In this document: positions 1-64,000 of the stretch, in pieces
How the letters are laid out: the number at the start of each line of letters is the position of its first letter
Numbering within the stretch: position 1 is the stretch's first letter
IMG/VR virus record: IMGVR_UViG_2563366947_000002
Length of the DNA stretch: 64,000 bases
Direction: 5' to 3' (one strand)
From: a virus
Taxonomy: Duplodnaviria; Heunggongvirae; Uroviricota; Caudoviricetes
Notes under the pieces: generated by a model
The model's database searches: none
Seen by the model: the letters and a program-made list of their open reading frames with translations, nothing else
What the model was told of the DNA's origin: nothing
Made by a program: the position numbers and the translations under genes

Positions 1-577
1 CGGTGACAGCTATATTTTCCCCATTAACATTGATGTTGTTGGCTGATTTGACGTTAACACTCCCTCCTGCATTCACGATTACATCAGCCGGACCAATGAT
101 ATATATCTGCCCGGACTCATTCATGCCAATCCTTGCGCCTGCTGCCGTATTGGCAATTTCATAGCCGCCACCAGCAGTTCGTACTTCAAGAATATTGTTG
201 CGGTGAATAACGAAGTCTTTCGTTGCTGAGATTTGGGGGCGGGGAGGTGCTCCATCTACTTCCGGCGGCGTCCAGCCGTTGCCTTTGCCAGATGCTTCTG
301 GTGCAACGTTTGGAATTCCTCCCGGTGCATCCTGAGCGGCACCAACTATCATTGGGCGTCTGGTGTCTATTCGACCGTTAACATCTAAATAAGGAAACTC
401 TACCCAGACCAGGTCACCTTTGACTGTGGGTACAAAAGCGTTTCCGATGGGTAACAGGTATTCCGCCCAGGGTAGATCGTCATCAGGAACGCCATTCCAG
501 TCAGGTAAAACACGGACTTGAGCACGCATAAGCCCTGCCGGGTGCACAGTTCCAACAATTTGCGCTCTACGCTTCAT
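1..577 (-). CDS. baseplate hub/spike-like protein, N-terminal part (gene continues past left edge)
   Basis: Minus-strand frame open to window edge; ATG at 577 overlaps stop of upstream gene; N-terminus MKRRAQIVGTVHPAG with GDLVWVEF-type motif reminiscent of gpV/gp5 spike OB-folds. Confidence 0.35.
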   Translation of the reverse strand, partial: MKRRAQIVGTVHPAGLMRAQVRVLPDWNGVPDDDLPWAEYLLPIGNAFVPTVKGDLVWVEFPYLDVNGRIDTRRPMIVGAAQDAPGGIPNVAPEASGKGNGWTPPEVDGAPPRPQISATKDFVIHRNNILEVRTAGGGYEIANTAAGARIGMNESGQIYIIGPADVIVNAGGSVNVKSANNINVNGENIAVT

Positions 578-1554
578 TTGTTCGGCACTCCCAATATCAT
601 TCGTGTTGTGTAGCCTACGCGGTCTTCAAAGTGCGCAACATTTTTTACTATCAGCTTACGGGGCATTGATTCATCAATGCGGTTTTCCTGGTCATAGCGG
701 TATACGATAATCTCTATCACCATCCCCGGTTTTATATCAGGATTGCCTGCGACTTCTATATCCATTTTGGGGACGAGAGACAGCTGCATATTGCGAAGAG
801 TTTCCATATCAGAGTCGGATATATAACGCACTGGGAGTGAGCTATCGCCATATTCGACGTAGCCATCGGTCATGGAATACCCAACAAAACGATATTGATT
901 CTTTGCTGTTGTCGCATGTTCCTGTTGGAGTAGGCGCATTTTGGACAAAGTGTATTCTGCTTTAGGGTTATTCCCCTCGTAGGTAAATGATGGCGTTTGC
1001 TTCATCAGATCAGCCAGGGTGTAAAAGTTAAATTCCCCCCGGCATACCCAACATAATGCACCTTTGTCTCGCGCTATCTCCGAAAGCATTTTTGACGGTT
1101 TGTCACCGGCATTCAGATGATATGTAACTGCGCGTTTTAGCACGCTGCTGGTAATTTTAAGCTTGCCGGAATATGCCTTGAATATAGCGTCTGGTGTTTT
1201 GTTGGTATGTAAATTTGTGCGCGGGGAGGGGATCTTAAACCTGCGCACGTCTTCACTGACAGCAATAACGGTAACAACATCACCAGCCAGCATTGCAGAC
1301 GTAACAAAGAAATCTGTTTTAAAAGTGCCTGCATTACCGTTTGGATCGCCCATTTCAGCCACCAGCGATGCACCGTATTTGGCTTTCCAGTCATCAATTA
1401 CGGTGCCGGTAGCGTCATGAATTTCCAGTTTTAGCAAAGGGGCTTTGAGGCTGGTTTTTTCTACATATACTGCGGTAAAAATCCAGTCTCGTGGCACTTT
1501 GTTATCGTTAATGAGCACTGACTGTAGAAAATATTGTTGTAACTCCTGGGCCAC
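574..1554 (-). CDS. hypothetical phage tail/baseplate protein
   Basis: 326-aa ORF in a tightly packed minus-strand operon with overlapping stop/start codons. Confidence 0.4.
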   Translation of the reverse strand: MAQELQQYFLQSVLINDNKVPRDWIFTAVYVEKTSLKAPLLKLEIHDATGTVIDDWKAKYGASLVAEMGDPNGNAGTFKTDFFVTSAMLAGDVVTVIAVSEDVRRFKIPSPRTNLHTNKTPDAIFKAYSGKLKITSSVLKRAVTYHLNAGDKPSKMLSEIARDKGALCWVCRGEFNFYTLADLMKQTPSFTYEGNNPKAEYTLSKMRLLQQEHATTAKNQYRFVGYSMTDGYVEYGDSSLPVRYISDSDMETLRNMQLSLVPKMDIEVAGNPDIKPGMVIEIIVYRYDQENRIDESMPRKLIVKNVAHFEDRVGYTTRMILGVPNK

Positions 1555-1557
1555 TTA

Positions 1558-2325
1558 TCACCCCATAGATATCGAGGTTTCGGTAATAATACGTTTTGCG
1601 TCCAACTCCCATGCTGTGATCACGTCTGCAATCACACTTATCGGCGCTTGTGTGGCATAAATACGCTCTTCTCCAATTGGTGCTGAAACATCCGTAAAGC
1701 CGACTTCTTTGGCATCCTGTATCGAGCAAATCAGCGGGACCGGGACACGAACAAGGTGAGTGGTTGCTTCAAATTGTGTACCTGTCATCAGGCGAAGCCG
1801 TGCGCCCAGCGAATTACACATCAGACTCATGGTCGCTTTATCAGTTGCCATTAACGTAACGTCATACGTCAGAATGGCCTGGGTGTATTCCAGTTCTGCT
1901 AAAGGCATTCCGGTATCCGGTTCGCAAAAACTGGCTACTTTTTTGCGGTCAATCTGCTGATCATCGTTGATATAATTGATATCCATAGTGCGTGAGATAT
2001 TGACCAGGGGGAGAGCATCCCGGTTAATGTTCTGGTTTTCAGGTTTTCTCCCTTGCCCGGCATTTGCGCGACGAACTGCTTTAAGAAACTCGATCGCATT
2101 GTCGAAACGGGCCACATAGACACGCTCTGCTGGTGGACGATTCAGGAATGACGCAAAGCGTTTTTCTTCCGGCGCGGGGGCCACAAGTAAGATATCAGAA
2201 AAAATGTTGCTGATTAGCGTCGCAAACGCGTTATCCACGTTTTCAAAGCCCGTGGTCTGGAATTTTCCTGTGCGTGAGGTTTGCCATTCACCTGTTCGCG
2301 CCAGGAGGGTTTTATTTGAAGTCAT
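1558..2325 (-). CDS. hypothetical phage tail/baseplate protein
   Basis: 255-aa ORF, same operon, 4-bp spacing/overlap with neighbours. Confidence 0.4.
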   Translation of the reverse strand: MTSNKTLLARTGEWQTSRTGKFQTTGFENVDNAFATLISNIFSDILLVAPAPEEKRFASFLNRPPAERVYVARFDNAIEFLKAVRRANAGQGRKPENQNINRDALPLVNISRTMDINYINDDQQIDRKKVASFCEPDTGMPLAELEYTQAILTYDVTLMATDKATMSLMCNSLGARLRLMTGTQFEATTHLVRVPVPLICSIQDAKEVGFTDVSAPIGEERIYATQAPISVIADVITAWELDAKRIITETSISMG

Positions 2326-3125
2326 TCGATCACTCCGTTTTGAGTCGTATCAAAATTCCTGGCAGGTATGCAGTAGTAAAGCGAACCAACATGCTGTGTG
2401 CCGTAGCTAAAAATACGGTGCACGTACCACCAGCGGCGCGCTACGCCGTTTACCATCTCTTCATTCCATTCAAGAATTGAGCCGACGGGGACGTTATTTG
2501 CTGCAATACGCAGAATCAGAACATCATCGGTTAAGCCATCCTGCTCACCGTCTGCGTCAATCGCATGGAAAGAGTCACGCCCGTCAGGGTTATCCAGCAC
2601 ATAAACGATTTCAGGTTCCTGGTAAGTCAGTTCGCGTTGGTTGTTATCCAGTTCAGTGAATGACTCTTCTCCTGTTTCGTCGCTGACTACCCCATATGTG
2701 CCAACATCTGGTCGATATAAGAGAGCCTGAAACGCGTCTGGGCTGGATTCAATAATCAGCATCCAGTCTGCGCGGATTTGGTCGTTAAAGGCTTTATGCC
2801 CGTTATAGCGTGCTTTTAGCTGTGGAGTTGATTCTCTGCCAGCCAGGGAAGGTGGAAGTATGGCTATATCTGATTCGCCAGCATCCGGAGTAAGGCCACC
2901 GTTGCTATCAGCAAAATTATCATGGCTATCAGCTTTGGCGGCGGGTTGCTCTTCCAGAATGCTGAATGAATCCGAACCGGTATTGCCATGTTCCGGCGCG
3001 CCTCCTGCATTCACTTCAATCGGCGCTGGCGTTTCTCTCTGCGTGCTGTCATGTTCTGACTCCTTACTTGCCAGGTTTGCATCGTCAGCAAACCATTCGT
3101 CAAAACGGCCCATAAGCATCCTCAA
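2322..3125 (-). CDS. hypothetical phage structural protein with acidic N-terminal region
   Basis: 267-aa ORF, first gene of minus-strand operon, overlaps next gene by 4 bp. Confidence 0.4.
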   Translation of the reverse strand: MRMLMGRFDEWFADDANLASKESEHDSTQRETPAPIEVNAGGAPEHGNTGSDSFSILEEQPAAKADSHDNFADSNGGLTPDAGESDIAILPPSLAGRESTPQLKARYNGHKAFNDQIRADWMLIIESSPDAFQALLYRPDVGTYGVVSDETGEESFTELDNNQRELTYQEPEIVYVLDNPDGRDSFHAIDADGEQDGLTDDVLILRIAANNVPVGSILEWNEEMVNGVARRWWYVHRIFSYGTQHVGSLYYCIPARNFDTTQNGVIE

Positions 3126-3275
3126 AGGTCGATCTGTCAGGTATCGAAAGGAAGATTTTCGGGAGATTGTGATTTTGGATGAAGGAGGGGAAATTCATAA
3201 AATGCACTTGCGCACAGTGCGACGGTGCGCTATAGTTATGGCATTCGGTAATCATCACGGAGGATCAAATGACTA

Positions 3276-3578
3276 ATGACCAAAAAAATTAACATAAAGG
3301 ATTTCAGGGATGCGTGGCTTGATGATTTTTTTGAATTTTCAACACCACATAGAAAGATACCTCCTGATATTCATATGACATTGTCACGGAAGTTGGACAT
3401 TATCAATGCCGCAACTACCTGTAAGGATTTAAGATCACCACCAGGCAATCGGTATGAGGAACTGTCAGGGAAGCTAAATGGCTATTCATCAGTAAGGGTG
3501 AATAAGCAATATAGGTTAATTTTTAAGTGGGTTAACGGAAAGGCCGAGGACTTGTATCTCGACCCTCACAAATACTAA
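3276..3578 (+). CDS. higB: HigB-type toxin (RelE/ParE superfamily)
   Basis: 100 aa; C-terminal YRLIFKWVNGKAEDLYLDPHKY matches HigB killer-protein pattern; followed by HigA-type HTH gene. Confidence 0.7.
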   Translation: MTKKINIKDFRDAWLDDFFEFSTPHRKIPPDIHMTLSRKLDIINAATTCKDLRSPPGNRYEELSGKLNGYSSVRVNKQYRLIFKWVNGKAEDLYLDPHKY

Positions 3579-3648
3579 AACAGATACCCGGTTACGGACC
3601 GGGTTCTGACCAGAGTCCACTTAATACGCACGCTAGTAAGGGCAAAAA

Positions 3649-3987
3649 ATGAAACAGGCAACCAGAAAACCGACGACCGTAGGTGATATCCTGCTGTACG
3701 AATACCTGGAGCCATTAGAGCTGAAGATCAACGAGTTAGCAGAAATACTTCATGTTCATCGTAACACCGTAAGTGCTCTTGTTAATAATAATCGTAAGCT
3801 AACGATGGATATGGCATATCGCCTGGCAAAAGCATTCGATACTTCTGTAGATTTTTGGATTAATCTTCAGACCGCAGTAGATCTGTGGGAAGTCGAAAAT
3901 GATATGCGCGTTCAGGAAGAGTTAAGTCGTATCAATACTGCTGAAAAATTTATTTCTCAGCGTAACCTGAATAAAAAAGCAGCCTGA
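3649..3987 (+). CDS. higA: HigA-type antitoxin (XRE-family HTH)
   Basis: 112 aa; VGDILLYEYLEPLELKINELAEILHVHRNTVSALVNNNRKLTMDMAYRLAKAF matches antidote-protein HTH pattern; downstream of higB. Confidence 0.7.
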   Translation: MKQATRKPTTVGDILLYEYLEPLELKINELAEILHVHRNTVSALVNNNRKLTMDMAYRLAKAFDTSVDFWINLQTAVDLWEVENDMRVQEELSRINTAEKFISQRNLNKKAA

Positions 3988-4006
3988 TATAGTAAAACAC
4001 ATACAA

Positions 4007-4038
4007 AAAGCCCACTTAGCAAGTGGGCTTTCCTTTGT
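4007..4038 (+). terminator. rho-independent terminator after higA
   Basis: AAAGCCCACTT-agc-AAGTGGGCTTT hairpin followed by T-rich tract. Confidence 0.6.
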
Positions 4039-4043
4039 AATTA

Positions 4044-4403
4044 ATGAACATTAAACCTATCCGTACAGAACAAGATTATGAGGCCGCACTGCGTGCGGTC
4101 GAACCGATGTTCGATAACGAACCGGAAATGAATACTCCGGAAGGTGATTTCTTTGAGGTTATGAGTCTTCTCATTGAGGAGTACGAGAAGAAACATTACC
4201 CAATTGAGCCACCATCACCTATTGAGGCCATTAAATTCCGTATGGAACAGCAAGGGCTGACCGTGAAGGATCTGGAACCGGCAATTGGTAAGTCAAACCG
4301 TGTTTACGAAGTGCTTAATGGGACACGAAATTTGACGTTACCTATGATTCGTCGTTTACATGCCCAGTTTGGTATTCCACTGGAAAGTCTGGTTGGTGTT
4401 TAA
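4044..4403 (+). CDS. second HigA-family antitoxin-like HTH protein
   Basis: 119 aa; N-terminal IRTEQDYEAAL and C-terminal NGTRNLTLPMIRRLHAQFGIP HTH resemble E. coli K-12 type HigA antitoxins; no obvious cognate toxin directly upstream. Confidence 0.5.
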   Translation: MNIKPIRTEQDYEAALRAVEPMFDNEPEMNTPEGDFFEVMSLLIEEYEKKHYPIEPPSPIEAIKFRMEQQGLTVKDLEPAIGKSNRVYEVLNGTRNLTLPMIRRLHAQFGIPLESLVGV

Positions 4404-4453
4404 GTTTGGCGGTCTGGAGGACCGCTTTTTATCTAAAATAAAAATTAGAAGGT

Positions 4454-5203
4454 TTGATAGCTTGTATGGGCAAAAATTCATCAACAGAAAACACATCTAC
4501 AATTGACTCAATCAAGGGCACAATGGATGAAGCCATAAAAGATAAATTATTTAATAAATTATTTGCATATGTGGTGGTTTCATTTTTTGTCGTTAATTGG
4601 CAAGAAATACTAATTTTGTTTAAATCTAAATATGATATATACACAACACTGTCTATAGTATGGGTAGGGGATAAATATCAAATCCCTTATTTTGGAACCT
4701 TCATTGTATCTCCGTTTTTAGCTCACTTTGTTATGCCGTTTATATATGGCACTATTGCGTCCATAGTAATGCCTTATATTACTATGCGTATATCAAAACT
4801 AACTGGTAGAAATTATGCGCAAATAAGATACATTGACCATGAATTTGACTCAGAAGAGAAAGCAAGAGTAAAGGCGTTACTGAGAAACCTAAAGAAAAAA
4901 GAGGAAGAGCTTTTAAAATTAGAGGAACAAATAGAAGGTCAACAAAAAATACTGAATACAATCGAAGAAAAGAAGAGAGAGATTGAGAGTGCCAGAGTGG
5001 CTCTGTATCACGGTATAAAAGTAATTGTTGATATATATAAAGCAAAAGATAAAAGGATTTCCACCAAAGAAGATTTTGCCGATTTATTAAAAGCAATTGA
5101 AGGAAGTGATTTTTATAAAGACACTGGGTTGTGGGGTATTAATAATTTAATAGATGACGTGGAGACAATATATGAGTCTCAATCGACATCAAAGGACAAG
5201 TAA
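4454..5203 (+). CDS. AT-rich membrane/coiled-coil protein of unknown function
   Basis: 249-aa ORF, markedly AT-rich versus surroundings, hydrophobic N-terminal half, charged coiled-coil C-terminal half; likely start at a downstream in-frame Met (MGKNSS...). Confidence 0.45.
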   Translation: MIACMGKNSSTENTSTIDSIKGTMDEAIKDKLFNKLFAYVVVSFFVVNWQEILILFKSKYDIYTTLSIVWVGDKYQIPYFGTFIVSPFLAHFVMPFIYGTIASIVMPYITMRISKLTGRNYAQIRYIDHEFDSEEKARVKALLRNLKKKEEELLKLEEQIEGQQKILNTIEEKKREIESARVALYHGIKVIVDIYKAKDKRISTKEDFADLLKAIEGSDFYKDTGLWGINNLIDDVETIYESQSTSKDK

Positions 5204-5206
5204 TAT

Positions 5207-5233
5207 AAAAGGCGGGATAACCGCCTTTGTTGT
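5207..5233. terminator. bidirectional terminator between convergent genes
   Basis: GGCGG-gataa-CCGCC hairpin flanked by A-run and T-run. Confidence 0.6.
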
Positions 5234-5236
5234 AAA

Positions 5237-6433
5237 TTAAGAACCTTTCTTCACATACTCCATAAACATTTTTTCAGCTTGCTCAGGTGACGTTCCTGCC
5301 ATGACAAGCGCATCAATGAACGCCTGCTTCTTCAGTGCGAACTGATCGGCAAGGCGTTGCTGAAGCTCCTTGTTTTTCTGTTTCTCACGTTGCAAGGCCG
5401 CTTCTTTTGCTGCCGCCCGTTTTTTCTGTGCGTCTGACAACTTTCTGGCTTTGGTCAATTGGTCACGTAGCTTGTCAATTTTGCCGTTGTCCTTTGCCAG
5501 TTTTGTGCTTAAAGCGGCCTGGCGCTTCTGATAGAGCCTCCATTCGCGCTTGGCAGCGTCAACGTTTGTTTTACTGTTGCGATTGCGATTAAACTCCCTC
5601 TCGTCTTCTTTTGAGAAGTGTTTGGTTGTACGGCGGCGATCGTCACCAAATGCAATTTGCGTTGCGGCCTTTTGTAACGCACGAGCAATACTCATTTGCC
5701 AACTAGCGGACTGTAACCGCGTCATTGAGTGGATCACGTGTTTACAGGCGACGCCTTGTAGCTTAGGGTTACGAACTTTTGGATAGGCGTATTCTTTTGG
5801 CGGGGCCAGGGCAAAGTTACCCGCAGTAGCGATGTAACGATACCAGTATTGATGACGACCACAGTCACAATCGAAAGACACCCGCCCGGCGCACAGTGAT
5901 TTAGTGATTTTCAGAGCTGATTTATCGTCTTCTGCGATGTCATCGACCATCTGATCCCATTCTTCAAAGCGTATCCGGACGATATGGTGCTGGTGGACGG
6001 ATATATCCGATGCTTCTACGCGGATATTAATCACGTTGTGGCGAAGAGATACGGGTGTAGCTCTTTTGATACCAGATCCGTCATCCACGGCGTTATTTGC
6101 ACGCTTAATATCGATTGCTTGGCTGGATGCCACCAGCTGGGCGTATGTGATGCCAGCCGTCTTGCTGTCATATTTTTCGCGTGTTTTACTCCGTAGCTTT
6201 TCGAAACCTTTCAGGTCGTCTCGCGTGAAGAACGTGCCGCCTTTTTTCTTCCCTAACTTGAGAATATCTTCGGCGGATTTGTTCCTCAGTCTACCTGGCG
6301 TCAGCGTCCGGTGAGCTTGTCGGCGCTTACGGGTTTGTTCTTTCCTGATAAGGTCGAATAAACGCGTGAAGTCCTTAGAGGACAGGCCGTCAGTGATATA
6401 GCGCCCGTCCTGGTTTTTCAGGAAATCAGGCAT
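5237..6433 (-). CDS. hypothetical protein with SWIM-like zinc finger and coiled-coil C-terminus
   Basis: 398 aa; CDCGRHQYWYRY...ACKHV resembles CxC...CxH SWIM motif; overlaps upstream 109-aa gene by 8 bp. Confidence 0.45.
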   Translation of the reverse strand: MPDFLKNQDGRYITDGLSSKDFTRLFDLIRKEQTRKRRQAHRTLTPGRLRNKSAEDILKLGKKKGGTFFTRDDLKGFEKLRSKTREKYDSKTAGITYAQLVASSQAIDIKRANNAVDDGSGIKRATPVSLRHNVINIRVEASDISVHQHHIVRIRFEEWDQMVDDIAEDDKSALKITKSLCAGRVSFDCDCGRHQYWYRYIATAGNFALAPPKEYAYPKVRNPKLQGVACKHVIHSMTRLQSASWQMSIARALQKAATQIAFGDDRRRTTKHFSKEDEREFNRNRNSKTNVDAAKREWRLYQKRQAALSTKLAKDNGKIDKLRDQLTKARKLSDAQKKRAAAKEAALQREKQKNKELQQRLADQFALKKQAFIDALVMAGTSPEQAEKMFMEYVKKGS

Positions 6434-6755
6434 TTTCTATCTCCGGTTCCGCGCTCGCGTAATCACGGATCTTGTTCCTCAGCCATGCCACATCAGGAAG
6501 AGTTAACGTGGTCCCGGCGGGCATTTCTTCCATTTCTGACTCATGGCCCACCAGCACCCGGAATACCCAGCGCAAATCTGCATTGCCATACGCCCTGTAG
6601 GCTGCAAGGTCTGAACGATATACTTCATCAATCTTTATCGTGTACTGGAAATTATCAGAGTGATACTCCGATACCCGCTTAATCATTTCCTGGTGAAACA
6701 GCGCACGAAAAATATCGTCTTCAATGTACCTATCGTCGAGTCTGCTATAGCCCAT
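6426..6755 (-). CDS. hypothetical protein
   Basis: 109-aa ORF overlapping start of downstream gene. Confidence 0.4.
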   Translation of the reverse strand: MGYSRLDDRYIEDDIFRALFHQEMIKRVSEYHSDNFQYTIKIDEVYRSDLAAYRAYGNADLRWVFRVLVGHESEMEEMPAGTTLTLPDVAWLRNKIRDYASAEPEIENA

Positions 6756-6948
6756 AACAAAGCCTCTCAGTCATAACCTGGGGGAAACTGTATGCAGGGT
6801 GTGAAATGCGAGAAACAGACAGGCCACCAGTTCAGGGGGATGTGGTTCATAAATTCCCTCACTGGTGACAAGTGACTTTCATTAATCTTTATGCGGGGGC
6901 CAGCTTCATTTGCTGGCATTAGATTAAAAATTAAACGGAGTGAATGAC

Positions 6949-7083
6949 ATGGATGTTATCTTCGAATTATTAATGCTAATTGATCTGTTTATGAACGCTT
7001 CATTGACCACTCAAATACTCGCGTCAATATTTTTGTTACTCTTCTACCTGGTATTGAGGGAGTTAACAAAGCTACTAATGTGA
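6949..7083 (+). CDS. small hydrophobic peptide (44 aa), unannotated in ORF track
   Basis: ATG with GGAG 8 nt upstream; MDVIFELLMLIDLFMNASLTTQILASIFLLLFYLVLRELTKLLM; stop abuts stop of convergent gene. Confidence 0.3.
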   Translation: MDVIFELLMLIDLFMNASLTTQILASIFLLLFYLVLRELTKLLM

Positions 7084-7737
7084 TCAAAGTATCACGGTAT
7101 CTTCATCAACTTCTTTCCCAGTCAGTGACTTTGGCTGGGAGGTGCCTGCTTTAACTTTTTCATGCCCAATAATGGACAGGAACGAAGCGAGTATGCCTGT
7201 TTTTTGCTCTTTCTCGACTGTACCGGTCATCTGCTCTACGTAATCCGCACTGGCAACATTGTGGTATACGGTCGCGTAGCAACACAGGATCATCAAAATA
7301 TGCTCCGGCCTGATATCCTGCCAGTTCACCCGGTAGACTTCTTCTCCGTTACCGTTGTATTCGGTGTCAACGATGGAGTCAGGGATTTCGAAAGCACCTT
7401 TGTTATTTTGCGGCAGGGATAATAGCTTCTGGAGTTTTAACTCTCTGTATCTTTCCATCCCGACGATGATTGCTGCTCTGCCATCGGCATGACGGGTCTT
7501 GAGAGTCACCTGGCTTGCTCCGGTGCCAGCGGAGATCGTTGGCGTAATTTCGTCTACCAGTACCTTAAATTTGCTTTTCCGCAGGGCTGCTATAGCTGGA
7601 GGAATTTTTTGCTTTTGCTCCAATGCTGACGCGGGAAGGGGTTTTACTTCGTTAATAATGAGAGCACCGTCTTTCAGTATTGCAGTGAGCATTTGAGGCT
7701 TGCTGGTGGTCAGGCTGAATATTGCGATCTTTTCCAT
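7084..7737 (-). CDS. hypothetical protein
   Basis: ORF track 7084..7779; start moved to ATG at 7737 (MEKIAIFSL...) which has a GGAGG Shine-Dalgarno; upstream Met lies inside a terminator hairpin. Confidence 0.45.
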   Translation of the reverse strand: MEKIAIFSLTTSKPQMLTAILKDGALIINEVKPLPASALEQKQKIPPAIAALRKSKFKVLVDEITPTISAGTGASQVTLKTRHADGRAAIIVGMERYRELKLQKLLSLPQNNKGAFEIPDSIVDTEYNGNGEEVYRVNWQDIRPEHILMILCCYATVYHNVASADYVEQMTGTVEKEQKTGILASFLSIIGHEKVKAGTSQPKSLTGKEVDEDTVIL

Positions 7738-7763
7738 TGTCCTTCCTCCACGGATGACGGATA

Positions 7764-7789
7764 CAAAAAAAGGCCGCACATGGCGGCCT
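7764..7789 (-). terminator. minus-strand intrinsic terminator/attenuator upstream of 7737 gene
   Basis: AGGCCGC-acatg-GCGGCCT hairpin followed on minus strand by T7 run. Confidence 0.5.
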
Positions 7790-8020
7790 GCTTTGGCGTT
7801 ATGACTCCCTACCGCGCTTCGGCTGAAAGTTAATCGTCAAAAGAACCTTCAACGGGAGCCGTTAGCGCGATGGATTATGTGTAGTTTGTGATTTCCAAAA
7901 TAGTGTCAACCACTTTTTGTGGATTTTATTTTTTGACCGAAATTTGGCCTAAATCATGTTGATGTAGTTAATTATTTTTATAACATAAAACTTCATTTTG
8001 TTTACATGAAGGATGGTGTA

Positions 8021-8629
8021 GTGAAGTTAAGGGTTTTAGGGGCCGCGCTCGCGGCTATGTTGGGATGCGTATCTGTTAATACTGCCAATGCAACTGCGTT
8101 ACCTGCACAATTCAGGGCAGGGCAGCAGGTTATGAATAACGCTGGTGGGGATCATTCACAAGCGGCAATTATGGACTTTTGCAAGAGGGAGGGCATTCCA
8201 TTACGGCCTGTTGGAACTCAGTTTATTGGTAAAACTGACTTTTGCGTTTTTGCATATACAGCATATCTGACGGACAAAGCTATAACAAAAACAGGTTATT
8301 CAACCAAAGATACTCTTTCCAGATTAAGTCAGGGATGGCAGCAATTCGAAGTGTATCGCCAGCAAGGATTAGGTGAGTTATTGCAACCACTTTTTATGCT
8401 TGCGTTGGTGCCAGAGGGGCAGCAATTTTTGGTTAAAAAGGGAATGCTTCGCCAAAGTGATATTGCCGGGTTCGATAGCATGATGGCTTATGAGCGCAAA
8501 CTAACCGAGCAGCGAAATAAAAAACCATCTGCTTCATGTGTGCAAAGTAAAACAGCAGAATACAGTGCAGTAGCCGGGCCTTTAGCCAAACAAATGGCAG
8601 AGCAATGGTGTAAAAAATACGGGCAATAA
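8021..8629 (+). CDS. secreted protein of unknown function
   Basis: GTG start with AGGA SD gives MKLRVLGAALAAMLGCVSVNTANA signal peptide; ORF track starts at 8006. Confidence 0.5.
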   Translation: MKLRVLGAALAAMLGCVSVNTANATALPAQFRAGQQVMNNAGGDHSQAAIMDFCKREGIPLRPVGTQFIGKTDFCVFAYTAYLTDKAITKTGYSTKDTLSRLSQGWQQFEVYRQQGLGELLQPLFMLALVPEGQQFLVKKGMLRQSDIAGFDSMMAYERKLTEQRNKKPSASCVQSKTAEYSAVAGPLAKQMAEQWCKKYGQ

Positions 8630-8649
8630 GTTACGCCGCGGAGGCAGAA

Positions 8650-9042
8650 TTGAAAAGATTGGCTATTGCTTTACTGGCGTCTTTCCCTTTGATCGCGAGC
8701 GCCGGAAATTTACAAGTTAAGTGCGGTCGGTTTGATATAAAAATCTATCCAGATGCCATATTTCTGAATGGGAATAAGGTTGATAACGCACACCGAAAAA
8801 CTGAATCTGACGTAATGAGCTATGTGTTCCAGGAGTATGCGGAGATGGGGGGAACTTACACGCTGTACTCGCTGGATGTTCCTTCTCGCGGTGATATGAC
8901 ATTATCCCATCAATGGCAGAACGCCGATGGCGAAGCTCTGCGCGAGGTTAAAACAGAAAAATGTGGCACTTTCCATTCTTTTAAAGGGAAAGCGCCAAAT
9001 GTTAAATCTGTGCTTGAAAAACAGCGCGCAGGTGATTTTTAA
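8650..9042 (+). CDS. secreted protein of unknown function
   Basis: 130 aa with N-terminal signal peptide MKRLAIALLASFPLIASA. Confidence 0.5.
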   Translation: MKRLAIALLASFPLIASAGNLQVKCGRFDIKIYPDAIFLNGNKVDNAHRKTESDVMSYVFQEYAEMGGTYTLYSLDVPSRGDMTLSHQWQNADGEALREVKTEKCGTFHSFKGKAPNVKSVLEKQRAGDF

Positions 9043-9064
9043 ACTGCGTTAGAACTTTGAACAT

Positions 9065-9108
9065 GGCGACAACACATCTTGGTGGCTGCGTTGTCGCTGT
9101 ATGCTTTT
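9065..9108 (+). terminator. possible terminator hairpin
   Basis: 8-bp GCGACAAC/GTTGTCGC stem with 16-nt loop followed by short T-run; weak. Confidence 0.3.
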
Positions 9109-9130
9109 ATAATATAAAGCATTAAAGTTT

Positions 9131-9748
9131 TCATTTTTGTCGGATCTTTTCCAGCATATTTAATTCATTATCACTTTCTGCTGCTGAGACGGTTGGCCTC
9201 ACATTTCCGAAATATTTCCTGTGAGACTCATGACTTATGTATTCACCGACAGTTTCATTCTTGAATATACGAATTTGACATATGCGAGATCCAACAATAA
9301 GTTCTACAGGGCTATTCCCATGATTAAATAACTCTAAAGATATACAGCCTCTGTACCCTGGTTGTATCATGGTATTTAATGAAAGACCAAGCCTTGTATA
9401 GCTGCTTCTGGACAATACATCAGCGTAGCAATCTGGTGGCAAACAAACATATTCTAATGTTGTTGCCAGTACCACTTGATTCGGGTAAACAATGAATCTA
9501 TCCCCAAGATCTCTCCTTGTTTCCTGGAAAAATGTTCTGATTGGTTGATGAGTATCATTGTTTTTAGAGGGAATTAACTCTATTGACGGCTTCCTTGTCA
9601 TAATAGACACTAAAAAATCGTAACCAAGTCTAAGGTCTATGGTGAAGTTCCCAATTTGGTTTTTATTTAGAAGAGGTTCAATGAACAACGACTCAGGTTC
9701 TTCTGATTCATAATATTGCAGCAATTCAGCTTTGCTTAGGAGATTCAT
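9131..9748 (-). CDS. dCTP deaminase (Dcd) family / dUTPase-fold protein
   Basis: GYRGCISLELFNHGNSPVELIVGSRICQIRIF and IDLRLGYDF align with E. coli Dcd motifs; start ATG at 9748 overlaps upstream stop (ATGA). Confidence 0.7.
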   Translation of the reverse strand: MNLLSKAELLQYYESEEPESLFIEPLLNKNQIGNFTIDLRLGYDFLVSIMTRKPSIELIPSKNNDTHQPIRTFFQETRRDLGDRFIVYPNQVVLATTLEYVCLPPDCYADVLSRSSYTRLGLSLNTMIQPGYRGCISLELFNHGNSPVELIVGSRICQIRIFKNETVGEYISHESHRKYFGNVRPTVSAAESDNELNMLEKIRQK

Positions 9749-10818
9749 TGTGCACTCCATTTTTCAAGAATCATTACGTTTCGAATCGATTTTTCAACCA
9801 AATCATTTATAGTTTTTTCTATGGCTTCTTTTGACAACCCAGACCATATACCCGTAGGTTTTTCCCATTCAGAGCATAAGTACTGCCAGCTGCTGTTAAT
9901 AAAAGCATGCATTTCATTGTGGTCGCGAATAACAAAAGGACGCACATTATCAAAAGCTGATTTCACATCAAGCAAAGGTGTCGGCAATGTCAAACAAGGA
10001 GAAATAATCTGCCCACCCTTATGTAAGGCTGATATCACAGCATTGAACATGCCAACAACTGGATTTTCCACTTTGTTCAAAAAGTCGCTTACAATTTTAA
10101 CTCTATCTTCTGTGGATGGGTGAGTATAGCTTGCAGGATGAGAGCCAGCTAATTTGTATAAGAAATCTACCCCACTTTTTCCAATAAATTGGGCACTAAA
10201 TAGATCTGCAAAATATTCTCTGCAATGATTTATCCAAATAACATCAGGTAGATTACTCCATTCTGGTCCAGGAAGTGTGCCTTTGTCCTTGGAACGATAG
10301 TTAAGACAGGCAAGCTCAGAAATACCTTTGCTAATATCAACGAAATGTCCCAATTCGTGATATAAAGGTATAGAGCATAATGGTCGTCTTCTGTACATTT
10401 CAGGTAATGAAATCTGGATTAATTCGACCTCGAATTTGACATTTAAAACTTCATCAAATAAAGAATACAAATTCTTGTTTACAGACTTAAAATAAAACCC
10501 ATGCATATCTGGAGATAGGGCAGTGGTTATAAGTGTTTTTTCACTTATCCATTTTTTACAGGCATCATTTAAGCAATAAACAATCTCGTAGGGAATTTTC
10601 TTTGTAGTACTGCCAGTGAAAAAATTAACTGCATCGGTGATAAAAAAAGTACAATCCGCAATTATTTTATCAGCAACATTCACATGGTTTTCATAGAGCT
10701 TATCTACCGCTTCTTGTAGAACAGCAAGATATTCATGCATGTCTTTAGAAAAATAGGGAGATTCTGATATCTCCCTTAGCTTATTTCGAACTAATGTAAG
10801 TTGTGTAAATGCAAGCAT
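9745..10818 (-). CDS. HExxH metallopeptidase-like protein (ImmA/IrrE-type motif)
   Basis: 357 aa; SIPLYHELGHFVD followed about 40 aa later by REYFADLFSAQFIG, the HExxH...E pattern of ImmA/IrrE peptidases; TAATG overlap with upstream gene. Confidence 0.5.
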   Translation of the reverse strand: MLAFTQLTLVRNKLREISESPYFSKDMHEYLAVLQEAVDKLYENHVNVADKIIADCTFFITDAVNFFTGSTTKKIPYEIVYCLNDACKKWISEKTLITTALSPDMHGFYFKSVNKNLYSLFDEVLNVKFEVELIQISLPEMYRRRPLCSIPLYHELGHFVDISKGISELACLNYRSKDKGTLPGPEWSNLPDVIWINHCREYFADLFSAQFIGKSGVDFLYKLAGSHPASYTHPSTEDRVKIVSDFLNKVENPVVGMFNAVISALHKGGQIISPCLTLPTPLLDVKSAFDNVRPFVIRDHNEMHAFINSSWQYLCSEWEKPTGIWSGLSKEAIEKTINDLVEKSIRNVMILEKWSAQ

Positions 10819-11123
10819 TAAATGTACTCTAATACATTCCGGGCCATTACGGGTTCTAACATATCTTCGCTAGTTACTTTGGTTAGCACCTGGGCGAGCG
10901 CCTTAGTGTGGCGTATCTCTACCGCGAGCGAGATGGACTCTCTGTGAGAAGGAATCTGTAATTGATCACCTTTATCTACACTTAAGTTTGAGGCTTCTCT
11001 GATCACCTCATAAACCCGTAACTTTAACTGCTGTGACACTTCTTGTTGAGATGCTATAAGCTGAAGTACAGTCTTGATTAACTTCAAAGAATCAGAAGCT
11101 TGCTGAGGAACCGCATAGAGCAT
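10818..11123 (-). CDS. small protein of unknown function, first gene of three-gene cassette
   Basis: 101 aa; strong AGGAGGGG SD; translationally coupled to downstream gene. Confidence 0.45.
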   Translation of the reverse strand: MLYAVPQQASDSLKLIKTVLQLIASQQEVSQQLKLRVYEVIREASNLSVDKGDQLQIPSHRESISLAVEIRHTKALAQVLTKVTSEDMLEPVMARNVLEYI

Positions 11124-11259
11124 AACCCCTCCTTTTCCCTTATCTATAACCGCTTTCTTTTTTCTGTGGATGTTAAAAGTAGAAGCGGTTTTTACCTTTT
11201 ATAATATATATAGTGTCTAAAACTAATTTTGGCACTATATATGGCATGATATCTATGTT

Positions 11260-11305
11260 TTAAAGACACAAAAGCTCTGTTAAAACAGAGCTTTTGTGTC
11301 TTTAA
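11260..11305. repeat. perfect 20-bp inverted repeat with 6-nt spacer
   Basis: TTAAAGACACAAAAGCTCTG-ttaaaa-CAGAGCTTTTGTGTCTTTAA read directly from sequence. Confidence 0.9.
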
Positions 11306-11449
11306 CTTGATCATTTTCTCGCTGAAGTGTATGTCAGGCTTAGCTCATAATCAAGTTGCTTCCAAGCTAAAAATGAGCTATTTCACTGAAACACCAAGAG
11401 CGGGATGTTTCATTTATTTGCGTTGGGCCTGACGGGGTGCAGATGAGTT

Positions 11450-11737
11450 TTAGCTCATCACACTATAACGACGGGGAACGGAATTCTCCATCAGGTCACG
11501 AATTACTCCCGCTTCATGTAGTTCCTCTGTCTCCCAGTATCTGTTTGTCACCAGATCGAGGCTGGCTATGACCTTGTGCCGGTCATTCGGCATAGCCAAT
11601 TTTTCTGCTATAACCATCAGTGAAAACTCTTCATCCAGTAGAATTTGATACCAGACTTTTGACAGTTCCAACTCTCTAATGAGGGTGAAGCGCCGCTCAA
11701 GTGTGGCGGCAGAATAAGTGAAATCTATTTTTTTCAT
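11450..11737 (-). CDS. hypothetical protein
   Basis: 95-aa ORF downstream of antirepressor-like gene. Confidence 0.4.
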   Translation of the reverse strand: MKKIDFTYSAATLERRFTLIRELELSKVWYQILLDEEFSLMVIAEKLAMPNDRHKVIASLDLVTNRYWETEELHEAGVIRDLMENSVPRRYSVMS

Positions 11738-11796
11738 CGTGCGGATAATCCGATTATTTGGCAGTTAAATCCCCGGAGTCGCCGGGGATGCAGCAT

Positions 11797-12738
11797 TTAA
11801 CTAACAATCCAGTCCATAGCAATAACATCCTCTGGAGCTAAATCAATAGCATGGATTTTCCCGTCCCGGATGGTGCGCCAGTGCTTTCGTGATCCACCTT
11901 CGGGCCATACCCATACACCTTCAGGCCAGGAAGAACGACGACACACTGTTGCGTATCCAGTCCTGATCTTCTCTCTGGCGGTATGTAGTGACAGATTATC
12001 CTTTGGGCTTTCAGGCACAGGATGGTGGATTGCCTGAAACATCCCCATCTTTGGATGATACCAGCGTTTATTGCGTGGTTCTGCCTCCGACATCACCTGC
12101 TTAAAGGCTTTCCGGAAGGGGGCTAGGGCCACAATGGAGCGTCGCGCAAGCAAACCATCTGGAGTTAAAAACTCATGCGTATCGGTGGGAATCCGGTAAG
12201 CGTTGACCAGGTTTCGGCATTTGGCTTCAGTCAGGCCGCATTTCGCCGCCAGCTGGCGGTAGCCAATGTAGCCTTCCGGCATATTGCCTTTCTTTATTTG
12301 CTCGACGGTTTCAGCGACTTTGGACACTTGTGCCGATACTTCGGCTACCTGGGCATTAACAGCGTTGATCCGGCGTTCATGCTCAAGATGCATTTGCGCC
12401 ATTTCAGCCAGGATTTCGGCTTTTGATTTTAACGGTCCCCTGGCATTCTCCAGTTCGCGCCAGCGGTCCACCAGCCGGGCGGTGAATTCCGGAGAGAGCT
12501 GTGCGACGACAATGATACTATCGCGCTTGCCTTGTTCGCCTTCGAAGACATAGGCTTTTGTGTATTTATTAGGGCTAAGTGATTGATTATTCTCAACTGT
12601 AGCCAATGGCGTATGTTGGATAACACCTTTAGCAACAAGTCTTTCGATGCTGCGTTTAACATCAGAGTGACGACTTCCCACCAGTTTCGCGATCTCAATA
12701 CTGGTCATTGTCGCTTTGCGAGAGATGGGCAGATTCAT
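11797..12738 (-). CDS. antirepressor-like protein with C-terminal small RR..W..G..W / DW-ending domain
   Basis: 313 aa; ATGA overlap with upstream icd-like ORF; paralogue of 49085..49792 plus 48888..49088. Confidence 0.45.
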   Translation of the reverse strand: MNLPISRKATMTSIEIAKLVGSRHSDVKRSIERLVAKGVIQHTPLATVENNQSLSPNKYTKAYVFEGEQGKRDSIIVVAQLSPEFTARLVDRWRELENARGPLKSKAEILAEMAQMHLEHERRINAVNAQVAEVSAQVSKVAETVEQIKKGNMPEGYIGYRQLAAKCGLTEAKCRNLVNAYRIPTDTHEFLTPDGLLARRSIVALAPFRKAFKQVMSEAEPRNKRWYHPKMGMFQAIHHPVPESPKDNLSLHTAREKIRTGYATVCRRSSWPEGVWVWPEGGSRKHWRTIRDGKIHAIDLAPEDVIAMDWIVS

Positions 12739-12953
12739 CAGTGCACCTCCACGCAGTTCATCGGCAGATTCCAGTAATTGAGGATCTCCATCGCATCAAG
12801 AGTGAAGCGTGCGGCAAAAATGCAGGGTTCTTCAGGAAGGTATGAACGAGCTTCTGCTTCGGTAGCAGCCATTACGCAGATATACAGGTGTTTTTGGCAG
12901 GAATAGAAACGCCAGATAAATTCAGAATGAGTTGGGGTAGGGATAGTAGCCAT
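12738..12953 (-). CDS. Icd-like small protein (positional)
   Basis: 71 aa with EFIWRF motif shared with paralogue at 49792..50015; AAGGAGG SD. Confidence 0.4.
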   Translation of the reverse strand: MATIPTPTHSEFIWRFYSCQKHLYICVMAATEAEARSYLPEEPCIFAARFTLDAMEILNYWNLPMNCVEVH

Positions 12954-13133
12954 ATTGGCAGCCTCCTTTTGCTAATTTAAGGAGCTACCGCGTGAGGTTC
13001 CAATCTCAATGGCGGTAGCACTGACTGGGTTGGAACTACCGGCGCAAAAGGGAACCGGCCTGCCTTTCGGCAGCCCAGCCAGCACTACCATTGATCTCTG
13101 AGCTAAACGCTACGTATGGCTGTGCGATGGCAT

Positions 13134-13175
13134 GACACAAAAAAAGACGCTTTCGGCGTCTGTGTCGCCTTTTGC
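13134..13175. terminator. bidirectional intrinsic terminator in icd/ant leader
   Basis: GACGC-tttcg-GCGTC hairpin with A7 upstream and overlapping GGCG...CGCC hairpin with TTTT downstream. Confidence 0.55.
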
Positions 13176-13265
13176 ATTATCCGGGGTTCCAATCCCGGCA
13201 CCCGTTTTTCTAAGGTGCCGTAGAAATATACCCCACGATAATGCCAGGGCGCAACAGTCAGTATT

Positions 13266-13433
13266 TTATGCTTTGGCGGATTTTTTCCGGGCTTGCTTGC
13301 AGGCGTAGGCCATTGCTTTAGCTTTCACTTCATCCAGCTTCCCGGTGATCACTTCTTTTCCGAGAGTGACAAACCAGTCATAGCAACCGCCAGTAATGTT
13401 CTTGATTTGAAAGTTGAGGTAGCGAACAGTCAT
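13266..13433 (-). CDS. small protein (55 aa), unannotated in ORF track
   Basis: ATG with GGGGG SD; MTVRYLNFQIKNITGGCYDWFVTLGKEV...; ends upstream of terminator at 13134. Confidence 0.3.
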   Translation of the reverse strand: MTVRYLNFQIKNITGGCYDWFVTLGKEVITGKLDEVKAKAMAYACKQARKKSAKA

Positions 13434-13753
13434 TTTGACACCCCCAGCGCGAGTAAAGAATGCAGATTATCGCGTGAGTGGTGGACGACGAGTGATGGGA
13501 AAAGACTGTAGTTGTTCATAGTGTAGTGACTCCTTGCTTTCGGAGCCGCCATCGACTGTTCCACGGTCTGGTGGCGGCGCAATAAAGGCTGGAACACCGT
13601 GAGTCAACGGGGGCTTTTCAGCCACCTATATTGCACCGCCATAGGTATGGCGGCGGCAATAATACGAAAAACTAAACAGTTTGTCTCAAAAAGTTGACCG
13701 GTGTGCCAATCGGTAGTGAATGTACATCGGGGAAATTCACAATTCAACTTAAA

Positions 13754-13771
13754 ATGTTAGAAAACTAATTT
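13754..13771 (+). promoter_or_regulatory. putative repressor operator (17-bp motif copy)
   Basis: ATGTTAGAAAACTAATTT; one of 11 or more related copies. Confidence 0.5.
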
Positions 13772-14343
13772 ATCATTTCAATCTCCATCTGATACAACGC
13801 CATTTCATCGGCATTGTGCCGTATGAAATCTGCTTTTCCGCCTATTTTTCCATCAGCATGAACAGGGACCAGCCAGGGATATTGTTCTCGGACCTCGGCT
13901 GGCGCTGCGTACTGGTGGTGCCATTTACACAAAGGGAGGACATATTTATGCGCGTTCTCTGCCGTTCTCCCGAAGATATGGTGCAGGGATACTACTGGGC
14001 TATGTTGCCCGTGAATATGGCAGGCAATGCAGGGGAGAGTACCGATAGCGGTCTGTATCCGGCGTTCATCGGCTGTGAGTGATCTGCCCTTCAGGCCGCG
14101 TGACGTGCGTGTTTTTTTGGACGGAGCGGATACAGCTTTCTCTTTTCTCCGCTGGTCATATTGCTTTGCTTTTTCAATTTTTTTTTGCCGATATTCAGGC
14201 GATGCGGCTTTTTCTCTCGCTCGCTGCTGCTGGCGTTGAGCTTGTTGAAGGCGCTTTGCCCTTTGTTCCTCTCGCCAGGCTGGGTCAGCCAATTTTTGCA
14301 TGGCTTTTTGTCTCTGTTTCTCCCAATAACTCTGTTTCTGCAT
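13765..14343 (-). CDS. Ref-like HNH endonuclease with basic low-complexity N-terminus
   Basis: 192 aa; K/R/Q-rich N-terminal 90 aa then CIACHIHGQHSPVVSLHHIFGRTAENAHKYVLPLCKWHHQ HNH motif. Confidence 0.5.
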   Translation of the reverse strand: MQKQSYWEKQRQKAMQKLADPAWREEQRAKRLQQAQRQQQRAREKAASPEYRQKKIEKAKQYDQRRKEKAVSAPSKKTRTSRGLKGRSLTADERRIQTAIGTLPCIACHIHGQHSPVVSLHHIFGRTAENAHKYVLPLCKWHHQYAAPAEVREQYPWLVPVHADGKIGGKADFIRHNADEMALYQMEIEMIN

Positions 14344-14391
14344 GATGGCTGCCTCTTACTTATCAGCGATTTTTTTATGATTGATCAATAT

Positions 14392-14425
14392 CGTTAGATA
14401 ATCAAAATTGATTTTCTAACACAAA
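14392..14425. promoter_or_regulatory. putative operator pair (inverted) in divergent promoter region
   Basis: CGTTAGATAATCAAAATTGATTTTCTAACACAAA; two motif copies head-to-head. Confidence 0.5.
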
Positions 14426-14615
14426 ACATTAATATCTTCGCTGATAACTGTTTGGAGGACATGATGCTTATAGCTTTAAGTGCGATCCACCAGCCATCTG
14501 TGAACGAGATCGGTCTGTTCTATGTGCTGTTTTTCGGGGCGTTGGCGCTACTTGAACTTGGTATTGAGCTTTTTGCCGTGCTGATGTTTTGCGTCACGAT
14601 GCTGGGGAAATTTTG

Positions 14616-15239
14616 ATGGTGAAACGTGTTTTGAAAATTTACATCGCGGGGCCGATGACTGGTTATCCAGATTACAACCGTGCGGCGTTTGATGCGAAAG
14701 CGAGCGAGCTGATGGCTGAAGGGCATATCGTTCTGAATCCAGCTGTGTTACCTGGTGGCCTTTGTCAGAGTGAATACATGGATATTTGCCTGGCAATGAT
14801 GCGTTCTGCTGATGCGATCTATCTGCTTAAGGGATGGGATGTGTCCGCAGGAGCACGTGCAGAACACGCTCTGGCTGAAAAACTGGGGTTGACGGTAATT
14901 TATGAAGCACCATCTGACACAGATTGCAGAATGGCAGCGCATCTTTACCGTGAACTGGTCGATGCGTTACGTGATGTTGCTATTGAATGTCACGGCACGG
15001 ATCAGCTTCGCGCCCGCTTAAGCAATACCCTTTCCAGTTACCTGTCTTTAGCTGAAGGATACAACCTCCGGCAGCGGAGAATGGTCAAATTAATCACGCG
15101 TTTATCTCAATCCCTGGCAAATGCCGAACCAACTAATCCGCTACCTAATGACGCAATGAATTATCTGAAGTCATGCGGCGTTGTTTCTGAAGATGCAGTT
15201 CGTTTTGTGGAGTTTATGTCTCAGAGGATGTCGGCGTGA
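14616..15239 (+). CDS. nucleoside 2-deoxyribosyltransferase-like (DUF4406-like) protein
   Basis: KIYIAGPMTGYPDYN Rossmann-like N-terminus; ORF track starts at TTG 14589, ATG at 14616 has SD. Confidence 0.45.
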   Translation: MVKRVLKIYIAGPMTGYPDYNRAAFDAKASELMAEGHIVLNPAVLPGGLCQSEYMDICLAMMRSADAIYLLKGWDVSAGARAEHALAEKLGLTVIYEAPSDTDCRMAAHLYRELVDALRDVAIECHGTDQLRARLSNTLSSYLSLAEGYNLRQRRMVKLITRLSQSLANAEPTNPLPNDAMNYLKSCGVVSEDAVRFVEFMSQRMSA

Positions 15240-15553
15240 GCTGGCGGGGGTGGGGAAGGGCAGGAATCATGATACTCCGCCAGTGCGCCGGAACTATGAC
15301 GGTCGAGAGTATTGGGAAGCTGATCGGTCGTACCGGTGATGCCGTCAGGACTAAAGCGCGAGAGCTTGGGATCAGCATGATTCTGAAAGGTGACTTTCAC
15401 CAGTCAGCCAAATACCGGCAGAGCGATATAGAGCTGGCGCGGCAGCTTCATCAGTGTGGCGTTCCCCGCCGTGAGATCGCAGAAAAACTCGAAATGCCCC
15501 TGGGCATGATTAATCAGTACGTTTATTTCGAAAGGAGAGTGTATGAAGTCTGA
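15236..15553 (+). CDS. putative HTH DNA-binding protein
   Basis: 105-aa ORF; start uncertain. Confidence 0.35.
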
Positions 15554-15902
15554 AGGTTTAACGCCCGCACAACTGGCAGAGCGTAACGCTGAATTACCCA
15601 GGATTACCCAGGAAAAAGCCTTCCACATACTCGAACGATTAGAAACGCTCGCTACGGAGGAGGATATATCCCCGGAGAAACTGGTTGAGTTCAGCCGTGT
15701 GATATTGCGTCGCAAGAACGATATGGAGCGGCTGACATCTGGCGCTCCATCCTTATCAGTCAGTCCAGCGCTTTATTGCAGCTTCTGCAACAAATCCCAG
15801 CACACCGTTAAAAAGTTAATTGCTGGGGACGCCGTTTTCATCTGCGACGAGTGTGTGGATGCGTGCAACAACGTTATCCGGGAAGAGGACTTAAGAAAAT
15901 GA
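15543..15902 (+). CDS. ClpX N-terminal zinc-binding-domain (ZBD) homologue, standalone
   Basis: C-terminal [40 protein letters not shown] closely matches E. coli ClpX residues about 12-50 (C4 zinc ribbon); no AAA+ domain follows. Confidence 0.7.
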
Positions 15903-15978
15903 ATGACGAATTTGACCGCTTTGAATTTTAACGGGGCGCACCGTCGCCCCGCATGGGAGGGGGATACGATGAAAAAAG

Positions 15979-16269
15979 ATGAGGCAGAATCCAATGAATA
16001 TCGACACGACAATAACGATCGATACGCTCCTAAATTCCGGTCTGGCACTTCTCGGTTGGTTTTACATCATGTTCAGTGCGGGGAAGTGGGCGGCCTCTGT
16101 TTTTCTAAAGCAGTGGGGAAAGCGCCGCAAACAGGAAAAACGCCAGAAAGCGTTGGAGGCGTTCTATGACGCATTTGAACTTAGCCGCATTGAACCAGGC
16201 ACAACAGCCAGGATAGCGACAAAAGGCGACCTGATGATAGTGATGTTCAGACAGGAGAAAACCAAATGA
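15979..16269 (+). CDS. small membrane protein
   Basis: 96-aa ORF with hydrophobic N-terminal helix. Confidence 0.35.
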   Translation: MRQNPMNIDTTITIDTLLNSGLALLGWFYIMFSAGKWAASVFLKQWGKRRKQEKRQKALEAFYDAFELSRIEPGTTARIATKGDLMIVMFRQEKTK

Positions 16270-16490
16270 CAGAACAGACGATGACAAATCGCGAACTTGT
16301 TGATGCCGCGATTGAACTTGCTGGCGATTTTTATTCCATGATGGGGTACACGCATCGCCCAGGCTTCAAATATTGGGAGTCTCCGCACCCGCAAGAGCAA
16401 CGGGTATTTCAAATGGCCTGTCGCGCTTTTGAAGTTATTCGCGGTTCTGATGTGATGGACGCGGTTGCTGATTTGGAGGATGAAGAGTGA
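16266..16490 (+). CDS. hypothetical protein
   Basis: 74-aa ORF, 4-bp overlaps with neighbours. Confidence 0.35.
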   Translation: MTEQTMTNRELVDAAIELAGDFYSMMGYTHRPGFKYWESPHPQEQRVFQMACRAFEVIRGSDVMDAVADLEDEE

Positions 16491-16798
16491 ACACAATTAA
16501 AGAAATGCCGGTAGAACGTGATGAATATGGCTGCTGGACACATCCGGAGTATGAAAAGTTTTGCGCAGGTCGTGAATATATATCCACTGAGGAATTTGAC
16601 GCCTGGATGAAGGAAAATAATCTTCAGTGGACTATTCGCAGTATGGATGAAGATGATTTTGATCTGGACGCAGCTGGTCCCGATATTGCCGTCTGGGAAC
16701 CGGAGCGACCAGAGGGTGAAGGCTGGTTTGTTGGCTCTATTCATGACACTGAAGATGGTCCAGTTTGTATCTGGCTGCGGGAGAAGGTTGCCGCATGA
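16487..16798 (+). CDS. hypothetical protein
   Basis: 103-aa ORF, stop overlaps start of phosphatase gene (ATGA). Confidence 0.4.
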
Positions 16799-17487
16799 TC
16801 CAGGCTCTGCATGAAGTGAATTTATATAGCCGTATTGATGGTTCAGGCTACAGAAACATATGGGTTGTTGGTGATTTGCACGGTTGCTACACCCTACTTA
16901 TGAATGAACTCCATCGTGTGGATTTTGACCCGGCGCAGGATTTACTGATATCGGTCGGCGACCTTATCGATCGCGGTACTGAAAATGTCGAATGTCTGGA
17001 ACTATTGCAGATGCCCTGGTTCAGGGCAGTGATGGGGAACCATGAGCGGCTGATGATTGATGCGTTAAGTCCAGATGGCAACGTGAATAACTGGCTAATG
17101 AATGGCGGACAATGGTTCTTCATGCTGGACACTGATCAGGAAATATTAGCCTGGGCGCTGGTGGAGCTGGTAAAGCGTCTGCCCTATATCATTGAGTTGA
17201 ACACCGGGCATGAAACTATCGTTATAGCCCATGCCGACTATCCAGGTGGAGAGTACCAGTTCGGTAAGGATGTGTCGCTTTTTGATGTTGTCTGGTCGCG
17301 CAGTCGCGTCGGTGATTCGATAGATGGCATTGGTGGAGAAATCACAGGCGCAGATCGCTTTATCTTTGGGCACACACCGGTACGAAGACCAAAAGCATAC
17401 TGGAATCAGCACTACATAGACACGGGCGCGGTTTTTTGCGGAAATCTGACGCTAATGCAGGTGAAGGGAGGGCAGCTTAAAGTCTGA
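16795..17487 (+). CDS. Ser/Thr protein phosphatase, lambda PPase family
   Basis: [49 protein letters not shown] motifs align along full length of lambda phosphatase. Confidence 0.85.
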
Positions 17488-17511
17488 TCAAATCATTTAC
17501 GCACTCAAAAT

Positions 17512-17545
17512 ATGTTAGAACATTGATTTTAGTTTTCTAACATAT
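17512..17545. promoter_or_regulatory. putative operator pair (inverted)
   Basis: ATGTTAGAACATTGATTTTAGTTTTCTAACATAT upstream of 17585 gene. Confidence 0.5.
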
Positions 17546-17584
17546 TATTTTACCGCTCGGAACAAAACAGAGTCGGTATACATT

Positions 17585-18580
17585 ATGAGTGCAATAATCA
17601 CACCTCATTTCGTAAACGGAGCTGGTGTGGCTGTCTTTCCGGTAGACAAGCCCACCAGTAACTACATTGGCGCAGGTCGCCGTTTCATTATCTCCCCACT
17701 TCCGCGCGAACAGGCTGAAAACACGCCAGATGGCGTAGTGGATCTGAATTATTCGCTGGTTGCCAACCAGTCTCTGAAACCGTTTTTTCAAAGCGAGCGC
17801 GTATTTAACGCGTTGGGCGGTGAAGATTCGCTTGTTCATTGGGTAAGTTCCAATATCCACGATTGCCAGGCGCACGATAAGCGCGATTGCAGCCACCAGC
17901 TAACCACTCATTTCTATAACGGCTCTGCCGTTCGCCTGTGCTGGAAGCATGATGCGGAATACATGATGAAGGGGTACAGCAAGCTGGACGACCAGTTATC
18001 CCTGAATCGTGCCAACTGGGTTATGAACTGGGCTGCGAGCGAGTTAAAACTACCGCCAGAACGCGATCTGAGCATGGTTGAACTCACTTTTTGGGCCATT
18101 CGCCGGAATCTGAAAGATGAGCTGCCAGATGAAGCCGGTCGCATTGCATTTTGTCAGCCAAAAAATGAAATCCCTACCGGTACGCTGAAAGAATCAGATA
18201 TCACCTGGGAGCACAGTACCCGCGAGCTGGTGGACATAACCGCAGAGCAGATCGTCAACCTGTCTGTAGATGAGGATTCCGGCCTGCTTTATATGCGCCG
18301 ACCAAAAGCGGTCCTCGGTAAAAGCCCGGCTTATCTCCGGTTTGTGGTTTCTCGTCCGTGTATCGGATGCGGTGGCAAAGTTAACCACCCGTTCATGTAC
18401 CGCGCCCGCTCGTTAAACGAACACGACCGCTGGGCTGTTCCTCTTTGCGATGACTGCGCCAGAAGCGCAGAAAACGATGTCCGGGCATGGGAAAAAGCAC
18501 ATGGCATACGCCTTTACGTAGCCGCTAACCAGCTTTTTGACTTCGCCATCGAGCGCGGAGTGATCACTTTCAATAACTGA
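17585..18580 (+). CDS. hypothetical protein with C-terminal Cys-rich region
   Basis: 331-aa ORF; CIGCGG...CDDC possible zinc site. Confidence 0.4.
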   Translation: MSAIITPHFVNGAGVAVFPVDKPTSNYIGAGRRFIISPLPREQAENTPDGVVDLNYSLVANQSLKPFFQSERVFNALGGEDSLVHWVSSNIHDCQAHDKRDCSHQLTTHFYNGSAVRLCWKHDAEYMMKGYSKLDDQLSLNRANWVMNWAASELKLPPERDLSMVELTFWAIRRNLKDELPDEAGRIAFCQPKNEIPTGTLKESDITWEHSTRELVDITAEQIVNLSVDEDSGLLYMRRPKAVLGKSPAYLRFVVSRPCIGCGGKVNHPFMYRARSLNEHDRWAVPLCDDCARSAENDVRAWEKAHGIRLYVAANQLFDFAIERGVITFNN

Positions 18581-18584
18581 TGAG

Positions 18585-19286
18585 GTGGATCAAAAAATGA
18601 AAGAACGCGGGATGATTTTTAACGATGAGATGGTCAGGGCCATCCTCGAAGGAAGGAAGACGCAGACTCGCCGACCTGTAAAAAATGTCAGGGCCGATAA
18701 CTGCCTGGTTATCCGTAAACCGACAAAGAAACGCAATGGTGTCTATACCCACGTTATGGATGCACCTGAACATGGTTTATGCCCGTTCGGTAACGTTGGT
18801 GATCGCATATGGGTCCGTGAGGCGTGGGCGATATTAGGCAATGAGGATGGTTGCAGTGTGGACTGGAACGACAACCTTTGTCGTGGCGATGAGAAGAACG
18901 CAGCAAGGATTTATCGGGCCAGTTGTGAGCAAAAGCCGGGTGATTACGGCTTGTGGTCGATACCCGATGATGCCGACTGGAAACCTCACACTGTGAATGA
19001 AAAATTTGATGGCGGGTGGTGTCCATCAATTCACATGCCGCGCTGGGCATCGCGCATTCTTCTGGAAATTACCAACGTGCGCGTTGAGCGGTTGAACGAT
19101 ATCAGCGAATGCGATGCAAGGGCTGAGGGCGCACCAACAGAATCGACCCTCATTGGCGATAAGCATTACCCATGTTTCCGTAGCCTATGGAAATCAATTT
19201 ATGGCGAAGATAGTTGGAACGCTAATCCTTGGGTGTGGGTAATCGAGTTTAAGCGTATTCAGGGGGCAACCAGTGAGCAAGATTGA
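18585..19286 (+). CDS. hypothetical protein
   Basis: 233-aa ORF. Confidence 0.4.
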   Translation: MDQKMKERGMIFNDEMVRAILEGRKTQTRRPVKNVRADNCLVIRKPTKKRNGVYTHVMDAPEHGLCPFGNVGDRIWVREAWAILGNEDGCSVDWNDNLCRGDEKNAARIYRASCEQKPGDYGLWSIPDDADWKPHTVNEKFDGGWCPSIHMPRWASRILLEITNVRVERLNDISECDARAEGAPTESTLIGDKHYPCFRSLWKSIYGEDSWNANPWVWVIEFKRIQGATSEQD

Positions 19287-19920
19287 TTATCAAAAGCTTC
19301 GTGAAATCGCTGAAAAAACAAAAATTGCTGGTGAAGCACCTGTAATGCCTTTCGATCAGCGAATTAATGCGCTTAACGATTTTATGAAGCACTTTTCGCC
19401 AGATATCGCGCTGGCATTGTTGGATGAACGGGAAAGAAACCTGCAATACATCAAAAGCCGCGATCAGGAGAACGAGGATATTGCGCTAACGGTAGGGAAG
19501 CTGCGTGTTGAGCTGGAAGCAGCAGAGAACAACCTTATTGATAGTGAATGCCATGTTGCTGAACTGGAAGAAGCTCTACGCGATAAGCAGGCGTTACTTG
19601 AAGCATCAGAAAAGCGCATAGCAGAACTGGAAGCACGGGAAATAAAACCAGCCAAAGGTGAAGTTCTTGTCGTTGTTTCTGGTTTTACTGGTTGCGGAAA
19701 AAGCGCCATCGCCGGGGAAATAGAAATCGCGATGAAGGCTATTGGTGTACCGGTTAAGTGGACTAATGGCGATGCAGAAAAGCGCATGACTGGCGCTGAC
19801 TGGCTGACAGCGATTGAGATGTACAAACCAACAGTGCGCATCGTGGAAGTTAATGTGCCACGCGTCGCTGGCATTTGCATCAAAGGAGACGCAGGAGAGC
19901 AAAACGATGAAAAACCGTAA
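19273..19920 (+). CDS. coiled-coil protein (Ea22-like, tentative)
   Basis: 215-aa ORF with central coiled-coil segment. Confidence 0.35.
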   Translation: MSKIDYQKLREIAEKTKIAGEAPVMPFDQRINALNDFMKHFSPDIALALLDERERNLQYIKSRDQENEDIALTVGKLRVELEAAENNLIDSECHVAELEEALRDKQALLEASEKRIAELEAREIKPAKGEVLVVVSGFTGCGKSAIAGEIEIAMKAIGVPVKWTNGDAEKRMTGADWLTAIEMYKPTVRIVEVNVPRVAGICIKGDAGEQNDEKP

Positions 19921-20099
19921 AGCTAAGATGCTTATCTCCCGTGTATACAGACTTTGCTATCCCAGCCAGTGGTTGAGAGTTAGCAATCGTCGTGTGGTGT
20001 TGTTTTCATTTTCTGGAATTGCCAGAGAGGGAGTCCGAGATAAGGGCAGCGCGGCGCAAAACCGCTGGAAAAACCACCTGCGCACTAAAGGAGACTGAT

Positions 20100-20315
20100 A
20101 TGGCTATTGCCGCAAGTTACACCATGCATCTCTACTGTGATTGTCGCCAGTGTACAAATGGTAAATATCAAACGCCAGACTTCGGTGAGTATATCGGTAC
20201 GTCATGGGCTGGCTGTGCAAAAGAGGCGCGCAAGGATGGCTGGCGAATAAGCGCCGACAAAACGCGTGCTTTTGCGCCAGGTCATAAAATTTTGAGGATC
20301 AACAAAGGAGAGTGA
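20100..20315 (+). CDS. small Cys-rich protein
   Basis: ATG with AGGAG SD; MAIAASYTMHLYCDCRQCTNGKY...; ORF track 19992..20315. Confidence 0.35.
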   Translation: MAIAASYTMHLYCDCRQCTNGKYQTPDFGEYIGTSWAGCAKEARKDGWRISADKTRAFAPGHKILRINKGE

Positions 20316-20316
20316 T

Positions 20317-20772
20317 GTGCCGACATTATTCAGAAAAGAATATCCGCGAAGAAGCAGGGCTATAGAACTCTTGTTTCTCATTCTGTTTATCGTGCTGCTG
20401 ATACCGATATCCTCAATATTAGTGACTGTTCTAGTGGGGAAAGCATTTGAACCGTTAGTTGACCTGTATATCGATATAGTGTGTAAACCATTCGGGGCAC
20501 TACACAATAAAATTAACCCATACAAGGAAACTGATATGGCAACTTTGACAAAAGAAGAGAGTTTTACCAAAAAACAAATCGCCGAGGCAAAAATCCTCGA
20601 CAATAACGGAACCTACTTTATCAACGGCTCCATCCTTCCTGTTTATATCAATGAAAATGGCGACACTTACCTTATTGAAGAGTACGAAAAAGGCAAGCCG
20701 AGCGAACACCTCATTAAAGACTTATTCGCCGACGGCGTTCTTGTTGCTGTTAATCCGATTGGCTACAACTGA
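20317..20772 (+). CDS. hypothetical membrane protein
   Basis: 151-aa ORF with hydrophobic N-terminal segment; GTG start. Confidence 0.35.
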   Translation: MPTLFRKEYPRRSRAIELLFLILFIVLLIPISSILVTVLVGKAFEPLVDLYIDIVCKPFGALHNKINPYKETDMATLTKEESFTKKQIAEAKILDNNGTYFINGSILPVYINENGDTYLIEEYEKGKPSEHLIKDLFADGVLVAVNPIGYN

Positions 20773-20782
20773 GGCATAAATT

Positions 20783-21427
20783 ATGACCGTTTTAACCGAC
20801 AAAGAACTGATTAAAGAAATCAAAGAGCGCATAGGCAGTCTGGACGTTCGAGACAATATTGAGCGCCGTGCTTATGAAATTGCGCTGGCATCGCTGGAAG
20901 CAGAGCCTGTTGGTGAGTTTTATGAATACAAACCGGATGACTGGTATCAGCGTTCGGTCGGGGATAAAGCACCAAAGTGGGTGCCGTTATATGCTACTCC
21001 GCCAGTTCGGGAATTGCAGGCTGATGTCGCGCAAGCAATTGAAAATCTCAAGCAGAAGTTAGTGGAATGCAATCGCTATAACTACTGCGCAGATGCCGTT
21101 AAAGGTGTTGAGGATGCCAGCCGCGTCTTGGCACTCCAAAATCAAAATATGTCAGCGCCGATAACGCCGGAGGCCATTGAAAACGCAATTGAATACATCC
21201 GCAGTATCGCTTTTCACATCGATGAAGACGATTACCACGGCAAACATATTGCGTATTTCATGCGACAAGCATTGGCCTGGCTGGAAGGGCATTCATGCAG
21301 CAACGACAGACTGGGTAAAGCCGATAATCAACCAGTACGCGGCAACCAGGCTGCCGAATCCAATCGCGGTAATGAGTGGACCGGCAATCCTGATATTGAT
21401 ACGCCATCATCATGCTCGATCGCATAG
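20783..21427 (+). CDS. hypothetical protein
   Basis: 214-aa ORF. Confidence 0.4.
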   Translation: MTVLTDKELIKEIKERIGSLDVRDNIERRAYEIALASLEAEPVGEFYEYKPDDWYQRSVGDKAPKWVPLYATPPVRELQADVAQAIENLKQKLVECNRYNYCADAVKGVEDASRVLALQNQNMSAPITPEAIENAIEYIRSIAFHIDEDDYHGKHIAYFMRQALAWLEGHSCSNDRLGKADNQPVRGNQAAESNRGNEWTGNPDIDTPSSCSIA

Positions 21428-21864
21428 ATACGCTGGAAAATTGCGATGATGACCGTATTGAGGCTGTTAAGGCCGTTTTGCGTAGACTGGCTGGCAACTA
21501 TCCGGATATTCCGGATAGTTCGGTGCCAGCGCCAGGAAAGGGCGTCACCGGTGAACGTATCCGCATTAAGCCGCATGTTTATCGCGAACTGGTTAACCGT
21601 CTCCACGATACAGCGATCAAGTGTGCTGGCACCCAGCAATTACGAGAAAGAATTAGCCGTGTTTTGGGCGACGTTATTACGCCATATCATCATAAACAAG
21701 CCGAGAAAAGCGGTCTGGAAAGGTGTCATCTTGAGGCAGCATTAAACATTAAGCCGGGGCATACGCTTGGCATTATTGATGCACTATTGGTTCATAAGAT
21801 GGCCAGGGCTTTATTGCCGCTGGTGGCTGAAAAGCATGAGGCGGACCATGCCAACGAAAGCTGA
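21412..21864 (+). CDS. hypothetical protein sharing C-terminal module with 14616..15239 product
   Basis: HVYRELVNRLHDTAIKCAGTQQLRERIS parallels HLYRELVDALRDVAIECHGTDQLRARLS. Confidence 0.4.
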   Translation: MLDRIDTLENCDDDRIEAVKAVLRRLAGNYPDIPDSSVPAPGKGVTGERIRIKPHVYRELVNRLHDTAIKCAGTQQLRERISRVLGDVITPYHHKQAEKSGLERCHLEAALNIKPGHTLGIIDALLVHKMARALLPLVAEKHEADHANES

Positions 21865-22132
21865 ATTACAGGTGCGCGTAGATGAGCTTGAAAAAGAGAA
21901 CGCGAGCCTCAAAAAAATGCTGTCGCGGGCGGAAAGGGAATTATCAGGCAAATTATTGCCAGAAGAACTGCCACCAGCAGATATACCTGATCGAGTGTCC
22001 TGGTGGATGAAGTATTTCCGTGCACCGTGGGAGGCGTTTTGGTGCTACGACCATCGCAGATGGTGTGATGAACTTGATAGCAGTTTTCCCTACTTTGCGG
22101 AAGGGAACACCTGCCCTCAATGCAGGGGATAG
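21849..22132 (+). CDS. hypothetical protein
   Basis: ATG with GAGG SD; ORF track 21767..22132. Confidence 0.35.
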
Positions 22133-22467
22133 CATTTGACGAAATCGATCACCCTATCCTGAACTTCAGAAAGAAGGTCTTTTTCACGCGCCAGGACGTC
22201 AGGATATTGACGTTCTGGCCTTACTAGATGCCGGAGCTTCCCATTAAGCAGAATGGCCTCAGAAAACACTTTTACGCTGTGCTTTATCCCCTCTGTTTCA
22301 CTTTTCAGCGTCAAAATAAAGCGCAATTGCTTATTAGCCTGATTCAGATTCAATACACGAATTTGCAGTTCGTCTATGCTGTTTCGCAATGGGATTGATG
22401 CCACCACACTGGTGCAGTCTCTGATTGTCTGAATTGAACGGCTAACATTGAGAACGTTATTGTGCAT
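22117..22467 (-). CDS. hypothetical protein
   Basis: 116-aa ORF on opposite strand between + blocks. Confidence 0.3.
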   Translation of the reverse strand: MHNNVLNVSRSIQTIRDCTSVVASIPLRNSIDELQIRVLNLNQANKQLRFILTLKSETEGIKHSVKVFSEAILLNGKLRHLVRPERQYPDVLAREKDLLSEVQDRVIDFVKCYPLH

Positions 22468-22619
22468 GTGCCTGATCCACTAACTCCTGGAGGTTTCTTG
22501 TGTCAGATCGAAATATAGCAGCTAAAAGCCAGGAAGAGCGAGACAAGGTGAACGTAGACCTTGCCGCCAGCGGCGTTGCTTACAAACCCCGCTTTCACAA
22601 ACTATGCCTTTTCAATGTA

Positions 22620-22639
22620 TACTGTATGAATAAACAGTA
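22620..22639 (+). promoter_or_regulatory. LexA (SOS) box
   Basis: TACTGTATGAATAAACAGTA = CTGT-N8-ACAG, 19 bp upstream of humD-like start. Confidence 0.7.
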
Positions 22640-22657
22640 TCATTGAGGTAAAACGCT

Positions 22658-23047
22658 ATGGGCTTCCCTTCTCCTGCGGCGGATTATGTTGAAAGCCGAA
22701 TTTCTCTTGATCAGCAACTAATTAGACATCCATCAGCAACCTACTTCATGCGGGCAGCTGATAGCCATCACCGTGAGGGAATATTGCAGGGTGCTTTGCT
22801 GGTGGTTGATTCCTCACTTACTCCGGTTGATGGCTCACTGCTTATATGCGCTATGGAGGGGGAATATCGCGTAAAAAGATACCGGAAGTATCCGCGCCAG
22901 CACCTGGAGGATTTAAGCACCGGGAAGAAAGAGGCGTTACCAGTAGATGACGATGGTTACACGGGTAGTAATGCTGTTTTTGGTGTGATCACTCATGTCA
23001 TCAATGATGCCCGGAGTGGGGAGTTTGATGATTGTCCGGTCATTTAA
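22658..23047 (+). CDS. humD: UmuD'-like protein (HumD homologue)
   Basis: 129 aa S24-peptidase-like C-terminal domain without cleavable N-terminus; precedes phd-doc as I recall in P1. Confidence 0.65.
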   Translation: MGFPSPAADYVESRISLDQQLIRHPSATYFMRAADSHHREGILQGALLVVDSSLTPVDGSLLICAMEGEYRVKRYRKYPRQHLEDLSTGKKEALPVDDDGYTGSNAVFGVITHVINDARSGEFDDCPVI

Positions 23048-23119
23048 GCTGCAAAGTGCTGGTGCTTTATGCCTGTGAAGTTTATAATTGTGTACACATA
23101 ACGAGTACACGAGGTGTTT

Positions 23120-23341
23120 ATGCAATCCATTAACTTCCGTACCGCGCGCGGCAACCTTTCTGAAGTGCTCAACAATGTTGAAGCCGGGGAAGAGGTTGAA
23201 ATCACCCGCAGAGGCCGTGAGCCAGCAGTAATTGTTAGCAAGGCTACTTTTGAAGCCTACAAAAAAGCGGCGCTGGATGCCGAATTTGCATCCCTGTTTG
23301 ACACCCTGGACTCCACCAACAAGGAACTGGTTAACCGATAA
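23120..23341 (+). CDS. phd: Phd antitoxin
   Basis: [49 protein letters not shown]... matches P1 Phd as I recall it; ATGA overlap with doc. Confidence 0.9.
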
Positions 23342-23721
23342 TGAGGCATATATCACCGGAAGAACTTATTGCGCTTCATGATGCGAATATAAGCCGCTAC
23401 GGTGGCCTGCCGGGAATGTCAGATCCGGGTAGGGCAGAGGCCATTATCGGGAGAGTTCAGGCCAGAGTTGCCTACGAAGAGATCAGCGACCTTTTCGAAG
23501 TCTCCGCCACCTACTTGGTGGCTACAGCGAGAGGGCATATATTCAATGATGCCAATAAGCGTACCGCGCTAAACAGTGCGCTGCTATTTCTACGCCGTAA
23601 CGGGGTTCAGGTATTTGATTCACCTGAACTGGCAGACCTTACTGTAGGCGCTGCGACTGGCGAGATATCTGTATCTTCTGTCGCCGACACGTTACGTAGA
23701 TTGTATGGTTCTGCGGAGTAG
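23341..23721 (+). CDS. doc: Doc toxin (Fic-family kinase)
   Basis: 126 aa matching P1 Doc as I recall it, including [11 protein letters not shown] Fic-like motif. Confidence 0.9.
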
Positions 23722-23923
23722 ATTAATGGCACGTAAATACAACAAGTTGTCCCGTGAAGCGTTAAAGATGCTTCTTGATGGCGTGAGTCGCCGCGAGGTA
23801 AAGCAATACCTGGTTGGTAAGCAAATTGGTGCCAGGACCGCTATTGCTGTGTTATGCCGTCAGGAAATGGTTGTGCTTAAACAGAGAATGCTTGGTAGCA
23901 GACAAAGTGCTTCCAGTATTTGA
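23705..23923 (+). CDS. hypothetical small protein
   Basis: 72-aa ORF overlapping doc 3' end; followed by terminator. Confidence 0.3.
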
Positions 23924-23926
23924 AAA

Positions 23927-23960
23927 GAAGCCCGCCATACCAAGCGGGCTTTTTGTTATT
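23927..23960 (+). terminator. rho-independent terminator of humD-phd-doc operon
   Basis: AAGCCCGC-loop-GCGGGCTT hairpin followed by TTTTGTTATT. Confidence 0.65.
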
Positions 23961-24732
23961 CCACCTCTTCTGCCGCTGTATCATTGGACTGTTCTTCTTT
24001 GGCCCGTTCTGCAATCGCCGCACGGCATTTCGCCCTGGCTGTAGCGATTGCTTCTGCTCGCACATCGTCTGGAATCGTTGACGTGATATACATATCCAGT
24101 TCTTCGGCACGGAATACTGTTTGGTCCAGATATTCGCGTAGCATCCAGGTAAATTCGAAATCACACGCGATAATCTCTGCGCCACATTCTGCACCATTTG
24201 GGAAATGAATAAATGCCTGTTTAGCCAAACCGATAACACGACATGCGGTTGCCAAAACAGCGACAACCAGGTTTACATTTTCACACGCTACGGGCTGATT
24301 AACGCCGGAGATTACTCCATTTAACTGTCGGTTATATGGAAGGTAGTTTGAGATGCGTTCTACGCGCCATGTGCCAGTCAGGCTGCCATTCTTAAAGATA
24401 ATTGGTGTAACGGATAGCCCAAGCTCGCGTATAAGTCGTTGCGCTATAGCAGGATCATTAAACATGTCTAATGCTACACATTCGAAAGACTGTGCAAGGG
24501 TAAACAGTTCTTCCAGAGAGTAGTCTTTGCCCCTGGCGGTGATGTAACGATGAACGCCGCTTTCTGCATCGCTCCATATAGCTACGCCATGCTCTTCATT
24601 CAGTTCTTCATTAAAGCCGAGATATGTCATGATAGTGCGTTCAATCGTGTCAAACGGCAGTGACATGTCGGCGTTAACAGCCACCAGCAGGCCATTACGC
24701 AAGCGGTATTGAATTGCTTTAGTATTTTCCAC
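23956..24732 (-). CDS. hypothetical protein
   Basis: 258-aa ORF. Confidence 0.4.
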   Translation of the reverse strand: MENTKAIQYRLRNGLLVAVNADMSLPFDTIERTIMTYLGFNEELNEEHGVAIWSDAESGVHRYITARGKDYSLEELFTLAQSFECVALDMFNDPAIAQRLIRELGLSVTPIIFKNGSLTGTWRVERISNYLPYNRQLNGVISGVNQPVACENVNLVVAVLATACRVIGLAKQAFIHFPNGAECGAEIIACDFEFTWMLREYLDQTVFRAEELDMYITSTIPDDVRAEAIATARAKCRAAIAERAKEEQSNDTAAEEVE

Positions 24733-24738
24733 GTTAAA

Positions 24739-25179
24739 TCACTCCACCACAAACCAGTCACATGCCAGTAAGTCGCCTACAGAAGGAACCCACGGAACAA
24801 CTACACCTTGTGCATTTTTTAAGGCGAAATAAGCACCATACGGAACGAGGTCGCCGGGGAAATATCCCTTAATGGCTTCCATTCGTGCCGGGTACTGTCC
24901 TTCAGGAACCAGCCAGCAGAATTGGTTTTCGCCGTTCCACCCGCGTCGAGCAACTTTCTTGCCATCCTTCAGCCACATCAGCGCGTCAGAAAAGTCGGCT
25001 GCTTCAAGGTCGATTTCTTCTTGCTGGGTGGTGATGCCACCAGCAGAAATAGTTACGCTCCCGGTAAGATTAATCATCACGCCGTTGTCATCCGTAATGA
25101 TGACCGTGGTTCCATTTTTTTTGTGAGCTTTGTATTTTGGAAGGAACTTAAAAAGCTCTTTCGTTGCCATGTTATTCAT
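24739..25179 (-). CDS. protein with DUF2829-like C-terminal domain (tentative)
   Basis: 146 aa; FSDALMWLKDGKKVARRGWNGENQFCWLV ... DWFVVE pattern as I recall for DUF2829. Confidence 0.4.
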   Translation of the reverse strand: MNNMATKELFKFLPKYKAHKKNGTTVIITDDNGVMINLTGSVTISAGGITTQQEEIDLEAADFSDALMWLKDGKKVARRGWNGENQFCWLVPEGQYPARMEAIKGYFPGDLVPYGAYFALKNAQGVVVPWVPSVGDLLACDWFVVE

Positions 25180-25193
25180 AGTCTTTTCTCTGC

Positions 25194-25688
25194 TTATAAC
25201 TTTTCGTACTGAAGCGGTGAACGCTTAATTTCAAAGTGGCCTTCCGATGTGCTACCAAAGCCACCATCACCACGTTCCGTTTCGTTGAGTTCCTCAACCT
25301 CGACTAGTGAGACTTGTTCAACACGCTCAAAAATTCCTTGCATGACAGCCATTCCAGGCTTGAGACAAACGCCTTCCCCGCCGGGATCAGTAATCAGTTT
25401 TGCCATGATTTCGCCGCGATAATCGGAGTCGATAATTCCTACGCAGTTAGCCAGGCGAGTATGTTTTTTGCAGCCCAATCCGGATCGCGGATAGAGTTTC
25501 AGACACCAGCCGGGCGGGATCTCCATAGCCAATCCGGTGTACACCCACCAGCTTGAGGAAATTGCACCATTGCTATCGACACATGGTTTTATTTCAACAG
25601 CCTCAAAATCCATCGCCGCCGATCCGGAGGTGGCATAAGCTGGAAGTTTTGCTGCCGGATGTAGGCGTTTCACTTTTACGTAAATCAT
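25194..25688 (-). CDS. dut: dUTP diphosphatase
   Basis: YATSGSAAMDF, GIIDSDYRGEI, RGDGGFGSTS motifs align with E. coli Dut. Confidence 0.85.
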   Translation of the reverse strand: MIYVKVKRLHPAAKLPAYATSGSAAMDFEAVEIKPCVDSNGAISSSWWVYTGLAMEIPPGWCLKLYPRSGLGCKKHTRLANCVGIIDSDYRGEIMAKLITDPGGEGVCLKPGMAVMQGIFERVEQVSLVEVEELNETERGDGGFGSTSEGHFEIKRSPLQYEKL

Positions 25689-26161
25689 TGTTTTTTAGCT
25701 CTCTGCGTGAAGGTGTAAACCCGACGTTTGATATGTGGAACGGTTGGAACAGGAAGACAGGAACTTTCAATAACTCCTTGCTCCTCCAGCGATCGCACCG
25801 CCCGCAAGAACTGCGACGTGTCGCCGCCAAACTGGCGGGCATAGGTGCTGCCGTTATGAAGTATTTGAGCTATTACCCGAGCTTTTGTCTGGCTGTCACG
25901 ATATGCGAATAGCCGCACGGCCTCTTCTGGCGCAATCGATAACTGATAGCCTTTACCGGCACGGTGTCGAATGAATCCATGCGCCAGTAGGTTTTTGAGT
26001 TCGTTACGAGTGCGAACAGATCCGTAATCCAGGAAGTGTGGATTGATAACGACTGGCTTAAACCATTCCGTAGGTGCTTTAGCTAATAGAGCTAACAGCT
26101 TCCCGGACAATCCTGGATAGGAAGACGGGTAACAATTCAGAGATGGGTAATAAGTTTTCAC
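25685..26161 (-). CDS. hypothetical protein
   Basis: 158-aa ORF, 4-bp overlap with dut. Confidence 0.4.
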   Translation of the reverse strand: MKTYYPSLNCYPSSYPGLSGKLLALLAKAPTEWFKPVVINPHFLDYGSVRTRNELKNLLAHGFIRHRAGKGYQLSIAPEEAVRLFAYRDSQTKARVIAQILHNGSTYARQFGGDTSQFLRAVRSLEEQGVIESSCLPVPTVPHIKRRVYTFTQRAKKQ

Positions 26162-26514
26162 CGACGCCCCCTTGCCGGATATCGACCTGCATTAGTATCC
26201 GGTGCAATAAAGCCGGTAGTGGGGCGAGTGAAAGCGAGATTAATCTTCTCGACCATAGTGCGATAATTTTCCTGATAGTGGGCCAGGAGTTTTTCGGCGG
26301 CAATGATGGTTACTTTCCGGACGTAGCTTTCTGCTTCCTCCAGATTTCGCCAGTTTTTTTCGAGGGTAAACACAGGGACGGCCTCAAGCCCGGTCATGAT
26401 GCCGAATACAACGACAGCATGACTGTTCTTAACACCAGCGGCGAAGGTTACGGTGTAACCATCCACCGTGAAGCGTCTTGATTCCGTGATTTGACTCTGC
26501 AAAGCACCCTCCAA
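26158..26514 (-). CDS. hypothetical protein
   Basis: 118-aa ORF, first gene downstream of operator at 26558. Confidence 0.4.
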   Translation of the reverse strand: MEGALQSQITESRRFTVDGYTVTFAAGVKNSHAVVVFGIMTGLEAVPVFTLEKNWRNLEEAESYVRKVTIIAAEKLLAHYQENYRTMVEKINLAFTRPTTGFIAPDTNAGRYPARGRR

Positions 26515-26557
26515 AATAGGCGAGGGTACTTTACAGCAAAGATATCAATCTAAAAAG

Positions 26558-26577
26558 ATGTGTTAGAAATTTAATTT
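26558..26577 (+). promoter_or_regulatory. putative repressor operator
   Basis: ATGTGTTAGAAATTTAATTT overlapping cre stop codon. Confidence 0.5.
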
Positions 26578-27604
26578 ATGAATCCATCAAGCGGCTATTA
26601 GCCCCCACAGACACACCGCCACGGCGCAGATACCGCATAAGTGTTTCCGGTTTCTTCCAGGTTCCTTCCTGCATAATCTCCACCATAGACACCTGCTTTT
26701 CAGCCATATCGATAGCGGCCCCGACACGAGCACTATGCCCGGTCCACGTCCGGTATCTCCCTTTGTTTGGCGTGGCATCCCTTTTATTCAGCAACACCCA
26801 GGCGTCGCTGAATATTTTCTCCATTGCAGGTGCAGTAAGGGGCGTTGTCGTAATCCTGGCCTTATTGCTACGGTGTATCGGCGGGAACAGCACCGCGTCA
26901 GGATGTTCACGAAGCCCGGAAACATCCAGCCAGTCATTCAGCACAGCAGTAGTGCGACGGGAAAGCACCTTATCAAGCCCGGCGGCGGTCGTTATTGTCT
27001 TCGTGTGTGAAATATGTAGCGTGACAGTGTCACCTGTTTGGTCCAGATCTCCTACACGAATACGCGAGATTTCCGACATACGCATCAGCGTATTGTATGC
27101 AACAAAGAGAAAAGCCCGGTTGCGCAGGTCCACCAGCCGTTCTGACCTGGACAACAGGACGTCGAGCAGTTTCAGGTCGTCCCATCGCAGCGGTATAGCC
27201 TGGCCTGTTCGTTCGCCTTTTTCCGTTGCCGCTTCGCGCCGGATACGCCGCATAGCCAGAGAAACACTTTTATCATCCGAAAGTGGCGGAAGGCCACAAT
27301 GAGAAAGCAGCATGTTAAGCATGGCGTAGTGCTTATCAATGGTGGTCGAAGCCAGATCGGCATCATGCAACTGAAGAAAATACTCGCGGGCCATTTCTGG
27401 TGAGATCGGAAACCAGGCAAGCTGGCGAGCGTGACACCAGCGCGCCCAGGAATGAAACACCAACCGGAGGTCGCGCAGAGTATTCGGCGCATAAGCACCC
27501 TGATCATTCATGAACCGCATAAAGTTTTCTGCGGCTTCCTGGTACTCTTTGCCAATGTTGCGCAGAAAACCACCGGAACTGCCAGAGATAATTAATTCAC
27601 TCAT
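26576..27604 (-). CDS. cre: Cre-family tyrosine site-specific recombinase
   Basis: 342 aa; blocks SWARWC, VSLAMRRIRRE, YNTLMRMSEISRIRVGDL, GHSARVGAA, LMRYLRR align with P1 Cre including catalytic R, H, R, W, Y positions; roughly 40-45 percent identity by eye. Confidence 0.9.
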   Translation of the reverse strand: MSELIISGSSGGFLRNIGKEYQEAAENFMRFMNDQGAYAPNTLRDLRLVFHSWARWCHARQLAWFPISPEMAREYFLQLHDADLASTTIDKHYAMLNMLLSHCGLPPLSDDKSVSLAMRRIRREAATEKGERTGQAIPLRWDDLKLLDVLLSRSERLVDLRNRAFLFVAYNTLMRMSEISRIRVGDLDQTGDTVTLHISHTKTITTAAGLDKVLSRRTTAVLNDWLDVSGLREHPDAVLFPPIHRSNKARITTTPLTAPAMEKIFSDAWVLLNKRDATPNKGRYRTWTGHSARVGAAIDMAEKQVSMVEIMQEGTWKKPETLMRYLRRGGVSVGANSRLMDS

Positions 27605-27755
27605 GAAACCATTTCACCTCTATATACAGATGACGCTACGCGAAAAATATAAAAATGACAGGGTAGCTATAAGTTAATTTTCAAAATACAAGCCTTTGAT
27701 TGGAGGCACGTATTTTCAGTGATGTCAATACTGTTCATCTACACATGATTATAGC

Positions 27756-27789
27756 CTAACTTTAAATAATGCCAATTATTTAAAGTTAT
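27756..27789. other. lox-like recombination site (13-8-13)
   Basis: CTAACTTTAAATA-ATGCCAAT-TATTTAAAGTTAT; outer ATAACTT/AAGTTAT as loxP, inner arm bases and spacer differ; 150 bp upstream of cre. Confidence 0.75.
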
Positions 27790-27884
27790 AAAATGCCGAT
27801 TTTTTTTAATCCATCATAGATTGATGATGACCAGTAACACGTTGCCTTCATGGTCTTTAATTAGCGAAGTGTGGTTTCTACGGT

Positions 27885-27903
27885 TGGTTTTCTAAAATTG
27901 ATG
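27885..27903 (-). promoter_or_regulatory. weak operator-like motif
   Basis: TTGGTTTTCTAAAATTGATG, partial match to operator consensus. Confidence 0.3.
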
Positions 27904-27969
27904 ACAAAAAATCACAGTTCGATCCTTTACTCACTCTGTTATTCGACATAAATTTGTCATAGTAATTTT

Positions 27970-27986
27970 ATGTTAGAAAACTAAAT
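27970..27986 (+). promoter_or_regulatory. putative repressor operator
   Basis: ATGTTAGAAAACTAAAT, 12 bp upstream of 27999 start. Confidence 0.5.
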
Positions 27987-27998
27987 CGAGTAGGAATA

Positions 27999-29036
27999 AT
28001 GAGTAAGAAGTCGATCGAGAAAGAGTACAAACGGTTCCTGCAAACCGCTGAACGGTGGAAAGAGCTGGTGGTCGCAAACTCTGTTTTCCATGATACCAGT
28101 TATGCTGGCGAGGAATTCCGCCATGTTGCATTAACGCATGACCAAAACATATTAGAAGAAGCTGAAAAATGTCTTGCTGAATGGAAAGCCTTCGTTGACA
28201 TGTGCCGCGATGCCGACGGCAAAGCGTCGAACATTGTTGAGTCTGTATATTCTCCGATCCCATTCATCATTGAGGACACCAATCAAAGCACGCATGTCGT
28301 TGTGCAAAGCGCTACAACAACACGTACATTTACACGTGAACAATTGCTAAAAAAATACGACAAAATCATAAAGAAAAGCCTGAAAAATAGGGTTTTTTCT
28401 CAAATCGTAGGTGCTCTTGAAGAAGAACAGCGCTTCTTTGAAGCTGAGCCTGAAGGCGAGATCTACCGGGCGCGTAAAGAGGCATATACAGATGTTGTGC
28501 TGACAACAAACATCGAAGGCAGCAATGCCCTTTCTCGCTTTAGAGTTGGCGCACATGGCGCATTGGTTTTCGCAAGACAACCGAAGACAACGATCCCCGT
28601 TGTCAATAATGTTGGTGAACGCCGGAGCATTACAATTTATTCTGGCGTCGAATCGGTACCTTGCAGCCTTCTCGGCGATTTTAACTTATATCGTGTTCGT
28701 GACCTGGAAAAACACCAGCCAAGCTACGTTGCGAAGTCGTACATCTTAAGGAACATCGATATTCGCAATGAAAGCCTTAAGCAGAAATCCGCTAAGATGC
28801 TGGAGGATGCCGATCCGGCTATTCGCCATATCATTGAGCGTAAGATACGTACATCACGTGAAGCAATGGCAAGGCTGGATAAAATGGATCTGGAATTGTT
28901 AGACGTAATGATGGCCTCTGGAGACGACCTGACCGGCATTAAACTGAATGAAGCTCGTAAAAAATACGGCAAAGCAATCGAAGAACGTTACGGATACACA
29001 TTCCCCCAAACGCAGTACGCCGCGAAGCTCTGGTAA
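27999..29036 (+). CDS. putative immunity repressor (positional analogue of P1 c1; not recognised by sequence)
   Basis: 345-aa ORF between lox and convergent pacB-like gene, preceded by operator copies, the position c1 occupies in P1. Confidence 0.35.
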   Translation: MSKKSIEKEYKRFLQTAERWKELVVANSVFHDTSYAGEEFRHVALTHDQNILEEAEKCLAEWKAFVDMCRDADGKASNIVESVYSPIPFIIEDTNQSTHVVVQSATTTRTFTREQLLKKYDKIIKKSLKNRVFSQIVGALEEEQRFFEAEPEGEIYRARKEAYTDVVLTTNIEGSNALSRFRVGAHGALVFARQPKTTIPVVNNVGERRSITIYSGVESVPCSLLGDFNLYRVRDLEKHQPSYVAKSYILRNIDIRNESLKQKSAKMLEDADPAIRHIIERKIRTSREAMARLDKMDLELLDVMMASGDDLTGIKLNEARKKYGKAIEERYGYTFPQTQYAAKLW

Positions 29037-29063
29037 TCACAACCGGCCCCGCATCGCGGGGCT

Positions 29064-30572
29064 TTATATATCCAGATCCGGCATTTCGATATCCGCCAGA
29101 ACCTGATCTCGGAAAGTTGCCATTTCGGCACCAATATCTTCATTAGCAGGCACATAGTCCACCAGCATAGTGAAGCAGTAGGTATCCCATCGGTCAGGCG
29201 ATTTGATGTTTAGCTTTTGCCGCATGTGCTCTTTGCGCATCATCGCCATTTTCCCTTCTTCATTCAGTAAAAAGGGGATTTTTGACGCTTGCTCTGCCGT
29301 TTTAGGGTCACTGTCTATCCGCATACGCCCTGACTTTATGGCATCACGCGCCATAATATTTGCGTAGGCACGCTGATTAACAAATCGCTCCCTGTCTTTG
29401 TTCGCAAACATGGGTTTTCCCCACCGAATACGTACCGGGTTCGCACCACGACGCACCAACTGCGCACACGTATCAGAACCAAAACCATCAGCATCAACCG
29501 CGATTGTTATATTCGGGTATTTTTCCGGCGTACATTCGTTATATATGAAGTCAGCAAAGGCCAATGGGTCCATAGTGCCAGGCATCTCCATTACCTTAAA
29601 GTTAACAACGCGCCGCTTATCCCTGTGACCTGATACCTTGCAGATGTTGAGGACCGACTTATCTCGCCCATTACCAACGTCAGCCGTTGCCACCCATCCC
29701 CAGTTTTTCTCCAACAACACCTTGCGGCGAGCAGCGCGATCGCATTCATCACGACCAAGCAAATAGCCGTTAATTTCTCGTGGGAACTGACCAAGCACCT
29801 TGACCATGTACTCAATAGAATCGCGCCCGCCATATTCCAGAAGCTTCTGCTTGATGAATTGTGGTGTGACGAACGGTGATTCTTCCGAGTTAAGAACAAT
29901 TGCTGTCCAGATCCCTTTCGGGTTGTCTGGGGTTTTTGCTTGAGAATGGTGCGAATCGTAGAAATAACCACTTGGCCTTGTTGGCTGGGATAGCATCAAC
30001 ATCCGGTTATCTTCTTCAGTAAGAGCACCGGTCATTACGCCGATCGCCTTATCAGATATACCAGATGCTTCATCCAGAATTAGAAGCAAATGTGCCGCGT
30101 GTTCCCCCGCCAGCGCTTCTTCGTTGCCGAGTCGATAACCTTTGCAGAGAACTTCCCAAATCCCCTTACGGGAGCGCTCATAAAACATGGTGTCAGAGAG
30201 GACAAAATAGGTCTGCAACCACCCATGACGCTTAACTGCATTCGCCCAATACTGTTTAACGTATTTGAATACGCCTGTTTTTACCTGGCCTATCTTGTTA
30301 GCAACAATGATGACACGGGCATCGGGGAACAGGATCATGAAAATCAACAGCAACATCGCGGTAAGGGACGACTTCCCCGTTCCGTGTCCGGACGTGACGG
30401 TCGTCCTACTCCCCGTTTCCTGCACGGACTGAATGATCTGCTGCTGCTGGTGGGAGGGGAACATCCCAAAAATATCGACAACAGCTTGGGTAAAGTTGTA
30501 GCGGTATTTGATTACCATATCGCGCCAGCGTGGATCGCTGGTGACGCATTTAATCTTGCGCCCTCCAGCCAT
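29064..30572 (-). CDS. pacB: terminase large subunit-like ATPase (PacB-like)
   Basis: 502 aa; Walker A TSGHGTGKSS and Walker B LLLILDEASG; downstream of small-subunit-like gene with start/stop overlap. Confidence 0.55.
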   Translation of the reverse strand: MAGGRKIKCVTSDPRWRDMVIKYRYNFTQAVVDIFGMFPSHQQQQIIQSVQETGSRTTVTSGHGTGKSSLTAMLLLIFMILFPDARVIIVANKIGQVKTGVFKYVKQYWANAVKRHGWLQTYFVLSDTMFYERSRKGIWEVLCKGYRLGNEEALAGEHAAHLLLILDEASGISDKAIGVMTGALTEEDNRMLMLSQPTRPSGYFYDSHHSQAKTPDNPKGIWTAIVLNSEESPFVTPQFIKQKLLEYGGRDSIEYMVKVLGQFPREINGYLLGRDECDRAARRKVLLEKNWGWVATADVGNGRDKSVLNICKVSGHRDKRRVVNFKVMEMPGTMDPLAFADFIYNECTPEKYPNITIAVDADGFGSDTCAQLVRRGANPVRIRWGKPMFANKDRERFVNQRAYANIMARDAIKSGRMRIDSDPKTAEQASKIPFLLNEEGKMAMMRKEHMRQKLNIKSPDRWDTYCFTMLVDYVPANEDIGAEMATFRDQVLADIEMPDLDI

Positions 30573-31936
30573 TAATCATCCTCCGGCGGTTCTATCGCGA
30601 TATCATCATCTCCGGCGTCATACCCTGCATCAGATGCATCATAATCACCGTAAATTTCAGCAGTTGCCGAAGGGTCAATATCCAGCTCTTCGTCGTTGGC
30701 CTCGAATTCTCCTGCTTTACGCTCGCCATTGCGGTCGTAATCTCCGCACCCCAATTCTTCAACAATGGTTGCCACATCCGCCCGGCGCTCTGCCAGCCAT
30801 TGCGGATGGTTAGCCTGAAGCGTTGCAAACTCCCTTGCCTCTTTGTCCAGCTGTTCATCATCAACATCATTGACGTCAGAAACAGGTGGTTCGAGAAGAG
30901 TGATAGCTTTCGCCGCGCGCGCCGCGAGGATAGCCGGGACGCTGACACCCTGGCGCTCGATGTATTCAGCAACACCGATATCATCCAGTTCCTCGCGCTC
31001 ACGCATACGTATAGCGGCGGCGATAACTCTGGCTGCGCGTGCGTCAGCGCCAATGCGATATTCAATCTCTTTGCCACGCTGTTCGGCCTGTAGGCGTGCT
31101 AATTCGAGTTTTTCTCTGGCCTCAGCCTCTTTGAATGCTTGCTGGCGAGCGCTCTGACGAAGCTTTTCATCCCCCTGTCGCAGCTTTTGTTCGGACTGAT
31201 ATATAGCTGCCAACCTACTGATAAAATCATTCATGTAGTAGGCCGCGTCACTGATTAGACCGAGAAGGCGCTGCCCAGGGTGCATTCCTTCTGGCTCTTT
31301 ATCGCCCAAGGCGTCTATTTCCGCCTGTAGACGTTCGGCCTCCTGATCAACAATGCTTTGATACTGAAGTGCGCGCTCTTGCGCCATTTGAATTGCTAAC
31401 CGCAGGTGTTCTTCTGCGCCGTTCTTCATCATATCGCGAGCCACATTCGTAGTTGGCAATGTGGCACGCTGCACAGCACCGTCAGGGATCATTGCAGAAG
31501 ATCCCTCAATTTTTGGGGCGCTTTTATCTTCTTCGGGGATCATTTTCGCCATTTTTTCGCGCAATGATCTCCTGACGGATTCTTTTATCTCATTGTTATT
31601 ATTTGAATTATTTTCATGATCCGAAGTTTTCTTTCTCGGCATACTTCGGAAAGAACCTGCGCCCTGCGAATTGTCAATTTCTGTAAATTTTGTTTTTTCT
31701 GCACCCTCTTCCAGCTTTTTTGTTGCTCTTCCCGCCCGTTTTTTTTCAGGTGATTTGGTGCTTTTTTTTGTTGTCTTTACCTGCGACCGCACCTCATTTT
31801 TTTTCATATTGAGATGCTTTCTGGCTGTATTGAAGCTAAGGCCATGCTCCTCACAGTATTCCTTTACAGTGATCCCTTTTTCTTCACGCAACGCCATAAA
31901 GCGGGCGCGGTGCTCCTCCCAATTAACCAGACTCAT
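30572..31936 (-). CDS. pacA: terminase small subunit-like protein (PacA-like)
   Basis: 454 aa; N-terminal HTH-like region, central basic low-complexity, acidic C-terminus; immediately upstream of pacB-like gene. Confidence 0.45.
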   Translation of the reverse strand: MSLVNWEEHRARFMALREEKGITVKEYCEEHGLSFNTARKHLNMKKNEVRSQVKTTKKSTKSPEKKRAGRATKKLEEGAEKTKFTEIDNSQGAGSFRSMPRKKTSDHENNSNNNNEIKESVRRSLREKMAKMIPEEDKSAPKIEGSSAMIPDGAVQRATLPTTNVARDMMKNGAEEHLRLAIQMAQERALQYQSIVDQEAERLQAEIDALGDKEPEGMHPGQRLLGLISDAAYYMNDFISRLAAIYQSEQKLRQGDEKLRQSARQQAFKEAEAREKLELARLQAEQRGKEIEYRIGADARAARVIAAAIRMREREELDDIGVAEYIERQGVSVPAILAARAAKAITLLEPPVSDVNDVDDEQLDKEAREFATLQANHPQWLAERRADVATIVEELGCGDYDRNGERKAGEFEANDEELDIDPSATAEIYGDYDASDAGYDAGDDDIAIEPPEDD

Positions 31937-32325
31937 AAAGCAACACCACGCTTTTTAACGGCGGCATTCCACAGCTTATTCGCCATGTCCACCAGCTCTC
32001 GTTGCTCTTTTCGCGCCTGTTCGACTGATTTCCTGCTACAGTTTTTAACCAGTAAACTGCCGTATTCCGGGGTTCGCCCACGCACCTTGAACTGATATCC
32101 GTTCAGGCCATGCAACCAGTATTTTCGTGGATACACACGATCATCAAGCTCACAGATTGCCCTGCTTGAACGAACAAAATGACGAATGATGTTAGTTACA
32201 CTTACTCGTGAAACATGGAGATGAGGGTATTTTTCTTTGGCGAGAGTGGTAATTTCAGTGACTGTCAGATAGCAGTCAGCCCTGATCATGATATCCGCAA
32301 TTTCTGCGCTGCTGATTTGTTCCAT
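31933..32325 (-). CDS. hypothetical protein (positional analogue of late-promoter activator Lpa)
   Basis: 130-aa ORF directly upstream of pacA-like gene with operator upstream. Confidence 0.3.
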   Translation of the reverse strand: MEQISSAEIADIMIRADCYLTVTEITTLAKEKYPHLHVSRVSVTNIIRHFVRSSRAICELDDRVYPRKYWLHGLNGYQFKVRGRTPEYGSLLVKNCSRKSVEQARKEQRELVDMANKLWNAAVKKRGVAL

Positions 32326-32400
32326 TAATCCCCCGGGCAGGAAATGACCGAGGGGATGATAATGAGAATGTTAAAACTGTATAGACTGGCAAAAAGATGA

Positions 32401-32420
32401 TTGTATTAGAAAATTAATAC
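32401..32420 (+). promoter_or_regulatory. putative repressor operator (variant)
   Basis: TTGTATTAGAAAATTAATAC upstream of 32325 start. Confidence 0.4.
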
Positions 32421-32433
32421 CAAATATCTAATA

Positions 32434-32826
32434 CTACCAGCGAGACAAACGAACAACATGTTTCACTTTTGCGATCCACTGTCCGCGATAACTATTGATT
32501 ACGGCCTGTGCCAGCTTCAAATTGGCTTCAAAATCAGCCTTACTACCATCAGACTCCACCAGCATTCCGCCATCTATTTCTGGTAAACATAGATAATCCT
32601 GCTCAACCTGCAGCGGCATTGATGGCTCTCTGAATGGCGTTACTTGCTCTGCTTTCCAACGAAATCTAACCCTCATCCCCCTGGTGGTCATTACTAGATA
32701 GCCTGTTATAGTGCTTTTATGGCCCACATCAGTACGCGTGGCATTGCATGACACGATCTTACAGTTAGCGATAGACCACTCAATATTGGTGGCCTGTTGA
32801 GTGCTTAATTTGGTAGTCCCGTACAT
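32434..32826 (-). CDS. hypothetical protein
   Basis: 130-aa ORF. Confidence 0.4.
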   Translation of the reverse strand: MYGTTKLSTQQATNIEWSIANCKIVSCNATRTDVGHKSTITGYLVMTTRGMRVRFRWKAEQVTPFREPSMPLQVEQDYLCLPEIDGGMLVESDGSKADFEANLKLAQAVINSYRGQWIAKVKHVVRLSRW

Positions 32827-33401
32827 CAGAAAGCCTCCCAGTCAGTCGCGATAATATCCACACCAGTTGCAAACCAGTCTGTCTGCGCCTGTAAATCACC
32901 ATTCATCATTACCAGGCGAGGCATCACCATCACATCGCACCCTTCCACAATATCGAATGCCTCTTCCGGCAAGAATTCGAAGAGCTTTTCTTTGCTGCCA
33001 ATGCTGCCACGGAACATCGATATATAGCTCCCTTTAGGCCATGATGTCCGCCGGGCATCAAGCCCTTTCATCATCCAGTAAAAAGCCGAGGAAAAAGGGA
33101 TATTCTTTTTGCCAATGATTACATTATTCGCTTCTGTGTACTTCAGGAACTTAACTAACCTTACCATTGACTCGGATAACGCAACGTATGGCTCATGATT
33201 GATTGCTGACACGCTTACACCGTGCAATCCAACGCTTACCACTGTCATATCGCCGCTCTGTGCGGTTTCGATATTGACGCCTTTGCGAACTAATGAGGCG
33301 TAAAGTTCCTCTCGCTTTTGGGTCCAGCGTTCACGCTTCCCTATGAAGTCACTCAAAATGAGATCTTCTTCTGCATATGCGTTATCGTTCGCCATTAACA
33401 T
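32826..33401 (-). CDS. hypothetical protein with DUF2829-like segment (tentative)
   Basis: 191 aa; AFYWMMKGLDARRTSWPKGSYISMF ... ATDWEAF. Confidence 0.35.
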   Translation of the reverse strand: MLMANDNAYAEEDLILSDFIGKRERWTQKREELYASLVRKGVNIETAQSGDMTVVSVGLHGVSVSAINHEPYVALSESMVRLVKFLKYTEANNVIIGKKNIPFSSAFYWMMKGLDARRTSWPKGSYISMFRGSIGSKEKLFEFLPEEAFDIVEGCDVMVMPRLVMMNGDLQAQTDWFATGVDIIATDWEAF

Positions 33402-33855
33402 AACGTCTCCTTTTTTACACGCGCGACTATCCCCCGGAAGTGCCGGTAGTGATGTCGTAACTTCGTATTAATTAAGGGGTACAGCCTGAGCGGCTATATG
33501 ATGAATTGAAAGGAGTTGTGGCGGTGGTGCCTCCACCTGCCAGGTTAGCCACTCCTGGCGACGTCACTTATCAGAACGTAGTGAATGAAAATGGCTTCGT
33601 CACGAGCGCATAGCCGCAATTACCACAACGGAAACGGCGCTCACGCTAATTAAACGCCTTTTCCTGTTGTGCGCCGTGCTCTTCCGGCTGTCACACCGAA
33701 TCGCCAGGATGGTGAATCCTCGGTCCGACGATATGAACGGGGCTTGCACATTCCGGCTACCTGGTTTGTTGCCTGAGCTAGGGGAAAAGGTAACCCCTTT
33801 AACGTCACCAGACCGCTAACGACGCATGTGCCAGACGCCGTGTTACAACCAAATA

Positions 33856-33931
33856 TGGTGGCCCCTACCGGACTTGAACCGGTGACCGTGCGATTATGAG
33901 TCGCCAGCTCTAACCACTGAGCTAAGGGGCC
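33856..33931 (-). tRNA. tRNA with CAU anticodon (Ile2/lysidine-type or Met)
   Basis: 76 nt with encoded CCA; 5' GGCCCCTTAGCTCAGTGGTTAGAGC and anticodon loop CTCATAA closely resemble E. coli ileX. Confidence 0.85.
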
Positions 33932-33940
33932 AATTAGTTT

Positions 33941-34051
33941 TTATTTTCGACGCCTGAGATTCTTCGCTACTTGTTCTACTCCGTATACGATCACAAGCAG
34001 AAATAGCAAAGACCATCCAGGGTTCTTATCAATATACGTCCAAAAATCCAT
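33941..34051 (-). CDS. small hydrophobic peptide (36 aa), third gene of TerB-like operon
   Basis: ATGA overlap with upstream gene; MDFWTYIDKNPGWSLLFLLVIVYG...; not in ORF track. Confidence 0.35.
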   Translation of the reverse strand: MDFWTYIDKNPGWSLLFLLVIVYGVEQVAKNLRRRK

Positions 34052-34215
34052 CATGAGTTCCTGAACGCAGCTTTAATAATCGGCAATAGCAATACCACAG
34101 CTACTGAAACCAGTGCCCCATCAGCCAACACCGACATCACTTTGCTGGTGAAATCCACCAGCACGGACAAAACGAGAAAACCAATGGCGCACGCAATACG
34201 CGCCTTGCCAATCAT
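34051..34215 (-). CDS. small membrane peptide (54 aa), second gene of TerB-like operon
   Basis: TAATG overlap with TerB-like gene; MIGKARIACAIGFLVLSVLVDF...; not in ORF track. Confidence 0.4.
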   Translation of the reverse strand: MIGKARIACAIGFLVLSVLVDFTSKVMSVLADGALVSVAVVLLLPIIKAAFRNS

Positions 34216-34649
34216 TACAGATAATCTTCCACACGAAGGCCCAAACGACGGCCTACTTCTTCCAGTACTTTGTGTTCTGCTGGCTCGATTTCACCGTCCG
34301 CTTCTGCAATCGTCAGCATGTTAACGAATACTTCTTCCGCTTCTTTTGGATCATTTTTGATATCTTCAATTTCGCGAAGGATATTCATGCGACCAACACG
34401 GAAACCAGCTTCCAGTTGCTCAGTAAAACGGGTGATTGTTGCGGTAATTTCGTTGCCAAAATGACTTAAGCGAGGATTAGAGCGGACAAGCTGATCAAGT
34501 TTCGCTGTTTCTTCCTTTTCGATTTCACCATCTGCGGCAGACACCAACAAACAGCCACCGATAATGGCCTCCATCAGATCGCGATTCTCAACCCTTTTCA
34601 GCTCTACTTTTGCTGAAGCGACTTTCTTACCGAAAAATTTACCGAACAT
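34215..34649 (-). CDS. TerB-like tellurite-resistance-domain protein (TciA-like)
   Basis: 144 aa; LMEAIIGGCLLVSAADGEIEKEE and TIAEADGEIEPAE repeats typical of TerB; adjacent to tRNA cluster as tciA is in P1. Confidence 0.65.
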   Translation of the reverse strand: MFGKFFGKKVASAKVELKRVENRDLMEAIIGGCLLVSAADGEIEKEETAKLDQLVRSNPRLSHFGNEITATITRFTEQLEAGFRVGRMNILREIEDIKNDPKEAEEVFVNMLTIAEADGEIEPAEHKVLEEVGRRLGLRVEDYL

Positions 34650-34916
34650 TGGTTATCCCTCAATAAACATGACGTATTTATTAGGTTGCGGTGCCTGGTG
34701 CCTCCAGGTGACGTTAACCAGTTAACAATTAACGCCGGGATTTTTGACTTAACCACTAAGGAGGATTGTTTTAACTGTTCCGCGTGCGCTTAGCCGCATT
34801 CACCGCAATGGTAAGAGCACTTGGCTGGCTGGGCGGCGATGACGCCTGTACGCATTTGGTGATCCGGTTCTGCTTCCGGCATTCGCTTAATTAGCCAAAT
34901 ACTCTTAACGTTGCGC

Positions 34917-35003
34917 TGGCGGAGAGTAATGGAATCGAACCATCATCGCTTGCGCAATGGGACGGTTTTCAAGACCGCTTGAGCACCATGCGCCCTACTC
35001 TCC
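34917..35003 (-). tRNA. class II tRNA, anticodon UGA (Ser-type)
   Basis: 87 nt; 7-bp acceptor GGAGAGT/ACTCTCC, anticodon loop CTTGAAA, long variable arm with GCAA loop, T-loop TTCGATT, encoded CCA; D-arm weak. Confidence 0.6.
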
Positions 35004-35386
35004 GGCCGTTGTGGTGGCCGGTACTGAATCTCCGGCATACGGTGCAGCCAATTAGGACTACGGACGATCACCGCTCGCGAAAGGGAAGATTTGCGGCCGC
35101 ATTTCCCTAACATCCAAGAAAGCTATCGCATCAGCCTGCGAATCCACCACAACGTTGAGAACACTGGTTGTCACGCTGCAACGCAACATTTATTCGTAGA
35201 TTGGGATATGACCCCGTTACGCCAGTGTTCTCAACGTTGTAGTGCCGGTTACGGTTCCGGCCAGGCCTCTTCCTCAACGGGGTGTTCTCCGTACGGACTA
35301 CCGTTTATTGGTCGTTCCTGCGGTTTATGTTGTGAAGCCAGATGCTTATCTTCTGGTTGCTTCAAAGAGCTGCACTTCATCACAAC

Positions 35387-35460
35387 GGTAAGGGTACTTC
35401 GTAGGGATTCGAACCCTCTGCCAAGCTCGGCGATCTCCGACGTCGCAAAATACCCTTACC
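35387..35460 (-). ncRNA. aberrant tRNA-like element
   Basis: 74 nt with 10-bp terminal stem GGTAAGGGTA/TACCCTTACC and canonical T-arm AGGG-TTCGAAT-CCCT but no D/anticodon arrangement I could fold. Confidence 0.25.
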
Positions 35461-35468
35461 TGTTGTGC

Positions 35469-35544
35469 TGGTGCCGATTAACGGACTCGAACCGCTGACA
35501 TCCTGCTTACAAGGCAGGCGCTCTACCAACTGAGCTAAACCGGC
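35469..35544 (-). tRNA. tRNA-Thr (anticodon UGU)
   Basis: 76 nt; GCCGGTTTAGCTCAGTTGGTAGAGC..., anticodon loop CTTGTAA, T-loop TTCGAGT, encoded CCA. Confidence 0.85.
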
Positions 35545-35546
35545 AT

Positions 35547-35622
35547 TGGCGATGATGGATGGATTTGAACCATCGACCCGTTGATTAACAGTCAACCGCT
35601 CTAACCGCTGAGCTACACCATC
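35547..35622 (-). tRNA. tRNA-Asn (anticodon GUU)
   Basis: 76 nt; anticodon stem GTTGA/TCAAC, loop CTGTTAA, T-arm GATGG-TTCAAAT-CCATC, encoded CCA. Confidence 0.85.
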
Positions 35623-36838
35623 ACTTGCCGGGTACGTCTCCGGCGAGGGCTTCCACCTCCGTATGCTTTTCGGCGCACCGCGCCCTGGCTGCAATTCGGT
35701 AACAGGGGATGCACAACCCTGGCTTCCAGCGTGATTAGCGCCTTCAGCATGACGGGATATACCCGTTACAAGAAATTCCCCCAGGATGCCATTAAGCAAT
35801 GGCTGTTACGCGGGAGGGACGTAACAGGTAAGGGCGCTGACCAGAAAGACCTGACCCTTCTCATTCATCTGGTTAATCACACCAGCGCCCTTGCCTGTTA
35901 TGCCTCCCCGTTCCCTAATACACAGACGGGGACACTCTGCGGTCGATTTTTTGACGGGGGACGACTCATACCCCGTGGCGTCTGGCTTCTTAGGCCGCTA
36001 CCATCATCAGATCATCGTTTGCATTTACTTTAATGGTCGGTTTCTAAACCGCCGCAAAGTCGCTAACCATGACGAAAACCCTAAAAAAGCCCACCCGAAG
36101 ATGGGCAAATACGCTACATCTCACACAAGAAAGAAGCCGACTGCCTGAGTTGGATTCACTTTCAAATGCCCGCTGAAAGGGATCACAAGTCGGCTTCTTT
36201 CTTGATGCGGCACTCTCTCCGCCCGTCACCGCTCTGTCTCGGTTGTCGCGTTTGCCACGCCAGCCATAACGAGGTTTAAAGTCTTTTCACGTTCCCATCA
36301 CTCGACTGCCGTCTGTGGCTGTTCGTTGCAGCGGGGGTGCCTCCCCCTGGGGATATCCCCGGCCTTACCCCATTCTTTCAAGACACAATGCAAGGCCACA
36401 TCCGCATAGGTGCATTACTGCAACATTAAGGAGACTCAGGGCAAAAGGTAACCGCCACAAAAATCCCTATGCCTCCTTAATGTTGAAGATGTGCATTGAT
36501 GATTAGATGCAGCATGTACCGTTACTCTCTGCCGGACCATCATCAATGAACACCTTAAAAAGACCTTCCGTGGCTCAACATGTATTGTCGTTTACTCCGC
36601 AAAGTGCTCTCTCTGAAACCACTTTCCGCACTAAACCTGCTGAACTTTTGCCTGCACAGTGCCAAAGCGTGCTCTTGCGTTACTATACTTTTCTAACGCT
36701 TTAATTTGTTAAATGCTGGTGGGCGAACAATAACCAATAAGTGACTATCAAGCCCAGCAAGCGAAACGTGGGTACCGCCCACCAGCAAGGAAAATTCTAT
36801 GTTAAGTTACCTTCACAATCAACACATTCGAATTGTGA

Positions 36839-36857
36839 TTTTAGATTTCTAACACAT
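36839..36857 (-). promoter_or_regulatory. putative repressor operator
   Basis: TTTTAGATTTCTAACACAT (reverse orientation of consensus). Confidence 0.45.
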
Positions 36858-38065
36858 TATTTCCCGTAAAGATCTTCTACACCCCCATTCTTCTTATCCC
36901 ATTCGTTCGCCCATACCCGGCAAGCGTCAATGATTTCCTGACGACGATCTCCTTGCATGAACGGAATGCTTTCATGGAAACAGCTTGGAATGCAGGCCAC
37001 ACTGAATACAGTATCAAACTCCGTCTGCTTGATTGCCTCCAGCGTCTCCGGACGCATTTTTAATTCATCGATTGGCGCATCCTTTGAGTCCATAATCCGG
37101 CGATATAAGCGCGGAAAATCCGTCTCCAGGTACGCCATAATTTTATCTGCGAGACATTCGTCTATGTCGGTATTCCAGTCCTTTTCGAAGCCCGGCAGGC
37201 GATAGTAAAGCGGCGTTCCCCATACCGATGGGATCACATCCATCGTTAACAGGCGATTGGTTCTGATTTGTTGATGGTAATTAGCCGTCAGCAGTGCTTC
37301 GCCACGCTGCCCAGTTTCCGCAACCAGGCCGTGCGGATACTCATGGATGTAGGCAATGGCATCCCTTCCGTCATACATAAGTGGAAATGTCTCTGGTCTT
37401 TGTCCCATGCCACAAGCACGGTTCAGATCGTGACCAAGCTGTGAGCACTCTCGCTTTAATGTTTCGATAATGCTCTGCGCTGTAGCCAACTTTTTACGCA
37501 GTGTGACGCCTTCGCCTTGATAATCAATGCATTGCTGATTGAGCTTGGTTAAACGCTCTTTTAGTTCCCGGCGCTCTCTTTTCAGCGTGCGGTTATCCTT
37601 CTCCGCAACATCCAGCCGCTTTGTCAGGGTGGGCGGATAGTCTTTTTTGTAACGGTTCAAATCGGCTTCAGCAGATTTACGCAGTGTATTTGCCTGTTCA
37701 AGACGCGCTTCCAGATTGCCGATCTCATTACGCATATTCGTGGCAAATTGATTAACTGCATCACCCAGGCTTTCAACTGTCGCTGATACGCCTGTGACTT
37801 GTGAAAAACGGATCAAGCCATCATTAACGGCTTGTTGGTATTCCTCAAACTGATCCACCAGCTTATTGTAATCAACTGCCCCATCATCAAGCAGCTTGTT
37901 GATTTCCGCCACCAGGTTATCTGTAGTGGCAATGACACTCTCGTGCAGTCGCTTTGACAGGTCATCACCAGGATTCCGTTTCTGTATAAGAGCGATTTGT
38001 GTGCGCAGCGTTTCAATTGCTGTCGAGATAATTTCCAGATTAGAAGTATCAGTGTGTTGACTCAT
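36857..38065 (-). CDS. hypothetical protein
   Basis: ORF track 36857..38080 (GTG); ATG at 38065 also possible; operator copy lies just upstream. Confidence 0.45.
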   Translation of the reverse strand: MSQHTDTSNLEIISTAIETLRTQIALIQKRNPGDDLSKRLHESVIATTDNLVAEINKLLDDGAVDYNKLVDQFEEYQQAVNDGLIRFSQVTGVSATVESLGDAVNQFATNMRNEIGNLEARLEQANTLRKSAEADLNRYKKDYPPTLTKRLDVAEKDNRTLKRERRELKERLTKLNQQCIDYQGEGVTLRKKLATAQSIIETLKRECSQLGHDLNRACGMGQRPETFPLMYDGRDAIAYIHEYPHGLVAETGQRGEALLTANYHQQIRTNRLLTMDVIPSVWGTPLYYRLPGFEKDWNTDIDECLADKIMAYLETDFPRLYRRIMDSKDAPIDELKMRPETLEAIKQTEFDTVFSVACIPSCFHESIPFMQGDRRQEIIDACRVWANEWDKKNGGVEDLYGK

Positions 38066-38086
38066 TGCTGTTCCCGTCACTTTGTT

Positions 38087-38106
38087 AAATTAGTTTTCTA
38101 ACATAT
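38087..38106 (-). promoter_or_regulatory. putative repressor operator
   Basis: AAATTAGTTTTCTAACATAT. Confidence 0.5.
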
Positions 38107-38178
38107 TTTATTAGTTTGATGACGGTATCGGAAGATGCAATAAACAAAAAACCCGCTAATTGGCGGGTTTTTATGCAA

Positions 38179-38493
38179 TTACTGTGTTGCAGCCTGATAA
38201 ATAAGATACGCGATAAATACAGGTACGATGGCCCATTGCAGCAATGAAAGTAGCCTCATTACTGTTATTGGGGTAACTCCATCCACGTATTGTTTCTCTG
38301 ACATTTTCCCTAACCAACTAACCGACAACAGTGCCGAGTTTTCACCCAATTCCAGCTCTCTGAGAGCTTCACGGATTAACGGCGCTGTCACAGCCTGAAC
38401 CGGTGTGCTCAACGTGATACTCCGCGTCCTCCCCGCATCGTCAGCGAACGCCAGACTCACATAATATTTTTTGCTCAATGTACAAACTCCCAA
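38179..38493 (-). CDS. small membrane-anchored protein
   Basis: 104-aa ORF with C-terminal hydrophobic helix. Confidence 0.35.
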   Translation of the reverse strand: MGVCTLSKKYYVSLAFADDAGRTRSITLSTPVQAVTAPLIREALRELELGENSALLSVSWLGKMSEKQYVDGVTPITVMRLLSLLQWAIVPVFIAYLIYQAATQ

Positions 38494-38675
38494 TCATCAG
38501 CGCTTGCACTTTCCGGGGTTATGTGAACCTTATCGCCAGTAACAATATTGCGAGCTTCAAAACTTCCATTGATACGTTTCGAGATCTCAATACATAGAGC
38601 CTGCTGCCATGAGCGACGACGAGCGATAGCATTAGTTCCTGCAGGGATAAGTTCTGCCACGTTATGTAAACGCAA
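38475..38675 (-). CDS. hypothetical protein
   Basis: 66-aa ORF between neighbouring genes. Confidence 0.3.
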   Translation of the reverse strand: MRLHNVAELIPAGTNAIARRRSWQQALCIEISKRINGSFEARNIVTGDKVHITPESASADDWEFVH

Positions 38676-38689
38676 AACGATTTCTCCGT

Positions 38690-39184
38690 TTAATCAAGAC
38701 AAACATACTCCGTGATAGCTTTTATGGCTTCAGCGGCACTGCGCGCCTCAAAGCAGTAGTAACCGGCTTCTGTGAGGCGAGTCATCCAGACGAGTTGTTC
38801 GGGAGTCAGGCGATTTCTCCCATGTTTCATCTCAATGCGCATTCCGTGGTATCCCCCACAAGCAAGGTCTATAGAAAGATCGGGATATCCCTTCTTTTGG
38901 CCCTCTGCCACCATTTTTATTGCCGTCCTTATGCCTCGCAGGCCACCGTTTGGAGTGGCGTGAGTATGCTCATACACATAACGCATATTGCGATACATCC
39001 AGTCCAGGACGCGAACCTGCTCGTAATGCTCATGGTTCCTTTTGATTAGATCTGGGTTTTTCTCCAGTTCTCTAAGAGCTGCGGCATGTGGGGATGTTTC
39101 AGAATATTCACTGCGACGCCTTCTCTTTCGCGCTATTTTTCTAACACACCCATTGATAGTAAATATGCGAAATAATAACAACAA
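38690..39184 (-). CDS. VRR-NUC domain nuclease-like protein
   Basis: EQVRVLDW ... GYPDLSIDLACGGYHGMRIEMKHGRNRLTPEQ pattern of VRR-NUC; TTG start in track; operator motif inside first 20 codons so true start uncertain. Confidence 0.55.
   Translation of the reverse strand: MLLLFRIFTINGCVRKIARKRRRRSEYSETSPHAAALRELEKNPDLIKRNHEHYEQVRVLDWMYRNMRYVYEHTHATPNGGLRGIRTAIKMVAEGQKKGYPDLSIDLACGGYHGMRIEMKHGRNRLTPEQLVWMTRLTEAGYYCFEARSAAEAIKAITEYVCLD
39134..39150 (-). promoter_or_regulatory. putative repressor operator
   Basis: TATTTTTCTAACACACC. Confidence 0.4.
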
Positions 39185-39320
39185 CGTTAGATTTGTAAAA
39201 CAAGAGAGATACTACTCAAGGATGGTCTATATGCAACAGGTCGGATTTGCTTTTAGAGTAAAGAGCGACCTTAATCAACAAGGAGGGTAAATCGCATGGC
39301 ATTTACCCAACCTGTTATTT

Positions 39321-39581
39321 TTAAAGGGTTATTTTATCCTGTTCGGATAATTCTTTGATTGTCTTGTCGATTGCGATCAACCAACCTTCATAGGTTAAAT
39401 CATCAACAAGTTCTACCAACTTATCATCGGTGTGAGGAAAGTATATCCAGCTCCAGTTCGCAGGGTTTTCTGCTTTTCGCAGCGTAAAAACCTTCTTGTA
39501 TCGGTGGAACTCAAGGATATACCCCTTCGATATGGAATATTCCTTTAGGTCTTCGACCGTAAACCTACGATTCTTTCGCAT
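39321..39581 (-). CDS. hypothetical protein
   Basis: 86-aa ORF. Confidence 0.35.
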   Translation of the reverse strand: MRKNRRFTVEDLKEYSISKGYILEFHRYKKVFTLRKAENPANWSWIYFPHTDDKLVELVDDLTYEGWLIAIDKTIKELSEQDKITL

Positions 39582-39583
39582 GG

Positions 39584-40018
39584 CTACCCCATAATTCGAT
39601 ATTTCTCTATAGACTCGTCGTAACTTGTGTACACGTATGGCTCTGTATCATCGGCATAAGGTGCGACTTCCAGAGCATGAACAGGATTGTATACCGCGTC
39701 ATTTTCCAGGCGATCGCTCGAATACAGATGCCCAGCCAAAACCGTAAGCGCCGGGCGACTCATTTTGTAGATCTCTGCCACATCACTATCTACCACTTGT
39801 CCAAATGATATGTCGCCGCGCTCCAGCAATAACGTTTTAAGCGCAGGCCACCACGGCCCATAAAGGTGATAAAGCTGTGGATCTCGTTTCAGCCTTTCCA
39901 CCATGCCATTCAGATATGCATCCAGAAACGCCTCTTCACTCCTGCCATTGAGCGCCTGCGGCAAAATGTCCTCAAGGTAGGATTCCGTCGGTTTTACAGT
40001 GTCAATTAATGTCGTCAT
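39584..40018 (-). CDS. hypothetical protein
   Basis: 144-aa ORF downstream of giant gene. Confidence 0.4.
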   Translation of the reverse strand: MTTLIDTVKPTESYLEDILPQALNGRSEEAFLDAYLNGMVERLKRDPQLYHLYGPWWPALKTLLLERGDISFGQVVDSDVAEIYKMSRPALTVLAGHLYSSDRLENDAVYNPVHALEVAPYADDTEPYVYTSYDESIEKYRIMG

Positions 40019-40054
40019 TCAAATTCGGCCCCGGTTGGGGCCGCTCCTTATCTG

Positions 40055-43000
40055 TTAGGCCGCATCGGCGATTATTTTACGCAGTTCATCTACCGAGTAA
40101 CGCGTAGATACCATCCATGCAGGACGGTCAAAGTTCACATCAGCAACCGGGTTTGCTTCAAAATTCCAGAAACGCCCGCCAATCTTCTTAATCGCGTCTT
40201 TGGCGTTCCGTATTGTCGAGGAACCTGGTTGGTCGGCAATGAGATAAACCGCGCCAACGTCCTCGCTGACGCTCCACCAGCGCCCGCGAACACGCGCCTT
40301 AGCGCGAATCGGCTTATCATTAACCACAATGATATAGTCATCATTCGCCGCTTCATCAGCTCTGGCTTCAGCCACTGCCGCCTGCTCTTCTCTTTTGCTT
40401 TCAGCCTGCTCAAGCCTTTCCGCGATCTCTGATTCAGTGGCCCCGCCGTTTTTCAGCGATACATAGTCCTGCCACGTTGACGATTTGAGCGTATCCGGCA
40501 ACTCATTCACATAGTCGCCGTCTTTCAACTCACGGGCGCGGCGGGTAGCCATTTCTACCAGGCGATTAACAGAAACAGCATCAGCAAAATCGTCCTTACT
40601 AATGTGTTTTTCATCAAATGCATTGATGACAGCCCCCACCTTAATCCACTGTGCTGCCGGTGATTCCAGGGGGTTATCAGCCTGAACAATGGCGAGTTTC
40701 GCTCCATCTACCCCATTATTCGCCAGCTGTTCCAATGCCGCCCATCCATCTGCATCACTGAGTGATTTATATTGCTCAAACAATGCATCGCGCCAGGCCA
40801 CCAGCGCAGAACGTGTTTTTTCGATCTTCGCCTTAATTTTCGCGATCTTGACCTGATTAAACATCCGTTCAATATCATCGATATTGCTAAAGGCTTTCAT
40901 CCTGCCCTGGAATAAACGGTATGCCAGCACGGTCCTCCAGAATGATTCCAGACCTTCTCCGGACGGTTTGCGGAACAAGCTAAGAATATCTTCAGAAGTG
41001 ACTTTATTAAGCGAACGACCTGACAGACCACGCCCAGCCATCCAGTTTTCGAACTCCTGGGCAACATCATCCATCGTTGCCTGTGCGCCCCATGCCTGCA
41101 TTCCCTGGATGTAATCATACCCATACAATGCCTGGAGGAATCCCTCGCCGTCCACGATATTCAGCGGGTTATCACTGGCTTGTATTTTTGCCACTTCACG
41201 CTTCAGCGCCTCGTCGTTGCCATCAGGATATATCCATCGCTCAGGTGCTATATCCGATGCTCGCCCGATTTTTTGGCCTATCACGCCATCATAGGCCGAT
41301 GACAGCGCGATCTGACCATCATCTGTGCGATATGCCCAGTATTTAATAGCTGACCCACCGCCCCATGCATTACCAGGTTTACCAGCAATAACATTCATTA
41401 CCCCATTGCGAATAGCATCATAGAACTGATCGCGAGTAAGTATTGTTGATAGCTGGTGGCACTGAACACCTCGCGCAGCCGTTGCGCGCGATTCAGCTAC
41501 CCCCTCTTCAAAAGTTACCGCTTCAATCACAGAGTCAAACGGCAATGTAACGATTGACCCCGGTGCTCGAGCGTAACGACTTGCTCTATCCAGCCAGGCG
41601 ATACGGCAGAGGTATTGTGCTTTTTCACCGTCAATTTTTTCCACCCGGACAATCGCTGTTGTTTCGCGATCATCAATGACTGCACGGTAATAACTACCTT
41701 TATGCAACAGGATATTCTTGTCAGTGCGCATATATTCCTGTGGGTTCTGAATAACATCGATACTGATATCCAGCACACCAGACTTAATAGCGCGCTCCAC
41801 ATCACCACGAGAGCGTTTCATTATGGTATCCGCGTCTTTTGCCCTGGTGATCGCAAACCGCAGCACCCGCGCACGTTTTCTGTAGCTACTCAACTGCTCA
41901 AGCGCGTATTTTTGCCCATTCCTGTTCGTACCCGCTTTTATCAGGTCGTCAAGATTTCGCTGGTAATACTCTATCTGTTCCATCGCGCTTTTCAGTTCTG
42001 TCTCCATCATGCCGATATCTTTTCCGGCGGCGTTTGCCGCTTTCAGGTAGATATCGAGAGCATTGTTGGCCTCGCGCTGTGCTTTCAGTTTCAGACGTTC
42101 TTCACGCTCTTGCGCCTGGCGAGCCATGATTGCGCGGCGTTCTTCCGGGTTTGCCGCCAGCATAATGGCGCGTTCATCAGCATCATCCGCATCACCATTG
42201 GCGATCTCTGACATGTCGGAGGTCATCACCATCTTGATCCAGTCTTTCTTACGTTTAAGCGTATCCAGACGGAAGTCATCGAATGTGCCTTTGCCACAAT
42301 AGTAGTGAACATTGACCTTTTCTTGCGGTGAACCTACGCGCGCACCGCGCCCATTTCGTTGGTCGATACTGGCTGGTGTCCAGGGTAGTGTCAGGTGGTG
42401 GATATCGGTTGTCCCGATGTGCAGGTTAATACCTACTTCAGCCTTCTTGTTACAGATTATGATGCGCGTGCGACCTTCGTTATAGTCGGCGGCAATACCT
42501 TCCATGCCCTCAAGGCCAGCATCATTTTTAGCGGAGAGATAATCCTCATATTGGGCAAGTTTGCTGTAGTAGGTTTCCCATGCCCCTTCTTTGTATTCAC
42601 CGTTTTTGTTTGGAGTAGGTTCGGTCGGCTTATTCACCTTCTTCAGTTTGATGCCACCAGCCTGGCTAACTGTCGTCGCATTGATAATGCCAATCTCCTG
42701 CTCCGGCATTTGCAGTGCACTGGCGATAATACGGCGCAGCTTCTGGTGCTGGGCTTTTTCATCAATAAAGACGATCTGCTTACCGTTCTTCAGACCTTCA
42801 CGAAGATTTTCGATCAGCGCGGCATACTTCGGCGGGATGGGGTGCGATACCTGCTGCATATCAATGCCGGCAGCCGCAATGGCCTTCAGTATTTCAGCTT
42901 CCAGTTCAATGCTGGCACGTATTTCAACATGCGTCGGATGTTCACTAAAAGCGGTCTTCACTACCTTGCTGGTACGCGTACTGACCAGCCCGCCAGCGCC

Positions 43001-46000
43001 GTCTTCCTCGGCCTCATCAACATCATCTGCCACTTTACCGCCAGCTACTTTTGGCAAGGCATCAGCAATAGCTTTTACCTGGTCTGCAAGCTCAACGGGG
43101 AACTGGAATGTAATCGCACTGGCATACAGATCCGGGTCTATAGCAACCTTATCCATGTCACGGATGATGGAGAAGATGAAATCATCCGGTTTGTCGTTAG
43201 TGATATGCCCGTTTTCATCGACTGTCAGCTCATCATTGCGACTTAACTCCTGAGCACGCTTACGAAGCTCTTCATAAGCAGTCTCCTGCTCCCCTGTCAT
43301 CGGGATCTGCAAGGTGTTCTCGATGATGTCGGGAATTTTAACCGTCGCTCCGACATCTGCAGCAGTCTTCAGAGTGGCCCAACGATGGAAAATACCACGC
43401 AGGCCGTCAAGGTTCTGGAAGCCCACCAGCCCCTGCTTCTCTTCCACTTCCCCGGAAATTTTCTGGACCTGAACTGTGGCTGTTTTGCCAAACACACGAA
43501 CGAAATCATCAGGCGTAATGATGCCCATACGCATCCACTCTTCCTGCGGAATGACAGTAGACAGCATGTTGAAGGCATCAATCGGACTGTTCACCAGCGG
43601 TGTTGCCGTCAGCATGACTACACCACGCCCGTTGTTGCGTTTCATCATGTACGCAGCTTTTACAGCCATGTCGCGGGCCATCTTGGATACTGCCGGGTTA
43701 GGCAAATATGCCAGTTGTCCCGCTTCACGCCCGGCATTAAAGGAGTTGCGGTAGTTATGCCCCTCGTCGGCAATCACGCTATCGAAGTTCATATCCTCAA
43801 AGTACGGGATATTTTGCTTCTTCGTTGTACCGGTATTCGCGGCCTGATCCTTAATCTTGTTCTTCTTCTGCGCATCACGGTGTTTACCGGACGCCAGGTC
43901 AAGACGCCCCATTTCCACAGCATTAAAGACAGCTTGCTGTGAGTTCTCCTCGATGGTTTTTTCTCGTAGCGGGATAGACGCGAATTGTTCTTTTGTCATG
44001 ATGACCGTTCGCCAATTTGACGACGGGATCATGTTCATACGCTGAACGATAACGGCGCTGGAGGACTCTTTCACAACATTTCTGGTAAGAGGCTGCCCGT
44101 TACTGTCGAGGCGTGGTTCGCCATTTTCATCAAGCACCGGCGCGGTCAGAATATTTCCGCTGTCATCACGAACTTCATCCAAACCGATAAACATCATATT
44201 GGCGAAGGCGTCAGCACTGTAGAAACTCTGTGCCTCGTGATACCAGTTCTGATAAACCGCCTTCGGAACAACAATACACGTGCGTTTAGTGCGACCTGTT
44301 TCGAAGTTATACGCCTCAAGCGCAAGCGCGGTCGTGGTTTTACCCAGCCCGGTACCAAATCCCATGATGCCGCGCCCATCTTCTGACAAGCGCCGAACTT
44401 CTTCATTCTGATAAGTAAGAGGAATGCGCTTTCCACTAAGCCCTTCCAGGCCAAGCGGTGCGTCAGAATGCGTGAACGGAATGAAACCATTGAATGCGTC
44501 GTTATACTCGCGGGCTATCTGATCAGCCTGCGGGTGAGTGCGTAACCAGTCGTTAAAACTAACTTCCAGTTGAGCAATTTTATCCAGGTACTCGTTAGCG
44601 TTCTGCCCACGCGGTTTAACACCGTTCAGGTAGTTTTCTAACTGGTTCAGGAAGCCGTCTTTATTGTTGGCCTTCTTGAACTCATTCCCGTTTTTGCCGT
44701 TTACGGTTCGTAGCTGATAGCCGGTAAATACCCCGTCCTTACCTTCGTAATCGTCCGGAGATACCAGAATGCCATCGACGACCTTCAGATCAGGTTCAGT
44801 GTACTTAAACTCGTCATAGCCCTGCTCTGCCAGGAACTCTTTTATCAAGCGGCGATCCAGCCAGCGGGCATTCAGATTAACGGTGACTTTATTTAGTGGC
44901 GTGAAAATACGTTTCTCTTCGATTTTCGCCAACTGACGCTCAAAGTTCGCTTTCTGCTCACCTGTTGACGCATCACGCCAGCCCATCAGCAATGCTGTTT
45001 TGGTTGCAATATCGCCGCTGGTGGCGCGGTCCATCGGCAGCAGGCAGCCATACCCATCAATAGCGATATCATCAAATTTCGCCAGGAATTCAAGGGCCGC
45101 GTCGTCGTCCTCTGGCAGTTCACCAGCAAACGCCTCACGAAAGTCTCCCAGCGTTATAGGATTAAGGGCTACATCACTGAAAAGATGTGCTATCACTTGT
45201 TCAGGACGGGTAAAGTCAATACCGGCAGCACCATCCGTTACATCAAGTCGCCCTGCCAGAAGGTCAGAAGTGGAACCATCCTGTTTCACATTGCCAGTGA
45301 ACGTCATCCAGTTTTTAGCGCCAGCTTCAGCAAGCCCATTCAGCTTAATCGCGTGCGGTGGTCCATACTTCGCAACTTCTGCTGCCGCCAGGCGGGATGC
45401 ATCTGCCAGTTTGTCATCAACGTTCGCCCCCAGGTTACGCAAATCAAGTGCCTTGTTGATCAACTGCCCTATCAGCGCACCGCGCATAACGCGCTCTCTG
45501 TCTTTTTCTCGCTGCTTGTCAGCAAAGCGAATCATTGCTGCCACTTCATCACTGACAACCGATGGATAGTCGGACGCGATCGCCGATATCTGGTCCCATG
45601 ACAAAGCCAGAATCCCGTTTGTTGACTGGAACGCGATCTGCAGATCGCCAAACGTCGAAACACCATATCGACTTACATCAAGCGCGGAGGATTTGGTTGT
45701 CGTGTCCTTAACCCATTTCAGACCATCAAACTCATGCCAGATACCGCCTACAAGGCGTTTATCGCCCACTTTCGCGCCCTGCCATGCCTGAGTAGTTACG
45801 CCGAGCAAATCCCAATTGATGCGACTATCAAAGCGACGAGATAGCGCGGTTTTCATCGACTCATTGGATACACGACCGTCTTTTTTCACTACCAGGGTAT
45901 TGCGGAAGCTGGTGCGTTCCATGTCGCCGTAAACAAATCGCTTCCCTTCGGTTGTAAACCATTTCCCTTTGAGGAAGGTATCCCAAAGGACGTTTGCCGA

Positions 46001-46891
46001 TTTGAGCGTTGCATCATCCGTGTCGGGGATCATCTCCAGGAAGGTTTCCGGGTGTTTACGCAATACCCATACGTCCACCACGGTATCTGTACCGGATTCG
46101 CTGAACGTACCAGAAGGCATACGATGTGCGCCCAAAAATTCCGCTTTACGGCTGACTTTATCGCGCAATTTTTTGTATTTCGTACCATCGGTCATGCCAT
46201 TCGGCACCACCAATACAATTAGTCCACCAGGCTTAACCTTGTCGATCGTGCGCAACACAAAGTAATTGCCAACGTTCTTCTCGTTTGCATATGCCGGATC
46301 AAGCCCGGCAACGCCGGAACGCCCTTCACCAAACGGTACGTTACCAACAGCGTGGTCATACATTGCGTCTTTCGCCGCCAGTGCCTCAAACGCCCCGATA
46401 TTCACATCGTCTTCCGGGTGCAAAAGCTGGTTTATTCGACCAGAAATCGGAGACAGTTCGGCGCTGGTCATTATCATGCCCTGCCGTTTTGTCTCCTGGA
46501 AAATACCTGTGCCCGCTGATGGTTCCAGTACGTGCCCGCCATCAATACCGTAGTCAGCAAACAGATCCCATATACCTTCAGCCATAAACTGTGGCGTGTA
46601 GTATTCGTATTGGCTGCCCTCACCATCTGTCAGGCCACCTTCACCGGTATACCCGGCAAGAATCTGACGTTGTTCGTCAGTTAATTTCGCCCCATCGAAG
46701 CCGGGCGGAAGGGAATTAAGAAGATTTACTGCGGCGTTGTTTGCTGCCCGGCGTGTTTTCTGAATACTGACGCCATCGGCTTTCCTGACGCCAAAGGTCG
46801 CAACAGCACGTAATTTATGCAACCGACTAACAATCTCAATCAGTTCGCCTAAGCTGGAGGCTTCACTGATTGAATGAAGTAGTTTGTCCAA
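40055..46891 (-). CDS. darB: giant N6-adenine methyltransferase / SF2 helicase fusion protein (DarB-like antirestriction protein)
   Basis: About 2,278 aa from TTG at 46891 (GAGGGGG SD); MTase motif I VLEPSAGTGIF and motif IV GNVPFGEG near N-terminus; helicase motifs GLGKTT, VIADEGHNYRN, MLTATPLVNSP, QRNGRGAR; ORF-track N-terminal extension to 47080 runs into the IS. Confidence 0.6.
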   Translation of the reverse strand: MDKLLHSISEASSLGELIEIVSRLHKLRAVATFGVRKADGVSIQKTRRAANNAAVNLLNSLPPGFDGAKLTDEQRQILAGYTGEGGLTDGEGSQYEYYTPQFMAEGIWDLFADYGIDGGHVLEPSAGTGIFQETKRQGMIMTSAELSPISGRINQLLHPEDDVNIGAFEALAAKDAMYDHAVGNVPFGEGRSGVAGLDPAYANEKNVGNYFVLRTIDKVKPGGLIVLVVPNGMTDGTKYKKLRDKVSRKAEFLGAHRMPSGTFSESGTDTVVDVWVLRKHPETFLEMIPDTDDATLKSANVLWDTFLKGKWFTTEGKRFVYGDMERTSFRNTLVVKKDGRVSNESMKTALSRRFDSRINWDLLGVTTQAWQGAKVGDKRLVGGIWHEFDGLKWVKDTTTKSSALDVSRYGVSTFGDLQIAFQSTNGILALSWDQISAIASDYPSVVSDEVAAMIRFADKQREKDRERVMRGALIGQLINKALDLRNLGANVDDKLADASRLAAAEVAKYGPPHAIKLNGLAEAGAKNWMTFTGNVKQDGSTSDLLAGRLDVTDGAAGIDFTRPEQVIAHLFSDVALNPITLGDFREAFAGELPEDDDAALEFLAKFDDIAIDGYGCLLPMDRATSGDIATKTALLMGWRDASTGEQKANFERQLAKIEEKRIFTPLNKVTVNLNARWLDRRLIKEFLAEQGYDEFKYTEPDLKVVDGILVSPDDYEGKDGVFTGYQLRTVNGKNGNEFKKANNKDGFLNQLENYLNGVKPRGQNANEYLDKIAQLEVSFNDWLRTHPQADQIAREYNDAFNGFIPFTHSDAPLGLEGLSGKRIPLTYQNEEVRRLSEDGRGIMGFGTGLGKTTTALALEAYNFETGRTKRTCIVVPKAVYQNWYHEAQSFYSADAFANMMFIGLDEVRDDSGNILTAPVLDENGEPRLDSNGQPLTRNVVKESSSAVIVQRMNMIPSSNWRTVIMTKEQFASIPLREKTIEENSQQAVFNAVEMGRLDLASGKHRDAQKKNKIKDQAANTGTTKKQNIPYFEDMNFDSVIADEGHNYRNSFNAGREAGQLAYLPNPAVSKMARDMAVKAAYMMKRNNGRGVVMLTATPLVNSPIDAFNMLSTVIPQEEWMRMGIITPDDFVRVFGKTATVQVQKISGEVEEKQGLVGFQNLDGLRGIFHRWATLKTAADVGATVKIPDIIENTLQIPMTGEQETAYEELRKRAQELSRNDELTVDENGHITNDKPDDFIFSIIRDMDKVAIDPDLYASAITFQFPVELADQVKAIADALPKVAGGKVADDVDEAEEDGAGGLVSTRTSKVVKTAFSEHPTHVEIRASIELEAEILKAIAAAGIDMQQVSHPIPPKYAALIENLREGLKNGKQIVFIDEKAQHQKLRRIIASALQMPEQEIGIINATTVSQAGGIKLKKVNKPTEPTPNKNGEYKEGAWETYYSKLAQYEDYLSAKNDAGLEGMEGIAADYNEGRTRIIICNKKAEVGINLHIGTTDIHHLTLPWTPASIDQRNGRGARVGSPQEKVNVHYYCGKGTFDDFRLDTLKRKKDWIKMVMTSDMSEIANGDADDADERAIMLAANPEERRAIMARQAQEREERLKLKAQREANNALDIYLKAANAAGKDIGMMETELKSAMEQIEYYQRNLDDLIKAGTNRNGQKYALEQLSSYRKRARVLRFAITRAKDADTIMKRSRGDVERAIKSGVLDISIDVIQNPQEYMRTDKNILLHKGSYYRAVIDDRETTAIVRVEKIDGEKAQYLCRIAWLDRASRYARAPGSIVTLPFDSVIEAVTFEEGVAESRATAARGVQCHQLSTILTRDQFYDAIRNGVMNVIAGKPGNAWGGGSAIKYWAYRTDDGQIALSSAYDGVIGQKIGRASDIAPERWIYPDGNDEALKREVAKIQASDNPLNIVDGEGFLQALYGYDYIQGMQAWGAQATMDDVAQEFENWMAGRGLSGRSLNKVTSEDILSLFRKPSGEGLESFWRTVLAYRLFQGRMKAFSNIDDIERMFNQVKIAKIKAKIEKTRSALVAWRDALFEQYKSLSDADGWAALEQLANNGVDGAKLAIVQADNPLESPAAQWIKVGAVINAFDEKHISKDDFADAVSVNRLVEMATRRARELKDGDYVNELPDTLKSSTWQDYVSLKNGGATESEIAERLEQAESKREEQAAVAEARADEAANDDYIIVVNDKPIRAKARVRGRWWSVSEDVGAVYLIADQPGSSTIRNAKDAIKKIGGRFWNFEANPVADVNFDRPAWMVSTRYSVDELRKIIADAA

Positions 46892-46899
46892 AGGATTAC

Positions 46900-48340
46900 C
46901 CCCTCTAAACCGTAAAAATTCCGCTATGCGGTACGGTTGAGAGGGTATGGAGAATGTTATTTTCAGCGAAAACCGCCGAGAACCCTCGCCCAGTGCTGGC
47001 GGGGAGGAACGGCGGAAAAGCCCAAAGGGCTTTAAAAAAATCATTACGGTGTTAGCATAAAAGCCTGTATCAATGAGCAATGACTATGTTAAGAGCGACA
47101 AAAGTACGTATATACCCCACTCCTGAACAGGCTGAATTTCTCAACGCCCAGTTCGGTGCGGTGCGTTTTGCGTACAACAAAGCTCTTCACATCAAAAAAC
47201 ATGCTTACCAGCGACACGGAGTAAATTTAAGTCCGCGTAACGATCTGAAACCGTTGTTGTCTGTGGCCAAAAAGTCCCGCAGATATGCCTGGCTCAAAGA
47301 GTTTGATTCAATGGCATTGCAACAGGCGGTAATTAATCTTGATGTGGCATTTTCCAACTTTTTTAATCCGAAGCTGAAAGCCCGGCTTCCGACTTTCAAG
47401 AGAAAGAACGGCTGGCAATCCAGCTATCACTGTGTCGGGATTAAGGTTCTGGATAATGCCATCAAAATCCCCAAACTTTCCCCGATTGAGGCACGCCTTC
47501 ATCGTGAACTTCATGGAAAGCTGAAAAGCATCACTATCACTCGTTCTGCGACGGGGAAATATTATGCGTCGCTACTCTGCGATGATGGCATGGAAACGCC
47601 AGCCAGACCTTCCATGATATCCCGCGTGACGGGGATAGATATGGGATTATCGCACTATGCCATCAAGTCCGATGGGGTAAAAGTTGCTAACCCTCGCCAT
47701 CTCATCAATGCCAGCCGTAATCTGCGACGCAAACAAAAAGCGTTATCTCGCAAGCAAAAGGGAAGCGCAAATCGCAAAAAGGCCAGAATCCGTCTGGCAG
47801 CGTTACACGAACGGGTAGCCAGTGCCCGTGCCGATTTCCAGCACAAGTTATCTCGCGCAATTGTTGACGAAAACCAAGCGGTAATTGTGGAGACACTGAA
47901 AAAAGCCAACATGATGAAAAACCACAATCTGGCGAGAGCGATAGGTGATGCCAGCTGGCACAGTTTCATCGCAAAGCTGGAGTACAAGGCGATGGAAAAA
48001 GGCGTTCACCTGGTAAAACTCGACCAATGGTTTGCCAGTTCGAAAACGTGCCATTGTTGTGGTTACAAAATGCCGGAAATGCCACTTCATAAACGCATCT
48101 GGCGATGCCCGGAATGCAGTATTGAACATGATCGCGACATCAATGCGGCACTCAATATCCGGCAAAAAGGAATACTGGAACTACAGGCGGCGGGACTCGT
48201 CGTTTCTGCCCATGGAGGCCAGCGTAAATCCGTCATACAGACGGTTGCGGCCTAAGAAGTGGGAAGCCTCGCCCGACAGGGCGGGGAGCAGTCACGGGGA
48301 CGATACTACCGTCAAAATCACATACTCCCCATAGTTTGCC
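46900..48340 (+). mobile_element. IS200/IS605-family insertion sequence carrying tnpB only; boundaries approximate
   Basis: Intact tnpB flanked by subterminal imperfect hairpins (CGCC...GGCG near 46986-47003 and CGCCC-gaca-GGGCG near 48270-48287); no tnpA. Confidence 0.6.
47080..48255 (+). CDS. tnpB: TnpB (OrfB) RNA-guided endonuclease-type transposase accessory protein
   Basis: 391 aa; MLRATKVRIYPTPEQ N-terminus, RuvC-like GIDMG, zinc finger CHCCGY...CPEC, C-terminal HDRDINAALNI. Confidence 0.85.
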   Translation: MTMLRATKVRIYPTPEQAEFLNAQFGAVRFAYNKALHIKKHAYQRHGVNLSPRNDLKPLLSVAKKSRRYAWLKEFDSMALQQAVINLDVAFSNFFNPKLKARLPTFKRKNGWQSSYHCVGIKVLDNAIKIPKLSPIEARLHRELHGKLKSITITRSATGKYYASLLCDDGMETPARPSMISRVTGIDMGLSHYAIKSDGVKVANPRHLINASRNLRRKQKALSRKQKGSANRKKARIRLAALHERVASARADFQHKLSRAIVDENQAVIVETLKKANMMKNHNLARAIGDASWHSFIAKLEYKAMEKGVHLVKLDQWFASSKTCHCCGYKMPEMPLHKRIWRCPECSIEHDRDINAALNIRQKGILELQAAGLVVSAHGGQRKSVIQTVAA

Positions 48341-48370
48341 TACTTATTAACCCATGACCGGGAGAAAAAT

Positions 48371-48856
48371 ATGGCAAACATTGAACCTCGCTGGCTAATT
48401 GAAGCCCGTAAGCACATTGGCCTGACTGAAATAAAAGGCGCTAAACACAACCCTGAAATCGTTCAGTTCTGGCGCGACATCAAGCGCGGCGGAATTAAAG
48501 ACGATGAAACGCCGTGGTGCGCAGCATTTGTCGGTGCAATGCTGGAACGTGTAGGCATCCGCTCAACAAGATTTGAGTCGGCAAAATCCTATCTGGATTG
48601 GGGCGAGAAATTAGATACACCGGCATACGGATGTATCGTTGTATTTACCCGCGTAGGCGGTGGGCACGTAGGCTTCGTTGTCGGACGCCGCGCCAATGGC
48701 GATCTGCTTGTCCTGGGTGGGAACCAGGGGGATGCGGTTAATATTCGCGCATTCCCAACATCAAGAGTGTCTGGCTATCGCTGGCCTGCTGGCGAACCAC
48801 GCAATACCGCTCTGTTACCAGTCGGAGACGCAGCAACCTCAACTAATGAGGCATGA
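48371..48856 (+). CDS. NlpC/P60- or CHAP-like putative peptidoglycan hydrolase (tentative)
   Basis: 161 aa; TPWCAAFVGAML cysteine and GGGHVGFVVG histidine contexts. Confidence 0.4.
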   Translation: MANIEPRWLIEARKHIGLTEIKGAKHNPEIVQFWRDIKRGGIKDDETPWCAAFVGAMLERVGIRSTRFESAKSYLDWGEKLDTPAYGCIVVFTRVGGGHVGFVVGRRANGDLLVLGGNQGDAVNIRAFPTSRVSGYRWPAGEPRNTALLPVGDAATSTNEA

Positions 48857-48879
48857 AAAAGCCCCGGCCAGGCCGGGGC
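48856..48879 (-). terminator. minus-strand terminator hairpin
   Basis: GCCCCGGCC-a-GGCCGGGGC followed on minus strand by TTTTT. Confidence 0.5.
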
Positions 48880-48887
48880 ATCACGCT

Positions 48888-49088
48888 TCAAGTCACCATC
48901 CAATCATTACCGATTATATCAGCCGTCGATAAATCAACTTCCCGGATCTGGAGTCCATTAATACAAAACCATCCGGTAGTAGAGTAATTATCAGGCCAGG
49001 CCCATACACCAACACTCCATGCTTTACGGCGGCACACTTCAGCCTGTCCTTCCCTGATTTTTTTTACCGCCTGCATGATGTCCATCAC
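48888..49088 (-). CDS. small DUF2829-like protein (split C-terminal module of antirepressor paralogue)
   Basis: 66 aa; AEVCRRKAWSVGVWAWPDNY ... NDWMVT aligns with C-terminus of 11797..12738 product. Confidence 0.4.
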   Translation of the reverse strand: MMDIMQAVKKIREGQAEVCRRKAWSVGVWAWPDNYSTTGWFCINGLQIREVDLSTADIIGNDWMVT

Positions 49089-49792
49089 TCACCTCCCCAA
49101 CCGATCACCTGGAATTGCCCCATTTTGGGGTGATACCAGCGTTTTCCTCGGTGTTCAGCCTCCGACATCATCCGGTTAAAAGCATTCATGAAGGGAGATA
49201 AGGCCACGATGGAACGACGCGACAATACCCCCTCTGGAGTTAAAAACTCATGTGTATCGGTGGGAATCCGGTAAGCGTTGACAAGGTTGCGACATTTGGC
49301 TTCAGTCAGGCCGCATTTCGCCGCCAGCTGGCGGTAGCCAATGTAACCATCTGGCATATTGCCCTTCTTGATTTGCTCGACGGTTTCAGCGACCTGGCTA
49401 ACCTTTGACTCAACAGCATGAAGCCGCTTTTGCTGCTGAACTGCATTTGCAGCCATTGCGGCGATCATCTCTATTTCGGTCAACGGCTGGCGTACTTGTT
49501 CTTCCAGTTCGCGCCAGCGGTCCACCAGCCGGGCGGTGAATTCCGGAGAGAGCTGCGCAACGACAATGATACTGTCACGCTTGCCTTGCTCGCCTTCGAA
49601 GACGTAGTGTGAATTTTTAACTTTAAATCCTAAGTTATTGATATTTTCGGAAACCTCCATTGGAGGAAGTGGAATAACACCTGATTTACTCAAGCGTTCA
49701 ATAGTGCGTTTAACGTTATCCGGGCGACTTCCCACCAGCTCCGCGATCTCAATGCTGGTCATTGATGGCTTTTCAAGAATGCAGATATCCAT
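49085..49792 (-). CDS. antirepressor-like protein (paralogue of 11797..12738)
   Basis: ATGA overlap with icd-like ORF; MTSIEIAELVGSR... and central region near-identical to first copy. Confidence 0.45.
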   Translation of the reverse strand: MDICILEKPSMTSIEIAELVGSRPDNVKRTIERLSKSGVIPLPPMEVSENINNLGFKVKNSHYVFEGEQGKRDSIIVVAQLSPEFTARLVDRWRELEEQVRQPLTEIEMIAAMAANAVQQQKRLHAVESKVSQVAETVEQIKKGNMPDGYIGYRQLAAKCGLTEAKCRNLVNAYRIPTDTHEFLTPEGVLSRRSIVALSPFMNAFNRMMSEAEHRGKRWYHPKMGQFQVIGWGGE

Positions 49793-50015
49793 CAATGTGC
49801 CTCCGCAATGCCGGGATTGGTAATATTGCGATACCAAGGATTAGTGTTTGGTTGTGGGGAAGTAGAGAAACGACCAGTAAGAACACCATACTGATCAGGG
49901 ATCAGAGAACGGGCTTCTTTTTCGGTTGCGGCAATTGCGAAGTGATCGCAATGTTTTTGCAGGGAGTGGAAACGCCAGATAAATTCCGGGCGCGAGCAAG
50001 GATTGGCATTAACCA
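49792..50015 (-). CDS. Icd-like small protein (paralogue)
   Basis: ATG at 50015 with GAGG SD; MVNANPCSRPEFIWRF...; ORF track extends into leader. Confidence 0.4.
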
Positions 50016-50360
50016 TAGTTACGGCCTCATTCGTAGGTTTAACAACCTGCGCCCCCGCTGCTAAACGGGTGGCAGGACGTGACGGGGTTAGCAGACTGGC
50101 ACGAATGAAACCAGCAGGCCGAAGCCTCCCCATCACGCCCCACCATAATTCGGGCGTAACGTGGTGTTACGGACACAAAAATACCGCAATATCGGATATC
50201 TGCGGTTGTCCGCATTCGTATTCAGGCTGCTAAACCCGGTCGCAGAATTTGCTACGACGGCATGAATATAAGCCTGAAAACATGGAAGATCAACTAAAAA
50301 TTTCAGCAATGGATGACTTCAGTCGATGATGCAGATCATACATTCCGATTTAGAAACAGC

Positions 50361-50381
50361 AAATTAATTTTCTAACACAAA
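50361..50381 (-). promoter_or_regulatory. putative repressor operator
   Basis: AAATTAATTTTCTAACACAAA. Confidence 0.5.
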
Positions 50382-50431
50382 TCATCGAGCGAGCATTTTC
50401 CGATCATTGGGATGCTTTGTAGACACACAGG

Positions 50432-51394
50432 TCATCCCCTAAATCCCGCAGGGATTGACCAATCCTCCCGGTCAAATTCAGACCGATAGCCACGCTGTTT
50501 CATCAGGTCAAAGGCTTCACCAATGGTTACACACCCCTGGGAGCCAGAATAATCCATTGAGAAATCCAGGGCACTGGATTGTTTAGGCTTATTCACTGCG
50601 GTAGCGGCACTACGTATCCATGCAAATTTTTTTGCCAGCTTTTCAGCGGTACGATACAGAGCCTGCCGTTTTGCGTGCCCCTCGTCTGAACGACGCTTTG
50701 CAGCTCTCGCTTTTGCCGCCGCCAGGCAGTGGTTGGTATGTTCTTCCCTGATTACTGTTTTTTTATCCAGTCCCCCATTATCCGCTTGAGTACTATCTGC
50801 TGGTGAAGCCTTTGGCTGAACCGCGCATGATCTTTCTCTTCTTTTGGCTATAGAGTGACTCTTATTTTCTATTGGCTGTTCATTTTGAACATGGGGGGAC
50901 TTGTTCAATTTGAACAGGGGGTTCCCAGTTTCAAAAAAATAACGAACCTTTGAAATCAACTGCTTAACCAGTTTTGTGGCGTTGGCAAATTTGATGCCCT
51001 GCTTACCCCCTATCTCCATTGCTACATGAATGAAGTGGAGAAATTGTGTCGTAAACCGATATACGTTACACACCTGGGCATTGTTATTCGCTACCTGATG
51101 TTGCTTAACAAGCATTCCGCACTTCGTCGCTTCAGTAAATGCCCGGCGCACAGTAGAAATACTGCGCCCTGTAATCTCAGACATATCAGCATATGAGCGA
51201 CGGATCATGTATTCATCGGTAGCCCCTGCAAGGTTGGCGAACTCGGCAATAATGGCGCTATGTGAAGGGGAAAGAAGACCGCTATGACGAGCAAAAAAAC
51301 TCAACTGATGACCTTTGATTTTTTTGTGGTATTCAGTGTTGTTTTTATACTCAGAAGTGTTGAAAGTTACTGAAACTGAATTTAAAATATTCAC
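50432..51394 (-). CDS. winged-HTH DNA-binding protein (possible RepL-like replication function, tentative)
   Basis: 320 aa; MSEITGRSISTVRRAFTEATKCGML HTH; basic C-terminal half. Confidence 0.3.
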   Translation of the reverse strand: MNILNSVSVTFNTSEYKNNTEYHKKIKGHQLSFFARHSGLLSPSHSAIIAEFANLAGATDEYMIRRSYADMSEITGRSISTVRRAFTEATKCGMLVKQHQVANNNAQVCNVYRFTTQFLHFIHVAMEIGGKQGIKFANATKLVKQLISKVRYFFETGNPLFKLNKSPHVQNEQPIENKSHSIAKRRERSCAVQPKASPADSTQADNGGLDKKTVIREEHTNHCLAAAKARAAKRRSDEGHAKRQALYRTAEKLAKKFAWIRSAATAVNKPKQSSALDFSMDYSGSQGCVTIGEAFDLMKQRGYRSEFDREDWSIPAGFRG

Positions 51395-51456
51395 CAGATA
51401 GTTCCGTGAAAAAATCTATCTACCGTATAAATCTATGCCAGTGGATTTATACACCA

Positions 51457-51489
51457 AAAAGCCGCTTCTCAGCGGCTTTTGCTTTTTTT
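51457..51489. terminator. bidirectional intrinsic terminator
   Basis: AAAAGCCGCT-tctc-AGCGGCTTTT followed by GCTTTTTTT. Confidence 0.6.
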
Positions 51490-51566
51490 GGCAATCGCTA
51501 CCGGAGCAGTGACCGCGATCCTACTCGATCACATCGGACAGGATCAACAGTGTACATAAATACACT

Positions 51567-51584
51567 ATGTTAGAAATTTAATTT
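51567..51584 (+). promoter_or_regulatory. putative repressor operator
   Basis: ATGTTAGAAATTTAATTT. Confidence 0.5.
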
Positions 51585-51594
51585 CATGCAGCGG

Positions 51595-52593
51595 TTATGC
51601 CCGTCGCGAAACGAAGAGTAATGGGGTAGTATTTTTGCTCTCCTTCGGCGATAACTCCGGCTCTTTCTTGCCTGATATCGGCAAGCCATAAGTCGCATTT
51701 GCCCCCATAGATTCAAGCATCGCAGCCACTATGCGAGCATCATCTTCAGACTGCATACGGCAGAGCGCCCGACGCTGTTCTGCGCTGATAAAAACAGGCA
51801 TTTCCTGGATAGCGTCACGCAAAATCCGGCGGCATTGCTTTGCATTTTCCCCCTGGCTTTCCATCATCGCTGTTTGAGCGCGCAGCTTATCTCGAAGCTG
51901 TATGTTTTCCACTTCAAGGAGCATCAATTCTGATTCCAGGGCTTCACGATGTGCAGATTCGAGCATGGCTTGCTGATTTTTCATTGCTGAAAAGTGGTGA
52001 ACCAGATCCGTAGCAGCGTTATCGGTAAAACCTTGTTCGATAAGTGCTGCATGAATAGCCGCATCGCGCTCTTCTGCTGATTCAAGCATCAGGCTTTTCT
52101 TGTCGAGGCTGATATAGTTAGGCACAGTTACGTAATCAAAGCCGTGGAAAGACTTTACCAGGGATACCGATGAATCTGGACCAGATGTAGCCCACGACCA
52201 ACCACCAGCACCAGAATTAATCATGCCCTGAACAATACGCCCGGTGTCTGTATCCAGTATTTCCTGCGTATGAGTAACAATGCCGTTGTCGTCAATCGAA
52301 ATGTCGATAGTCCTGTTTGACGGCACGTTCTCCAATACAACAGGCTTCCCATCTACCATCACAACAGAGACTTCCGGCAAGTTCAGGCTTTTCGTTTTGT
52401 TATAGTGCATCGCCCGGCGACCATGACCGTAATAACCATACATCTCACCCAGCGCGATACGCTCTTTTGTTTCTGGCGAGTTGAATGTGTCTCGTACCGA
52501 CTGAATGACGTAATTTCGGTTGTTCTGCGGTGTGTGTTTGCGGATTTTCTCTACCAGGGAGAAGCGATCCGTAACAGTATTCAGTGATTGCAT
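51595..52593 (-). CDS. hypothetical head-morphogenesis protein (possible prohead protease by position)
   Basis: 332-aa ORF immediately downstream of portal-sized gene. Confidence 0.25.
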   Translation of the reverse strand: MQSLNTVTDRFSLVEKIRKHTPQNNRNYVIQSVRDTFNSPETKERIALGEMYGYYGHGRRAMHYNKTKSLNLPEVSVVMVDGKPVVLENVPSNRTIDISIDDNGIVTHTQEILDTDTGRIVQGMINSGAGGWSWATSGPDSSVSLVKSFHGFDYVTVPNYISLDKKSLMLESAEERDAAIHAALIEQGFTDNAATDLVHHFSAMKNQQAMLESAHREALESELMLLEVENIQLRDKLRAQTAMMESQGENAKQCRRILRDAIQEMPVFISAEQRRALCRMQSEDDARIVAAMLESMGANATYGLPISGKKEPELSPKESKNTTPLLFVSRRA

Positions 52594-52606
52594 TATTTCC
52601 CTCCGG

Positions 52607-54289
52607 TTAATTGCTCATCACAAATTTTGCAAAGTTTATTAACTGTTCTGGCGTCCAGTTTTCCGGATCGTCACCGGACGACAACGGCGCGGATTCGTAC
52701 ATACCATGCTCGTTGTTTTGCTCTGATTCATTCGCCTTAAACTCTTTGATCATGGTGTTGAGAGTGTCATCGTCGATGTGCAACTGCTCAGTGAACAGAT
52801 AACGCATAAACGCGTCGCTACCAGCCAGTTTCGGGTTGTTCTGGATCTGGTCCATAATTTGGGAGATGACAGCAACAAAGTTGGCGCGTGCATCCAGTTC
52901 CCGGTTTTCCTCTTCCTGGATAGCAGTGTTCATTGAGTTGAATTGCACGTCATAAGGACGGTTTTTTTCGGTGTAAACCTTCCCGTATTTATAAGCGAGG
53001 TGAATATCATGAAGCCGATAAATAGTTCGCTGGGCGGCCTGTCTGATCCAGTTCGCACGTAATGCGGCCTGGATAGCTGTTTGCTGCCAACCTCCTTCCC
53101 CAAGTCCACCACTCATCTGATCAGCCCAGCCAAGCATTGTTGCGTCAATGCCTAGGCTTGCAGCAAGCTGCCGGAGGTGAAACATAACGTCTTCGATACC
53201 ACTGATATCTGCGGGTATGGATTGCGTATCAATGGTGATGCCGTTCTTCCCGTCTCCCATAACAGGTATCAGATGGTTAAGCACAGTCGGAATAGCGTTG
53301 GCATTAATCGACCTTTGCGCCACCAGGTCACTATGACGCTTCAATGCCTGGCTGACGCCACGCGTATAGTTCGCCGCATTAACCGGGTCCAGTGTGTTCG
53401 TCGTAAGAGCAATCAGGCGGTCAATTTTGGCTGCATTATTTCGCGTTGATTTCAGCGCGGCGAGCGAAGCACATAAATTAAGGTAAGGTTCATAGCTGTA
53501 TTCCAGGAATGAAGTACCGTAATTCTGCGTCTCCATTAACGGCTTATCAGCCTGATCACTTAACAGTGAGTACCCTTTTGTGCCGTAGCTAACCGGAATA
53601 ACTTTATGCTGTGGCGTCCAATAGGGATTTTTCATGGAAACCAGATTCCACGGTTCGGTTATTACTCTGCGCAAACTATGCGTATCCAGAATGTAATCAC
53701 CACTGAAACCTACCAGCTGGCTACCACGATAAAACTCCTGGACGAAGTGTGGCAGAGTGTAATAACTGGACTCAATGCCTGTTATCCCCCTGCCCTGTTC
53801 AGCATAAGGTCGGACATAAGACACCCCAAAGATAGCCATAATCATGGCCCATGAAGGAAGTCCGTCATTAATCATCGCCCCCAAATCAGCGGTTAACTCT
53901 TCACATCTACTTACTGCCTCAGCATCGGAACCATCCTTTGGCGAAAGGATGAATGCTTGTCCGGTTTTTTTTGAAGGCGCAAGCGCATGTGCAATGTGAA
54001 TGTTTAAAGCCGTCGAGATAGTCGGGCTTTTAGCCATCGTTTCCAGGATGTTGTACTTTTGCAGGCGCTCGCCGGGCAGTTCAGCGGATAAAGAAATTGA
54101 ATCTGCTGCACTCGTCATGCCATCGCTGTTGCTCCCCAGTATACCTGGACGTAAAGCAGACAGGCCGGAACGAGCAACGACACTATGCCCGCTCGTAAAA
54201 ACGACCGGATCGGCGGGCGTAACATCACCACCGTTGAAGGCTTTCTTCAATGCTGACAGAAAGCCTTTGTTTTTGTCTTTCGTTGCCAT
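52607..54289 (-). CDS. putative portal protein (by size and context)
   Basis: 560-aa ORF in structural operon; not recognised by motif. Confidence 0.3.
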   Translation of the reverse strand: MATKDKNKGFLSALKKAFNGGDVTPADPVVFTSGHSVVARSGLSALRPGILGSNSDGMTSAADSISLSAELPGERLQKYNILETMAKSPTISTALNIHIAHALAPSKKTGQAFILSPKDGSDAEAVSRCEELTADLGAMINDGLPSWAMIMAIFGVSYVRPYAEQGRGITGIESSYYTLPHFVQEFYRGSQLVGFSGDYILDTHSLRRVITEPWNLVSMKNPYWTPQHKVIPVSYGTKGYSLLSDQADKPLMETQNYGTSFLEYSYEPYLNLCASLAALKSTRNNAAKIDRLIALTTNTLDPVNAANYTRGVSQALKRHSDLVAQRSINANAIPTVLNHLIPVMGDGKNGITIDTQSIPADISGIEDVMFHLRQLAASLGIDATMLGWADQMSGGLGEGGWQQTAIQAALRANWIRQAAQRTIYRLHDIHLAYKYGKVYTEKNRPYDVQFNSMNTAIQEEENRELDARANFVAVISQIMDQIQNNPKLAGSDAFMRYLFTEQLHIDDDTLNTMIKEFKANESEQNNEHGMYESAPLSSGDDPENWTPEQLINFAKFVMSN

Positions 54290-54353
54290 GAATCACCGCA
54301 AATTGTTTCCAGTTTTGCGGCAGCATAATCAGTATGTGATTTCAGCGGTTGGC

Positions 54354-55751
54354 TTAGTTTTCCATACTGCAATTATTTAGAACTGTAGAATTTTCAAACA
54401 TAGCAAAGTTCAGACCTTTCCCTTCGCCAAATTCACCCTCAATTTCATCAGATACAGCAGACAAAATACGACGCAGATCAACATCGCCACCGCCGAACAT
54501 ATCGCCCAATGCCTGTTGTTTATGAGTCAGCTCGTCGTTGATTTTTTGCGCCATTTTTTTGAATGCGGCGCCCATACGCTTCGCACTGCGATTATTTGCT
54601 ACGATGAATAGCGCCAATGCCTCAGCTTCCGGTGTACTGTCGCCGAATAACCCCCTTTGGGCGATCACTTCTTCAACGGCCTGACCGTTGTCTTTGGCTT
54701 CACGTACAAGATTAATTGCTTCCTGGAGTGCTGCTATCGCCTGTGTATCCAGGCCATTAACCTGCTCTATACCGTCCACTAAGCCTGTTACTGCGTCATG
54801 GTGAGCGTCGCCAGACAGCGACTGCATTTGCGCAAAATCGCTGGCTGCCGTATTTAATGCGGTCAGGATATTACGCATTTCCGGATCTGGCTCTTCCGAC
54901 ACTAGCCGAACAAGCCTTTCATCCTTGTACGCTTTGGCAAAAATTGCATTCTGGATGCGATCGATAAGCTGTTTCGTGGGACGCCCATCGGCAGTAAGCA
55001 AGCCTGCCGTCGCTGTATCGCCAATTTCGCGCAAAAACGCACGAATAAACGCATCATTGGACCGCGCCAGCAGATTTCCATCATCTGAAGGATTAAATAG
55101 CGCCATGACGCTCTCAGTGAGAAATTGCGCATCCGCATACGCTTTTTCACTTGCTGCCATCTCTTGCAGATCGCTAATGTTTGAATCGCGGGCAAATTGA
55201 GCGCGGTCTACATCTGTGAGTCTTTCTCGCACTAGTACGGGCATAGACATTTGCGAAATTTCGTCAGGATTCAGACCAAACTCTTTCGCATGGTCGATCA
55301 GGTACTGGCGATACTCATCCGCCTGTCCTTGCTCATAGGCACGCCAGATACCCATACTCCTTCCGTTGCCGGATTCAACAACGTTGTCCGGACCAACTAT
55401 CGGCGCTCCGTGGCTGCTCATACCGGAATCCGTTAATTGTGCCGGGCGTAAATTGGAGGCAATACGGTTAACCTGGAGTTTGCTGGATAGCCGGGTACGA
55501 TCTCGTGGTTGGAGTTCTTCCGGGAAGGCCGGGTTAATCGTACCGTCAAGGTTGTTCGAAATGATCAGACTGCTGGCATCAACGACCTTAAAAGCCGTCT
55601 TTACCTCTGCACCTTTGCTGGTGACTACGTAGCTACTTCGCCCCAGGCGTGTTTCTTTCCTCTCTAATGAAGAAACCAGAGCAATGACGCTGTTAATATC
55701 TGTGGCCCCGGAAAGCGCAGAAGTAACTGATTTGTTCAAAATACACTCCAA
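54354..55751 (-). CDS. hypothetical virion-associated protein
   Basis: 465-aa ORF. Confidence 0.35.
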   Translation of the reverse strand: MECILNKSVTSALSGATDINSVIALVSSLERKETRLGRSSYVVTSKGAEVKTAFKVVDASSLIISNNLDGTINPAFPEELQPRDRTRLSSKLQVNRIASNLRPAQLTDSGMSSHGAPIVGPDNVVESGNGRSMGIWRAYEQGQADEYRQYLIDHAKEFGLNPDEISQMSMPVLVRERLTDVDRAQFARDSNISDLQEMAASEKAYADAQFLTESVMALFNPSDDGNLLARSNDAFIRAFLREIGDTATAGLLTADGRPTKQLIDRIQNAIFAKAYKDERLVRLVSEEPDPEMRNILTALNTAASDFAQMQSLSGDAHHDAVTGLVDGIEQVNGLDTQAIAALQEAINLVREAKDNGQAVEEVIAQRGLFGDSTPEAEALALFIVANNRSAKRMGAAFKKMAQKINDELTHKQQALGDMFGGGDVDLRRILSAVSDEIEGEFGEGKGLNFAMFENSTVLNNCSMEN

Positions 55752-55810
55752 CTATAGAGAAAGCTGTGAGTGTAAAAAGTGTGTGATTTATGTGAGAACA
55801 GATAAGTGAA

Positions 55811-55833
55811 AGGGGCATTTCAGCCCCTTTTGA
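55811..55833. terminator. putative terminator hairpin
   Basis: AGGGGC-atttca-GCCCCT followed by TTTT on + strand; sits right after stop of minus gene. Confidence 0.35.
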
Positions 55834-56202
55834 TTACCCGGCATAACCGTTAGCTTTCACCCAGCTTATGGTCTGCTCTTTAGCCTGCTCCAACGTAAGG
55901 AACTCGCCAACATAGTTTGAGATCCCACGCAGCGCATCAATAAATTCCATTTGTGTGGACTTTGTGAAGACACCGCCCAGGAAGTCAGTCACTATCTTAG
56001 GGACTTCATCTACAACAGGATCAGTCTGTTGTTGCGGTTCCGCTGCCGGTTGCGCGGCAGTCCCCAGGCCCAATTTCAGCATCACATCAACAATCTGCTT
56101 ACCAATGGTGACGCGTTGCAATACTGGCGCAGTTTTCTGCGCCTGCATTAGATCTGATAGCTCTTTACCTAATTTCAGGCGGTCTAAAACAGAGATGGTC
56201 AT
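55834..56202 (-). CDS. hypothetical protein
   Basis: 122-aa ORF. Confidence 0.4.
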   Translation of the reverse strand: MTISVLDRLKLGKELSDLMQAQKTAPVLQRVTIGKQIVDVMLKLGLGTAAQPAAEPQQQTDPVVDEVPKIVTDFLGGVFTKSTQMEFIDALRGISNYVGEFLTLEQAKEQTISWVKANGYAG

Positions 56203-58127
56203 TAAGCACCTCCCTGCTGAATTTCAGCCAGAATGTTGATCAGGTAGTCAACTGCTGCACCAACAGTGGCTTCGTTCTCGTCGTATCGACCTGCACTGAT
56301 TAGAGCGTTTGCTGCTTCCTGCACATGATCAAGTTCAGCACTGATGACCGTCAGATCGCGGGATGTAAACTGCTCCGGCACGGATTTCAGATACTCCAGC
56401 GCTTTATCTGCCTCCTGATCAGCTTCACTTGCTGATTCACCAGCTTCTTCTGGCTCCGGCTCCTGTTCTGGTGCTGGTTGTGGTTGTGATTCCGGCTCAA
56501 CCACATGCTCTGTTTTTACTTCGCTTGAATGATTTTGAAGGGCGTTATACACGTCCATAATGAAAAGGTTCTCCCCATCACCAAGTGGATACGCCACATT
56601 TGGAAACGCTTTGCGGAAAAGAATTTTCACTTGCGCCTTGAATGTTTTCAGGTCACTGCCAAACAGGTCTACATAGCCATCAATATGTTTCGACATGCTG
56701 GACACAACCAATTGGCCTGCAAAATCTTTCAGCTCATCTTCATCAGGAAGATAGAGCAACTCGTACTGGCTGACTTCTTCATCTGTCAGTTTACGGTCAT
56801 ACGTAATGATACCGTGACGAGCATATTCGTAATACTGATCAGCCTGGTCAGGACGATCAAGCACGGCTTTATTTCCATCCGGCACAGCACCAACACCAGC
56901 CGGGCGAGATTGAAGTGCATAGTGGTATTTACCTACATCTTGGCTCTCTGGTTGTGATACTGGGTTCGTCTCGGGGTCTGTCTGTGGTGGTTCGGAGTCT
57001 TCCTGCTGGCCTGGTAACACATCAACTTTATATTTATCTGCGTTATGCTCTCGGTAGGCTTTAAGTAATTTGGTTGCAGCATCTGCCAAACTGCCTCCTT
57101 TGACAGCACTGGCATCAATACTGAATTTACCTTCAGGTGCTACTATCGTAACGAAATTGTCACTGCCGGACGTGACATAATTAACTTCAGCGCCATTATC
57201 CAGCACTGTTTTTCCGTCAATGGCAAGATTATGTTTTACATGTCGCAGCTGGTCACTAAACGCTCGTTCCTTCGTTTTTTCACCTTTAGCAGACAACAAT
57301 TTATCGCGTTTTTCTTGTAATTCCTCGTTGATGGCTTTCTGGGCATCAAGTTTTTTTTGCATCTCCGTAAGAGCAGCACGCTTTTCAGTCAGCCCACGTT
57401 GCGCAACGTCCACCTGATCAATCATTATTGACCGTTCTTCTGCCAGTTTATCTGCTTCATTGAGATAACTCTCAATATCTGCCTTCATTTTGTCCTGGCG
57501 CTCTTTTGCTTTCTTAAATTTTTCGCTGTTACGCTCAATCAAATTAGATAGCGCCTGGCATACCTGGCTTAAAGAAACATCTCTCCCACCAATCGGGGCG
57601 ACAACGTGAGTTACGTTACGCTTATTAAGTAAAAACTGAAATGCAACAAGCTCGTCGTTACTCTTTATTTTTGCCCCGTCAGCTGTTGGAGAGTGGAAAA
57701 TTATGCTTGTACTCTGCCCGTCAGTAAGCGGTATCTGCGCGGTCAAAACAGGGATATTAGCTACCCGACGTACACGACCGATAATCGCACCACCAATACA
57801 ATTACGTCCATTTTCATCGGTCCCGGCTTCATCAGTCCCTGCCATAATATTCGTACCATTCAGGCCACGATTCAGCGCACGGACGAAAGCTCGCATTGTT
57901 TGAGCTAACCGAATTCTGGTTGTAGTTATGGACTCAAACATAGCTTCGTCAGACACAACCAGAATTTCATTGCCCATATAGGCAAGCTCAATATCTTCTA
58001 AGGTCGCCGCCTCAAAAATCAGGTCATCTTCGCTTAATTCTTCTGAAGACCAGCGACTTGGCATATAGCCGGGGATCGTATCAGCAAAAGTAGACTGAAT
58101 ATTAATTCGTAAAGGATTGTTAATCAT
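56202..58127 (-). CDS. large hypothetical virion protein (DarA-like by size/position, tentative)
   Basis: ORF track 56202..58166; ATG at 58127 has GGAGG SD; coiled-coil centre, acidic P/E-rich C-terminal region. Confidence 0.3.
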   Translation of the reverse strand: MINNPLRINIQSTFADTIPGYMPSRWSSEELSEDDLIFEAATLEDIELAYMGNEILVVSDEAMFESITTTRIRLAQTMRAFVRALNRGLNGTNIMAGTDEAGTDENGRNCIGGAIIGRVRRVANIPVLTAQIPLTDGQSTSIIFHSPTADGAKIKSNDELVAFQFLLNKRNVTHVVAPIGGRDVSLSQVCQALSNLIERNSEKFKKAKERQDKMKADIESYLNEADKLAEERSIMIDQVDVAQRGLTEKRAALTEMQKKLDAQKAINEELQEKRDKLLSAKGEKTKERAFSDQLRHVKHNLAIDGKTVLDNGAEVNYVTSGSDNFVTIVAPEGKFSIDASAVKGGSLADAATKLLKAYREHNADKYKVDVLPGQQEDSEPPQTDPETNPVSQPESQDVGKYHYALQSRPAGVGAVPDGNKAVLDRPDQADQYYEYARHGIITYDRKLTDEEVSQYELLYLPDEDELKDFAGQLVVSSMSKHIDGYVDLFGSDLKTFKAQVKILFRKAFPNVAYPLGDGENLFIMDVYNALQNHSSEVKTEHVVEPESQPQPAPEQEPEPEEAGESASEADQEADKALEYLKSVPEQFTSRDLTVISAELDHVQEAANALISAGRYDENEATVGAAVDYLINILAEIQQGGA

Positions 58128-58740
58128 GCTCATCCTCCAGGCGCGCAATTTCTTCTTTAAGAGCACGTGTCTTAGCTACTTCCTGAGACAAGGCAGCTTT
58201 AACGTTACCCGTATCTTGCATTACTTTGTCTGACTTGCTCTGGAGTTTAGACAGTTTGTCGTTAGCATTAGCGATATCTCCACGGAGTGCATCACGTGAT
58301 TCTTTCGCTTCAGCTAATTTCTGAGCGTTAGATTTAACTCCCTGCTGCTTCTTATTTCCGTCATCAATATTTTTTGCTGCACGAGCAAGTTTTCGAGCTA
58401 ATGACTTCTGGAAAGAAGTTGCTCCGCGATTAAATAAAGCCGCAAGAGATTGCCCCAAAGCCGACATTGTTTTTACTGGCTTGAACGGTACTGTTTTACC
58501 ATTCAGTTTGATCCCAGATATATCACCGGTATCGTTAACCTGAACTTCCATTGTCTGTTCATCAATACCAATAAGGGTAAACGTGCGCGTCATGATCCCA
58601 TCTTTCTTCCTGCCATTACTTGCAGGGATCACCCTCGCTATCTTGTAACCACCTTTGCTGATTTCTTTGACGAGTTTTGCCAGCCCCTTTTCGTTTAACT
58701 CATCATAATTAAGAAGAACATAATTATTCTTATTTGACAT
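58120..58740 (-). CDS. hypothetical protein
   Basis: ORF track 58120..58755; ATG at 58740 has AAGGAG SD. Confidence 0.4.
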   Translation of the reverse strand: MSNKNNYVLLNYDELNEKGLAKLVKEISKGGYKIARVIPASNGRKKDGIMTRTFTLIGIDEQTMEVQVNDTGDISGIKLNGKTVPFKPVKTMSALGQSLAALFNRGATSFQKSLARKLARAAKNIDDGNKKQQGVKSNAQKLAEAKESRDALRGDIANANDKLSKLQSKSDKVMQDTGNVKAALSQEVAKTRALKEEIARLEDEHD

Positions 58741-59176
58741 CCCAGTCTCCTTCACGCTTTTCGATCGTAAACTGGCGCTCTATGCAGTCATTGATAGGGA
58801 AAATGCGATAAAGCGGATTCAGTCGGCAGTTACCGTTAGTCAATGTGACTTTCAGATCCCACTTCGTTGGCTCAAGATATTTCGTATCGATGAGCAAATA
58901 CTCTTCTCTCTCACCGCGTTTTGAGGCGTCAACTGGTCGCGTTTTCCCTGAAATAACCACAGATGGATTTTTCAGGTCTTGCAACCAATATTCGATTTGA
59001 GCATTGCTGACCCAGCTTCGCTTAACACGTAGCGAAACAGGAAATGCTATAGCGGATTCTTTCACTACAGCGTCACCAATACTCAAAATCTCAACACTCT
59101 TGCGACGAAAAATGAAACGGTCAATGATGGCAACAAATGCCATGATAAAAATGAAATAATTTCCAAAGTTACCCAT
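58730..59176 (-). CDS. membrane-anchored protein (possible antiholin/lysis regulator by position)
   Basis: 148 aa with N-terminal transmembrane helix; TAATG overlap with upstream gene. Confidence 0.3.
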   Translation of the reverse strand: MGNFGNYFIFIMAFVAIIDRFIFRRKSVEILSIGDAVVKESAIAFPVSLRVKRSWVSNAQIEYWLQDLKNPSVVISGKTRPVDASKRGEREEYLLIDTKYLEPTKWDLKVTLTNGNCRLNPLYRIFPINDCIERQFTIEKREGDWDVK

Positions 59177-59502
59177 TATTTCTCTCCACCTTTTCCCCCA
59201 TTCGCTATTACGCTTAAGAGATTCAAGACGTTACTAGCTCTGGACTTCAAGCCCTGTAAAATTTCACTACCGTTGTTACTGGCAATCAGAACAACGCAGA
59301 AAATGATGCCTTCAGGCCATTCTTGGCTAACCGCCACCCCATACCCCGCAAGCCCGGCTGTTACCGCAGTAAACAATTCACTCGCAAGATTGAGCAGGGA
59401 CGCAGAAATGCGCCCGTCTCTAACTCCGAGAAGGAATACGCCGGTTCCACTTAGTAGGGATGTTATGACTACTACAGCCAGATTTTCATAATCTGCAAAC
59501 AT
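59176..59502 (-). CDS. small multi-pass membrane protein (holin-like)
   Basis: 108 aa with 2-3 hydrophobic helices and charged C-terminus. Confidence 0.35.
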   Translation of the reverse strand: MFADYENLAVVVITSLLSGTGVFLLGVRDGRISASLLNLASELFTAVTAGLAGYGVAVSQEWPEGIIFCVVLIASNNGSEILQGLKSRASNVLNLLSVIANGGKGGEK

Positions 59503-59607
59503 ACCCCTCCAGAAATAACATCTAATGCGCCACTAACTTAGTCAGTTTGTTATTTCCTTACAGGACATCTTCTAAAATCTCCCCCCTTAACATACAAGGG
59601 GGGACAT

Positions 59608-60168
59608 ATGCTTATTGGATACATTCGCGTATCAACTAATGACCAAAACACCGCTTTACAACGAAACGCCCTTGAAAGCGCAGGATGTGAGCTAATTTTT
59701 GAGGATAAGGCGAGCGGCAAAAAGGCTGAACGCCCAGGGTTAAAAAAGGTTCTGCGTATTCTTTCCAGAGGTGACACCCTGGTCGTATGGAAGTTAGATC
59801 GTCTTGGGCGCAGCATGCGTCACTTGGTTGTGCTGGTGGAAGAGCTGCGTGACAGAGGCATTAACTTCCGAAGTCTCACTGACTCCATCGACACCAGTAC
59901 ACCAATGGGGCGCTTTTTCTTTCACGTAATGGGGGCGCTGGCAGAAATGGAACGTGAGCTTATCGTTGAACGTACACGCGCTGGACTTGATGCAGCTCGC
60001 GCAGAAGGTCGTATAGGTGGGCGTCGGCCTAAATACAAAGAAGAAACATGGCAGCAAATGCGGCGATTGCTGGAGAAGGGCATCCCCCGTAAGCAGGTTG
60101 CAATCATCTATGATGTGGCTGTTTCCACGCTTTATAAGAAGTTTCCGGCGTCATCATTTCAATCCTAA
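59608..60168 (+). CDS. cin: serine DNA invertase (Cin/Gin/Hin/Pin family)
   Basis: MLIGYIRVSTNDQNTALQRNAL... with catalytic Ser near residue 9 and C-terminal HTH; near full-length match to P1 Cin as I recall it. Confidence 0.9.
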   Translation: MLIGYIRVSTNDQNTALQRNALESAGCELIFEDKASGKKAERPGLKKVLRILSRGDTLVVWKLDRLGRSMRHLVVLVEELRDRGINFRSLTDSIDTSTPMGRFFFHVMGALAEMERELIVERTRAGLDAARAEGRIGGRRPKYKEETWQQMRRLLEKGIPRKQVAIIYDVAVSTLYKKFPASSFQS

Positions 60169-60185
60169 ACCTTGGTTTAAGAGAA
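60160..60185. other. invertase crossover site (cixL-like)
   Basis: CAATCCTAAACC-TT-GGTTTAAGAGAA, 12-2-12 architecture like hix/gix; overlaps cin stop. Confidence 0.7.
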
Positions 60186-60316
60186 CTCGGTACCAGTGGT
60201 GAAAAGATCCCCCTGTTGAGTACGGCTAACACATGGAGTGCGCGCCAGACTTTCAACGGCGGGATCACCGGGGCGCTGACAGGGAACGCCGACACCGCGA
60301 CGAAATTGAAAACAGC
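60170..60316. repeat. left inverted repeat of invertible tail-fibre segment
   Basis: About 147 bp nearly identical to reverse complement of 63794..63940. Confidence 0.85.
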
Positions 60317-61280
60317 TCGAACAATCAACGGGGTGGGATTTGATGGTTCTAAAGATATTACACTGACTCCTGAAAATCTTGGCTTGACGGATATAGTGTC
60401 TCAAGCTGGTAACGCCGTTCAGCGTTCCGGCGATAAAATGACCGGAGAACTGAAAATTGGTACGGTGAATGCGCTTCGGATATTTGATGAAGCATTCGGT
60501 CTTATTTTCCGTCGTTCAGAAGATTTTCTTCATTTCATTCCGACGGCTGAAGGACAAGGCGAAAACGGTGATATCGGCCCATTAAGGCCATTCGCTATAA
60601 ATCTGAGAACAGGTGCTATATCTGTCAGCCACGGGGCCAAAATTGAAGGAGGTCTAGCTATTGGTGCTACTGATAACGCACTGGGTGAAAACTCCATTGT
60701 TCTGGGAGATAACGACACCGGATTTAGGCAAGATGGAGATGGTTTTATTAGCATCTTTTCAAATGGTTCGCGCATAGGACATATTGATGAGTTAGGATTA
60801 CATATTTATAAAGATATTGAATCTAATGGCAGCAATTTTAGATTAAAAGGTAATTACCGCCACCACATTACATTCGCCAACGAAGACGGAAGTATTCGTA
60901 TGTTTTTGTGGAAAGATAAAGATGGTGATGGTGTTCATATTAATAATGGTTCAAGCGGTGGCGGTGATTTCGTTTTTAAAACAGATGGGGGATTTGCGCT
61001 GGGAAGTGGTGCGCAAGTTGCGTCTAATGGCGATATTTATGGTTCAGTGTGGGAAAACAACTGGTTAAGCACATGGCTGCATAATCATGTCGTTCGGGAT
61101 ATTCGTCTTGGCAGCATTGAATATAAAAACGTATGGCGCGACTACGGCTTTGGCGATGCGTCAGGTTATGTTTTAACAGCCGCAATTAACAGCAATGCGG
61201 ATGATATTGTCGACACTGTTGCCAGAAGGCCGATTCAGAAATTGATTGGGGGAATATGGTACAACGTGGGGAGTGTTTAA
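60216..61280 (+). CDS. alternative tail-fibre C-terminal variable part (Sv'), currently not joined to constant part
   Basis: Begins inside inverted repeat with same 33 residues as the expressed copy ([15 protein letters not shown]...); would fuse to S constant region after inversion. Confidence 0.7.
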
Positions 61281-61281
61281 G

Positions 61282-61809
61282 ATGATGCACCTGAAAAATA
61301 TTAAGGCCGGGAATCCGAAAACACCGGAACAATACCAGCTAACTAAAAAAGCGGGCGTGGTATGGCTCTTTTGCGAAGATGGCAAAAACTGGTATGAGGA
61401 ACAAAAGAATTTTCAGCCAGACACCATAAAAATTGCTTACGATGAGAACAACATCATCGTTGCTGTCAGTAAAGACGTTTCAACTATTAATCCTGAAGGG
61501 CTAAGCATAGTTGAAGTTCCTGATATTACGGCAAATCGTCGCGCAGACAATAACGGAAAATGGATGTTTCTGGATGGTAAAGTAGTAAAGAGGGAATATA
61601 CAGAACAGGAACTGCAACAACAGGCCGAATCACAAAAGGCCGCGTTACTTTCCGAAGCAGAAAGCGTTATTCAGCCACTGGAACGCGCCGTCAGGCTGAA
61701 TATGGCGACGGATGATGAACGCGCACGACTGGAGTCATGGGAACGCTACAGCGTTCTGGTCAGCCGTGTGGATACAGCAAATCCCGAATGGCCACAAAAG
61801 CCTGAGTAA
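61282..61809 (+). CDS. tail-fibre assembly chaperone (U'-like)
   Basis: [21 protein letters not shown]... paralogous to opposite-strand U; ORF track starts at 61246. Confidence 0.7.
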
Positions 61810-61814
61810 AAATT

Positions 61815-61834
61815 AAGGCCCAATATCGGGCCTT
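61815..61834. terminator. central hairpin between convergent U and U'
   Basis: AAGGCCC-aatatc-GGGCCTT with flanking A/T runs. Confidence 0.5.
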
Positions 61835-61837
61835 GTC

Positions 61838-62371
61838 TCATTCAGGTTGTTCGGGAAATGTTACTGGCAGGCTGGAGGTGTCTGTAGATTCGACTTTCTG
61901 CGCATAGAGCATCCACTCGGTTAATTTTTGTTTATTCTCGTCGGAAATGATGCCCAGCCGTAGCTGTGAGTCCCATAGCTGGGTTTTATCCCTGACAAGT
62001 TGCAACAGGCTTTGCTTTTCATTTTCCGCTTGTTGCCTCTGCTCTTCCTCGGTATAAGTTCGCTTTATCACTACGCCATCTTTGAACATCCATTTCCCCG
62101 AAATATCAGCCCGGCGATTTGCTGTAATATCAGGTAATTCAACGACGCTTGCGCCTTCCGGATTAATTGCTGAAACATCCTTTTCAATGCAAATAATAAC
62201 GCCGTTATGGTCATAGACCATTTTCAAAGTGTCTGGCTGGAAATTCTTTTGTTCCTCATACCAGTTTTTTCCATCATCTGAATAAAGCCATTTGATGTTA
62301 AATTGCTTTGTTAGCTGGTATTGCTCTTTTGTTTTAGGGTTGCCAGCAGTAATATTTTTTAAGTGCATCAT
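61838..62371 (-). CDS. U: tail-fibre assembly chaperone (U-like)
   Basis: 177 aa; MMHLKNITAGNPKTKEQYQLT...; immediately downstream of expressed tail-fibre gene. Confidence 0.7.
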   Translation of the reverse strand: MMHLKNITAGNPKTKEQYQLTKQFNIKWLYSDDGKNWYEEQKNFQPDTLKMVYDHNGVIICIEKDVSAINPEGASVVELPDITANRRADISGKWMFKDGVVIKRTYTEEEQRQQAENEKQSLLQLVRDKTQLWDSQLRLGIISDENKQKLTEWMLYAQKVESTDTSSLPVTFPEQPE

Positions 62372-62373
62372 AA

Positions 62374-64000
62374 TTAAATACTCCCCGCGTTATACCACGT
62401 TCCATTAATGCAATACTGAATTGGCCTTGCCTGTGTTGTATCAATTAATTCATCACGGTTTCCGTTAACTGAACCAGTAACGACATAACCTGACCTGTCA
62501 GACCAGCCGGGACCATTCCATGTCTGAACAGATGACAGACCGCCAAGGCGAATACCTGTAATAAACCTTGAGTTACATTCTGCCTGCGTATATGCACCAA
62601 CATCTCCCGCAGAGGGTTTGCGTGTTGTGGTGTAAAACTCTGACCAGTTAGCTTCAAAGCCATAACCATCACGCGCTGAACGATAAAAGATACCGCCATT
62701 TCTGTAATTCACGCGGAACTGTACAGCAGGGCAACTCCCCGCATTCATATTAAAGTGGAGGATTAATGTCGATGCGCCACTGATATCTGCATCATAAACG
62801 CCGCTATTCCAGTTCCAGCCAACAGCTTTATCATTTGCGACCCTGCGTCCTGTTTGCCCTAAAGCAAATGCAGGCTGCTGGTTTTTCGTGTTGTAGTCTC
62901 GTCGCCAGCCAGGAGCGTAAGCATCACCATGATTAATATAAGTGAATTGAGCGTTAGTGATTCCGCCACCGCTGGACGTGCTCGGCGTGGTAACGCGTAT
63001 GGTCATTGCGCCGCGGGTTCCCATAACCTCAATCACGGCTCCGGCAAGGCAGATATTTCCACAACCGGTATCCGTAATAACCCTGTTTCTGGCATAGGAC
63101 CATGACCCTTTACACATCCAGTATGGATGTCGGAAAGCTCCGTTATTCTCCAGCCACGAGATAAATGCAACTGTCGACCATTCACCTTGTGAACCATCGA
63201 TATCAGTCTGACCGCTAAATGCACGACAGGCCCCTGTGTTTTGTATGAATTTATCTTTATTCGGAATATCTGCACCGTTCTGGTTTTTCTGCAATGCTCC
63301 TGCGGCTAATTCTACGGTTTGCTCAAGATTTAAATCTTCCGCCGTTAGCTCAATGTTTTTAGAACCATCAAACGAGACACCGTTGATAGTACACGCCGTC
63401 TGCAATTTGGTCGCTGTAGCCGCATTACCAGAGGTATCCTGATTCCCTTTGGCATTAACGCCGGGAACTGAATCTTTTGACGTATAGACCTGTGCCCATT
63501 CAGACCAGTTGGCAGAATCAGTATCACGCCGCGAACGGATATGTACGGGCGCATGGTCACCGCTCGAGCCACTCCAGCCAATGAATAATTCACCTTCGCC
63601 AGCAGCGGTGGCACCTTTAAGGTGAAGCACATTGCCATAGGGGGAAGGATAGCCATTGTTGTATGCCTCATACAGCTGAATCCCGGATGTACCCTGTGCA
63701 TTCGCCTCCAGGGCCGTTACGCGACCGCGCGATACCAGAGTATTGATATTAATGTCAGCCGAACCATCGAACCTGACGCCATTAATGTTTATGGCTGTTT
63801 TCAATTTCGTCGCGGTGTCGGCGTTCCCTGTCAGCGCCCCGGTGATCCCACCGTTGAAAGTCTGGCGTGCACTCCATGTGTTAGCCGTGCTCAACAGGGG
63901 GATCTTTTCACCGCTTGTTCCGAGTTCTCTTAAACCAAGGTATTGGATAACAGCAAGGACGCTTGTTTTGGCCAGAATATCGCGACCGACTGACGTTAAG
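62374..64000 (-). CDS. S: tail fibre protein S, constant part continues past right edge; variable C-terminus in current segment orientation
   Basis: Minus-strand frame open from window edge through crossover site into variable part ending 62374. Confidence 0.75.
   Translation of the reverse strand, partial: LTSVGRDILAKTSVLAVIQYLGLRELGTSGEKIPLLSTANTWSARQTFNGGITGALTGNADTATKLKTAININGVRFDGSADININTLVSRGRVTALEANAQGTSGIQLYEAYNNGYPSPYGNVLHLKGATAAGEGELFIGWSGSSGDHAPVHIRSRRDTDSANWSEWAQVYTSKDSVPGVNAKGNQDTSGNAATATKLQTACTINGVSFDGSKNIELTAEDLNLEQTVELAAGALQKNQNGADIPNKDKFIQNTGACRAFSGQTDIDGSQGEWSTVAFISWLENNGAFRHPYWMCKGSWSYARNRVITDTGCGNICLAGAVIEVMGTRGAMTIRVTTPSTSSGGGITNAQFTYINHGDAYAPGWRRDYNTKNQQPAFALGQTGRRVANDKAVGWNWNSGVYDADISGASTLILHFNMNAGSCPAVQFRVNYRNGGIFYRSARDGYGFEANWSEFYTTTRKPSAGDVGAYTQAECNSRFITGIRLGGLSSVQTWNGPGWSDRSGYVVTGSVNGNRDELIDTTQARPIQYCINGTWYNAGSI
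63794..63940. repeat. right inverted repeat of invertible segment
   Basis: Reverse complement matches 60170..60316. Confidence 0.85.
63925..63950. other. invertase crossover site (cixR-like)
   Basis: TTCTCTTAAACC-AA-GGTATTGGATAA, close to hixL TTCTTGAAAACCAAGGTTTTTGATAA. Confidence 0.7.

What the first reader, a model, noticed from the sequence alone, without database searches (positions are those of the whole stretch)
12954..13433. Structured leader with bidirectional terminator and small ORF upstream of icd/ant module 1 (candidate c4-like regulatory RNA)
Between the operator at 13754 and the icd-like start at 12953 lie a 55-aa ORF (13266-13433), a strong minus-strand terminator (13134-13160), and a leader rich in short inverted repeats (GGTAGTTCCAA...TTGGAACC, CTGCC-GAAA-GGCAG). 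In P1 the equivalent region encodes the c4 antisense RNA that gates icd/ant expression. This architecture fits a small RNA or attenuator, though I cannot identify c4 by sequence.
Basis: inference. Interest (0 to 1): 0.5.

Follow-up and report, generated by a model that had tools for sequence, protein, structure and literature searches.

The report
P1-type C4 antisense RNA immunity switch

Summary
The window is a D6-like P1-family phage-plasmid of E. coli. All features below are on the minus strand.

- **C4 antisense RNA:** Rfam finds it at 13095-13008 (76.7 bits, gathering score 45).
- **IsrK-type small RNA:** Rfam finds it at 13218-13140 (62.5 bits).
- **Pairing sites:** C4 loop b' (CCUUUUGC) and junction a' (GUUCCAA) are exactly complementary to a1/b1 inside IsrK. 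They are also complementary to a2/b2 just after C4. b2 overlaps the Shine-Dalgarno sequence of the Icd-like gene, which overlaps the antirepressor gene.
- **Layout:** it matches the annotated P1 immI region almost base for base.
- **Comparative support:** across 34 related leader haplotypes, a' and b' co-vary with their targets in seven specificity classes. Window and phage D6 differ by one coordinated swap at a1, a' and a2.
- **Prior report:** a c4 homologue was already reported in D6-like plasmids.

Two extras emerged. A third, sub-threshold C4-like RNA (13646-13567) has its own targets over the ribosome site of a 29-codon ORF. That ORF is coupled to the conserved 55-aa ORF. Separately, Gifsy-1 'orf45' is a C4 homologue, so IsrK appears to be the a1b1 partner of C4.

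'Bidirectional terminator' is not supported.

The parts
13750..13764 (-).
   Evidence: The motif recurs 10 times in the window at up to 3 mismatches, against 3.2 expected and 0 of 100 shuffles reaching 10. It is conserved in all diverged lineages. It resembles the P1 C1 operator core CTCTAATAAATTT; that comparison is from memory and from the P1 record.
13719..13747 (-). Candidate sigma-70 promoter of the whole leader: -35 TTGAAT (13747-13742), 17-nt spacer, -10 TACATT (13724-13719)
   Evidence: Hexamers and the 17-nt spacing are kept in three diverged lineages (TTGAGT/TACATT, TTGATC/TAAATT) while the spacer sequence diverges. This is a phylogenetic footprint, not a mapped start site.
13567..13646 (-). 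Second, unannotated C4-like RNA (C4#2), with loop UGACUC (13606-13601) and junction UGUUCCA (13596-13590)
   Evidence: Rfam C4 scores 40.2 bits, E 7.5e-6, below the gathering score of 45. It folds on its own into the C4 three-way shape with a GAAA hairpin: -36.2 kcal/mol, z -4.6. It is 90-96% conserved where the flanking leader is 52-62% identical. In pHX138.33gt_1 its homologue sits directly before an Icd-like gene.
13527..13563 (-). Targets of C4#2: a2'' UGGAACA (13563-13557) and b2'' GAGUCA (13532-13527), the latter overlapping the Shine-Dalgarno sequence AAGGAG (13535-13530)
   Evidence: This is the only ordered a->b pair for these words in 64 kb (expected 0.09 anywhere). It starts 3 nt after C4#2, with a 24-nt a-to-b gap identical to that of C4#1. 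It is invariant in all lineages except one decayed Salmonella plasmid.
13430..13519 (-). 29-codon leader ORF (MNNYSLFPSLVVHHSRDNLHSLLALGVSK). Its stop overlaps the start of the 55-aa ORF (AUGA)
   Evidence: The frame is kept through in-frame indels of 3 and 9 nt in p23AR1183B, and the same AUGA overlap is kept. It occupies the position of the Icd-like gene of pHX138.33gt_1. It has no Pfam, NCBIfam or PHROG match.
13266..13433 (-). 55-aa ORF of the finding: a conserved small protein of unknown function
   Evidence: phrog_7786 at 3.6e-43. The substitution pattern indicates purifying selection. Among phage records it is found only in D6. It is also present in plasmids that lack the isrK/C4/icd/ant cassette.
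13225..13254 (-). Candidate promoter of the IsrK-like RNA: -35 TTGCGC (13254-13249), 18-nt spacer, -10 TATATT (13230-13225). The start site would fall about 13218
   Evidence: Hexamer positions are conserved in P1-like relatives while the spacer diverges. The Gifsy-1 isrK has TTGACA-17-TATATT at the same place. Similarity to RCS47 and JL22 begins at 13219, which marks a module boundary.
13140..13218 (-). IsrK-type small RNA carrying a1 UUGGAAC (13192-13186, hairpin loop), b1 GCAAAAGG (13175-13168) and an intrinsic terminator (stem 13161-13145, then U7)
   Evidence: Rfam isrK RF01394 scores 62.5 bits against a gathering score of 50. The terminator scan is. a1 and b1 are exact complements of C4 a' and b'.
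13008..13095 (-). C4 antisense RNA (C4#1): closing stem, GAAA hairpin, hairpin 2 with loop b' CCUUUUGC (13051-13044), and single-stranded junction a' GUUCCAA (13036-13030)
   Evidence: Rfam C4 RF01695 scores 76.7 bits against a gathering score of 45. Structure covariation over 22 distinct relatives: 95.6% of cells paired, 16 of 23 pairs changed on both sides, score 0.667 against 0.255 shuffled and at most 0.15 when slid.
12962..13003 (-). Targets in the icd/ant mRNA: a2 UUGGAAC (13003-12997) and b2 GCAAAAGG (12972-12965), the latter overlapping the Shine-Dalgarno sequence AAGGAGG
   Evidence: Exact complements of a' and b'. They co-vary with a' and b' in 34 of 34 haplotypes. The layout matches the annotated P1 a2/b2 sites.
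12738..12953 (-). Icd-like gene (71 aa)
   Evidence: NCBIfam NF033153 phage_ICD_like scores 49.4 bits against a cut-off of 25. It is annotated Icd-like in D6 and in RefSeq plasmids.
11797..12738 (-). Antirepressor (Rha/Ant family, 313 aa). Its start overlaps the icd stop by one base
   Evidence: Pfam Phage_pRha scores 32.6 bits against a cut-off of 29.9. It is annotated 'anti-repressor Ant' in D6.

Best explanation
The interval is the RNA control region of an immI-type immunity module of a D6-like P1-family phage-plasmid.

Shown by sequence analysis:
- The leader encodes a C4 antisense RNA at 13095-13008.
- Its hairpin-2 loop b' and its single-stranded junction a' are exact complements of two site pairs on the same transcript. 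a1/b1 lie in an upstream IsrK-type small RNA that ends at the intrinsic terminator. a2/b2 lie just downstream of C4, with b2 covering the ribosome-binding site of icd.
- The stop codon of icd overlaps the start codon of the antirepressor gene.

Inferred from P1/P7 c4 and from Gifsy-1 IsrK:
- Transcripts that read through the IsrK terminator are processed to release C4.
- C4 pairs with a2/b2 and blocks icd translation. Through translational coupling and polarity, this also blocks antirepressor synthesis and keeps the prophage repressed.
- The short a1/b1-bearing RNA competes for the same C4 loops. When abundant, it relieves the block and so acts as an anti-antisense (decoy) RNA.
- The a/b sequences set immunity specificity. 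This element (a = UUGGAAC) should not be cross-controlled at the a site by D6 (a = UUGAGAC).

Upstream in the same leader, a second C4-like RNA (13646-13567) most likely does the same job for a 29-codon ORF. That ORF is translationally coupled to the conserved 55-aa ORF. Both are driven from an operator-flanked promoter next to ref.
For: - **Family matches above curated thresholds:** C4 76.7 bits, isrK 62.5 bits.
- **Independent folding** into the family shape, z -5.5, and covariation of the fold.
- **Exact complementarity:** 7-nt a and 8-nt b sites, with b2 over the Shine-Dalgarno sequence. Chance co-occurrence was seen in 3 of 300 shuffles for the whole 64 kb.
- **Window versus D6:** over 331 nt at 98% identity, 6 of the roughly 10 differences are the coordinated swap GGAA->GAGA at a1, a' and a2.
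- **Related leaders:** in 34 parsed haplotypes, a2:a' pairs 7/7, b1:b' 8/8 and b2:b' 8/8 in all. a1:a' pairs 7/7 in 33 of 34. With one more leader read by eye, a and b types reassort into seven classes.
- **Layout equals the annotated P1 immI:** operator, promoters, a1 (7 nt), b1 (8 nt), C4, a2 4 nt after C4, b2 22-24 nt later, icd about 10 nt later, then ant.
- **Downstream genes:** they match Icd and Rha/Ant families above cut-off.
- **Experimental support in a homologue:** the Gifsy-1 isrK is followed by a 69-bit C4. In that system IsrK supplied in trans activates antirepressor translation 139-fold, and compensatory mutations restore a helix (PMC4825925). By my reading of the numbering, that helix is a1:a'.
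- **Prior report:** a c4/icd/antirepressor ImmI-like region was already noted in D6-like pYU39_89 (PMC6799933).
- **C4#2:**
Against: - No expression data exist for this element. The transcript ends, processing, repression of icd/ant and decoy activity are all inferred by homology.
- Both promoters are consensus matches supported only by conservation.
- The published Gifsy-1 model describes IsrK as opening an inactive mRNA structure. It does not describe titration of a processed C4 RNA, so the decoy wording is my reinterpretation.
- One haplotype (L037) has an a1 that does not match its a' and a2, so a1 pairing may be dispensable.
- The module-1 a1b1 region scores only 22.4 bits on Rfam c4-a1b1, against a gathering score of 46.7.
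- C4#2 is below the Rfam gathering score. It exists in a single specificity, so target covariation cannot be tested. Its pairings are short (7 and 6 nt), and no conserved a1/b1 partner was found.
Confidence: 0.85

Rival explanations
1. The terminator acts purely as a transcriptional attenuator in the leader. The hairpins only tune read-through into icd/ant, and no trans-acting small RNA is involved.
For: A strong intrinsic terminator sits between the promoters and icd. In Gifsy-1 only a fraction of transcripts read through the equivalent terminator (PMC4825925).
Against: Attenuation alone does not explain why a1/b1, a'/b' and a2/b2 change together across seven specificity classes. It also does not explain why the element between the terminator and icd scores 76.7 bits as C4, with fold covariation. 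Partial termination is part of the favoured model rather than an alternative to it.
Confidence: 0.05
2. The 13091-12972 stretch is a protein-coding gene, or at least a functional upstream ORF whose translation controls icd. RefSeq annotates it as the 39-aa 'Ash family protein'. On this view it is not, or not only, an RNA gene.
For: Pfam Phage_ASH scores 33 bits against a cut-off of 26, and PGAP annotates it. In Gifsy-1 an SPA-tagged 'orf45' in the same position is translated and coupled to anrP (PMC4825925).
Against: The ORF that starts at the conserved AUGG of C4 varies from 12 aa to more than 47 aa among relatives, and is 14 aa in P1. The specificity swaps are non-synonymous. Here the ORF stops 18 nt before the icd AUG instead of overlapping it. 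The Gifsy-1 authors themselves report that the nucleotide sequence is conserved while the amino-acid sequence varies. The matches to PHROG 'regulator' families fall inside much longer proteins, which suggests read-through mis-annotations.
Confidence: 0.1
3. C4#2 (13646-13567) is a decaying relic. It would have been left when the isrK/C4/icd/ant cassette was recombined in behind an older C4-icd module, and it would have no present function.
For: Its Rfam score is below the gathering score. The Icd-like gene it precedes in pHX138.33gt_1 is replaced here by a 29-codon ORF. Only one specificity exists. In Salmonella pSa1423-90k the b2''/Shine-Dalgarno site is degraded.
Against: It is an island of 90-96% identity within a leader that is 52-62% identical. 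Its target words, their spacing and the Shine-Dalgarno overlap are intact in all but one lineage. The stem change U-U -> C-G/U-G improves pairing. The ORFs it would control keep their frame and show purifying selection.
Confidence: 0.2

Closest known systems
immI region of phages P1 and P7: c4 antisense RNA with a1/b1 and a2/b2 sites, icd, ant1/ant2 (Citron and Schuster 1990, cited from memory; P1 record NC_005856)
   Same: - Same order of parts: C1-type operator, promoter(s), a1 (7 nt), b1 (8 nt), terminator-like hairpin, C4, a2 a few nt after C4, b2 over the icd ribosome site, and icd overlapping ant.
- Same RNA family by covariance model.
- Specificity is set by the a and b words, as in P1/P7 heteroimmunity.
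   Different: - The sequence is too diverged to see by eye.
- The a and b words differ: UUGGAAC and GCAAAAGG here, UUGACAG and GUUAGUG in P1.
- The a1/b1 part is of the IsrK type, with a canonical short-loop terminator.
- The antirepressor is a Rha/phiP27-type protein, not P1 Ant1/2.
- This element carries a separate, more P1-like immI copy at about 50350-49085.
- An extra C4-like module lies upstream in the same leader.
IsrK-orf45-anrP-isrJ locus of Salmonella prophage Gifsy-1 (Hershko-Shalev et al. 2016, PMC4825925)
   Same: - Same IsrK family RNA with its own promoter and a leaky terminator.
- It is followed by a C4-family element and an antirepressor gene whose Shine-Dalgarno sequence is covered by the b2 word.
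- Experiments there show IsrK acting in trans to switch on antirepressor translation.
   Different: - Gifsy-1 has no icd. The upstream ORF overlaps anrP directly, whereas here the equivalent ORF stops 18 nt before icd.
- There is no isrJ here.
- The published model does not name C4 or P1.
- The downstream consequence there (AntQ-mediated growth arrest) has no counterpart identified here.
ImmI-like regions reported in D6-like plasmid prophage pYU39_89 (PMC6799933) and annotated in phage D6 (NC_050154)
   Same: This is the same element family (96.6% identity to D6 over the leader). That paper already states that c4, icd and an antirepressor are present, and that there is a second c4 + icd region.
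   Different: - Neither record annotates the RNAs.
- The a-site specificity of this window differs from D6.
- The third, upstream C4-like RNA is not mentioned.
sar antisense RNA / ant of phage P22 immI
   Same: A small RNA blocks translation of an antirepressor in order to maintain lysogeny (summarised in PMC12197685).
   Different: sar is a true cis-antisense transcript from the opposite strand. C4 is encoded on the same strand as its target and pairs through two short loop contacts. There is no sequence or structure relationship between the two.

Membership tests
C4 antisense RNA (Rfam RF01695) - element at 13095-13008 | Covariance-model score at or above the curated gathering score (45 bits) | tested here: met
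   76.7 bits, E 3e-13, full-length match to model positions 1-87.
C4 antisense RNA (Rfam RF01695) - element at 13095-13008 | Long closing stem enclosing two hairpins and a single-stranded junction, supported by compensatory changes | tested here: met
   The minimum-free-energy fold has this shape, z -5.5. Of 23 pairs, 16 show changes on both sides, 95.6% of cells are paired, and the slid controls collapse. Caveat: that alignment was fitted to the model.
C4 antisense RNA (Rfam RF01695) - element at 13095-13008 | Loops a' and b' are complementary to a2 and b2 on the downstream mRNA, with b2 covering the ribosome-binding site of icd | tested here: met
   7-nt and 8-nt exact complements, and b2 overlaps AAGGAGG. 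They co-vary in 34 of 34 haplotypes.
C4 antisense RNA (Rfam RF01695) - element at 13095-13008 | Encoded on the same strand, upstream of icd and an antirepressor gene | tested here: met
   The Icd-like match (NF033153) scores 49.4 bits. The Phage_pRha match scores 32.6 bits.
C4 antisense RNA (Rfam RF01695) - element at 13095-13008 | Released from a longer precursor by RNase P, and represses ant in vivo (a P1 property, cited from memory) | not testable with these tools
   The sequence shows only that the stem is followed by GCCA. There are no expression data.
isrK Hfq-binding RNA (Rfam RF01394) - element at 13218-13140 | Covariance-model score at or above the gathering score (50 bits), including the 3' intrinsic terminator | tested here: met
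   62.5 bits, full-length match to model positions 1-77. The terminator was found independently.
isrK Hfq-binding RNA (Rfam RF01394) - element at 13218-13140 | Own promoter giving a short RNA plus a read-through mRNA | tested here: inconclusive
   TTGCGC-18-TATATT hexamers are conserved in position across relatives and in Gifsy-1. No start site has been mapped.
isrK Hfq-binding RNA (Rfam RF01394) - element at 13218-13140 | Binds Hfq; activates translation of the downstream antirepressor in trans | not testable with these tools
   Known only for Gifsy-1 (PMC4825925).
c4-a1b1 target motif (Rfam RF03163) - region 13231-13178 | Covariance-model score at or above the gathering score (46.7 bits) | tested here: not met
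   22.4 bits. Hairpin 1 lacks the b-type loop, and b1 lies 3' of hairpin 2 instead. The a1 and b1 words are nevertheless present and co-vary. The region therefore works like a1b1 but is filed under isrK. Module 2 of the window (50271-50219) does meet the threshold at 54.6 bits.
C4 antisense RNA (Rfam RF01695) - second element at 13646-13567 | Covariance-model score at or above the gathering score (45 bits) | tested here: not met
   40.2 bits, E 7.5e-6 in a 1.4-kb search. Homologues score 39.7-42.7 bits. Hairpin 2 is shorter than the model expects.
C4 antisense RNA (Rfam RF01695) - second element at 13646-13567 | C4 fold, with loop complements placed just downstream and b over a ribosome-binding site | tested here: met
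   The fold has z -4.6. a2'' starts 3 nt after the RNA, the a-to-b gap is 24 nt as for C4#1, and b2'' overlaps AAGGAG.
C4 antisense RNA (Rfam RF01695) - second element at 13646-13567 | Loops and targets co-vary between specificity types | tested here: inconclusive
   All 24 haplotypes and 31 IMG/VR matches carry one specificity, so there is conservation but no covariation to score.

The most novel reading that the evidence does not exclude
The leader is a two-tier RNA gate that current annotation and Rfam thresholds miss, and it rests on a link the papers I read do not make.

- **First tier:** a third C4-type RNA (13646-13567), with its own specificity, controls a 29-codon ORF coupled to a conserved 55-aa protein. 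By polarity it may also control how much repressor-regulated transcription reaches the second tier.
- **Second tier:** the isrK/C4/icd/ant cassette.
- **The link:** IsrK, described in Salmonella as a dual-function activator RNA, would be the a1b1 anti-antisense partner of C4. Gifsy-1 'orf45'/STnc1160 would then be a C4 RNA. This would merge two systems that the reviews I read treat separately.
Probability: 0.35. Interest if true: 0.5.

Novelty: new member of a known kind. Interest (0 to 1): 0.3.

Why it matters
For the scan, this finding can be closed. The structured leader is a textbook P1-type immI RNA switch, and a c4 homologue had already been noted in D6-like plasmids.

Four points go beyond that.

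1. These phage-plasmids are common in E. coli, Salmonella and Shigella. They carry a small combinatorial repertoire of a/b specificity words, which should define who is immune to whom. D6 and this element differ by one coordinated three-site swap.
2. Public annotation calls the C4 gene an 'Ash family protein', and none of the records inspected annotates the RNAs.
3. A third C4-like RNA falls just under the Rfam threshold.
4. The Gifsy-1 IsrK/orf45 system appears to be the same machine as P1 a1b1/c4. That lets the P1 and Salmonella experiments be read together.

Tried and rejected
- **Energy-based duplex scan.** I scanned the C4 loops against the whole minus strand. It was uninformative, because single 6-8-nt contacts are not unique in 64 kb and the true sites did not rank at the top. 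I replaced it with an ordered two-site co-occurrence test.
- **Genome-contig scan.** The pattern GCCGGGATTGNNNNCCCG, with 14 specified bases, was far too unspecific for 596 Gb. I obtained Gifsy-1 directly by accession instead.
- **IMG/VR pattern scans for diverged C4#2 relatives.** The first pattern was mis-designed and matched only one indel variant. The second found only the same D6-like lineage with the same loops, so no covariation test was possible.
- **a1/b1 partner for C4#2.** UGGCACA and GUCAAC at about 13705-13690 look partly complementary, but they are not conserved in the other lineages. Rejected.
- **The D6 genome paper.** Gilcrease and Casjens 2018 (PMC5800970) is not held, so I could not check what it says about immI.
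- **'Bidirectional' terminator.** Rejected.
- **Weak Rfam hits.** The mir-454, SraB and bxd_5 matches (E 6-8) were dismissed as chance.
Full report
**What the window is.** The 1.1 kb around the finding is 99.8% identical to an E. coli O111:H8 plasmid and 96.6% identical to phage D6. It is present in 443 complete E. coli records, almost all plasmids. D6 is a P1-family plasmid prophage. All relevant features are on the minus strand. Upstream lies a Ref nuclease gene (13765-14343; Pfam RecA_dep_nuc 118.5 bits). Downstream lie an Icd-like gene (12953-12738; NCBIfam NF033153 49.4 bits) and a Rha/Ant antirepressor (12738-11797; Phage_pRha 32.6 bits).

**Checking the observation.**
- The 55-aa ORF is at 13433-13266.
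- The terminator has a stem at 13161-13145 followed by seven U.
- CTGCC-GAAA-GGCAG and GGTAGTTCCAA...TTGGAACC are also there.

The word 'bidirectional' is not supported. The U-run follows the hairpin on the minus-strand transcript only.

**What it is.**
- C4 antisense RNA (RF01695) at 13095-13008, 76.7 bits.
- isrK (RF01394) at 13218-13140, 62.5 bits.

A second module elsewhere in the window has C4 at 50150-50065 and c4-a1b1 at 50271-50219. C4 folds on its own into the family shape (-46.4 kcal/mol, z -5.5).

**Complementarity.** The hairpin-2 loop of C4 contains CCUUUUGC (b', 13051-13044). The single-stranded junction contains GUUCCAA (a', 13036-13030). Their exact complements occur twice on the same strand.
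- UUGGAAC (13192-13186) and GCAAAAGG (13175-13168) lie inside the IsrK-type RNA. These are a1 and b1.
- UUGGAAC (13003-12997) and GCAAAAGG (12972-12965) lie just after C4. These are a2 and b2.

b2 overlaps the AAGGAGG Shine-Dalgarno sequence of icd, whose AUG is at 12953. GCAAAAGG occurs nowhere else on that strand of the 64 kb. The ordered a-then-b pair appeared in only 3 of 300 shuffles of the whole window.

**Comparative evidence.**
- **Window versus D6.** Over 331 nt the two are 98% identical. Six of the roughly ten differences are one coordinated dinucleotide swap at a1, a' and a2: UUGGAAC/GUUCCAA becomes UUGAGAC/GUCUCAA.
- **Related loci.** I collected 80 IMG/VR loci through the Icd protein. 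I also built a covariance model from six C4 sequences. Every locus has a C4 just upstream of icd.
- **Haplotypes.** The 290-nt leaders fall into 36 haplotypes. In the 34 that could be parsed automatically, a2:a' pairs 7/7, b1:b' 8/8 and b2:b' 8/8 without exception. a1:a' pairs 7/7 in 33 of 34.
- **Specificity classes.** Counting L082, which I read by eye, five a-types and four b-types reassort into seven classes. This is what selection on RNA-RNA pairing that defines immunity specificity should produce.
- **The fold.** It shows compensatory change: 95.6% of cells paired, 16 of 23 pairs changed on both sides, score 0.667 against 0.255 shuffled and at most 0.15 slid. The caveat is that the alignment was fitted to the model.

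**Comparison with P1.** The curated P1 record annotates these parts in order: operator Oc4, promoters P2c4 and P1c4, a1 (7 nt), b1 (8 nt), the 77-nt C4, a2 starting 4 nt after C4, b2 (8 nt) 22 nt further on, icd 10 nt after b2, then ant1/ant2. The window has the same parts in the same order with almost the same spacing. a2 starts 4 nt after C4, the a-to-b gap is 24 nt, and the icd AUG lies 11 nt after b2. An operator-like 15-mer (13764-13750) recurs in the window more often than chance allows: 10 matches against 3.2 expected.

**Comparison with Gifsy-1.** In the Gifsy-1 record the experimentally studied isrK (79.3 bits) also passes the c4-a1b1 threshold (48.1 bits). It is followed at once by a 69-bit C4 and then by the antirepressor gene, whose Shine-Dalgarno sequence is covered by the b2 word. 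That C4 occupies the region called 'orf45' in Hershko-Shalev et al. 2016. The paper reports the following.
- The nucleotide sequence of orf45 is conserved but its amino-acid sequence is not.
- A processed species of about 80 nt (STnc1160) arises from it.
- IsrK in trans raises anrP translation 139-fold.
- IsrK G28A/G31A are rescued by orf45 C162U/C159U.

By my reading of the numbering, those positions lie in a1 (UUGGCGU) and a' (ACGCCAA). The paper does not mention c4 or P1. Two recent reviews treat IsrK and c4 separately. A study of APSE phages notes that the two co-occur without linking them. I therefore read the IsrK-type RNA here as the a1b1 partner of C4. This reading is an inference, not an established statement.

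**Mechanism.**
*Shown by sequence:* the RNA genes, their folds, the complementary sites, the overlap of b2 with the ribosome site, and the one-base overlap of the icd stop and the ant start.

*Inferred from P1 and Gifsy-1:*
- Transcription starts at an operator-flanked promoter (TTGAAT-17-TACATT, 13747-13719) and at an IsrK promoter (TTGCGC-18-TATATT, 13254-13225).
- Most transcripts end at the terminator, giving the short a1b1 RNA.
- Read-through transcripts yield C4.
- C4 occludes the icd ribosome site and so prevents antirepressor synthesis.
- Excess short RNA competes for the C4 loops and relieves the block.

Both promoters rest on conserved hexamers with diverged spacers. Neither has a mapped start site.

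**The upstream half of the leader.** A relaxed Rfam search finds a further C4-like match at 13646-13567 (40.2 bits, E 7.5e-6, below the gathering score of 45). The evidence that it is a working C4-type RNA is as follows.
- It folds alone into the same three-way shape with a GAAA hairpin (z -4.6).
- Its loop UGACUC and junction UGUUCCA have complements at 13532-13527 and 13563-13557. The a site begins 3 nt after the RNA.
- The a-to-b gap is 24 nt, the same as for C4#1 and close to the 23 nt of module 2.
- The b site overlaps the AAGGAG of an ORF starting at 13519.
- This is the only such ordered pair in the window.
- In diverged lineages the RNA is 90-96% identical while the leader around it is 52-62% identical.
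- In pHX138.33gt_1 and in related E. fergusonii and Shigella plasmids, the homologous RNA sits directly in front of an Icd-like gene, followed by a homologue of the 55-aa ORF.
- In p23AR1183B it precedes the short ORF and the 55-aa ORF with no isrK/C4/icd/ant cassette at all.

The 29-codon ORF keeps its frame through 3-nt and 9-nt indels, and its stop overlaps the start of the 55-aa ORF (AUGA). The 55-aa protein is under purifying selection but has no known function (phrog_7786).

The isrK/C4/icd/ant cassette was joined behind it. Similarity to P1-like phages RCS47 and JL22 begins exactly at the IsrK 5' end. Only one specificity of C4#2 exists, so covariation with its targets cannot be tested. 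A relic remains possible.

**Rival readings.**
- **Pure attenuator.** This does not explain three-site covariation.
- **Ash family protein.** The RefSeq annotation at 13091-12972 passes the Pfam Phage_ASH cut-off. However, the ORF from the conserved AUGG varies from 12 aa to more than 47 aa among relatives and is 14 aa in P1. The specificity swaps are also non-synonymous. It is most likely a translation of the C4 gene, or at most an upstream ORF.

**Verdict.** The element belongs to known families, and a c4 homologue was already reported in D6-like plasmids (PMC6799933). It is an ordinary but well-documented example. The added value lies in four things: the specificity repertoire, the unannotated third C4-like RNA, the mis-annotated 'Ash' ORF, and the apparent identity of IsrK/orf45 with a1b1/C4.

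Noticed in passing
window 12972-13091 (-): RefSeq/PGAP annotates a 39-aa 'ash family protein' that lies entirely inside the C4 RNA gene. It passes the Pfam PF10554 cut-off and hits internal parts of several PHROG 'transcriptional regulator' families. The ORF length is not conserved among relatives (12 aa to more than 47 aa), so these protein families probably contain translations of C4 genes.
   Followed up: partly
L205 (phage Gifsy-1 NC_010392) 34131-34329 (-): The region called 'orf45' downstream of the Salmonella sRNA IsrK is a 69-bit Rfam C4 match. IsrK itself passes the c4-a1b1 threshold (48.1 bits). The published compensatory mutations fall, by my reading, in a1 and a'. The papers I could read do not connect IsrK with c4.
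   Followed up: partly
window 49085-50350 (-): A second, more P1-like immI module: c4-a1b1 at 50271-50219, C4 at 50150-50065, then icd and an antirepressor. Its words are different (a UUAGCAG, b ACGAAUG) and the a-to-b gap is 23 nt. The element therefore carries three C4-type RNAs with three specificities.
   Followed up: partly
window 13590-13596 versus 13030-13036 (-): The a junctions of C4#2 (UGUUCCA) and C4#1 (GUUCCAA) share the 6-mer GUUCCA, so the two RNAs of this particular element could cross-pair with each other's a sites. In D6 the C4#1 a' is GUCUCAA and the overlap disappears. The significance is unknown.
   Followed up: no
L037 (IMGVR_UViG_2778261639_000014), leader upstream of icd: This is the only haplotype in which a1 (UUGAGAC) does not match its own a' and a2 (GGAAC type). 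It is probably a recombinant between specificity classes, and it suggests that a1 pairing is less constrained than a2 pairing.
   Followed up: no
window 13750-13764, 17508-17547, 27966-27980, 36689-36703, 36845-36859, 38094-38108: A TTTTCTAACAT(A/T)TT motif recurs in the window: 10 hits at up to 3 mismatches against 3.2 expected. One pair at 17508-17547 is inverted. It looks like the operator set of the C1-type repressor of this element.
   Followed up: partly
L210 (phage P1) 670-720, i.e. NC_005856 about 48270-48320: Between b1 and c4, P1 has a hairpin CCGCA(12-nt loop)UGCGG followed by UAUUUUUG. The terminator scan missed it because of the long loop. P1 itself may therefore make a short a1b1 RNA like IsrK.
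   Followed up: no
window 13629-13661 (-): The leader just 5' of C4#2 (UAUUGCCGCCGCCAUAC) can pair with the 5' arm of the C4#2 closing stem. This gives an alternative hairpin, which surfaced as a spurious mir-454 hit. It could be a precursor conformation that competes with the C4 fold.
   Followed up: no
L206 (Salmonella pSa1423-90k) about 1500-1700: In this plasmid the operator-like motif and the Shine-Dalgarno/b2'' site downstream of C4#2 are degraded, while the RNA itself is 96% conserved. No CDS is listed there, although the PLSDB gene table for plasmids is incomplete. It may be a decaying copy.
   Followed up: no
window 33859-33931, 35472-35544, 35550-35622 (-): Three tRNA genes, as in P1-family phage-plasmids.
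   Followed up: no
window 13009-13308 (+), equivalent to D6 orf84: D6 annotates a 99-aa 'hypothetical protein' (orf84) on the strand opposite the IsrK RNA and most of the C4 RNA. The window has only a 58-aa ORF in the same region (13132-13308). It is probably not a gene.
   Followed up: no

Follow-up and report, generated by a model that had tools for sequence, protein, structure and literature searches.

A Dispersed Asymmetric Motif as the Probable Operator of a Divergent C1 Repressor in a Plasmid Prophage of the Phage D6 Type

Results

As judged from sequence comparison, the element in the window (the whole stretch of 64,000 nucleotides that was analyzed) is a P1-like plasmid prophage of the phage D6 type. 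Identity to D6 (reference records MF356679 / NC_050154 and AY753669) amounted to 91–99.9% across most of the window length. The window differs from D6 in an additional IS605-family tnpB gene and in a different cargo segment, the ORFs of which gave no defence-system match with PADLOC. Two immI-like modules are present in the D6-type element, and 149 plasmid records contain a D6-type C1. In the deposited D6 records c1 is annotated and operators are not. The searchable full-text literature yielded no relevant match for the D6 operator motif; an earlier description is possible in the dedicated D6 papers. These reportedly include the D6 genome paper of Gilcrease and Casjens (2018, Virology 515:203) and the paper on D6 immC by Sauer and McDermott (2004, NAR 32:6086).

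The gene for the presumed motif-binding protein is the following.

27999..29036, plus strand: c1, encoding the D6-type C1 repressor (345 amino acids), presumed motif-binding protein

In the preliminary description, which was made from the sequence alone, the recombination site next to this gene had been taken for lox; it is rox, the site of the Dre recombinase. The window C1 shared 99.7% identity with D6 C1 and, as determined by BLASTP, 20% identity over 242 amino acids with P1 C1 (E 9e-8). Both the window C1 and P1 C1 matched phrog_1678, with E values of 1.9e-170 and 1.3e-139, respectively. In precomputed annotations, C1 homologues carry PF27008 (Phage_P7_repressor_C1); the window C1 itself had no match in Pfam-A. 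Because it scored 25.5 bits with the NCBIfam equivalog model, far under the cutoff of 500, it was classified as a member of the family and not as an equivalog. D6-type C1 is distinguished from P1 C1 by an additional helical tail, about 100 amino acids long. Among 1.84 billion representatives, the C1 family accounted for only 84 clusters at 50% identity. On the strength of these comparisons, the product of 27999–29036 is a remote yet real homologue of P1 C1.

A repeated motif had been proposed for at least 11 dispersed sites, and a search of the window with a 21-nt weight matrix bore this out. The search returned 12 strong sites with scores of 19.8–33.9, clearly set apart from the next best match at 6.9, and there were 3–4 weak or half copies beyond these. 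The consensus of the strong copies is (R)TGTTAGAAA-W-Y-Y-AA-W-W-T, with a length of 17–18 bp. As evident from a count matrix of 38 pooled sites, the motif is asymmetric: it combines an invariant TGTTAGAAA head with a distinct AT-rich tail, WYYAAWWT, and has no internal dyad. All coordinates listed in the preliminary description held to within 1–2 nt; the copies at 14391, 32418, 27882 and 39131 turned out to be weak or half sites, and the site at 7970–7986 had been missed.

Candidate operators in the window (position, strand, location, matrix score or mode of detection):
7970..7986, minus strand: site between the divergent mat and ORF8006; score 25.6
13754..13770, plus strand: site heading the second c4-icd-antirepressor module, over the ref stop codon; perfect query match
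14391..14422: pair between the divergent genes ref and orf88, strong copy 14406–14422 (minus strand), weak copy 14391–14407 (plus strand); matrix
17512..17543: divalent site upstream of pdcB, two overlapping inverted copies, 17512–17528 (plus strand) and 17527–17543 (minus strand); scores 27.4 and 28.1
26560..26576, plus strand: site at the dre 3' end, heading the orf117-dut-isaA operon; score 31.1
27882..27898, minus strand: weak second site upstream of c1; score 0.6
27970..27986, plus strand: site at the c1 promoter; score 28.1
32403..32434: site upstream of lpa (late-gene activator), strong copy 32403–32419 (plus strand), weak partner 32418–34 (minus strand); matrix
36839..36855, minus strand: site heading the leftward tRNA-tciA-tciB operon; score 25.2
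38088..38104, minus strand: site directly upstream of pmgS; perfect query match
39131..39147, minus strand: weak or half site before pmgM, GTGTTAGAAAAAT head and degenerate tail; score 3.7
50362..50378, minus strand: site upstream of the c4-icd-antirepressor (immI) operon; score 31.9
51567..51583, plus strand: site upstream of repL (lytic replication); score 29.3

The weak or half copies at 14391–14407 (plus strand), 32418–34, 27882–27898 and 39131–39147 (all minus strand) combine a well-matching TTAGAAA head with a degenerate tail. When up to three mismatches were allowed, ATGTTAGAAAACTAATT matched 10 times versus 0.24 expected, and 10 matches were reached in none of 100 shuffles. Markov simulations restricted to noncoding DNA gave an expectation of 0.05 matches versus 9 observed. 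An unbiased search for noncoding 13-mers ranked the motif first in the window; the identical search, applied to P1 as a positive control, ranked the established C1 operator first. On the gene map none of the 12 strong sites falls within a gene, apart from an overlap of two of them with a stop codon. With a mechanical ORF mask, the centres of 11 of the 12 were noncoding, compared with 12.5% of the window DNA (binomial about 1e-10). Intergenic DNA is somewhat AT-richer than the rest, and the motif is itself AT-rich. No copy was present upstream of the late (virion or lysis) operons lydA, prt, darB, gp26 and gp7.

Wherever copies form inverted pairs, the geometry is fixed: all 9 real pairs from four elements have an identical offset of 15 nt, as seen for the pdcB pair 17512/17527. 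The ref/orf88 pair is fully divalent in the relatives L007 and L010.

Site 27970 closely follows a conserved promoter, TTTACT-17-TAAATT, and lies 13 nt ahead of the ATG of c1. It is invariant among elements with 68–100% identical C1, amid diverging flanks. The TTTTCTAA core of the weak site 27882, about 80 bp upstream, is invariant in a four-element alignment. The position of site 27970 points to possible autoregulation of c1. Upstream of lpa, the site just precedes a TATACA-16-TATCAT promoter, and in a five-element alignment its TCTAA core is invariant and its flanks diverge; compensatory changes were not seen in the hairpin before lpa. Site 13754 overlaps TTGAAA-16-TAACAT on the minus strand and has a C4 RNA (13008–13095) downstream. 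Site 50362 is likewise followed by a C4 RNA (50065–50150) and by an a1b1 element (50219–50271), and site 51567 is flanked by the start of repL (51394) and the stop of pro. The positions of 50362, 13754, 32403 and 51567 thus suggest that C1 may control c4-icd-ant, lpa and repL.

Site 7970 overlaps a promoter-like TTGATG-16-TAACAT for ORF 8006-8629. Its otherwise invariant core is broken by a G to T change (TGTTATAAA), and the site may therefore be weaker. The position at the dre 3' end is also occupied by the motif in L007, in L010 and in pK91 (L006), a resistance plasmid with a prophage fragment only, which was used solely for the c1 and dre sites. Site 36839 is followed by a TTGATT-17-TAGAAT promoter (36822 to 36794), and the tRNA-Asn, Thr, Ser and CAT genes beside it are on the minus strand. 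Site 38088 is found 8 nt before the pmgS start, after a terminator-like hairpin (38172–38147). A strong TG-extended promoter, TTTACA-16-TATTAT (39199 to 39172), precedes the weak site 39131; the pmgM-equivalent sites in L007 and L010 score 15.5 and 19.4.

The promoters named here are consensus matches only, and their overlap with the motif rests on a relaxed scan together with conservation; simple sigma-70 scans gave fewer promoter-like matches than shuffles and supported only some of the sites. Relative to the best promoter matches, the motif is placed upstream of the -35 element, over the -10 element or downstream of +1, and in both orientations. The motif was also considered as part of Lpa-dependent late promoters. 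This reading was rejected: the late boxes of P1 differ in sequence, and the regions upstream of late operons are devoid of the motif. The P1 late -22 box (AAGTGACT-like, plus -10) was matched once in the window, at 6870.

At least seven window sites match annotated positions of P1 C1 operators, namely those at c1, lpa, repL, c4-icd-ant, both ref ends and tRNA-tci. The counterparts of Oc1/Op99, Olpa and OrepL/Op53 are sites 27970, 32403 and 51567, and that of Oc4/Op51 is site 50362, in the same arrangement. The pair 14391..14422 corresponds to Oref, and site 13754 is the positional counterpart of Omat, both overlapping the ref stop. Site 36839 corresponds to Oban, the tRNA-tci gene order being equal to that of the P1 ban operon. 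Site 38088 is a near-counterpart of OpmgR, the weak site 39131 can be compared with O26, and Odmt is matched in D6 by 64113/64128, just outside the window. Obanab of P1 is annotated as divalent and belongs to the same architecture class as 17512/17527, but its copies are offset by 11 nt and those of the D6-type elements by 15 nt. The P1 and D6 types have in common asymmetric operators of 17–18 bp, single or as overlapping tail-to-tail inverted pairs, and more than 10 sites at early or lytic promoters scattered across some 90 kb. They also share a site at c1 itself and the targets lpa, repL, c4-icd-ant, ref and the tRNA-tci operon. In P1, the dispersed C1 operators of this ImmC regulon further include Ossb. 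Together with the remote homology of C1, these correspondences agree with the likeness to the dispersed asymmetric P1 operators that had been noticed at the outset.

The sequences of the operators differ. The D6-type motif is TGTTAGAAAWYYAAWWT, whereas that of P1 is ATTGCTCTAATAAATTT, as had been stated correctly in the preliminary description; the TTAGA/TCTAA core alone is common to both. P1 operators were absent from the window, where the best score with the P1 matrix was 11.7, compared with at least 18 at true P1 sites. Conversely, nothing convincing was found in P1 with the D6 matrix, the best score being 14.2, compared with at least 17.6 for D6 sites. D6 has counterparts of all 12 strong window sites, and 15 sites in its whole genome reach a score of at least 17.6. 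The mutual absence of the two operator types supports a different immunity specificity, as had been suspected, and sequence comparison thus supports the view that the P1 and D6 systems are heterospecific. The D6 type is also without homologues of P1 Lxc/Bof, Coi, KilA and Ban; for Lxc (Bof) and Coi, tblastn searches at E values up to 0.01 gave no match in the window or D6. Since it lacks Lxc/Bof and Coi, which are helpers in P1, the D6-type circuit cannot follow that of P1 in every detail.

The motif changed in steps with C1. It was kept where C1 is 68–80% identical; at 51% identity the head was kept and the tail changed; at about 30% the motif becomes AAAGCCTTAGAAT, and at 20% (P1) it is ATTGCTCTAATAAATTT. 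At corresponding genomic positions the type of the motif follows that of C1, and the dre 3'-end position carries a third type in Citrobacter L009 and Leclercia L008. A site at the c1 promoter was present in every element examined. Elements with a differing motif also differ in most other genes, and the co-variation therefore does not single out C1.

Discussion

We infer that the D6-type C1 repressor, the product of 27999–29036, binds the motif, which is very probably its operator. In a lysogen, C1 would bind each asymmetric site of about 18 bp (head TGTTAGAAA, tail WYYAAWWT), presumably as a monomer, and would occupy single sites or tail-to-tail pairs at or adjoining sigma-70 promoters. It would thereby block the late-gene activator lpa and the lytic replication gene repL, both c4-icd-antirepressor modules, ref, the tRNA-tci operon and several early operons, and repress c1 itself. 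Upon loss or inactivation of C1, all targets would be released together. This wiring should be of the P1 immunity type, with repressor and operator co-diverged so that cross-reaction is not expected.

The sites might instead be bound by another regulator, either an early phage protein (a Rha/Roi-type antirepressor or an HTH protein encoded in the orf88-ppp operon) or a protein of the host. Binding by C1 is itself a prediction, and the elements with a differing motif (L008, L009 and P1) differ in many further genes. We nevertheless consider this improbable: one site lies directly at the c1 promoter in all elements examined, the site positions mirror those of proven P1 C1 operators, and the motif persists in D6-like elements despite varying accessory gene content as well as in pK91, whose prophage fragment includes c1. 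A slightly smaller chance is given to the motif being a promoter element itself, that is, an early-promoter signature read by RNA polymerase or an activator. Read in reverse complement, the head gives TAACAT, which at 13754 and 7970 can function as a -10-like hexamer; TTAGAA, for its part, is similar to a -35 element. A promoter element is, however, hard to reconcile with the two orientations of the motif and its varying placement around the best promoter matches; the overlapping inverted pairs of fixed geometry fit dimer-like occupancy by a protein, and the late-promoter box of P1 is a different sequence found elsewhere, late operons being without the motif. That the motif is a functionless artefact of base composition or of repeats in AT-rich intergenic DNA, conceivable in view of the AT-richness of the motif and, to some extent, of intergenic DNA, is already refuted by the shuffles (10 copies versus 0.24), the noncoding simulations (9 versus 0.05) and the alignment upstream of c1, the motif being conserved at orthologous positions amid diverging flanks.

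The predicted fold of C1 may resemble that of Tus, the replication terminator protein of E. coli; TM-scores are low (0.27–0.32) and the pTM of the model is 0.49. The likeness serves as a lead and does not amount to an assignment. Sequence similarity between C1 and Tus was not found with hhalign, and a search of BFVD with the C1 fold gave no match. Tus-Ter acts in replication fork arrest, whereas transcriptional repression is proposed for C1. It is a tentative and rather doubtful idea that C1 constitutes a small family restricted to phage-plasmids, with a Tus-like fold and TTAGA-core operators whose flanks co-evolve into graded orthogonal pairs (P1, D6, the D6-tail variant and Citrobacter/Leclercia). 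If it holds, the fold would account for the recognition of a long asymmetric site by a monomer. Cre/lox and Dre/rox are orthogonal pairs that are already exploited, and such a C1/operator series would adjoin them.

The C1/operator system of P1 is already known, and the D6-type system is most likely a further, differently specified version of it. The sites outline the likely immunity regulon of D6-like phage-plasmids, which occur widely in E. coli, Salmonella and Shigella and are predicted to be heteroimmune to P1. Annotation, induction studies and curing studies gain a concrete recognition sequence. A second C1-type repressor/operator pair, possibly also a third and a fourth, may be usable orthogonally to P1 C1, and the stepwise divergence of C1, matched by changes of the operator at fixed genomic positions, would provide a natural data set on how a seemingly unusual, monomeric repressor reads DNA.

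Identity and Gene Map of the Window

A 6-kb stretch around the motif matched Escherichia phage D6 (AY753669, MF356679/NC_050154), a P1-like plasmid prophage, at 99.6-99.7% identity and many non-mobilizable E. coli and Salmonella plasmids of ~90 kb at 98.8-99.8%. In BLAST comparison the whole window matched D6 in blocks of 91-99.9% identity, with D6 coordinate 1 (the rox site) at window position 27773. The deposited D6 record names genes after their P1 counterparts (c1, pacAB, lpa, repL, icd, ref, mat, darB, and others) and annotates no operators. Its gene map was carried over to the window by tblastn. Two stretches had no D6 equivalent:

~8006-11400, cargo segment unrelated to D6, replacing simB and neighbors; contains a dCTP deaminase-like gene (9134-9760, minus strand) adjoining a gene for a 357-aa protein
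47080-48255, plus strand, 391-aa ORF between darB and a peptidoglycan hydrolase gene; IS605-family OrfB/TnpB with a Cas12f-like TNB domain

The 357-aa protein had no match in Pfam or PADLOC searches, and no PADLOC defense model matched the cargo segment.

A Repeated Noncoding Motif

With up to three mismatches allowed, 10 copies of the 17-mer from the preliminary description were observed in the window against 0.24 expected. A weight matrix built from these copies found 12 strong sites scoring 19.8-33.9, and everything else scored 6.9 or less. The positions originally listed were all accurate to 1-2 nt and the strong sites among them stood, but 14391 and 32418 (second halves of pairs), 27882, and 39131 proved to be only weak copies, in which the TTAGAAA head is good but the tail degenerate, and a strong site at 7970 had been overlooked. 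On the transferred gene map, all 12 strong sites were intergenic or overlapped only a stop codon (ref, dre). Under a mechanical ORF mask, 11 of 12 site centers were noncoding, although noncoding DNA makes up 12.5% of the window (P ~1e-10). Simulations preserving noncoding composition gave 0.05 expected matches versus 9 observed. Because the sites are noncoding and far exceed this expectation, a compositional artifact, with copies equally frequent inside genes, can be dismissed.

As an unbiased check, each noncoding 13-mer was counted for copies with at most two mismatches. TTAATTTTCTAAC (15 copies), the highest-ranking word of the window, was the motif itself. The same procedure applied to P1 as a positive control returned ATTGCTCTAATAA (16 copies), which is the C1 operator known from experiments and annotated in the P1 record. 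In the D6/P1 phage group, the noncoding word repeated most often is probably the C1 operator. Among 9-mers, the Chi-containing words GCTGGTGG and CCACCAGC were commonest in the window, D6, P1, and D6-like loci.

Pooling of 38 sites (the window plus two relatives) defined an A-rich flank, nine invariant or nearly invariant head positions TGTTAGAAA (35-38 of 38 each), and a tail W-Y-Y-A-A-W-W-T. No internal dyad was present in these sites, and both orientations with respect to the neighboring gene were seen. Paired copies were arranged tail-to-tail with a 15-nt offset in 9/9 real pairs (window, D6, and the related elements L007 and L010), a constancy that points to a fixed geometry, steric or protein-protein. 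The divalent P1 operator Obanab is likewise tail-to-tail, but with an 11-nt offset.

Placement Relative to P1 Operators

P1 operators were taken from the protein_bind features of the P1 record.

Candidate operators and their P1 counterparts
27970, upstream of c1: Oc1 region (P1-matrix matches at P1 94175, 94639, 94722)
32403, directly ahead of the lpa promoter: Olpa (in P1, lying over the -35 of Plpa)
51567, upstream of repL: OrepL
50362, ahead of C4 RNA, icd, and antirepressor (Rfam confirmed the C4 and a1b1 elements): Oc4
14406, upstream of ref: Oref
13754, overlapping the ref stop codon: Omat, likewise over the ref stop
36839, followed by a TTGATT-17-TAGAAT promoter and, on the minus strand, tRNA-Asn, tRNA-Thr, tRNA-Ser, tciA, tciB, and tRNA(CAT): Oban, which heads the identical gene order
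38088 and 39131, preceding pmgS and pmgM: approximately OpmgR and O26
D6 64113/64128, just outside the window, pair upstream of hrdC-dmt: Odmt

No motif copy was found upstream of the late operons (lydA, prt, darB, gp26, gp7), and the P1 late-promoter box differs from the motif in sequence.

Several structural features were noted in these regions:

33856-33931, minus strand, tRNA with CAT anticodon
34917-35003, minus strand, tRNA-Ser (TGA)
35469-35544, minus strand, tRNA-Thr
35547-35622, minus strand, tRNA-Asn
13008-13095, 13140-13218, 50065-50150, and 50219-50271, minus strand, RNAs of immI-like modules
39110-39200, minus strand, region with a strong TTTACA-16-TATTAT promoter (TG extension) that falls within the 5' end of pmgM as annotated
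32326-32356, minus strand, GC-rich stem-loop (CCCCTCGG...CCGGGGG) directly before the lpa start codon, holding the likely Shine-Dalgarno sequence

The tRNAs (ARAGORN, Rfam) and tciA/tciB form one operon downstream of 36839, as in the P1 ban operon; the D6 GenBank record places its three tRNAs on the plus strand, and the CAT tRNA is missing from it. The two immI-like modules are separate. In both, a C4 antisense RNA precedes an icd homologue, and their antirepressors differ; an isrK-like RNA is an additional feature of the first module and the a1b1 target element of the second. For pmgM, a GTG start at ~39110, preceded by AGAAGG, is more plausible than the annotated TTG at 39184.

Conservation at c1 and lpa

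Alignment of c1 upstream regions from elements with C1 100, 80, 70, and 68% identical revealed conserved blocks, namely a -35/-10 pair (TTTACT, TAAATT), the operator together with the ribosome-binding site, and the weak-site core TTTTCTAA, within otherwise diverged DNA. In five elements aligned upstream of lpa, with C1 identities as low as 44%, a TCTAA core, a TATCAT -10, and the stem-loop were kept, the last without compensatory changes.

Change of the Motif with C1

Elements with progressively more distant C1 proteins were sampled.

Motif versions by C1 identity to the window
80, 70, 68% (L010, L007, L006): D6 motif retained, positions unchanged
51% (L011): head retained, tail altered, TGTTAGAAAAATAGATTT
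44% (L012): TGTTAGAAAA still precedes c1; pdcB and lpa have related copies upstream
~30% (Citrobacter L009, Leclercia L008): D6 motif absent; top noncoding word AAAGCCTTAGAAT
20% (P1): ATTGCTCTAATAAATTT

TTAGA was present in every version. P1 had no site by the D6 matrix and the window none by the P1 matrix, in agreement with the earlier proposal of an immunity specificity different from that of P1. Such a parallel change is what repressor-operator co-evolution would predict, with the caveat that the distant elements differ in many genes besides c1.

AAAGCCTTAGAAT is a third repeated noncoding motif, located at D6/P1 operator positions in these P1/D6-like plasmids (L009: 5774, 13613, 18373, 19885, 26214, 29271; L008: 8080, 9477, 24324, 27781). 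In L009 it lies upstream of c1, ref, and rdgC/hrdC and just 3' of a recombinase gene. The most repeated noncoding word of L012, TCACACTTAATAA (7 copies, ~4500-4900, seeds 4505 and 4887), is unrelated to the operator. L006 is S. Typhi pK91, a conjugative multidrug-resistance plasmid whose D6-like prophage fragment (hot to dre, c1, and a truncated pacB) still includes c1 along with two copies of the operator (18556, 19970).

The Candidate Repressor

The gene at 27999-29036 (plus strand) is D6 c1. Its product was only 20% identical to P1 C1, collinear across residues 7-240, and both belong to phrog_1678; homologues of the window protein fall in PF27008 (Phage_P7_repressor_C1), and it fell far short of the NCBIfam equivalog cutoff. 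D6 was the only tblastn match in the phage collection, and a profile search of 1.84 billion representatives yielded just 84 family members. Family conservation spans residues ~5-245; the C-terminal ~100 residues form a helical extension peculiar to the D6 branch.

An AlphaFold2 model (pLDDT 80, pTM 0.49) had significant Foldseek matches in the PDB only to E. coli Tus-Ter complexes (E 2.6e-7 to 8.5e-6, probability 1.00; next match E 0.067). The alignment covered all of Tus with low TM-scores (~0.3), and sequence signal was absent. Tus clamps an asymmetric site as a monomer, which makes the parallel attractive. A Tus-like fold is possible for the modeled C1. No paper in the literature searched linked C1 with Tus.

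Proposed Mechanism

The mechanism is modeled on the established P1 system (notes of the P1 record), reportedly described by Lobocka et al. 2004 (J Bacteriol 186:7032). In the lysogen, C1 would sit on the putative operators and keep the late activator and lytic replication off, together with both antirepressor modules, ref, the tRNA-tci operon, and several early operons; it would also limit its own synthesis. Unlike in P1, no homologues of Lxc/Bof, Coi, KilA, Ban, or Ssb were found; the presence of two immI-like modules and the operator-pair geometry are further differences.

Judged from sequence, the system follows the design of P1 immunity, but with a different and, by prediction, mutually exclusive specificity, in an already sequenced phage. 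The putative operators are described neither in deposited records nor in searchable literature, and an earlier description in the primary D6 papers is possible. Operators of D6's own would be no surprise to a specialist; some value is added by a defined consensus, a regulon map, a graded co-evolution series, and a possible Tus-like fold.

Follow-up and report, generated by a model that had tools for sequence, protein, structure and literature searches.

The 64,000-nt stretch of phage DNA analysed here (the window) encodes a protein of 119 residues that combines a family-specific helical hairpin with a C-terminal zinc-binding domain (ZBD) of the type found in the host unfoldase ClpX. Judging from sequence comparison and a structural model, we regard this as a real feature: temperate phages of E. 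coli and Salmonella carry a ClpX recognition domain in free form. Because the fold, the zinc ligands and the docking pocket appear to be kept and the motor is not, the simplest reading is that the protein would be a competitor for the ligands of ClpX. By analogy with the behaviour of the isolated domain in vitro, we tentatively propose that it is a decoy of the ClpX N-domain competing for adaptors and substrates; we consider this quite possible, although we stop short of calling it probable.

The coordinates of the gene and of its parts are collected in Table 1. The gene belongs to a long series of small accessory genes, all on the same strand, which extends from ref to ppp/pdcB, and the ORFs behind it are DUF4752 and small phage genes. 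On the other side, its ATG overlaps the last 11 nt of the preceding gene (15236-15553), which was identified by its match to the PHROG profile phrog_323 as that of a D5-like DNA-binding protein. The position of the start codon inside the 3′ end of this D5-like gene suggests translational coupling. No sigma-70 consensus promoter was found between positions 14200 and 16400, and the window contains no match to the C1-operator of P1, even when up to 3 mismatches are allowed. Phd is encoded in the same window, as the preliminary description of this DNA had stated, with phd at 23114-23341 and doc at 23341-23721. A higB/higA pair is also present, at 3276-3987.

Table 1. Features of the gene encoding the ClpX-type ZBD protein (positions in the window; residues of the 119-aa protein; omega, dN/dS)
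Feature	Position	Strand	Remarks
ZBD-protein ORF	15543..15902	+	complete, 119 codons + stop; encodes the leader, the hairpin, the linker and, at the C-terminus, the ClpX-type ZBD
Shine-Dalgarno (SD) AGGAG	15533..15537	+	5 nt before ATG of the ZBD-protein ORF
Leader, 17 codons	15543..15593	+	Ea22-type
Helical hairpin, residues 23-66 (helices 23-39, 44-66)	15609..15740	+	family-specific, apparently under purifying selection
Flexible linker, residues 67-76	15741..15770	+	pLDDT <50 at residues 69-73; omega 0.4-2.4
ClpX-type ZBD, residues 77-115	15771..15887	+	Pfam, phmmer and structure match
Zn ligands (predicted) C79, C82, C101, C104	codons at 15777, 15786, 15843, 15852	+	

The preliminary description had recognised in the C-terminal part of the protein a near-copy of the C4 zinc ribbon of ClpX with no AAA+ ATPase behind it, and both statements are borne out. 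Residues 78-114 match the Pfam family PF06689 (zf-C4_ClpX) with 62.1 bits (E = 4.6e-17; gathering cutoff 27 bits), covering profile positions 2-39 of 39. Among the PDB sequences, the ClpX N-domains were the sole matches of the 119-aa protein; with phmmer, the ZBD of E. coli ClpX (2ds5, 1ovx) was retrieved at E ~3e-17 over residues 76-115, and 30/40 of the aligned residues (75%) are identical. The spacing of the four cysteines is exactly that of their counterparts in ClpX (C14, C17, C36, C39), so that the two proteins have the ligand pattern C-x2-C-x18-C-x2-C in common. An AlphaFold2 model of the whole protein, built on an alignment of 57 sequences (mean pLDDT 77), consists of a short N-terminal helix, the two-helix hairpin, the linker, which is predicted with low confidence, and a zinc ribbon followed by a helix (residues 77-118). 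Compared by Foldseek with the crystal structures 2ds5, 2ds6, 2ds7 and 2ds8, the modelled ZBD gave an rmsd of 0.6-1.0 Å and TM scores (target) of 0.87-0.91, with an identity of 71-76% to the superposed ClpX domains. The folds ranked second in the same comparison, LIM and RING, had E > 0.8. Given the Pfam and PDB matches, the superposition of the folds and these E values, the similarity is, at the level of sequence and model, specific to ClpX and a generic C4 ribbon is excluded, which disposes of an objection that the preliminary description had itself raised and for which it had proposed an alignment with ClpX N-domains.

The remainder of ClpX is missing from the phage protein. The ClpX equivalogs of NCBIfam (TIGR00382 / NF003745) score 44-45 bits against cutoffs of 359-371, the match is confined to model positions 5-48 and no AAA+ module is present; indeed, the chain stops 4 residues past the ZBD. 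In E. coli ClpX the ZBD is located at the N-terminus of a 424-aa AAA+ unfoldase, whereas in the phage protein it is C-terminal, is preceded by the hairpin and the linker, and belongs to a chain of 119 aa which has neither an ATPase nor the ClpP-binding loops of ClpX. Many relatives of the protein bear in RefSeq/GenBank the name 'carboxylate--amine ligase'. We rejected this assignment, since searches with Pfam and NCBIfam matched only the ClpX ZBD and gave no ATP-grasp or GCS2-type domain in this 119-aa protein; the label is a propagated misannotation.

In ClpX, residues F16 and I46 form a hydrophobic pocket that is bound by trigger factor, lambda O, SspB and RssB (PMC7804408). The equivalent residues of the window protein are F81 and V111. 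When 18 distinct ZBDs of the family were compared using the residue numbers of the ClpX literature, F16 was found in all of them, and the position of I46 was occupied by I in 8, by V in 8, by L in 1 and by A in 1. Besides F16, the residues invariant in 18/18 domains are the four Cys ligands, K19, G30, I35, E38, V40, C43, N44 and I47. F16 sits between two Zn ligands, and its conservation may be structural. Other positions have changed systematically with respect to ClpX: G18 is replaced by N or K, P31 by D or E, and Y34 by F or C, and L42 is variable. Since these are surface positions that ClpX conserves, the ligand specificity of the family may differ from that of ClpX. Overall, the family ZBDs are 58-78% identical to that of E. 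coli ClpX (23-31/40 residues), with a mean of 69%, and the mean identity within the family has the same value. Such a mean identity fits descent from a ClpX-like ancestor and is not by itself a proof of selected mimicry.

The hairpin is as constant a part of the protein as the ZBD. A search of IMG/VR with a profile made from the hairpin only recovered 36 loci, and in 36/36 of them the hairpin is followed by the ZBD in the same ORF; in two of these loci (L026, L033) a frameshift has deprived the ZBD of its helix and joined the gene to the one that follows. Ten residues of the hairpin are invariant in the family alignment. Selection was estimated from the pairwise dN/dS ratio (omega) among six homologues. 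For the hairpin, omega was ~0.09-0.37 among the closer relatives, one near-identical pair giving 1.27, and for the ZBD it was ~0.18-0.69; in the linker, it reached at least 0.7 in 10 of the 13 computable pairs. According to these ratios, purifying selection acts on both hairpin and ZBD, which are joined by an essentially unconstrained linker.

No known domain of Pfam or NCBIfam was found in the hairpin, and a word-indexed protein search with this part of the sequence returned family fragments only. A HMMER search of 1.84 billion representatives retrieved members of the family, the P88-type subfamily included, plus one eukaryote-like protein (P0124) composed of a ubiquitin-like domain and five BAG repeats. 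This protein is the sole link between the hairpin and the BAG domain, and we discarded the assignment: its E value of 1.2e-5 adds up the contributions of near-identical repeats, with 28.5 bits for the best segment taken singly, and BAG was absent both when the hairpins were scanned against Pfam at E <= 10 and when the hairpin profile was compared with all PDB sequences.

The window protein belongs to the family phrog_6797 (E = 1.2e-55), its residues 16-118 being aligned with positions 3-105 of the 107 in the profile, and a search of 5.8 billion proteins gave 458 matches. The close set, of 102-121 aa, comes from E. coli, Salmonella and E. marmotae, and its members are named either 'ClpX C4-type zinc finger protein' or, wrongly, as the ligase mentioned above. 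The group phrog_6797 ('ClpX C4-type zinc finger protein' in RefSeq) is a recognised and annotated family that is functionally blank; our literature search found no experimental work on it and no characterised standalone phage ZBD. The preliminary description was right in placing a ZBD at the C-terminus, and missed the conserved hairpin, the Ea22-type leader and the membership in phrog_6797. Two members from known phages are orf93 of D6 (YP_009914770, 106 aa), which is 98% identical to residues 21-119 of the window protein, and gp19 of P88 (YP_009113062); the architecture of hairpin, linker and ZBD is common to all of these.

The region 15236-16300 (1,065 bp) recurs with 100% identity in two plasmids of Salmonella enterica, NZ_CP032492 (pSL26_91) and CP123682, and its identity to phage D6 is 97%; in S. 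Typhimurium ST213, pSL26_91 has been described as a plasmid prophage of the D6-like type (PMC6799933). Among D6-like phage-plasmids, 250 PLSDB records match the region. The family gene also occurs in elements of ~108 kb that carry ParA. We take these to be SSU5-like phage-plasmids. In P2-like prophages and in phage P88, its place is the variable stretch that separates replication gene A from the portal gene; in P2 this stretch contains tin and old, and it is a documented hotspot of antiviral genes. Most P2-like loci have a ParM/StbB pair followed by the ZBD gene, and the P2-like locus of Salmonella differs. Searches of PADLOC-DB gave nothing for the ZBD protein or for its ParM-like, StbB-like, 66-aa, 169-aa, Ea22-like and 143-aa neighbours, and on this negative result we dropped the idea of a known anti-phage defence system. 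Apart from the Ea22-like gene discussed below, no partner gene is conserved across contexts; two neighbours considered as a shared partner, one of 143 aa in Salmonella and one of 169 aa in the P2-like prophages of E. coli, proved to be unrelated.

Overall, 241 of 5,426 complete E. coli genomes (~4%) carry the family, with 172 plasmid and 103 chromosomal locations. When one genome per species was scanned with the hairpin profile, no locus was detected, which points to a narrow accessory phage gene. As for Phd, which the preliminary description had singled out as a substrate whose degradation the protein might modulate, the distribution of the gene lends no support to such a connection. The gene occurs in P2-like phages such as P88 that are devoid of phd/doc, and the phage matches include neither P1 nor P7, both of which carry this pair; therefore, the gene is not tied to the phd/doc addiction module. 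No evidence here points to Phd, which might nevertheless be one client among several.

In ClpX, SspB, RssB and trigger factor dock on the ZBD, and so do lambda O and MuA, whose recognition depends on the N-domain. Removal of the ZBD abolishes RssB-dependent degradation of sigma-S but not that of ssrA substrates, and the isolated ZBD, which crosslinks to the C-domain of RssB, inhibits in trans, at 5-20 μM, the RssB-mediated breakdown of sigma-S by 0.6 μM ClpXP (PMC7226468). The degradation of lambda O by ClpXP also needs the ZBD (PMC7804408). Since the isolated domain inhibits ClpXP in trans, competition is mechanistically plausible, and, by analogy with this precedent in vitro, so is the decoy reading. 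We imagine that the small phage protein would display a free ClpX-type ZBD on a flexible tether and that, during phage gene expression, an excess of this domain would bind adaptors and substrates away from the ClpX hexamer. In such a case, proteolysis by ClpXP that depends on the N-domain would be selectively slowed, and the substrates recognised by the pore would be unaffected. The hairpin may add specificity or avidity, either through self-association or through a grip on a particular partner. The phage could gain in several ways: its own proteins might be stabilised, toxin-antitoxin or abortive-infection responses triggered by the protease might be blocked, and competitors that depend on ClpX, such as Mu, might be excluded. 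In this scheme we infer the binding of ClpX ligands, the timing of expression and the beneficiary. The decoy model is weakened by the roughly 10-30-fold molar excess that inhibition required in vitro (PMC7226468), and it explains neither the conservation of the hairpin, which roughly equals that of the ZBD, nor the nearly constant presence of an Ea22-like gene as neighbour.

This neighbour bears on two other explanations, one of which concerns the window copy alone. Here the family start MTTSHSA is replaced by a 17-residue leader of Ea22 type, identical to the N-terminus of D6 orf91 (a 'hypothetical protein' that resembles the neighbouring Ead/Ea22-like genes); the window protein reads as the first 17 residues of an orf91-type gene, then LPR, then orf93 from residue 9. 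The gene order in D6 is orf91, the Ea22-like orf92 and orf93, and, compared with D6, ~980 bp comprising most of orf91 and all of orf92 are absent from the window. The first 50 nt of the ORF also head other genes in related plasmids and, therefore, mark a cassette junction. The missing segment and the replaced start are what one would expect if the window copy were a non-functional recombination remnant, in which a deletion had left an Ea22-type start on a truncated ZBD gene. In addition, the genes that PLSDB tabulates for the identical plasmid pSL26_91 do not include the ORF, and one locus tag is skipped there; the table omits pseudogenes, and the gap may reflect a pseudogene call. However, the frame is intact, the SD site is good and both hairpin and ZBD are complete. 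Furthermore, the same leader form recurs in three clusters built at 90% identity (P0001, P0003 and P0004, with 17, 57 and 98 member sequences, respectively) and in the viral contigs L037, L038 and L040, and the P0001 protein, 99% identical to that of the window, is annotated as a protein in NCBI. Altogether, we judge it very improbable that the gene is a remnant.

The other explanation dispenses with ClpX altogether. An Ead/Ea22-like gene lies within ~1.2 kb of the ZBD gene in 35/36 viral loci, usually directly upstream and often with stop and start overlapping or abutting, as in D6, where the stop of the Ea22-like gene overlaps the start of the ZBD gene. There are also natural fusions of Ea22-type N-termini to the ZBD gene, in the window copy and in P0032. 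Moreover, zf-C4_ClpX is reused in proteins other than ClpX, for instance in some sigma factors of cyanobacteria, where it is an accessory domain (PMC11119718), and in bacterial proteins which join the ZBD to a second zinc ribbon or carry it in tandem, and several surface residues typical of ClpX are altered in the phage family. All this would suit a zinc-stabilised module for dimerisation or peptide binding, whose partner would be another phage product, most plausibly the Ead/Ea22-like protein, or else a host factor not concerned with proteolysis. On the other hand, the window copy and its close relatives are intact although they lack the adjoining upstream Ea22-like gene, the P2-like locus of Salmonella has no Ea22 neighbour, and an identity of 58-78% to ClpX that includes the ligand pocket exceeds the needs of mere dimerisation. 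On balance, a role independent of ClpX is, in our opinion, unlikely, without being negligible. A further possibility starts from the hairpin: it could hold a protein of the host or of a rival phage, and the ZBD could dock on ClpX, for example as a mixed ZBD dimer, so that ClpXP would degrade or remodel the captured target. The arrangement of a folded binding domain, a free and unconstrained linker of ~10 residues and a ClpX-related docking module is the tether layout of SspB-type ClpX adaptors, the conservation of the hairpin with its ten invariant residues approximately equals that of the ZBD, and ZBDs are known to dimerise (PMC7226468). Against such a retargeting adaptor, the six ZBDs of the hexamer, given their high local concentration, should already be paired among themselves, which would make a mixed dimer unfavourable, and no relatives of the hairpin were detected beyond the family. 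We deem this mechanism improbable, though less so than a dead remnant.

The decoy of the N-domain and the retargeting adaptor can be seen as the two arms of one bolder proposal, that a captured ClpX docking domain joined to a helical targeting module makes the protein a programmable hijacker of ClpXP recognition, either a selective decoy or a viral 'degrader'. As a decoy, it would disarm immunity triggered by the protease (toxin-antitoxin, abortive infection) and stabilise phage proteins; as a degrader, it would form a mixed ZBD dimer with ClpX and send a new target to destruction. We regard this proposal as rather doubtful. If either arm were correct, the protein would be the first viral mimic of the recognition domain of an AAA+ protease.

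ClpXP controls sigma-S, SOS proteins, antitoxins, lambda O and MuA, and it does so largely via the ZBD docking platform. If true, a free phage ZBD would be nature's own means of selectively inhibiting or re-routing ClpXP recognition, and viral proteins serving host takeover or anti-defence would include a new class. Such a ZBD would also provide a tool for separating N-domain-dependent from pore-dependent proteolysis by ClpXP in vivo. D6-like phage-plasmids are widespread in Salmonella and E. coli and often travel with resistance plasmids; considering the presence of the family in these elements and in ~4% of the complete E. coli genomes, it would be epidemiologically relevant if the protein affected stress responses or plasmid addiction in any way.

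One of the closest known systems is the standalone ZBD of 65 aa encoded by Pseudomonas phage phi1 (ALY08156) beside replication protein P. Like the window protein, it is a free ClpX-type ZBD of a temperate phage, encoded in an early, replication-proximal region; unlike it, the phi1 protein and other ZBD-only proteins of phages or bacteria have this domain at the N-terminus, have no hairpin and show ~45% identity. These standalone ZBDs are independent acquisitions, and their recurrence in other phages speaks in favour of the decoy.

By analogy, the phage ZBD would act at the same node as SspB and RssB and as the anti-adaptors IraD, IraM and IraP, that is, at the docking of adaptors on the ClpX ZBD. 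The anti-adaptors bind RssB via unrelated folds and have no homology to the phage protein, which would instead compete as a copy of the docking site; in this respect, it has been proposed that IraD and the ZBD share a site on RssB (PMC7226468).

Phages also act on host proteases. T7 gp4.5 and T4 PinA target Lon, and lambda RexB targets ClpP-family proteases. These inhibitors have been reviewed as phage proteins that block host proteases (PMC10286901), and the outcome we propose for the decoy of the ClpX N-domain would be shared with them: the host protease would be damped, and phage proteins would be protected or a protease-triggered activation of toxins would be blocked. No relation in sequence or architecture to gp4.5, PinA or RexB is expected, the analogy being one of function alone. 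What would set the phage ZBD protein apart from them is that the putative inhibitor is a piece of the protease's own recognition domain, which would block only those clients that depend on the N-domain.

Sequence comparisons indicate that the ZBD gene recombines with adjacent Ea22-type genes. The window's copy starts with an Ea22-type leader, and the opening 50 nt of its ORF are likewise found at the start of unrelated genes in other D6-like plasmids; therefore, a cassette junction is marked at this point. In the protein match P0032, linker and ZBD are joined directly to an Ea22-like coiled coil, without the hairpin. Of the 36 IMG/VR viral loci (L017-L052), 35 have an Ead/Ea22-like gene no farther than about 1.2 kb from the ZBD gene, mostly directly 5′ of it, with stop and start codons abutting or overlapping. 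This adjacency may reflect functional coupling of the two genes; alternatively, it may correspond to mere residence in an Ea22-rich cassette array. The coordinates of these and the other features are collected in the table.

Coordinates of the ZBD gene, its relatives and neighbouring features
Feature	Locus	Position	Remark
Ea22-type leader, 17 residues	window	15543-15593	start of the window's ZBD gene copy
D6 orf91	L001 (phage D6)	5308-5664	N-terminus identical to the window leader
Ead/Ea22-like gene	L001	5661-6329	adjoins ZBD gene
Ead/Ea22-like gene	L011	5439-5999	near ZBD gene
ZBD ORF in pSL26_91	L008	12308-12667	equals window 15543-15902
D6 orf93	L001	6329-6649	named 'carboxylate--amine ligase'
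P88 gp19	L016 (phage P88)	4001-4333	named 'carboxylate--amine ligase'
ParM/StbA-like + Plasmid_stab_B pair	L002	6439-7714	
ParM/StbA-like + Plasmid_stab_B pair	L009	4439-5714	
ParM/StbA-like + Plasmid_stab_B pair	L016	2662-3937	
ZBD-only protein, 65 aa	L014	2483-2680	Pseudomonas phage phi1
DUF4406 gene	window	14589-15239	DUF4406 domain, residues 16-105
phd/doc	window	23114-23721	Pfam PhdYeFM_antitox + Fic/DOC
higB/higA	window	3276-3987	HigB-like toxin + HTH antitoxin
Very large ORF, 2,341 aa	window	40055-47080	minus strand

The hairpin (window residues 21-70) is about 33% identical to helices 2-3 of each BAG repeat in P0124, a eukaryote-like protein of 650 aa found by exhaustive search and containing a ubiquitin-like domain and five BAG-domain repeats. 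Since homology to BAG domains is not backed by the independent tests with Pfam and the PDB profile, the likeness is probably due to chance.

Many members of the family, including D6 orf93, P88 gp19 and many of the P00xx protein matches, carry the name 'carboxylate--amine ligase'. This name is a propagated misannotation, because the proteins are 106-120 aa long and have no ligase domain. The window's ORF is not listed for the identical plasmid pSL26_91 in the PLSDB gene table, which passes over the locus tag RS24890; despite its intact frame, the ORF may have been called a pseudogene in RefSeq.

Directly 5′ in the same operon lies the DUF4406 gene, whose product has an additional C-terminal extension of about 110 residues. 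The window also contains two toxin-antitoxin pairs, phd/doc and higB/higA, as well as a very large ORF.

In two IMG/VR loci (L026 and L033), the reading frame shifts after CDEC, so that the ZBD helix is lost and the gene is joined to the next one downstream. The resulting ORFs of 282-293 aa are natural loss or fusion variants of the ZBD gene. Other standalone ZBD architectures are encoded by environmental bacteria (P0033, P0035, P0040, P0052, P0063, P0099 and P0113): one has an N-terminal ZBD and, at the C-terminus, a second ribbon (CxxC…CxxC) that carries a PERG motif; in another, two ZBDs in tandem are combined with a ribbon.

In P2-like prophages carrying the ZBD gene, the stretch between this gene and replication gene A encodes a ParM/StbA-like ATPase together with a partition protein of the Plasmid_stab_B type; integrating phages like P2 would not be expected to carry such a plasmid-type segregation module. 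Finally, the D3-like temperate Pseudomonas phage phi1 encodes a ZBD-only protein, two genes 3′ of replication protein P and 5′ of the NinG gene; this free ClpX ZBD was acquired independently by a phage.

What the first reader, a model, noticed from the sequence alone, without database searches (positions are those of the whole stretch)
22620..22639. LexA box directly upstream of the humD-phd-doc operon
A near-consensus SOS box (CTGT-N8-ACAG within TACTGTATGAATAAACAGTA) overlaps the likely promoter 19 bp before the humD-like start. The UmuD'-like protein, and possibly the addiction module downstream, would then be induced by DNA damage.
Basis: partly seen in the sequence, partly recalled or inferred. 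Interest (0 to 1): 0.45.

Follow-up and report, generated by a model that had tools for sequence, protein, structure and literature searches.

The report
Known LexA box before phage humD
This is the SOS (LexA) operator already annotated in front of the humD gene of phage P1, found here in a P1/D6-like plasmid prophage; it is real and conserved but ordinary.

Summary
The 20-mer TACTGTATGAATAAACAGTA is at 22620-22639, ending 18 nt before the humD ATG at 22658. It is the only site in the 64-kb window within 3 mismatches of the LexA consensus, against 0 of 100 shuffles. The window is a P1-like phage-plasmid (D6 99%, RCS47 97.5%, P1/P7 about 97%). The homologous site is already annotated as a LexA binding site in the P1 and P7 GenBank records, so this is known, though as a prediction. 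All 85 close humD loci with enough upstream sequence carry a box 36-39 bp before the ATG. So do humD-like genes of unrelated phages such as N15, phiKO2, HK639, BTP1 and yong1. The box arms are the only conserved island in otherwise unrelated upstream DNA. The one sigma-70-like promoter found (TTCACA-18-TATACT, 22594-22623) has its -10 straddling the left arm, so bound LexA should block it. The "humD-phd-doc operon" part is only partly right. The humD-phd spacer is identical to P1's and holds phd-doc's own promoter, and many relatives carry box and humD without phd-doc. No terminator follows humD, so SOS read-through into phd-doc remains possible but untested. No LexA-binding or expression experiment was found or could be run.

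The parts
22594..22599 (+). predicted -35 hexamer TTCACA of the humD promoter
   Evidence: This is the only sigma-70-like hit in 22000-24200 (10 of 12 matches, 18-bp spacer). The same hexamer at the same spacing is seen in RCS47-type loci, and TTCACA also occurs in yong1 and pAEv1818. Prediction only.
22618..22623 (+). predicted -10 hexamer TATACT, made of two bases plus the first four bases of the LexA box
   Evidence: The hexamer is TATACT in 82 of 92 humD and humD-like loci tallied, and NNTACT in distant relatives. A transcription start would fall near 22630, inside the box (inference).
22620..22639 (.). LexA operator (SOS box) TACTGTATGAATAAACAGTA
   Evidence: It is homologous to the protein_bind 'LexA' features of P1 (87545..87564) and P7. 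The arms are invariant and the spacer variable across 8 phages. Across 13 lineages the arm positions not fixed by the search pattern are 91% conserved, against 49% in the flanks.
22645..22649 (+). Shine-Dalgarno GAGGT, 8 nt before the humD ATG
   Evidence: Read from the sequence. It is conserved in relatives.
22658..23047 (+). humD, which encodes a ready-made UmuD'-like protein of 129 aa
   Evidence: Pfam Peptidase_S24, E 8.9e-9. PHROG UmuD-like, E 4e-55. Residue 2 aligns with residue 1 of UmuD' (1umu) and residue 25 of full-length UmuD (8gmt_B). It is about 98% identical to P1 and P7 HumD.
22500..22646 (+). truncated hot (Pol III theta homologue) remnant whose reading frame runs through the LexA box
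   Evidence: Pfam DNA_pol3_theta matches residues 5-33 only. A 217-bp deletion relative to RCS47 is shared with D6.
23060..23088 (+). Pphd, the phd-doc operon's own sigma-70 promoter (-35 TGGTGC, -10 TATAAT)
   Evidence: The spacer 23045-23125 is 100% identical to P1, where this promoter is annotated. The palindromes GTGTACAC (23090-23097) and GAGTACAC (23103-23110) are the Phd/Doc operator sites as I recall them from the literature (own knowledge).
23120..23341 (+). phd antitoxin
   Evidence: Pfam PhdYeFM_antitox, E 2.8e-13; P1 synteny.
23341..23721 (+). doc toxin
   Evidence: Pfam Fic/DOC, E 4.7e-9; P1 synteny.

Best explanation
The 20-bp palindrome at 22620-22639 is an operator for the host LexA repressor. 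It lies on the -10 hexamer and the predicted transcription start of the humD promoter (TTCACA-N18-TATACT). In an undamaged lysogen a LexA dimer bound there would keep RNA polymerase off the promoter, so humD is silent. After DNA damage, RecA filaments trigger LexA self-cleavage and the promoter is freed. The prophage then makes HumD, a UmuD' look-alike that needs no RecA-mediated cleavage. HumD can join host UmuC, which is itself SOS-induced, to give translesion synthesis earlier than host UmuD processing allows. Shown here: the site, its statistical strength, its conservation and fixed position, the overlap with the predicted promoter, and the UmuD'-like N-terminus of HumD. Inferred: LexA binding, SOS induction, and the physiological benefit. 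phd-doc downstream is driven mainly by its own autoregulated promoter, and any SOS input to it would come only from read-through.
For: Site strength: it is unique in the window and appears in 0 of 100 shuffles. Its approximate heterology index is 3.1, and no site that good appeared in 300 simulations. Prior annotation: P1 labels the homologous site 'LexA binding site in the regulatory region of lxr and humD', and P7 labels it 'regulation of humD expression'. phiKO2 annotates a lexA binding site before its UmuD-like gene. A 2022 paper calls humD a LexA-regulated SOS gene (PMC9603915). Conservation: the arms are invariant and the spacer variable in 8 phages. All 85 close humD loci with enough upstream sequence have a box at -36 to -39, in 12 sequence variants. 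Homologues of 44-68% identity in N15, Ecl_MII_003, HK639, BTP1, APC_JM3.2, yong1 and pAEv1818 have a box 14-17 bp (21 bp in pAEv1818) before the ATG, in otherwise unrelated upstream DNA. Promoter: the only hit in the region overlaps the box, and the NNTACT -10 recurs across lineages. Geometry: the box-to-ATG distance resembles that of full-length phage umuDC operons, where the box TACTGTATATAAAAACAGTA lies about 20 bp before the inferred umuD ATG. HumD starts at the UmuD' cleavage point.
Against: No LexA-binding or expression data for this site were found in the searchable literature. The primary P1 papers are not held. The promoter is only a consensus match with a long 18-bp spacer. The P1 record places its predicted PhumD about 440 bp upstream, not at the box, although that region is absent from this window. 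The heterology-index matrix was rebuilt from memory and is approximate. Most close relatives are nearly identical, so the weight of the conservation argument rests on roughly 8 distant lineages.
Confidence: 0.85

Rival explanations
1. One SOS-controlled operon: LexA at this box governs humD, phd and doc together, so DNA damage induces the addiction module.
For: No intrinsic terminator is predicted between humD and phd. The spacer RNA folds no better than shuffled sequence, z = 0.32. The genes are co-directional and only 72 bp apart.
Against: The spacer is identical to P1's and carries the annotated sigma-70 promoter Pphd with a perfect TATAAT. By my own knowledge of the Phd/Doc literature, that promoter is autoregulated by Phd-Doc, which would buffer extra transcription. 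D6 has another ORF between humD and phd. Many relatives have box and humD without phd-doc, and N15 and phiKO2 annotate a terminator right after the gene.
Confidence: 0.12
2. The box chiefly controls a divergent gene on the minus strand, as P1's annotation proposes for lxr. Here that gene would be the 116-aa ORF at 22117-22467.
For: The P1 record names the site as regulatory for both lxr and humD, with lxr starting 136 bp away. In phiKO2 the LexA sites lie between a divergent dinI-like gene and the umuD-like gene. In this window the minus-strand ORF starts 153 bp from the box.
Against: The 116-aa ORF is unrelated to Lxr (BLASTP E 3.8), and the lxr region is absent from the window. No minus-strand promoter is predicted in 22000-24200. 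In RCS47 the same ORF lies 217 bp further from the box, with a full-length hot gene in between. The only partner that stays constant across lineages is humD.
Confidence: 0.05
3. It is a chance AT-rich palindrome, or a site for another protein such as a phage repressor, with no role for LexA.
For: The 16-bp core alone is expected 0.52 times per window. No binding data are available.
Against: The full 20-mer never arose in shuffles or simulations. The LexA-contact arms are kept while the spacer drifts, and this holds in 13 lineages with unrelated flanks. The chance of CTG-N10-CAG falling within 70 bp upstream of a gene is about 0.02 per locus (my estimate), yet it is present in all the distant lineages checked.
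Confidence: 0.02

Closest known systems
LexA binding site upstream of humD in bacteriophage P1 and P7 (GenBank AF234172 87545..87564; AF503408 94404..94423)
   Same: It is the homologous site at the same position relative to humD. Both arms are the same and the spacer differs at two positions (ATGAATAA here, ATAAATGA in P1). The humD, Pphd, phd and doc genes downstream are the same.
   Different: The upstream context differs. P1 has the divergent lxr gene and a predicted PhumD 440 bp away. This window has no lxr; instead it has a truncated hot gene joined 6 bp upstream of a better -35 (TTCACA against TGCACC). The P1 reference has TGTACT where this window and most natural loci have TATACT.
umuDC and mucAB-type SOS operators of E. 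coli and plasmids
   Same: The consensus class is the same (TACTGT-N8-ACAGTA), with similar predicted strength and a similar distance to the start codon. The phage umuDC operons in L097 and L098 carry TACTGTATATAAAAACAGTA about 20 bp before the inferred umuD ATG. The regulated product belongs to the same protein family.
   Different: The regulated gene encodes only the already-shortened UmuD' form, and no umuC follows it. RecA-dependent activation of the product is therefore bypassed, which leaves LexA as the only damage-dependent control (inference).
LexA-box plus umuD'-only cassettes of other temperate phages (N15 gene 26, phiKO2 gp23, HK639, BTP1 and others)
   Same: Each has a box a few tens of bp upstream of an ATG-GGN-TTY-CCN (M-G-F-P) start, and the cassette appears as a stand-alone accessory gene.
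   Different: Protein identity is only 44-68%. The flanks are unrelated (tail fibre, integrase or partition genes). N15 and phiKO2 annotate a terminator after the gene, whereas here the gene is followed directly by phd-doc.

Membership tests
E. coli-type LexA operator (SOS box) | Palindromic core CTGT-N8-ACAG within the 20-bp consensus TACTG(TA)5CAGTA | tested here: met
   The core is perfect and 17 of 20 bases match the consensus.
E. coli-type LexA operator (SOS box) | Heterology index in the range of proven operators (recalled threshold about 12.6) | tested here: met
   The index is about 3.1 with a matrix rebuilt from recalled operators, so it is approximate. The proven sites used to build the matrix score 1-12.7. 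No site that good appeared in 300 simulated windows.
E. coli-type LexA operator (SOS box) | Overlap with the promoter or transcription start of the regulated gene | tested here: inconclusive
   The only predicted promoter overlaps the box with its -10. The transcription start has not been mapped.
E. coli-type LexA operator (SOS box) | LexA binds the site in vitro or in vivo | not testable with these tools
   No EMSA, footprint or ChIP data were found.
E. coli-type LexA operator (SOS box) | Expression of the downstream gene rises on SOS induction and is blocked in lexA(Ind-) | not testable with these tools
   The one accessible paper that measured humD by qPCR used thermal induction of the lytic cycle, not DNA damage.
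HumD / UmuD'-like proteins (Peptidase S24) | S24 domain homologous to UmuD | tested here: met
   Pfam PF00717 scores 35.5 bits against a cut-off of 23.3. UmuD' structure 1umu matches with E 1.2e-23.
HumD / UmuD'-like proteins (Peptidase S24) | The protein starts at the position of the UmuD Cys24/Gly25 cleavage site, so it is the ready-made UmuD' form | tested here: met
   Residue 2 (Gly) aligns with residue 25 of full-length UmuD (8gmt_B) and residue 1 of UmuD'.
HumD / UmuD'-like proteins (Peptidase S24) | No cognate umuC gene downstream | tested here: met
   The next genes are phd and doc.
Single humD-phd-doc operon under LexA | No independent promoter for the downstream genes | tested here: not met
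   Pphd is annotated in P1, and the spacer here is 100% identical to P1's.
Single humD-phd-doc operon under LexA | The genes stay linked in relatives | tested here: not met
   D6 has an inserted ORF between humD and phd. Cyrano, PhiR41_1, N15 and phiKO2 carry humD without phd-doc.
Single humD-phd-doc operon under LexA | A transcript runs from humD into phd | not testable with these tools
   No terminator is predicted, so read-through is possible but unproven.

The most novel reading that the evidence does not exclude
humD is followed by no terminator, and the box-overlapping promoter here has a better -35 than P1's. SOS derepression could therefore send transcripts through Pphd into phd-doc, tying the addiction module's toxin-antitoxin balance to DNA damage in this P1/D6-like lineage.
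Probability: 0.1. Interest if true: 0.4.

Novelty: already known. Interest (0 to 1): 0.1.

Why it matters
It matters little beyond correct annotation. The site explains how a plasmid prophage keeps a ready-made mutagenesis factor silent until the host's SOS response is on, which was already proposed for P1. Three small additions come from this work. The promoter most likely controlled is the one whose -10 straddles the box, not the far-upstream PhumD predicted in the P1 record. The same box-plus-gene layout recurs in many unrelated temperate phages. The cassette is very common, matching 1437 plasmid records.

Tried and rejected
The primary P1 papers could not be read: the P1 genome paper and the 1999 HumD paper, under the PMC ids I tried, are not held. 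Literature searches for experimental LexA binding at humD found only statements of regulation and a qPCR primer table. One search failed on a term shorter than three characters and another on a term containing an apostrophe. I tested whether the minus-strand 116-aa ORF is an Lxr homologue; it is not. I looked for P1's annotated PhumD and lxr region in the window; it is absent. I looked for a terminator between humD and phd; there is none. I considered a -10 inside the box (TATGAA), but no acceptable -35 lies at 16-19 bp by my own reading, so I rejected it in favour of TATACT. I followed the second LexA-like site, inside the RepL-like gene, into relatives. It is kept in 21 of 22, but coding constraint could explain that, and one relative deletes it, so I make no claim.

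Full report
**Observation.** The sequence TACTGTATGAATAAACAGTA lies at exactly 22620-22639. It ends 18 nt before the ATG at 22658 of a 129-aa ORF.

- The 16-bp core CTGT-N8-ACAG occurs once in the window, but it is not rare by itself: 0.52 are expected, and 44 of 100 shuffles contain one.
- The full 20-mer is the significant feature. It is the only site within 3 mismatches of TACTG(TA)5CAGTA, and 0 of 100 shuffles contain one.
- I rebuilt a heterology-index matrix from 21 E. coli and plasmid operators recalled from memory. It is approximate: where I remember published values, it reproduces them within about one unit.
- With that matrix the site scores 3.1, close to umuDC (2.2) and mucAB (2.9). 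No site that good arose in 300 Markov-simulated 64-kb windows.

**Identity of the locus.** The ORF after the box is a Peptidase_S24 protein.

- Its residue 2 aligns with residue 1 of the UmuD' crystal structure and with residue 25 of full-length UmuD. The protein is therefore Met plus the ready-made UmuD' form.
- It is followed by Phd (23120-23341) and Doc (23341-23721).
- Megablast shows the region is 99% identical to phage D6, 97.5% to RCS47, and about 97% to P1 and P7 from 22610 onward.
- It matches 1437 plasmid records. The window is therefore a common P1/D6-like phage-plasmid.

**Already known.** The P1 GenBank record annotates the homologous 20 bp (87545..87564) as "LexA binding site in the regulatory region of lxr and humD". 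The P7 record annotates it as LexA, "regulation of humD expression". phiKO2 annotates a lexA binding site before its UmuD-like gene. A 2022 survey of P1-like phage-plasmids calls humD a LexA-regulated SOS gene (PMC9603915). I found no accessible paper reporting LexA binding or SOS-dependent expression. The one accessible study that measured humD, phd and hot by qPCR used thermal induction of the lytic cycle (PMC4713147). The original P1 papers are not in the library. From memory, the 1999 HumD paper showed that HumD substitutes for UmuD' and is poorly expressed in vivo.

**Comparative evidence.**

- In an alignment of eight phages, both arms (TACTGT and ACAGTA) are invariant. The central eight bases vary and the sequence further upstream is unalignable.
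- All 85 close humD loci with enough upstream sequence (phage records plus IMG/VR) carry a CTG-N10-CAG box starting 36-39 bp before the ATG. There are 12 sequence variants, and the changes are concentrated in the spacer.
- Homologues of only 44-68% identity in unrelated temperate phages (N15, Ecl_MII_003, HK639, BTP1, APC_JM3.2, Hafnia yong1) have a box ending 14-17 bp before the ATG. In pAEv1818 the box ends 21 bp before the annotated start.
- phiKO2 has two boxes further upstream, and HK140 has one before an upstream ORF.
- I anchored 13 lineages on the box. The arm positions not forced by the search pattern are 91% conserved, against 49% in the flanks and 69% in the spacer.
- Phage-borne full-length umuDC operons carry TACTGTATATAAAAACAGTA about 20 bp before the inferred umuD ATG. 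The humD cassette therefore looks like an umuD gene that lost its first 24 codons but kept its operator geometry (inference).

**Promoter.**

- The only sigma-70-like match in 22000-24200 is TTCACA (22594-22599), an 18-bp spacer, then TATACT (22618-22623) on the plus strand.
- Its -10 consists of two bases plus the first four bases of the box, which puts the expected start near 22630, inside the operator.
- The same hexamer position reads TATACT in 82 of 92 humD and humD-like loci tallied, and NNTACT with a plausible -35 at 16-18 bp in most distant relatives.
- The P1 record's "predicted PhumD" lies 440 bp upstream inside lxr, and that region has no counterpart in this window. Here the box-overlapping promoter is the only candidate.

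**Mechanism (inferred).** LexA bound at the box occludes the -10 and the transcription start. RecA-stimulated LexA cleavage after DNA damage frees the promoter. HumD then pairs with SOS-induced host UmuC without waiting for UmuD processing.

**The operon claim.**

- The humD-phd spacer (23045-23125) is 100% identical to P1's. It contains the annotated sigma-70 promoter Pphd (-35 at 23060-23065, TATAAT at 23083-23088).
- It also contains the two palindromes I recall as the Phd/Doc operator.
- D6 has an extra ORF between humD and phd.
- Cyrano, PhiR41_1, CMS-2020a, N15 and phiKO2 carry box and humD without phd-doc, and N15 and phiKO2 annotate a terminator after the gene.
- Box plus humD is therefore a self-contained module, and phd-doc has its own control.
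- No terminator is predicted after humD here, and the spacer RNA is unstructured (z = 0.32). SOS read-through into phd-doc is possible but untested.

**Divergent-gene rival.** P1's annotation also assigns the box to the divergent lxr gene. Here lxr is absent. The minus-strand 116-aa ORF (22117-22467) is unrelated to Lxr and belongs to a PHROG of unknown function. No minus-strand promoter is predicted. In RCS47 that ORF lies 217 bp further from the box.

**Verdict.** The feature is an already annotated, widespread SOS operator of the P1 family. Interest is low.

Noticed in passing
window 22500-22646 (+), junction near 22587: The hot gene (Pol III theta homologue) is truncated to 48 aa by a 217-bp deletion relative to RCS47, between two TACAAA copies; D6 shares the deletion. 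The deletion ends 6 bp upstream of the humD -35. The remnant reading frame runs through the LexA box and stops inside the humD Shine-Dalgarno.
   Followed up: yes
Its approximate heterology index is 6.6, with 0.003 such sites expected per window. It lies inside the RepL-like lytic replication gene. It is kept in 21 of 22 IMG/VR relatives and removed by an in-frame 15-bp deletion in one, and coding constraint could explain the retention.
   Followed up: partly
window 58489-58508, inside ORF 58120-58755 (-): A third, weaker LexA-like site, TACTGTTTTACCATTCAGTT, has an approximate heterology index of 10.1 with 0.047 expected per window. It lies inside an Hdf-like antirestriction gene.
   Followed up: no
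L001 (P1 AF234172) 1508-1513, compared with window 22618-22623: The sequenced P1 reference has TGTACT where this window and 82 of the 92 loci tallied have TATACT as the -10 straddling the box. This may be a promoter-down change in the laboratory strain, and it would fit the poor HumD expression I recall being reported.
   Followed up: partly
L001 (P1) 1045-1071, compared with the window: P1's annotated 'predicted sigma 70 promoter PhumD' lies 440 bp upstream of the LexA site, inside lxr. It has no counterpart in this window, which suggests the annotation does not mark the conserved humD promoter.
   Followed up: yes
L003 (D6) 2583-3005: Phage D6 carries an extra 423-bp ORF between humD and phd. 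It is absent from this window, P1 and RCS47, so this window is not simply D6.
   Followed up: no
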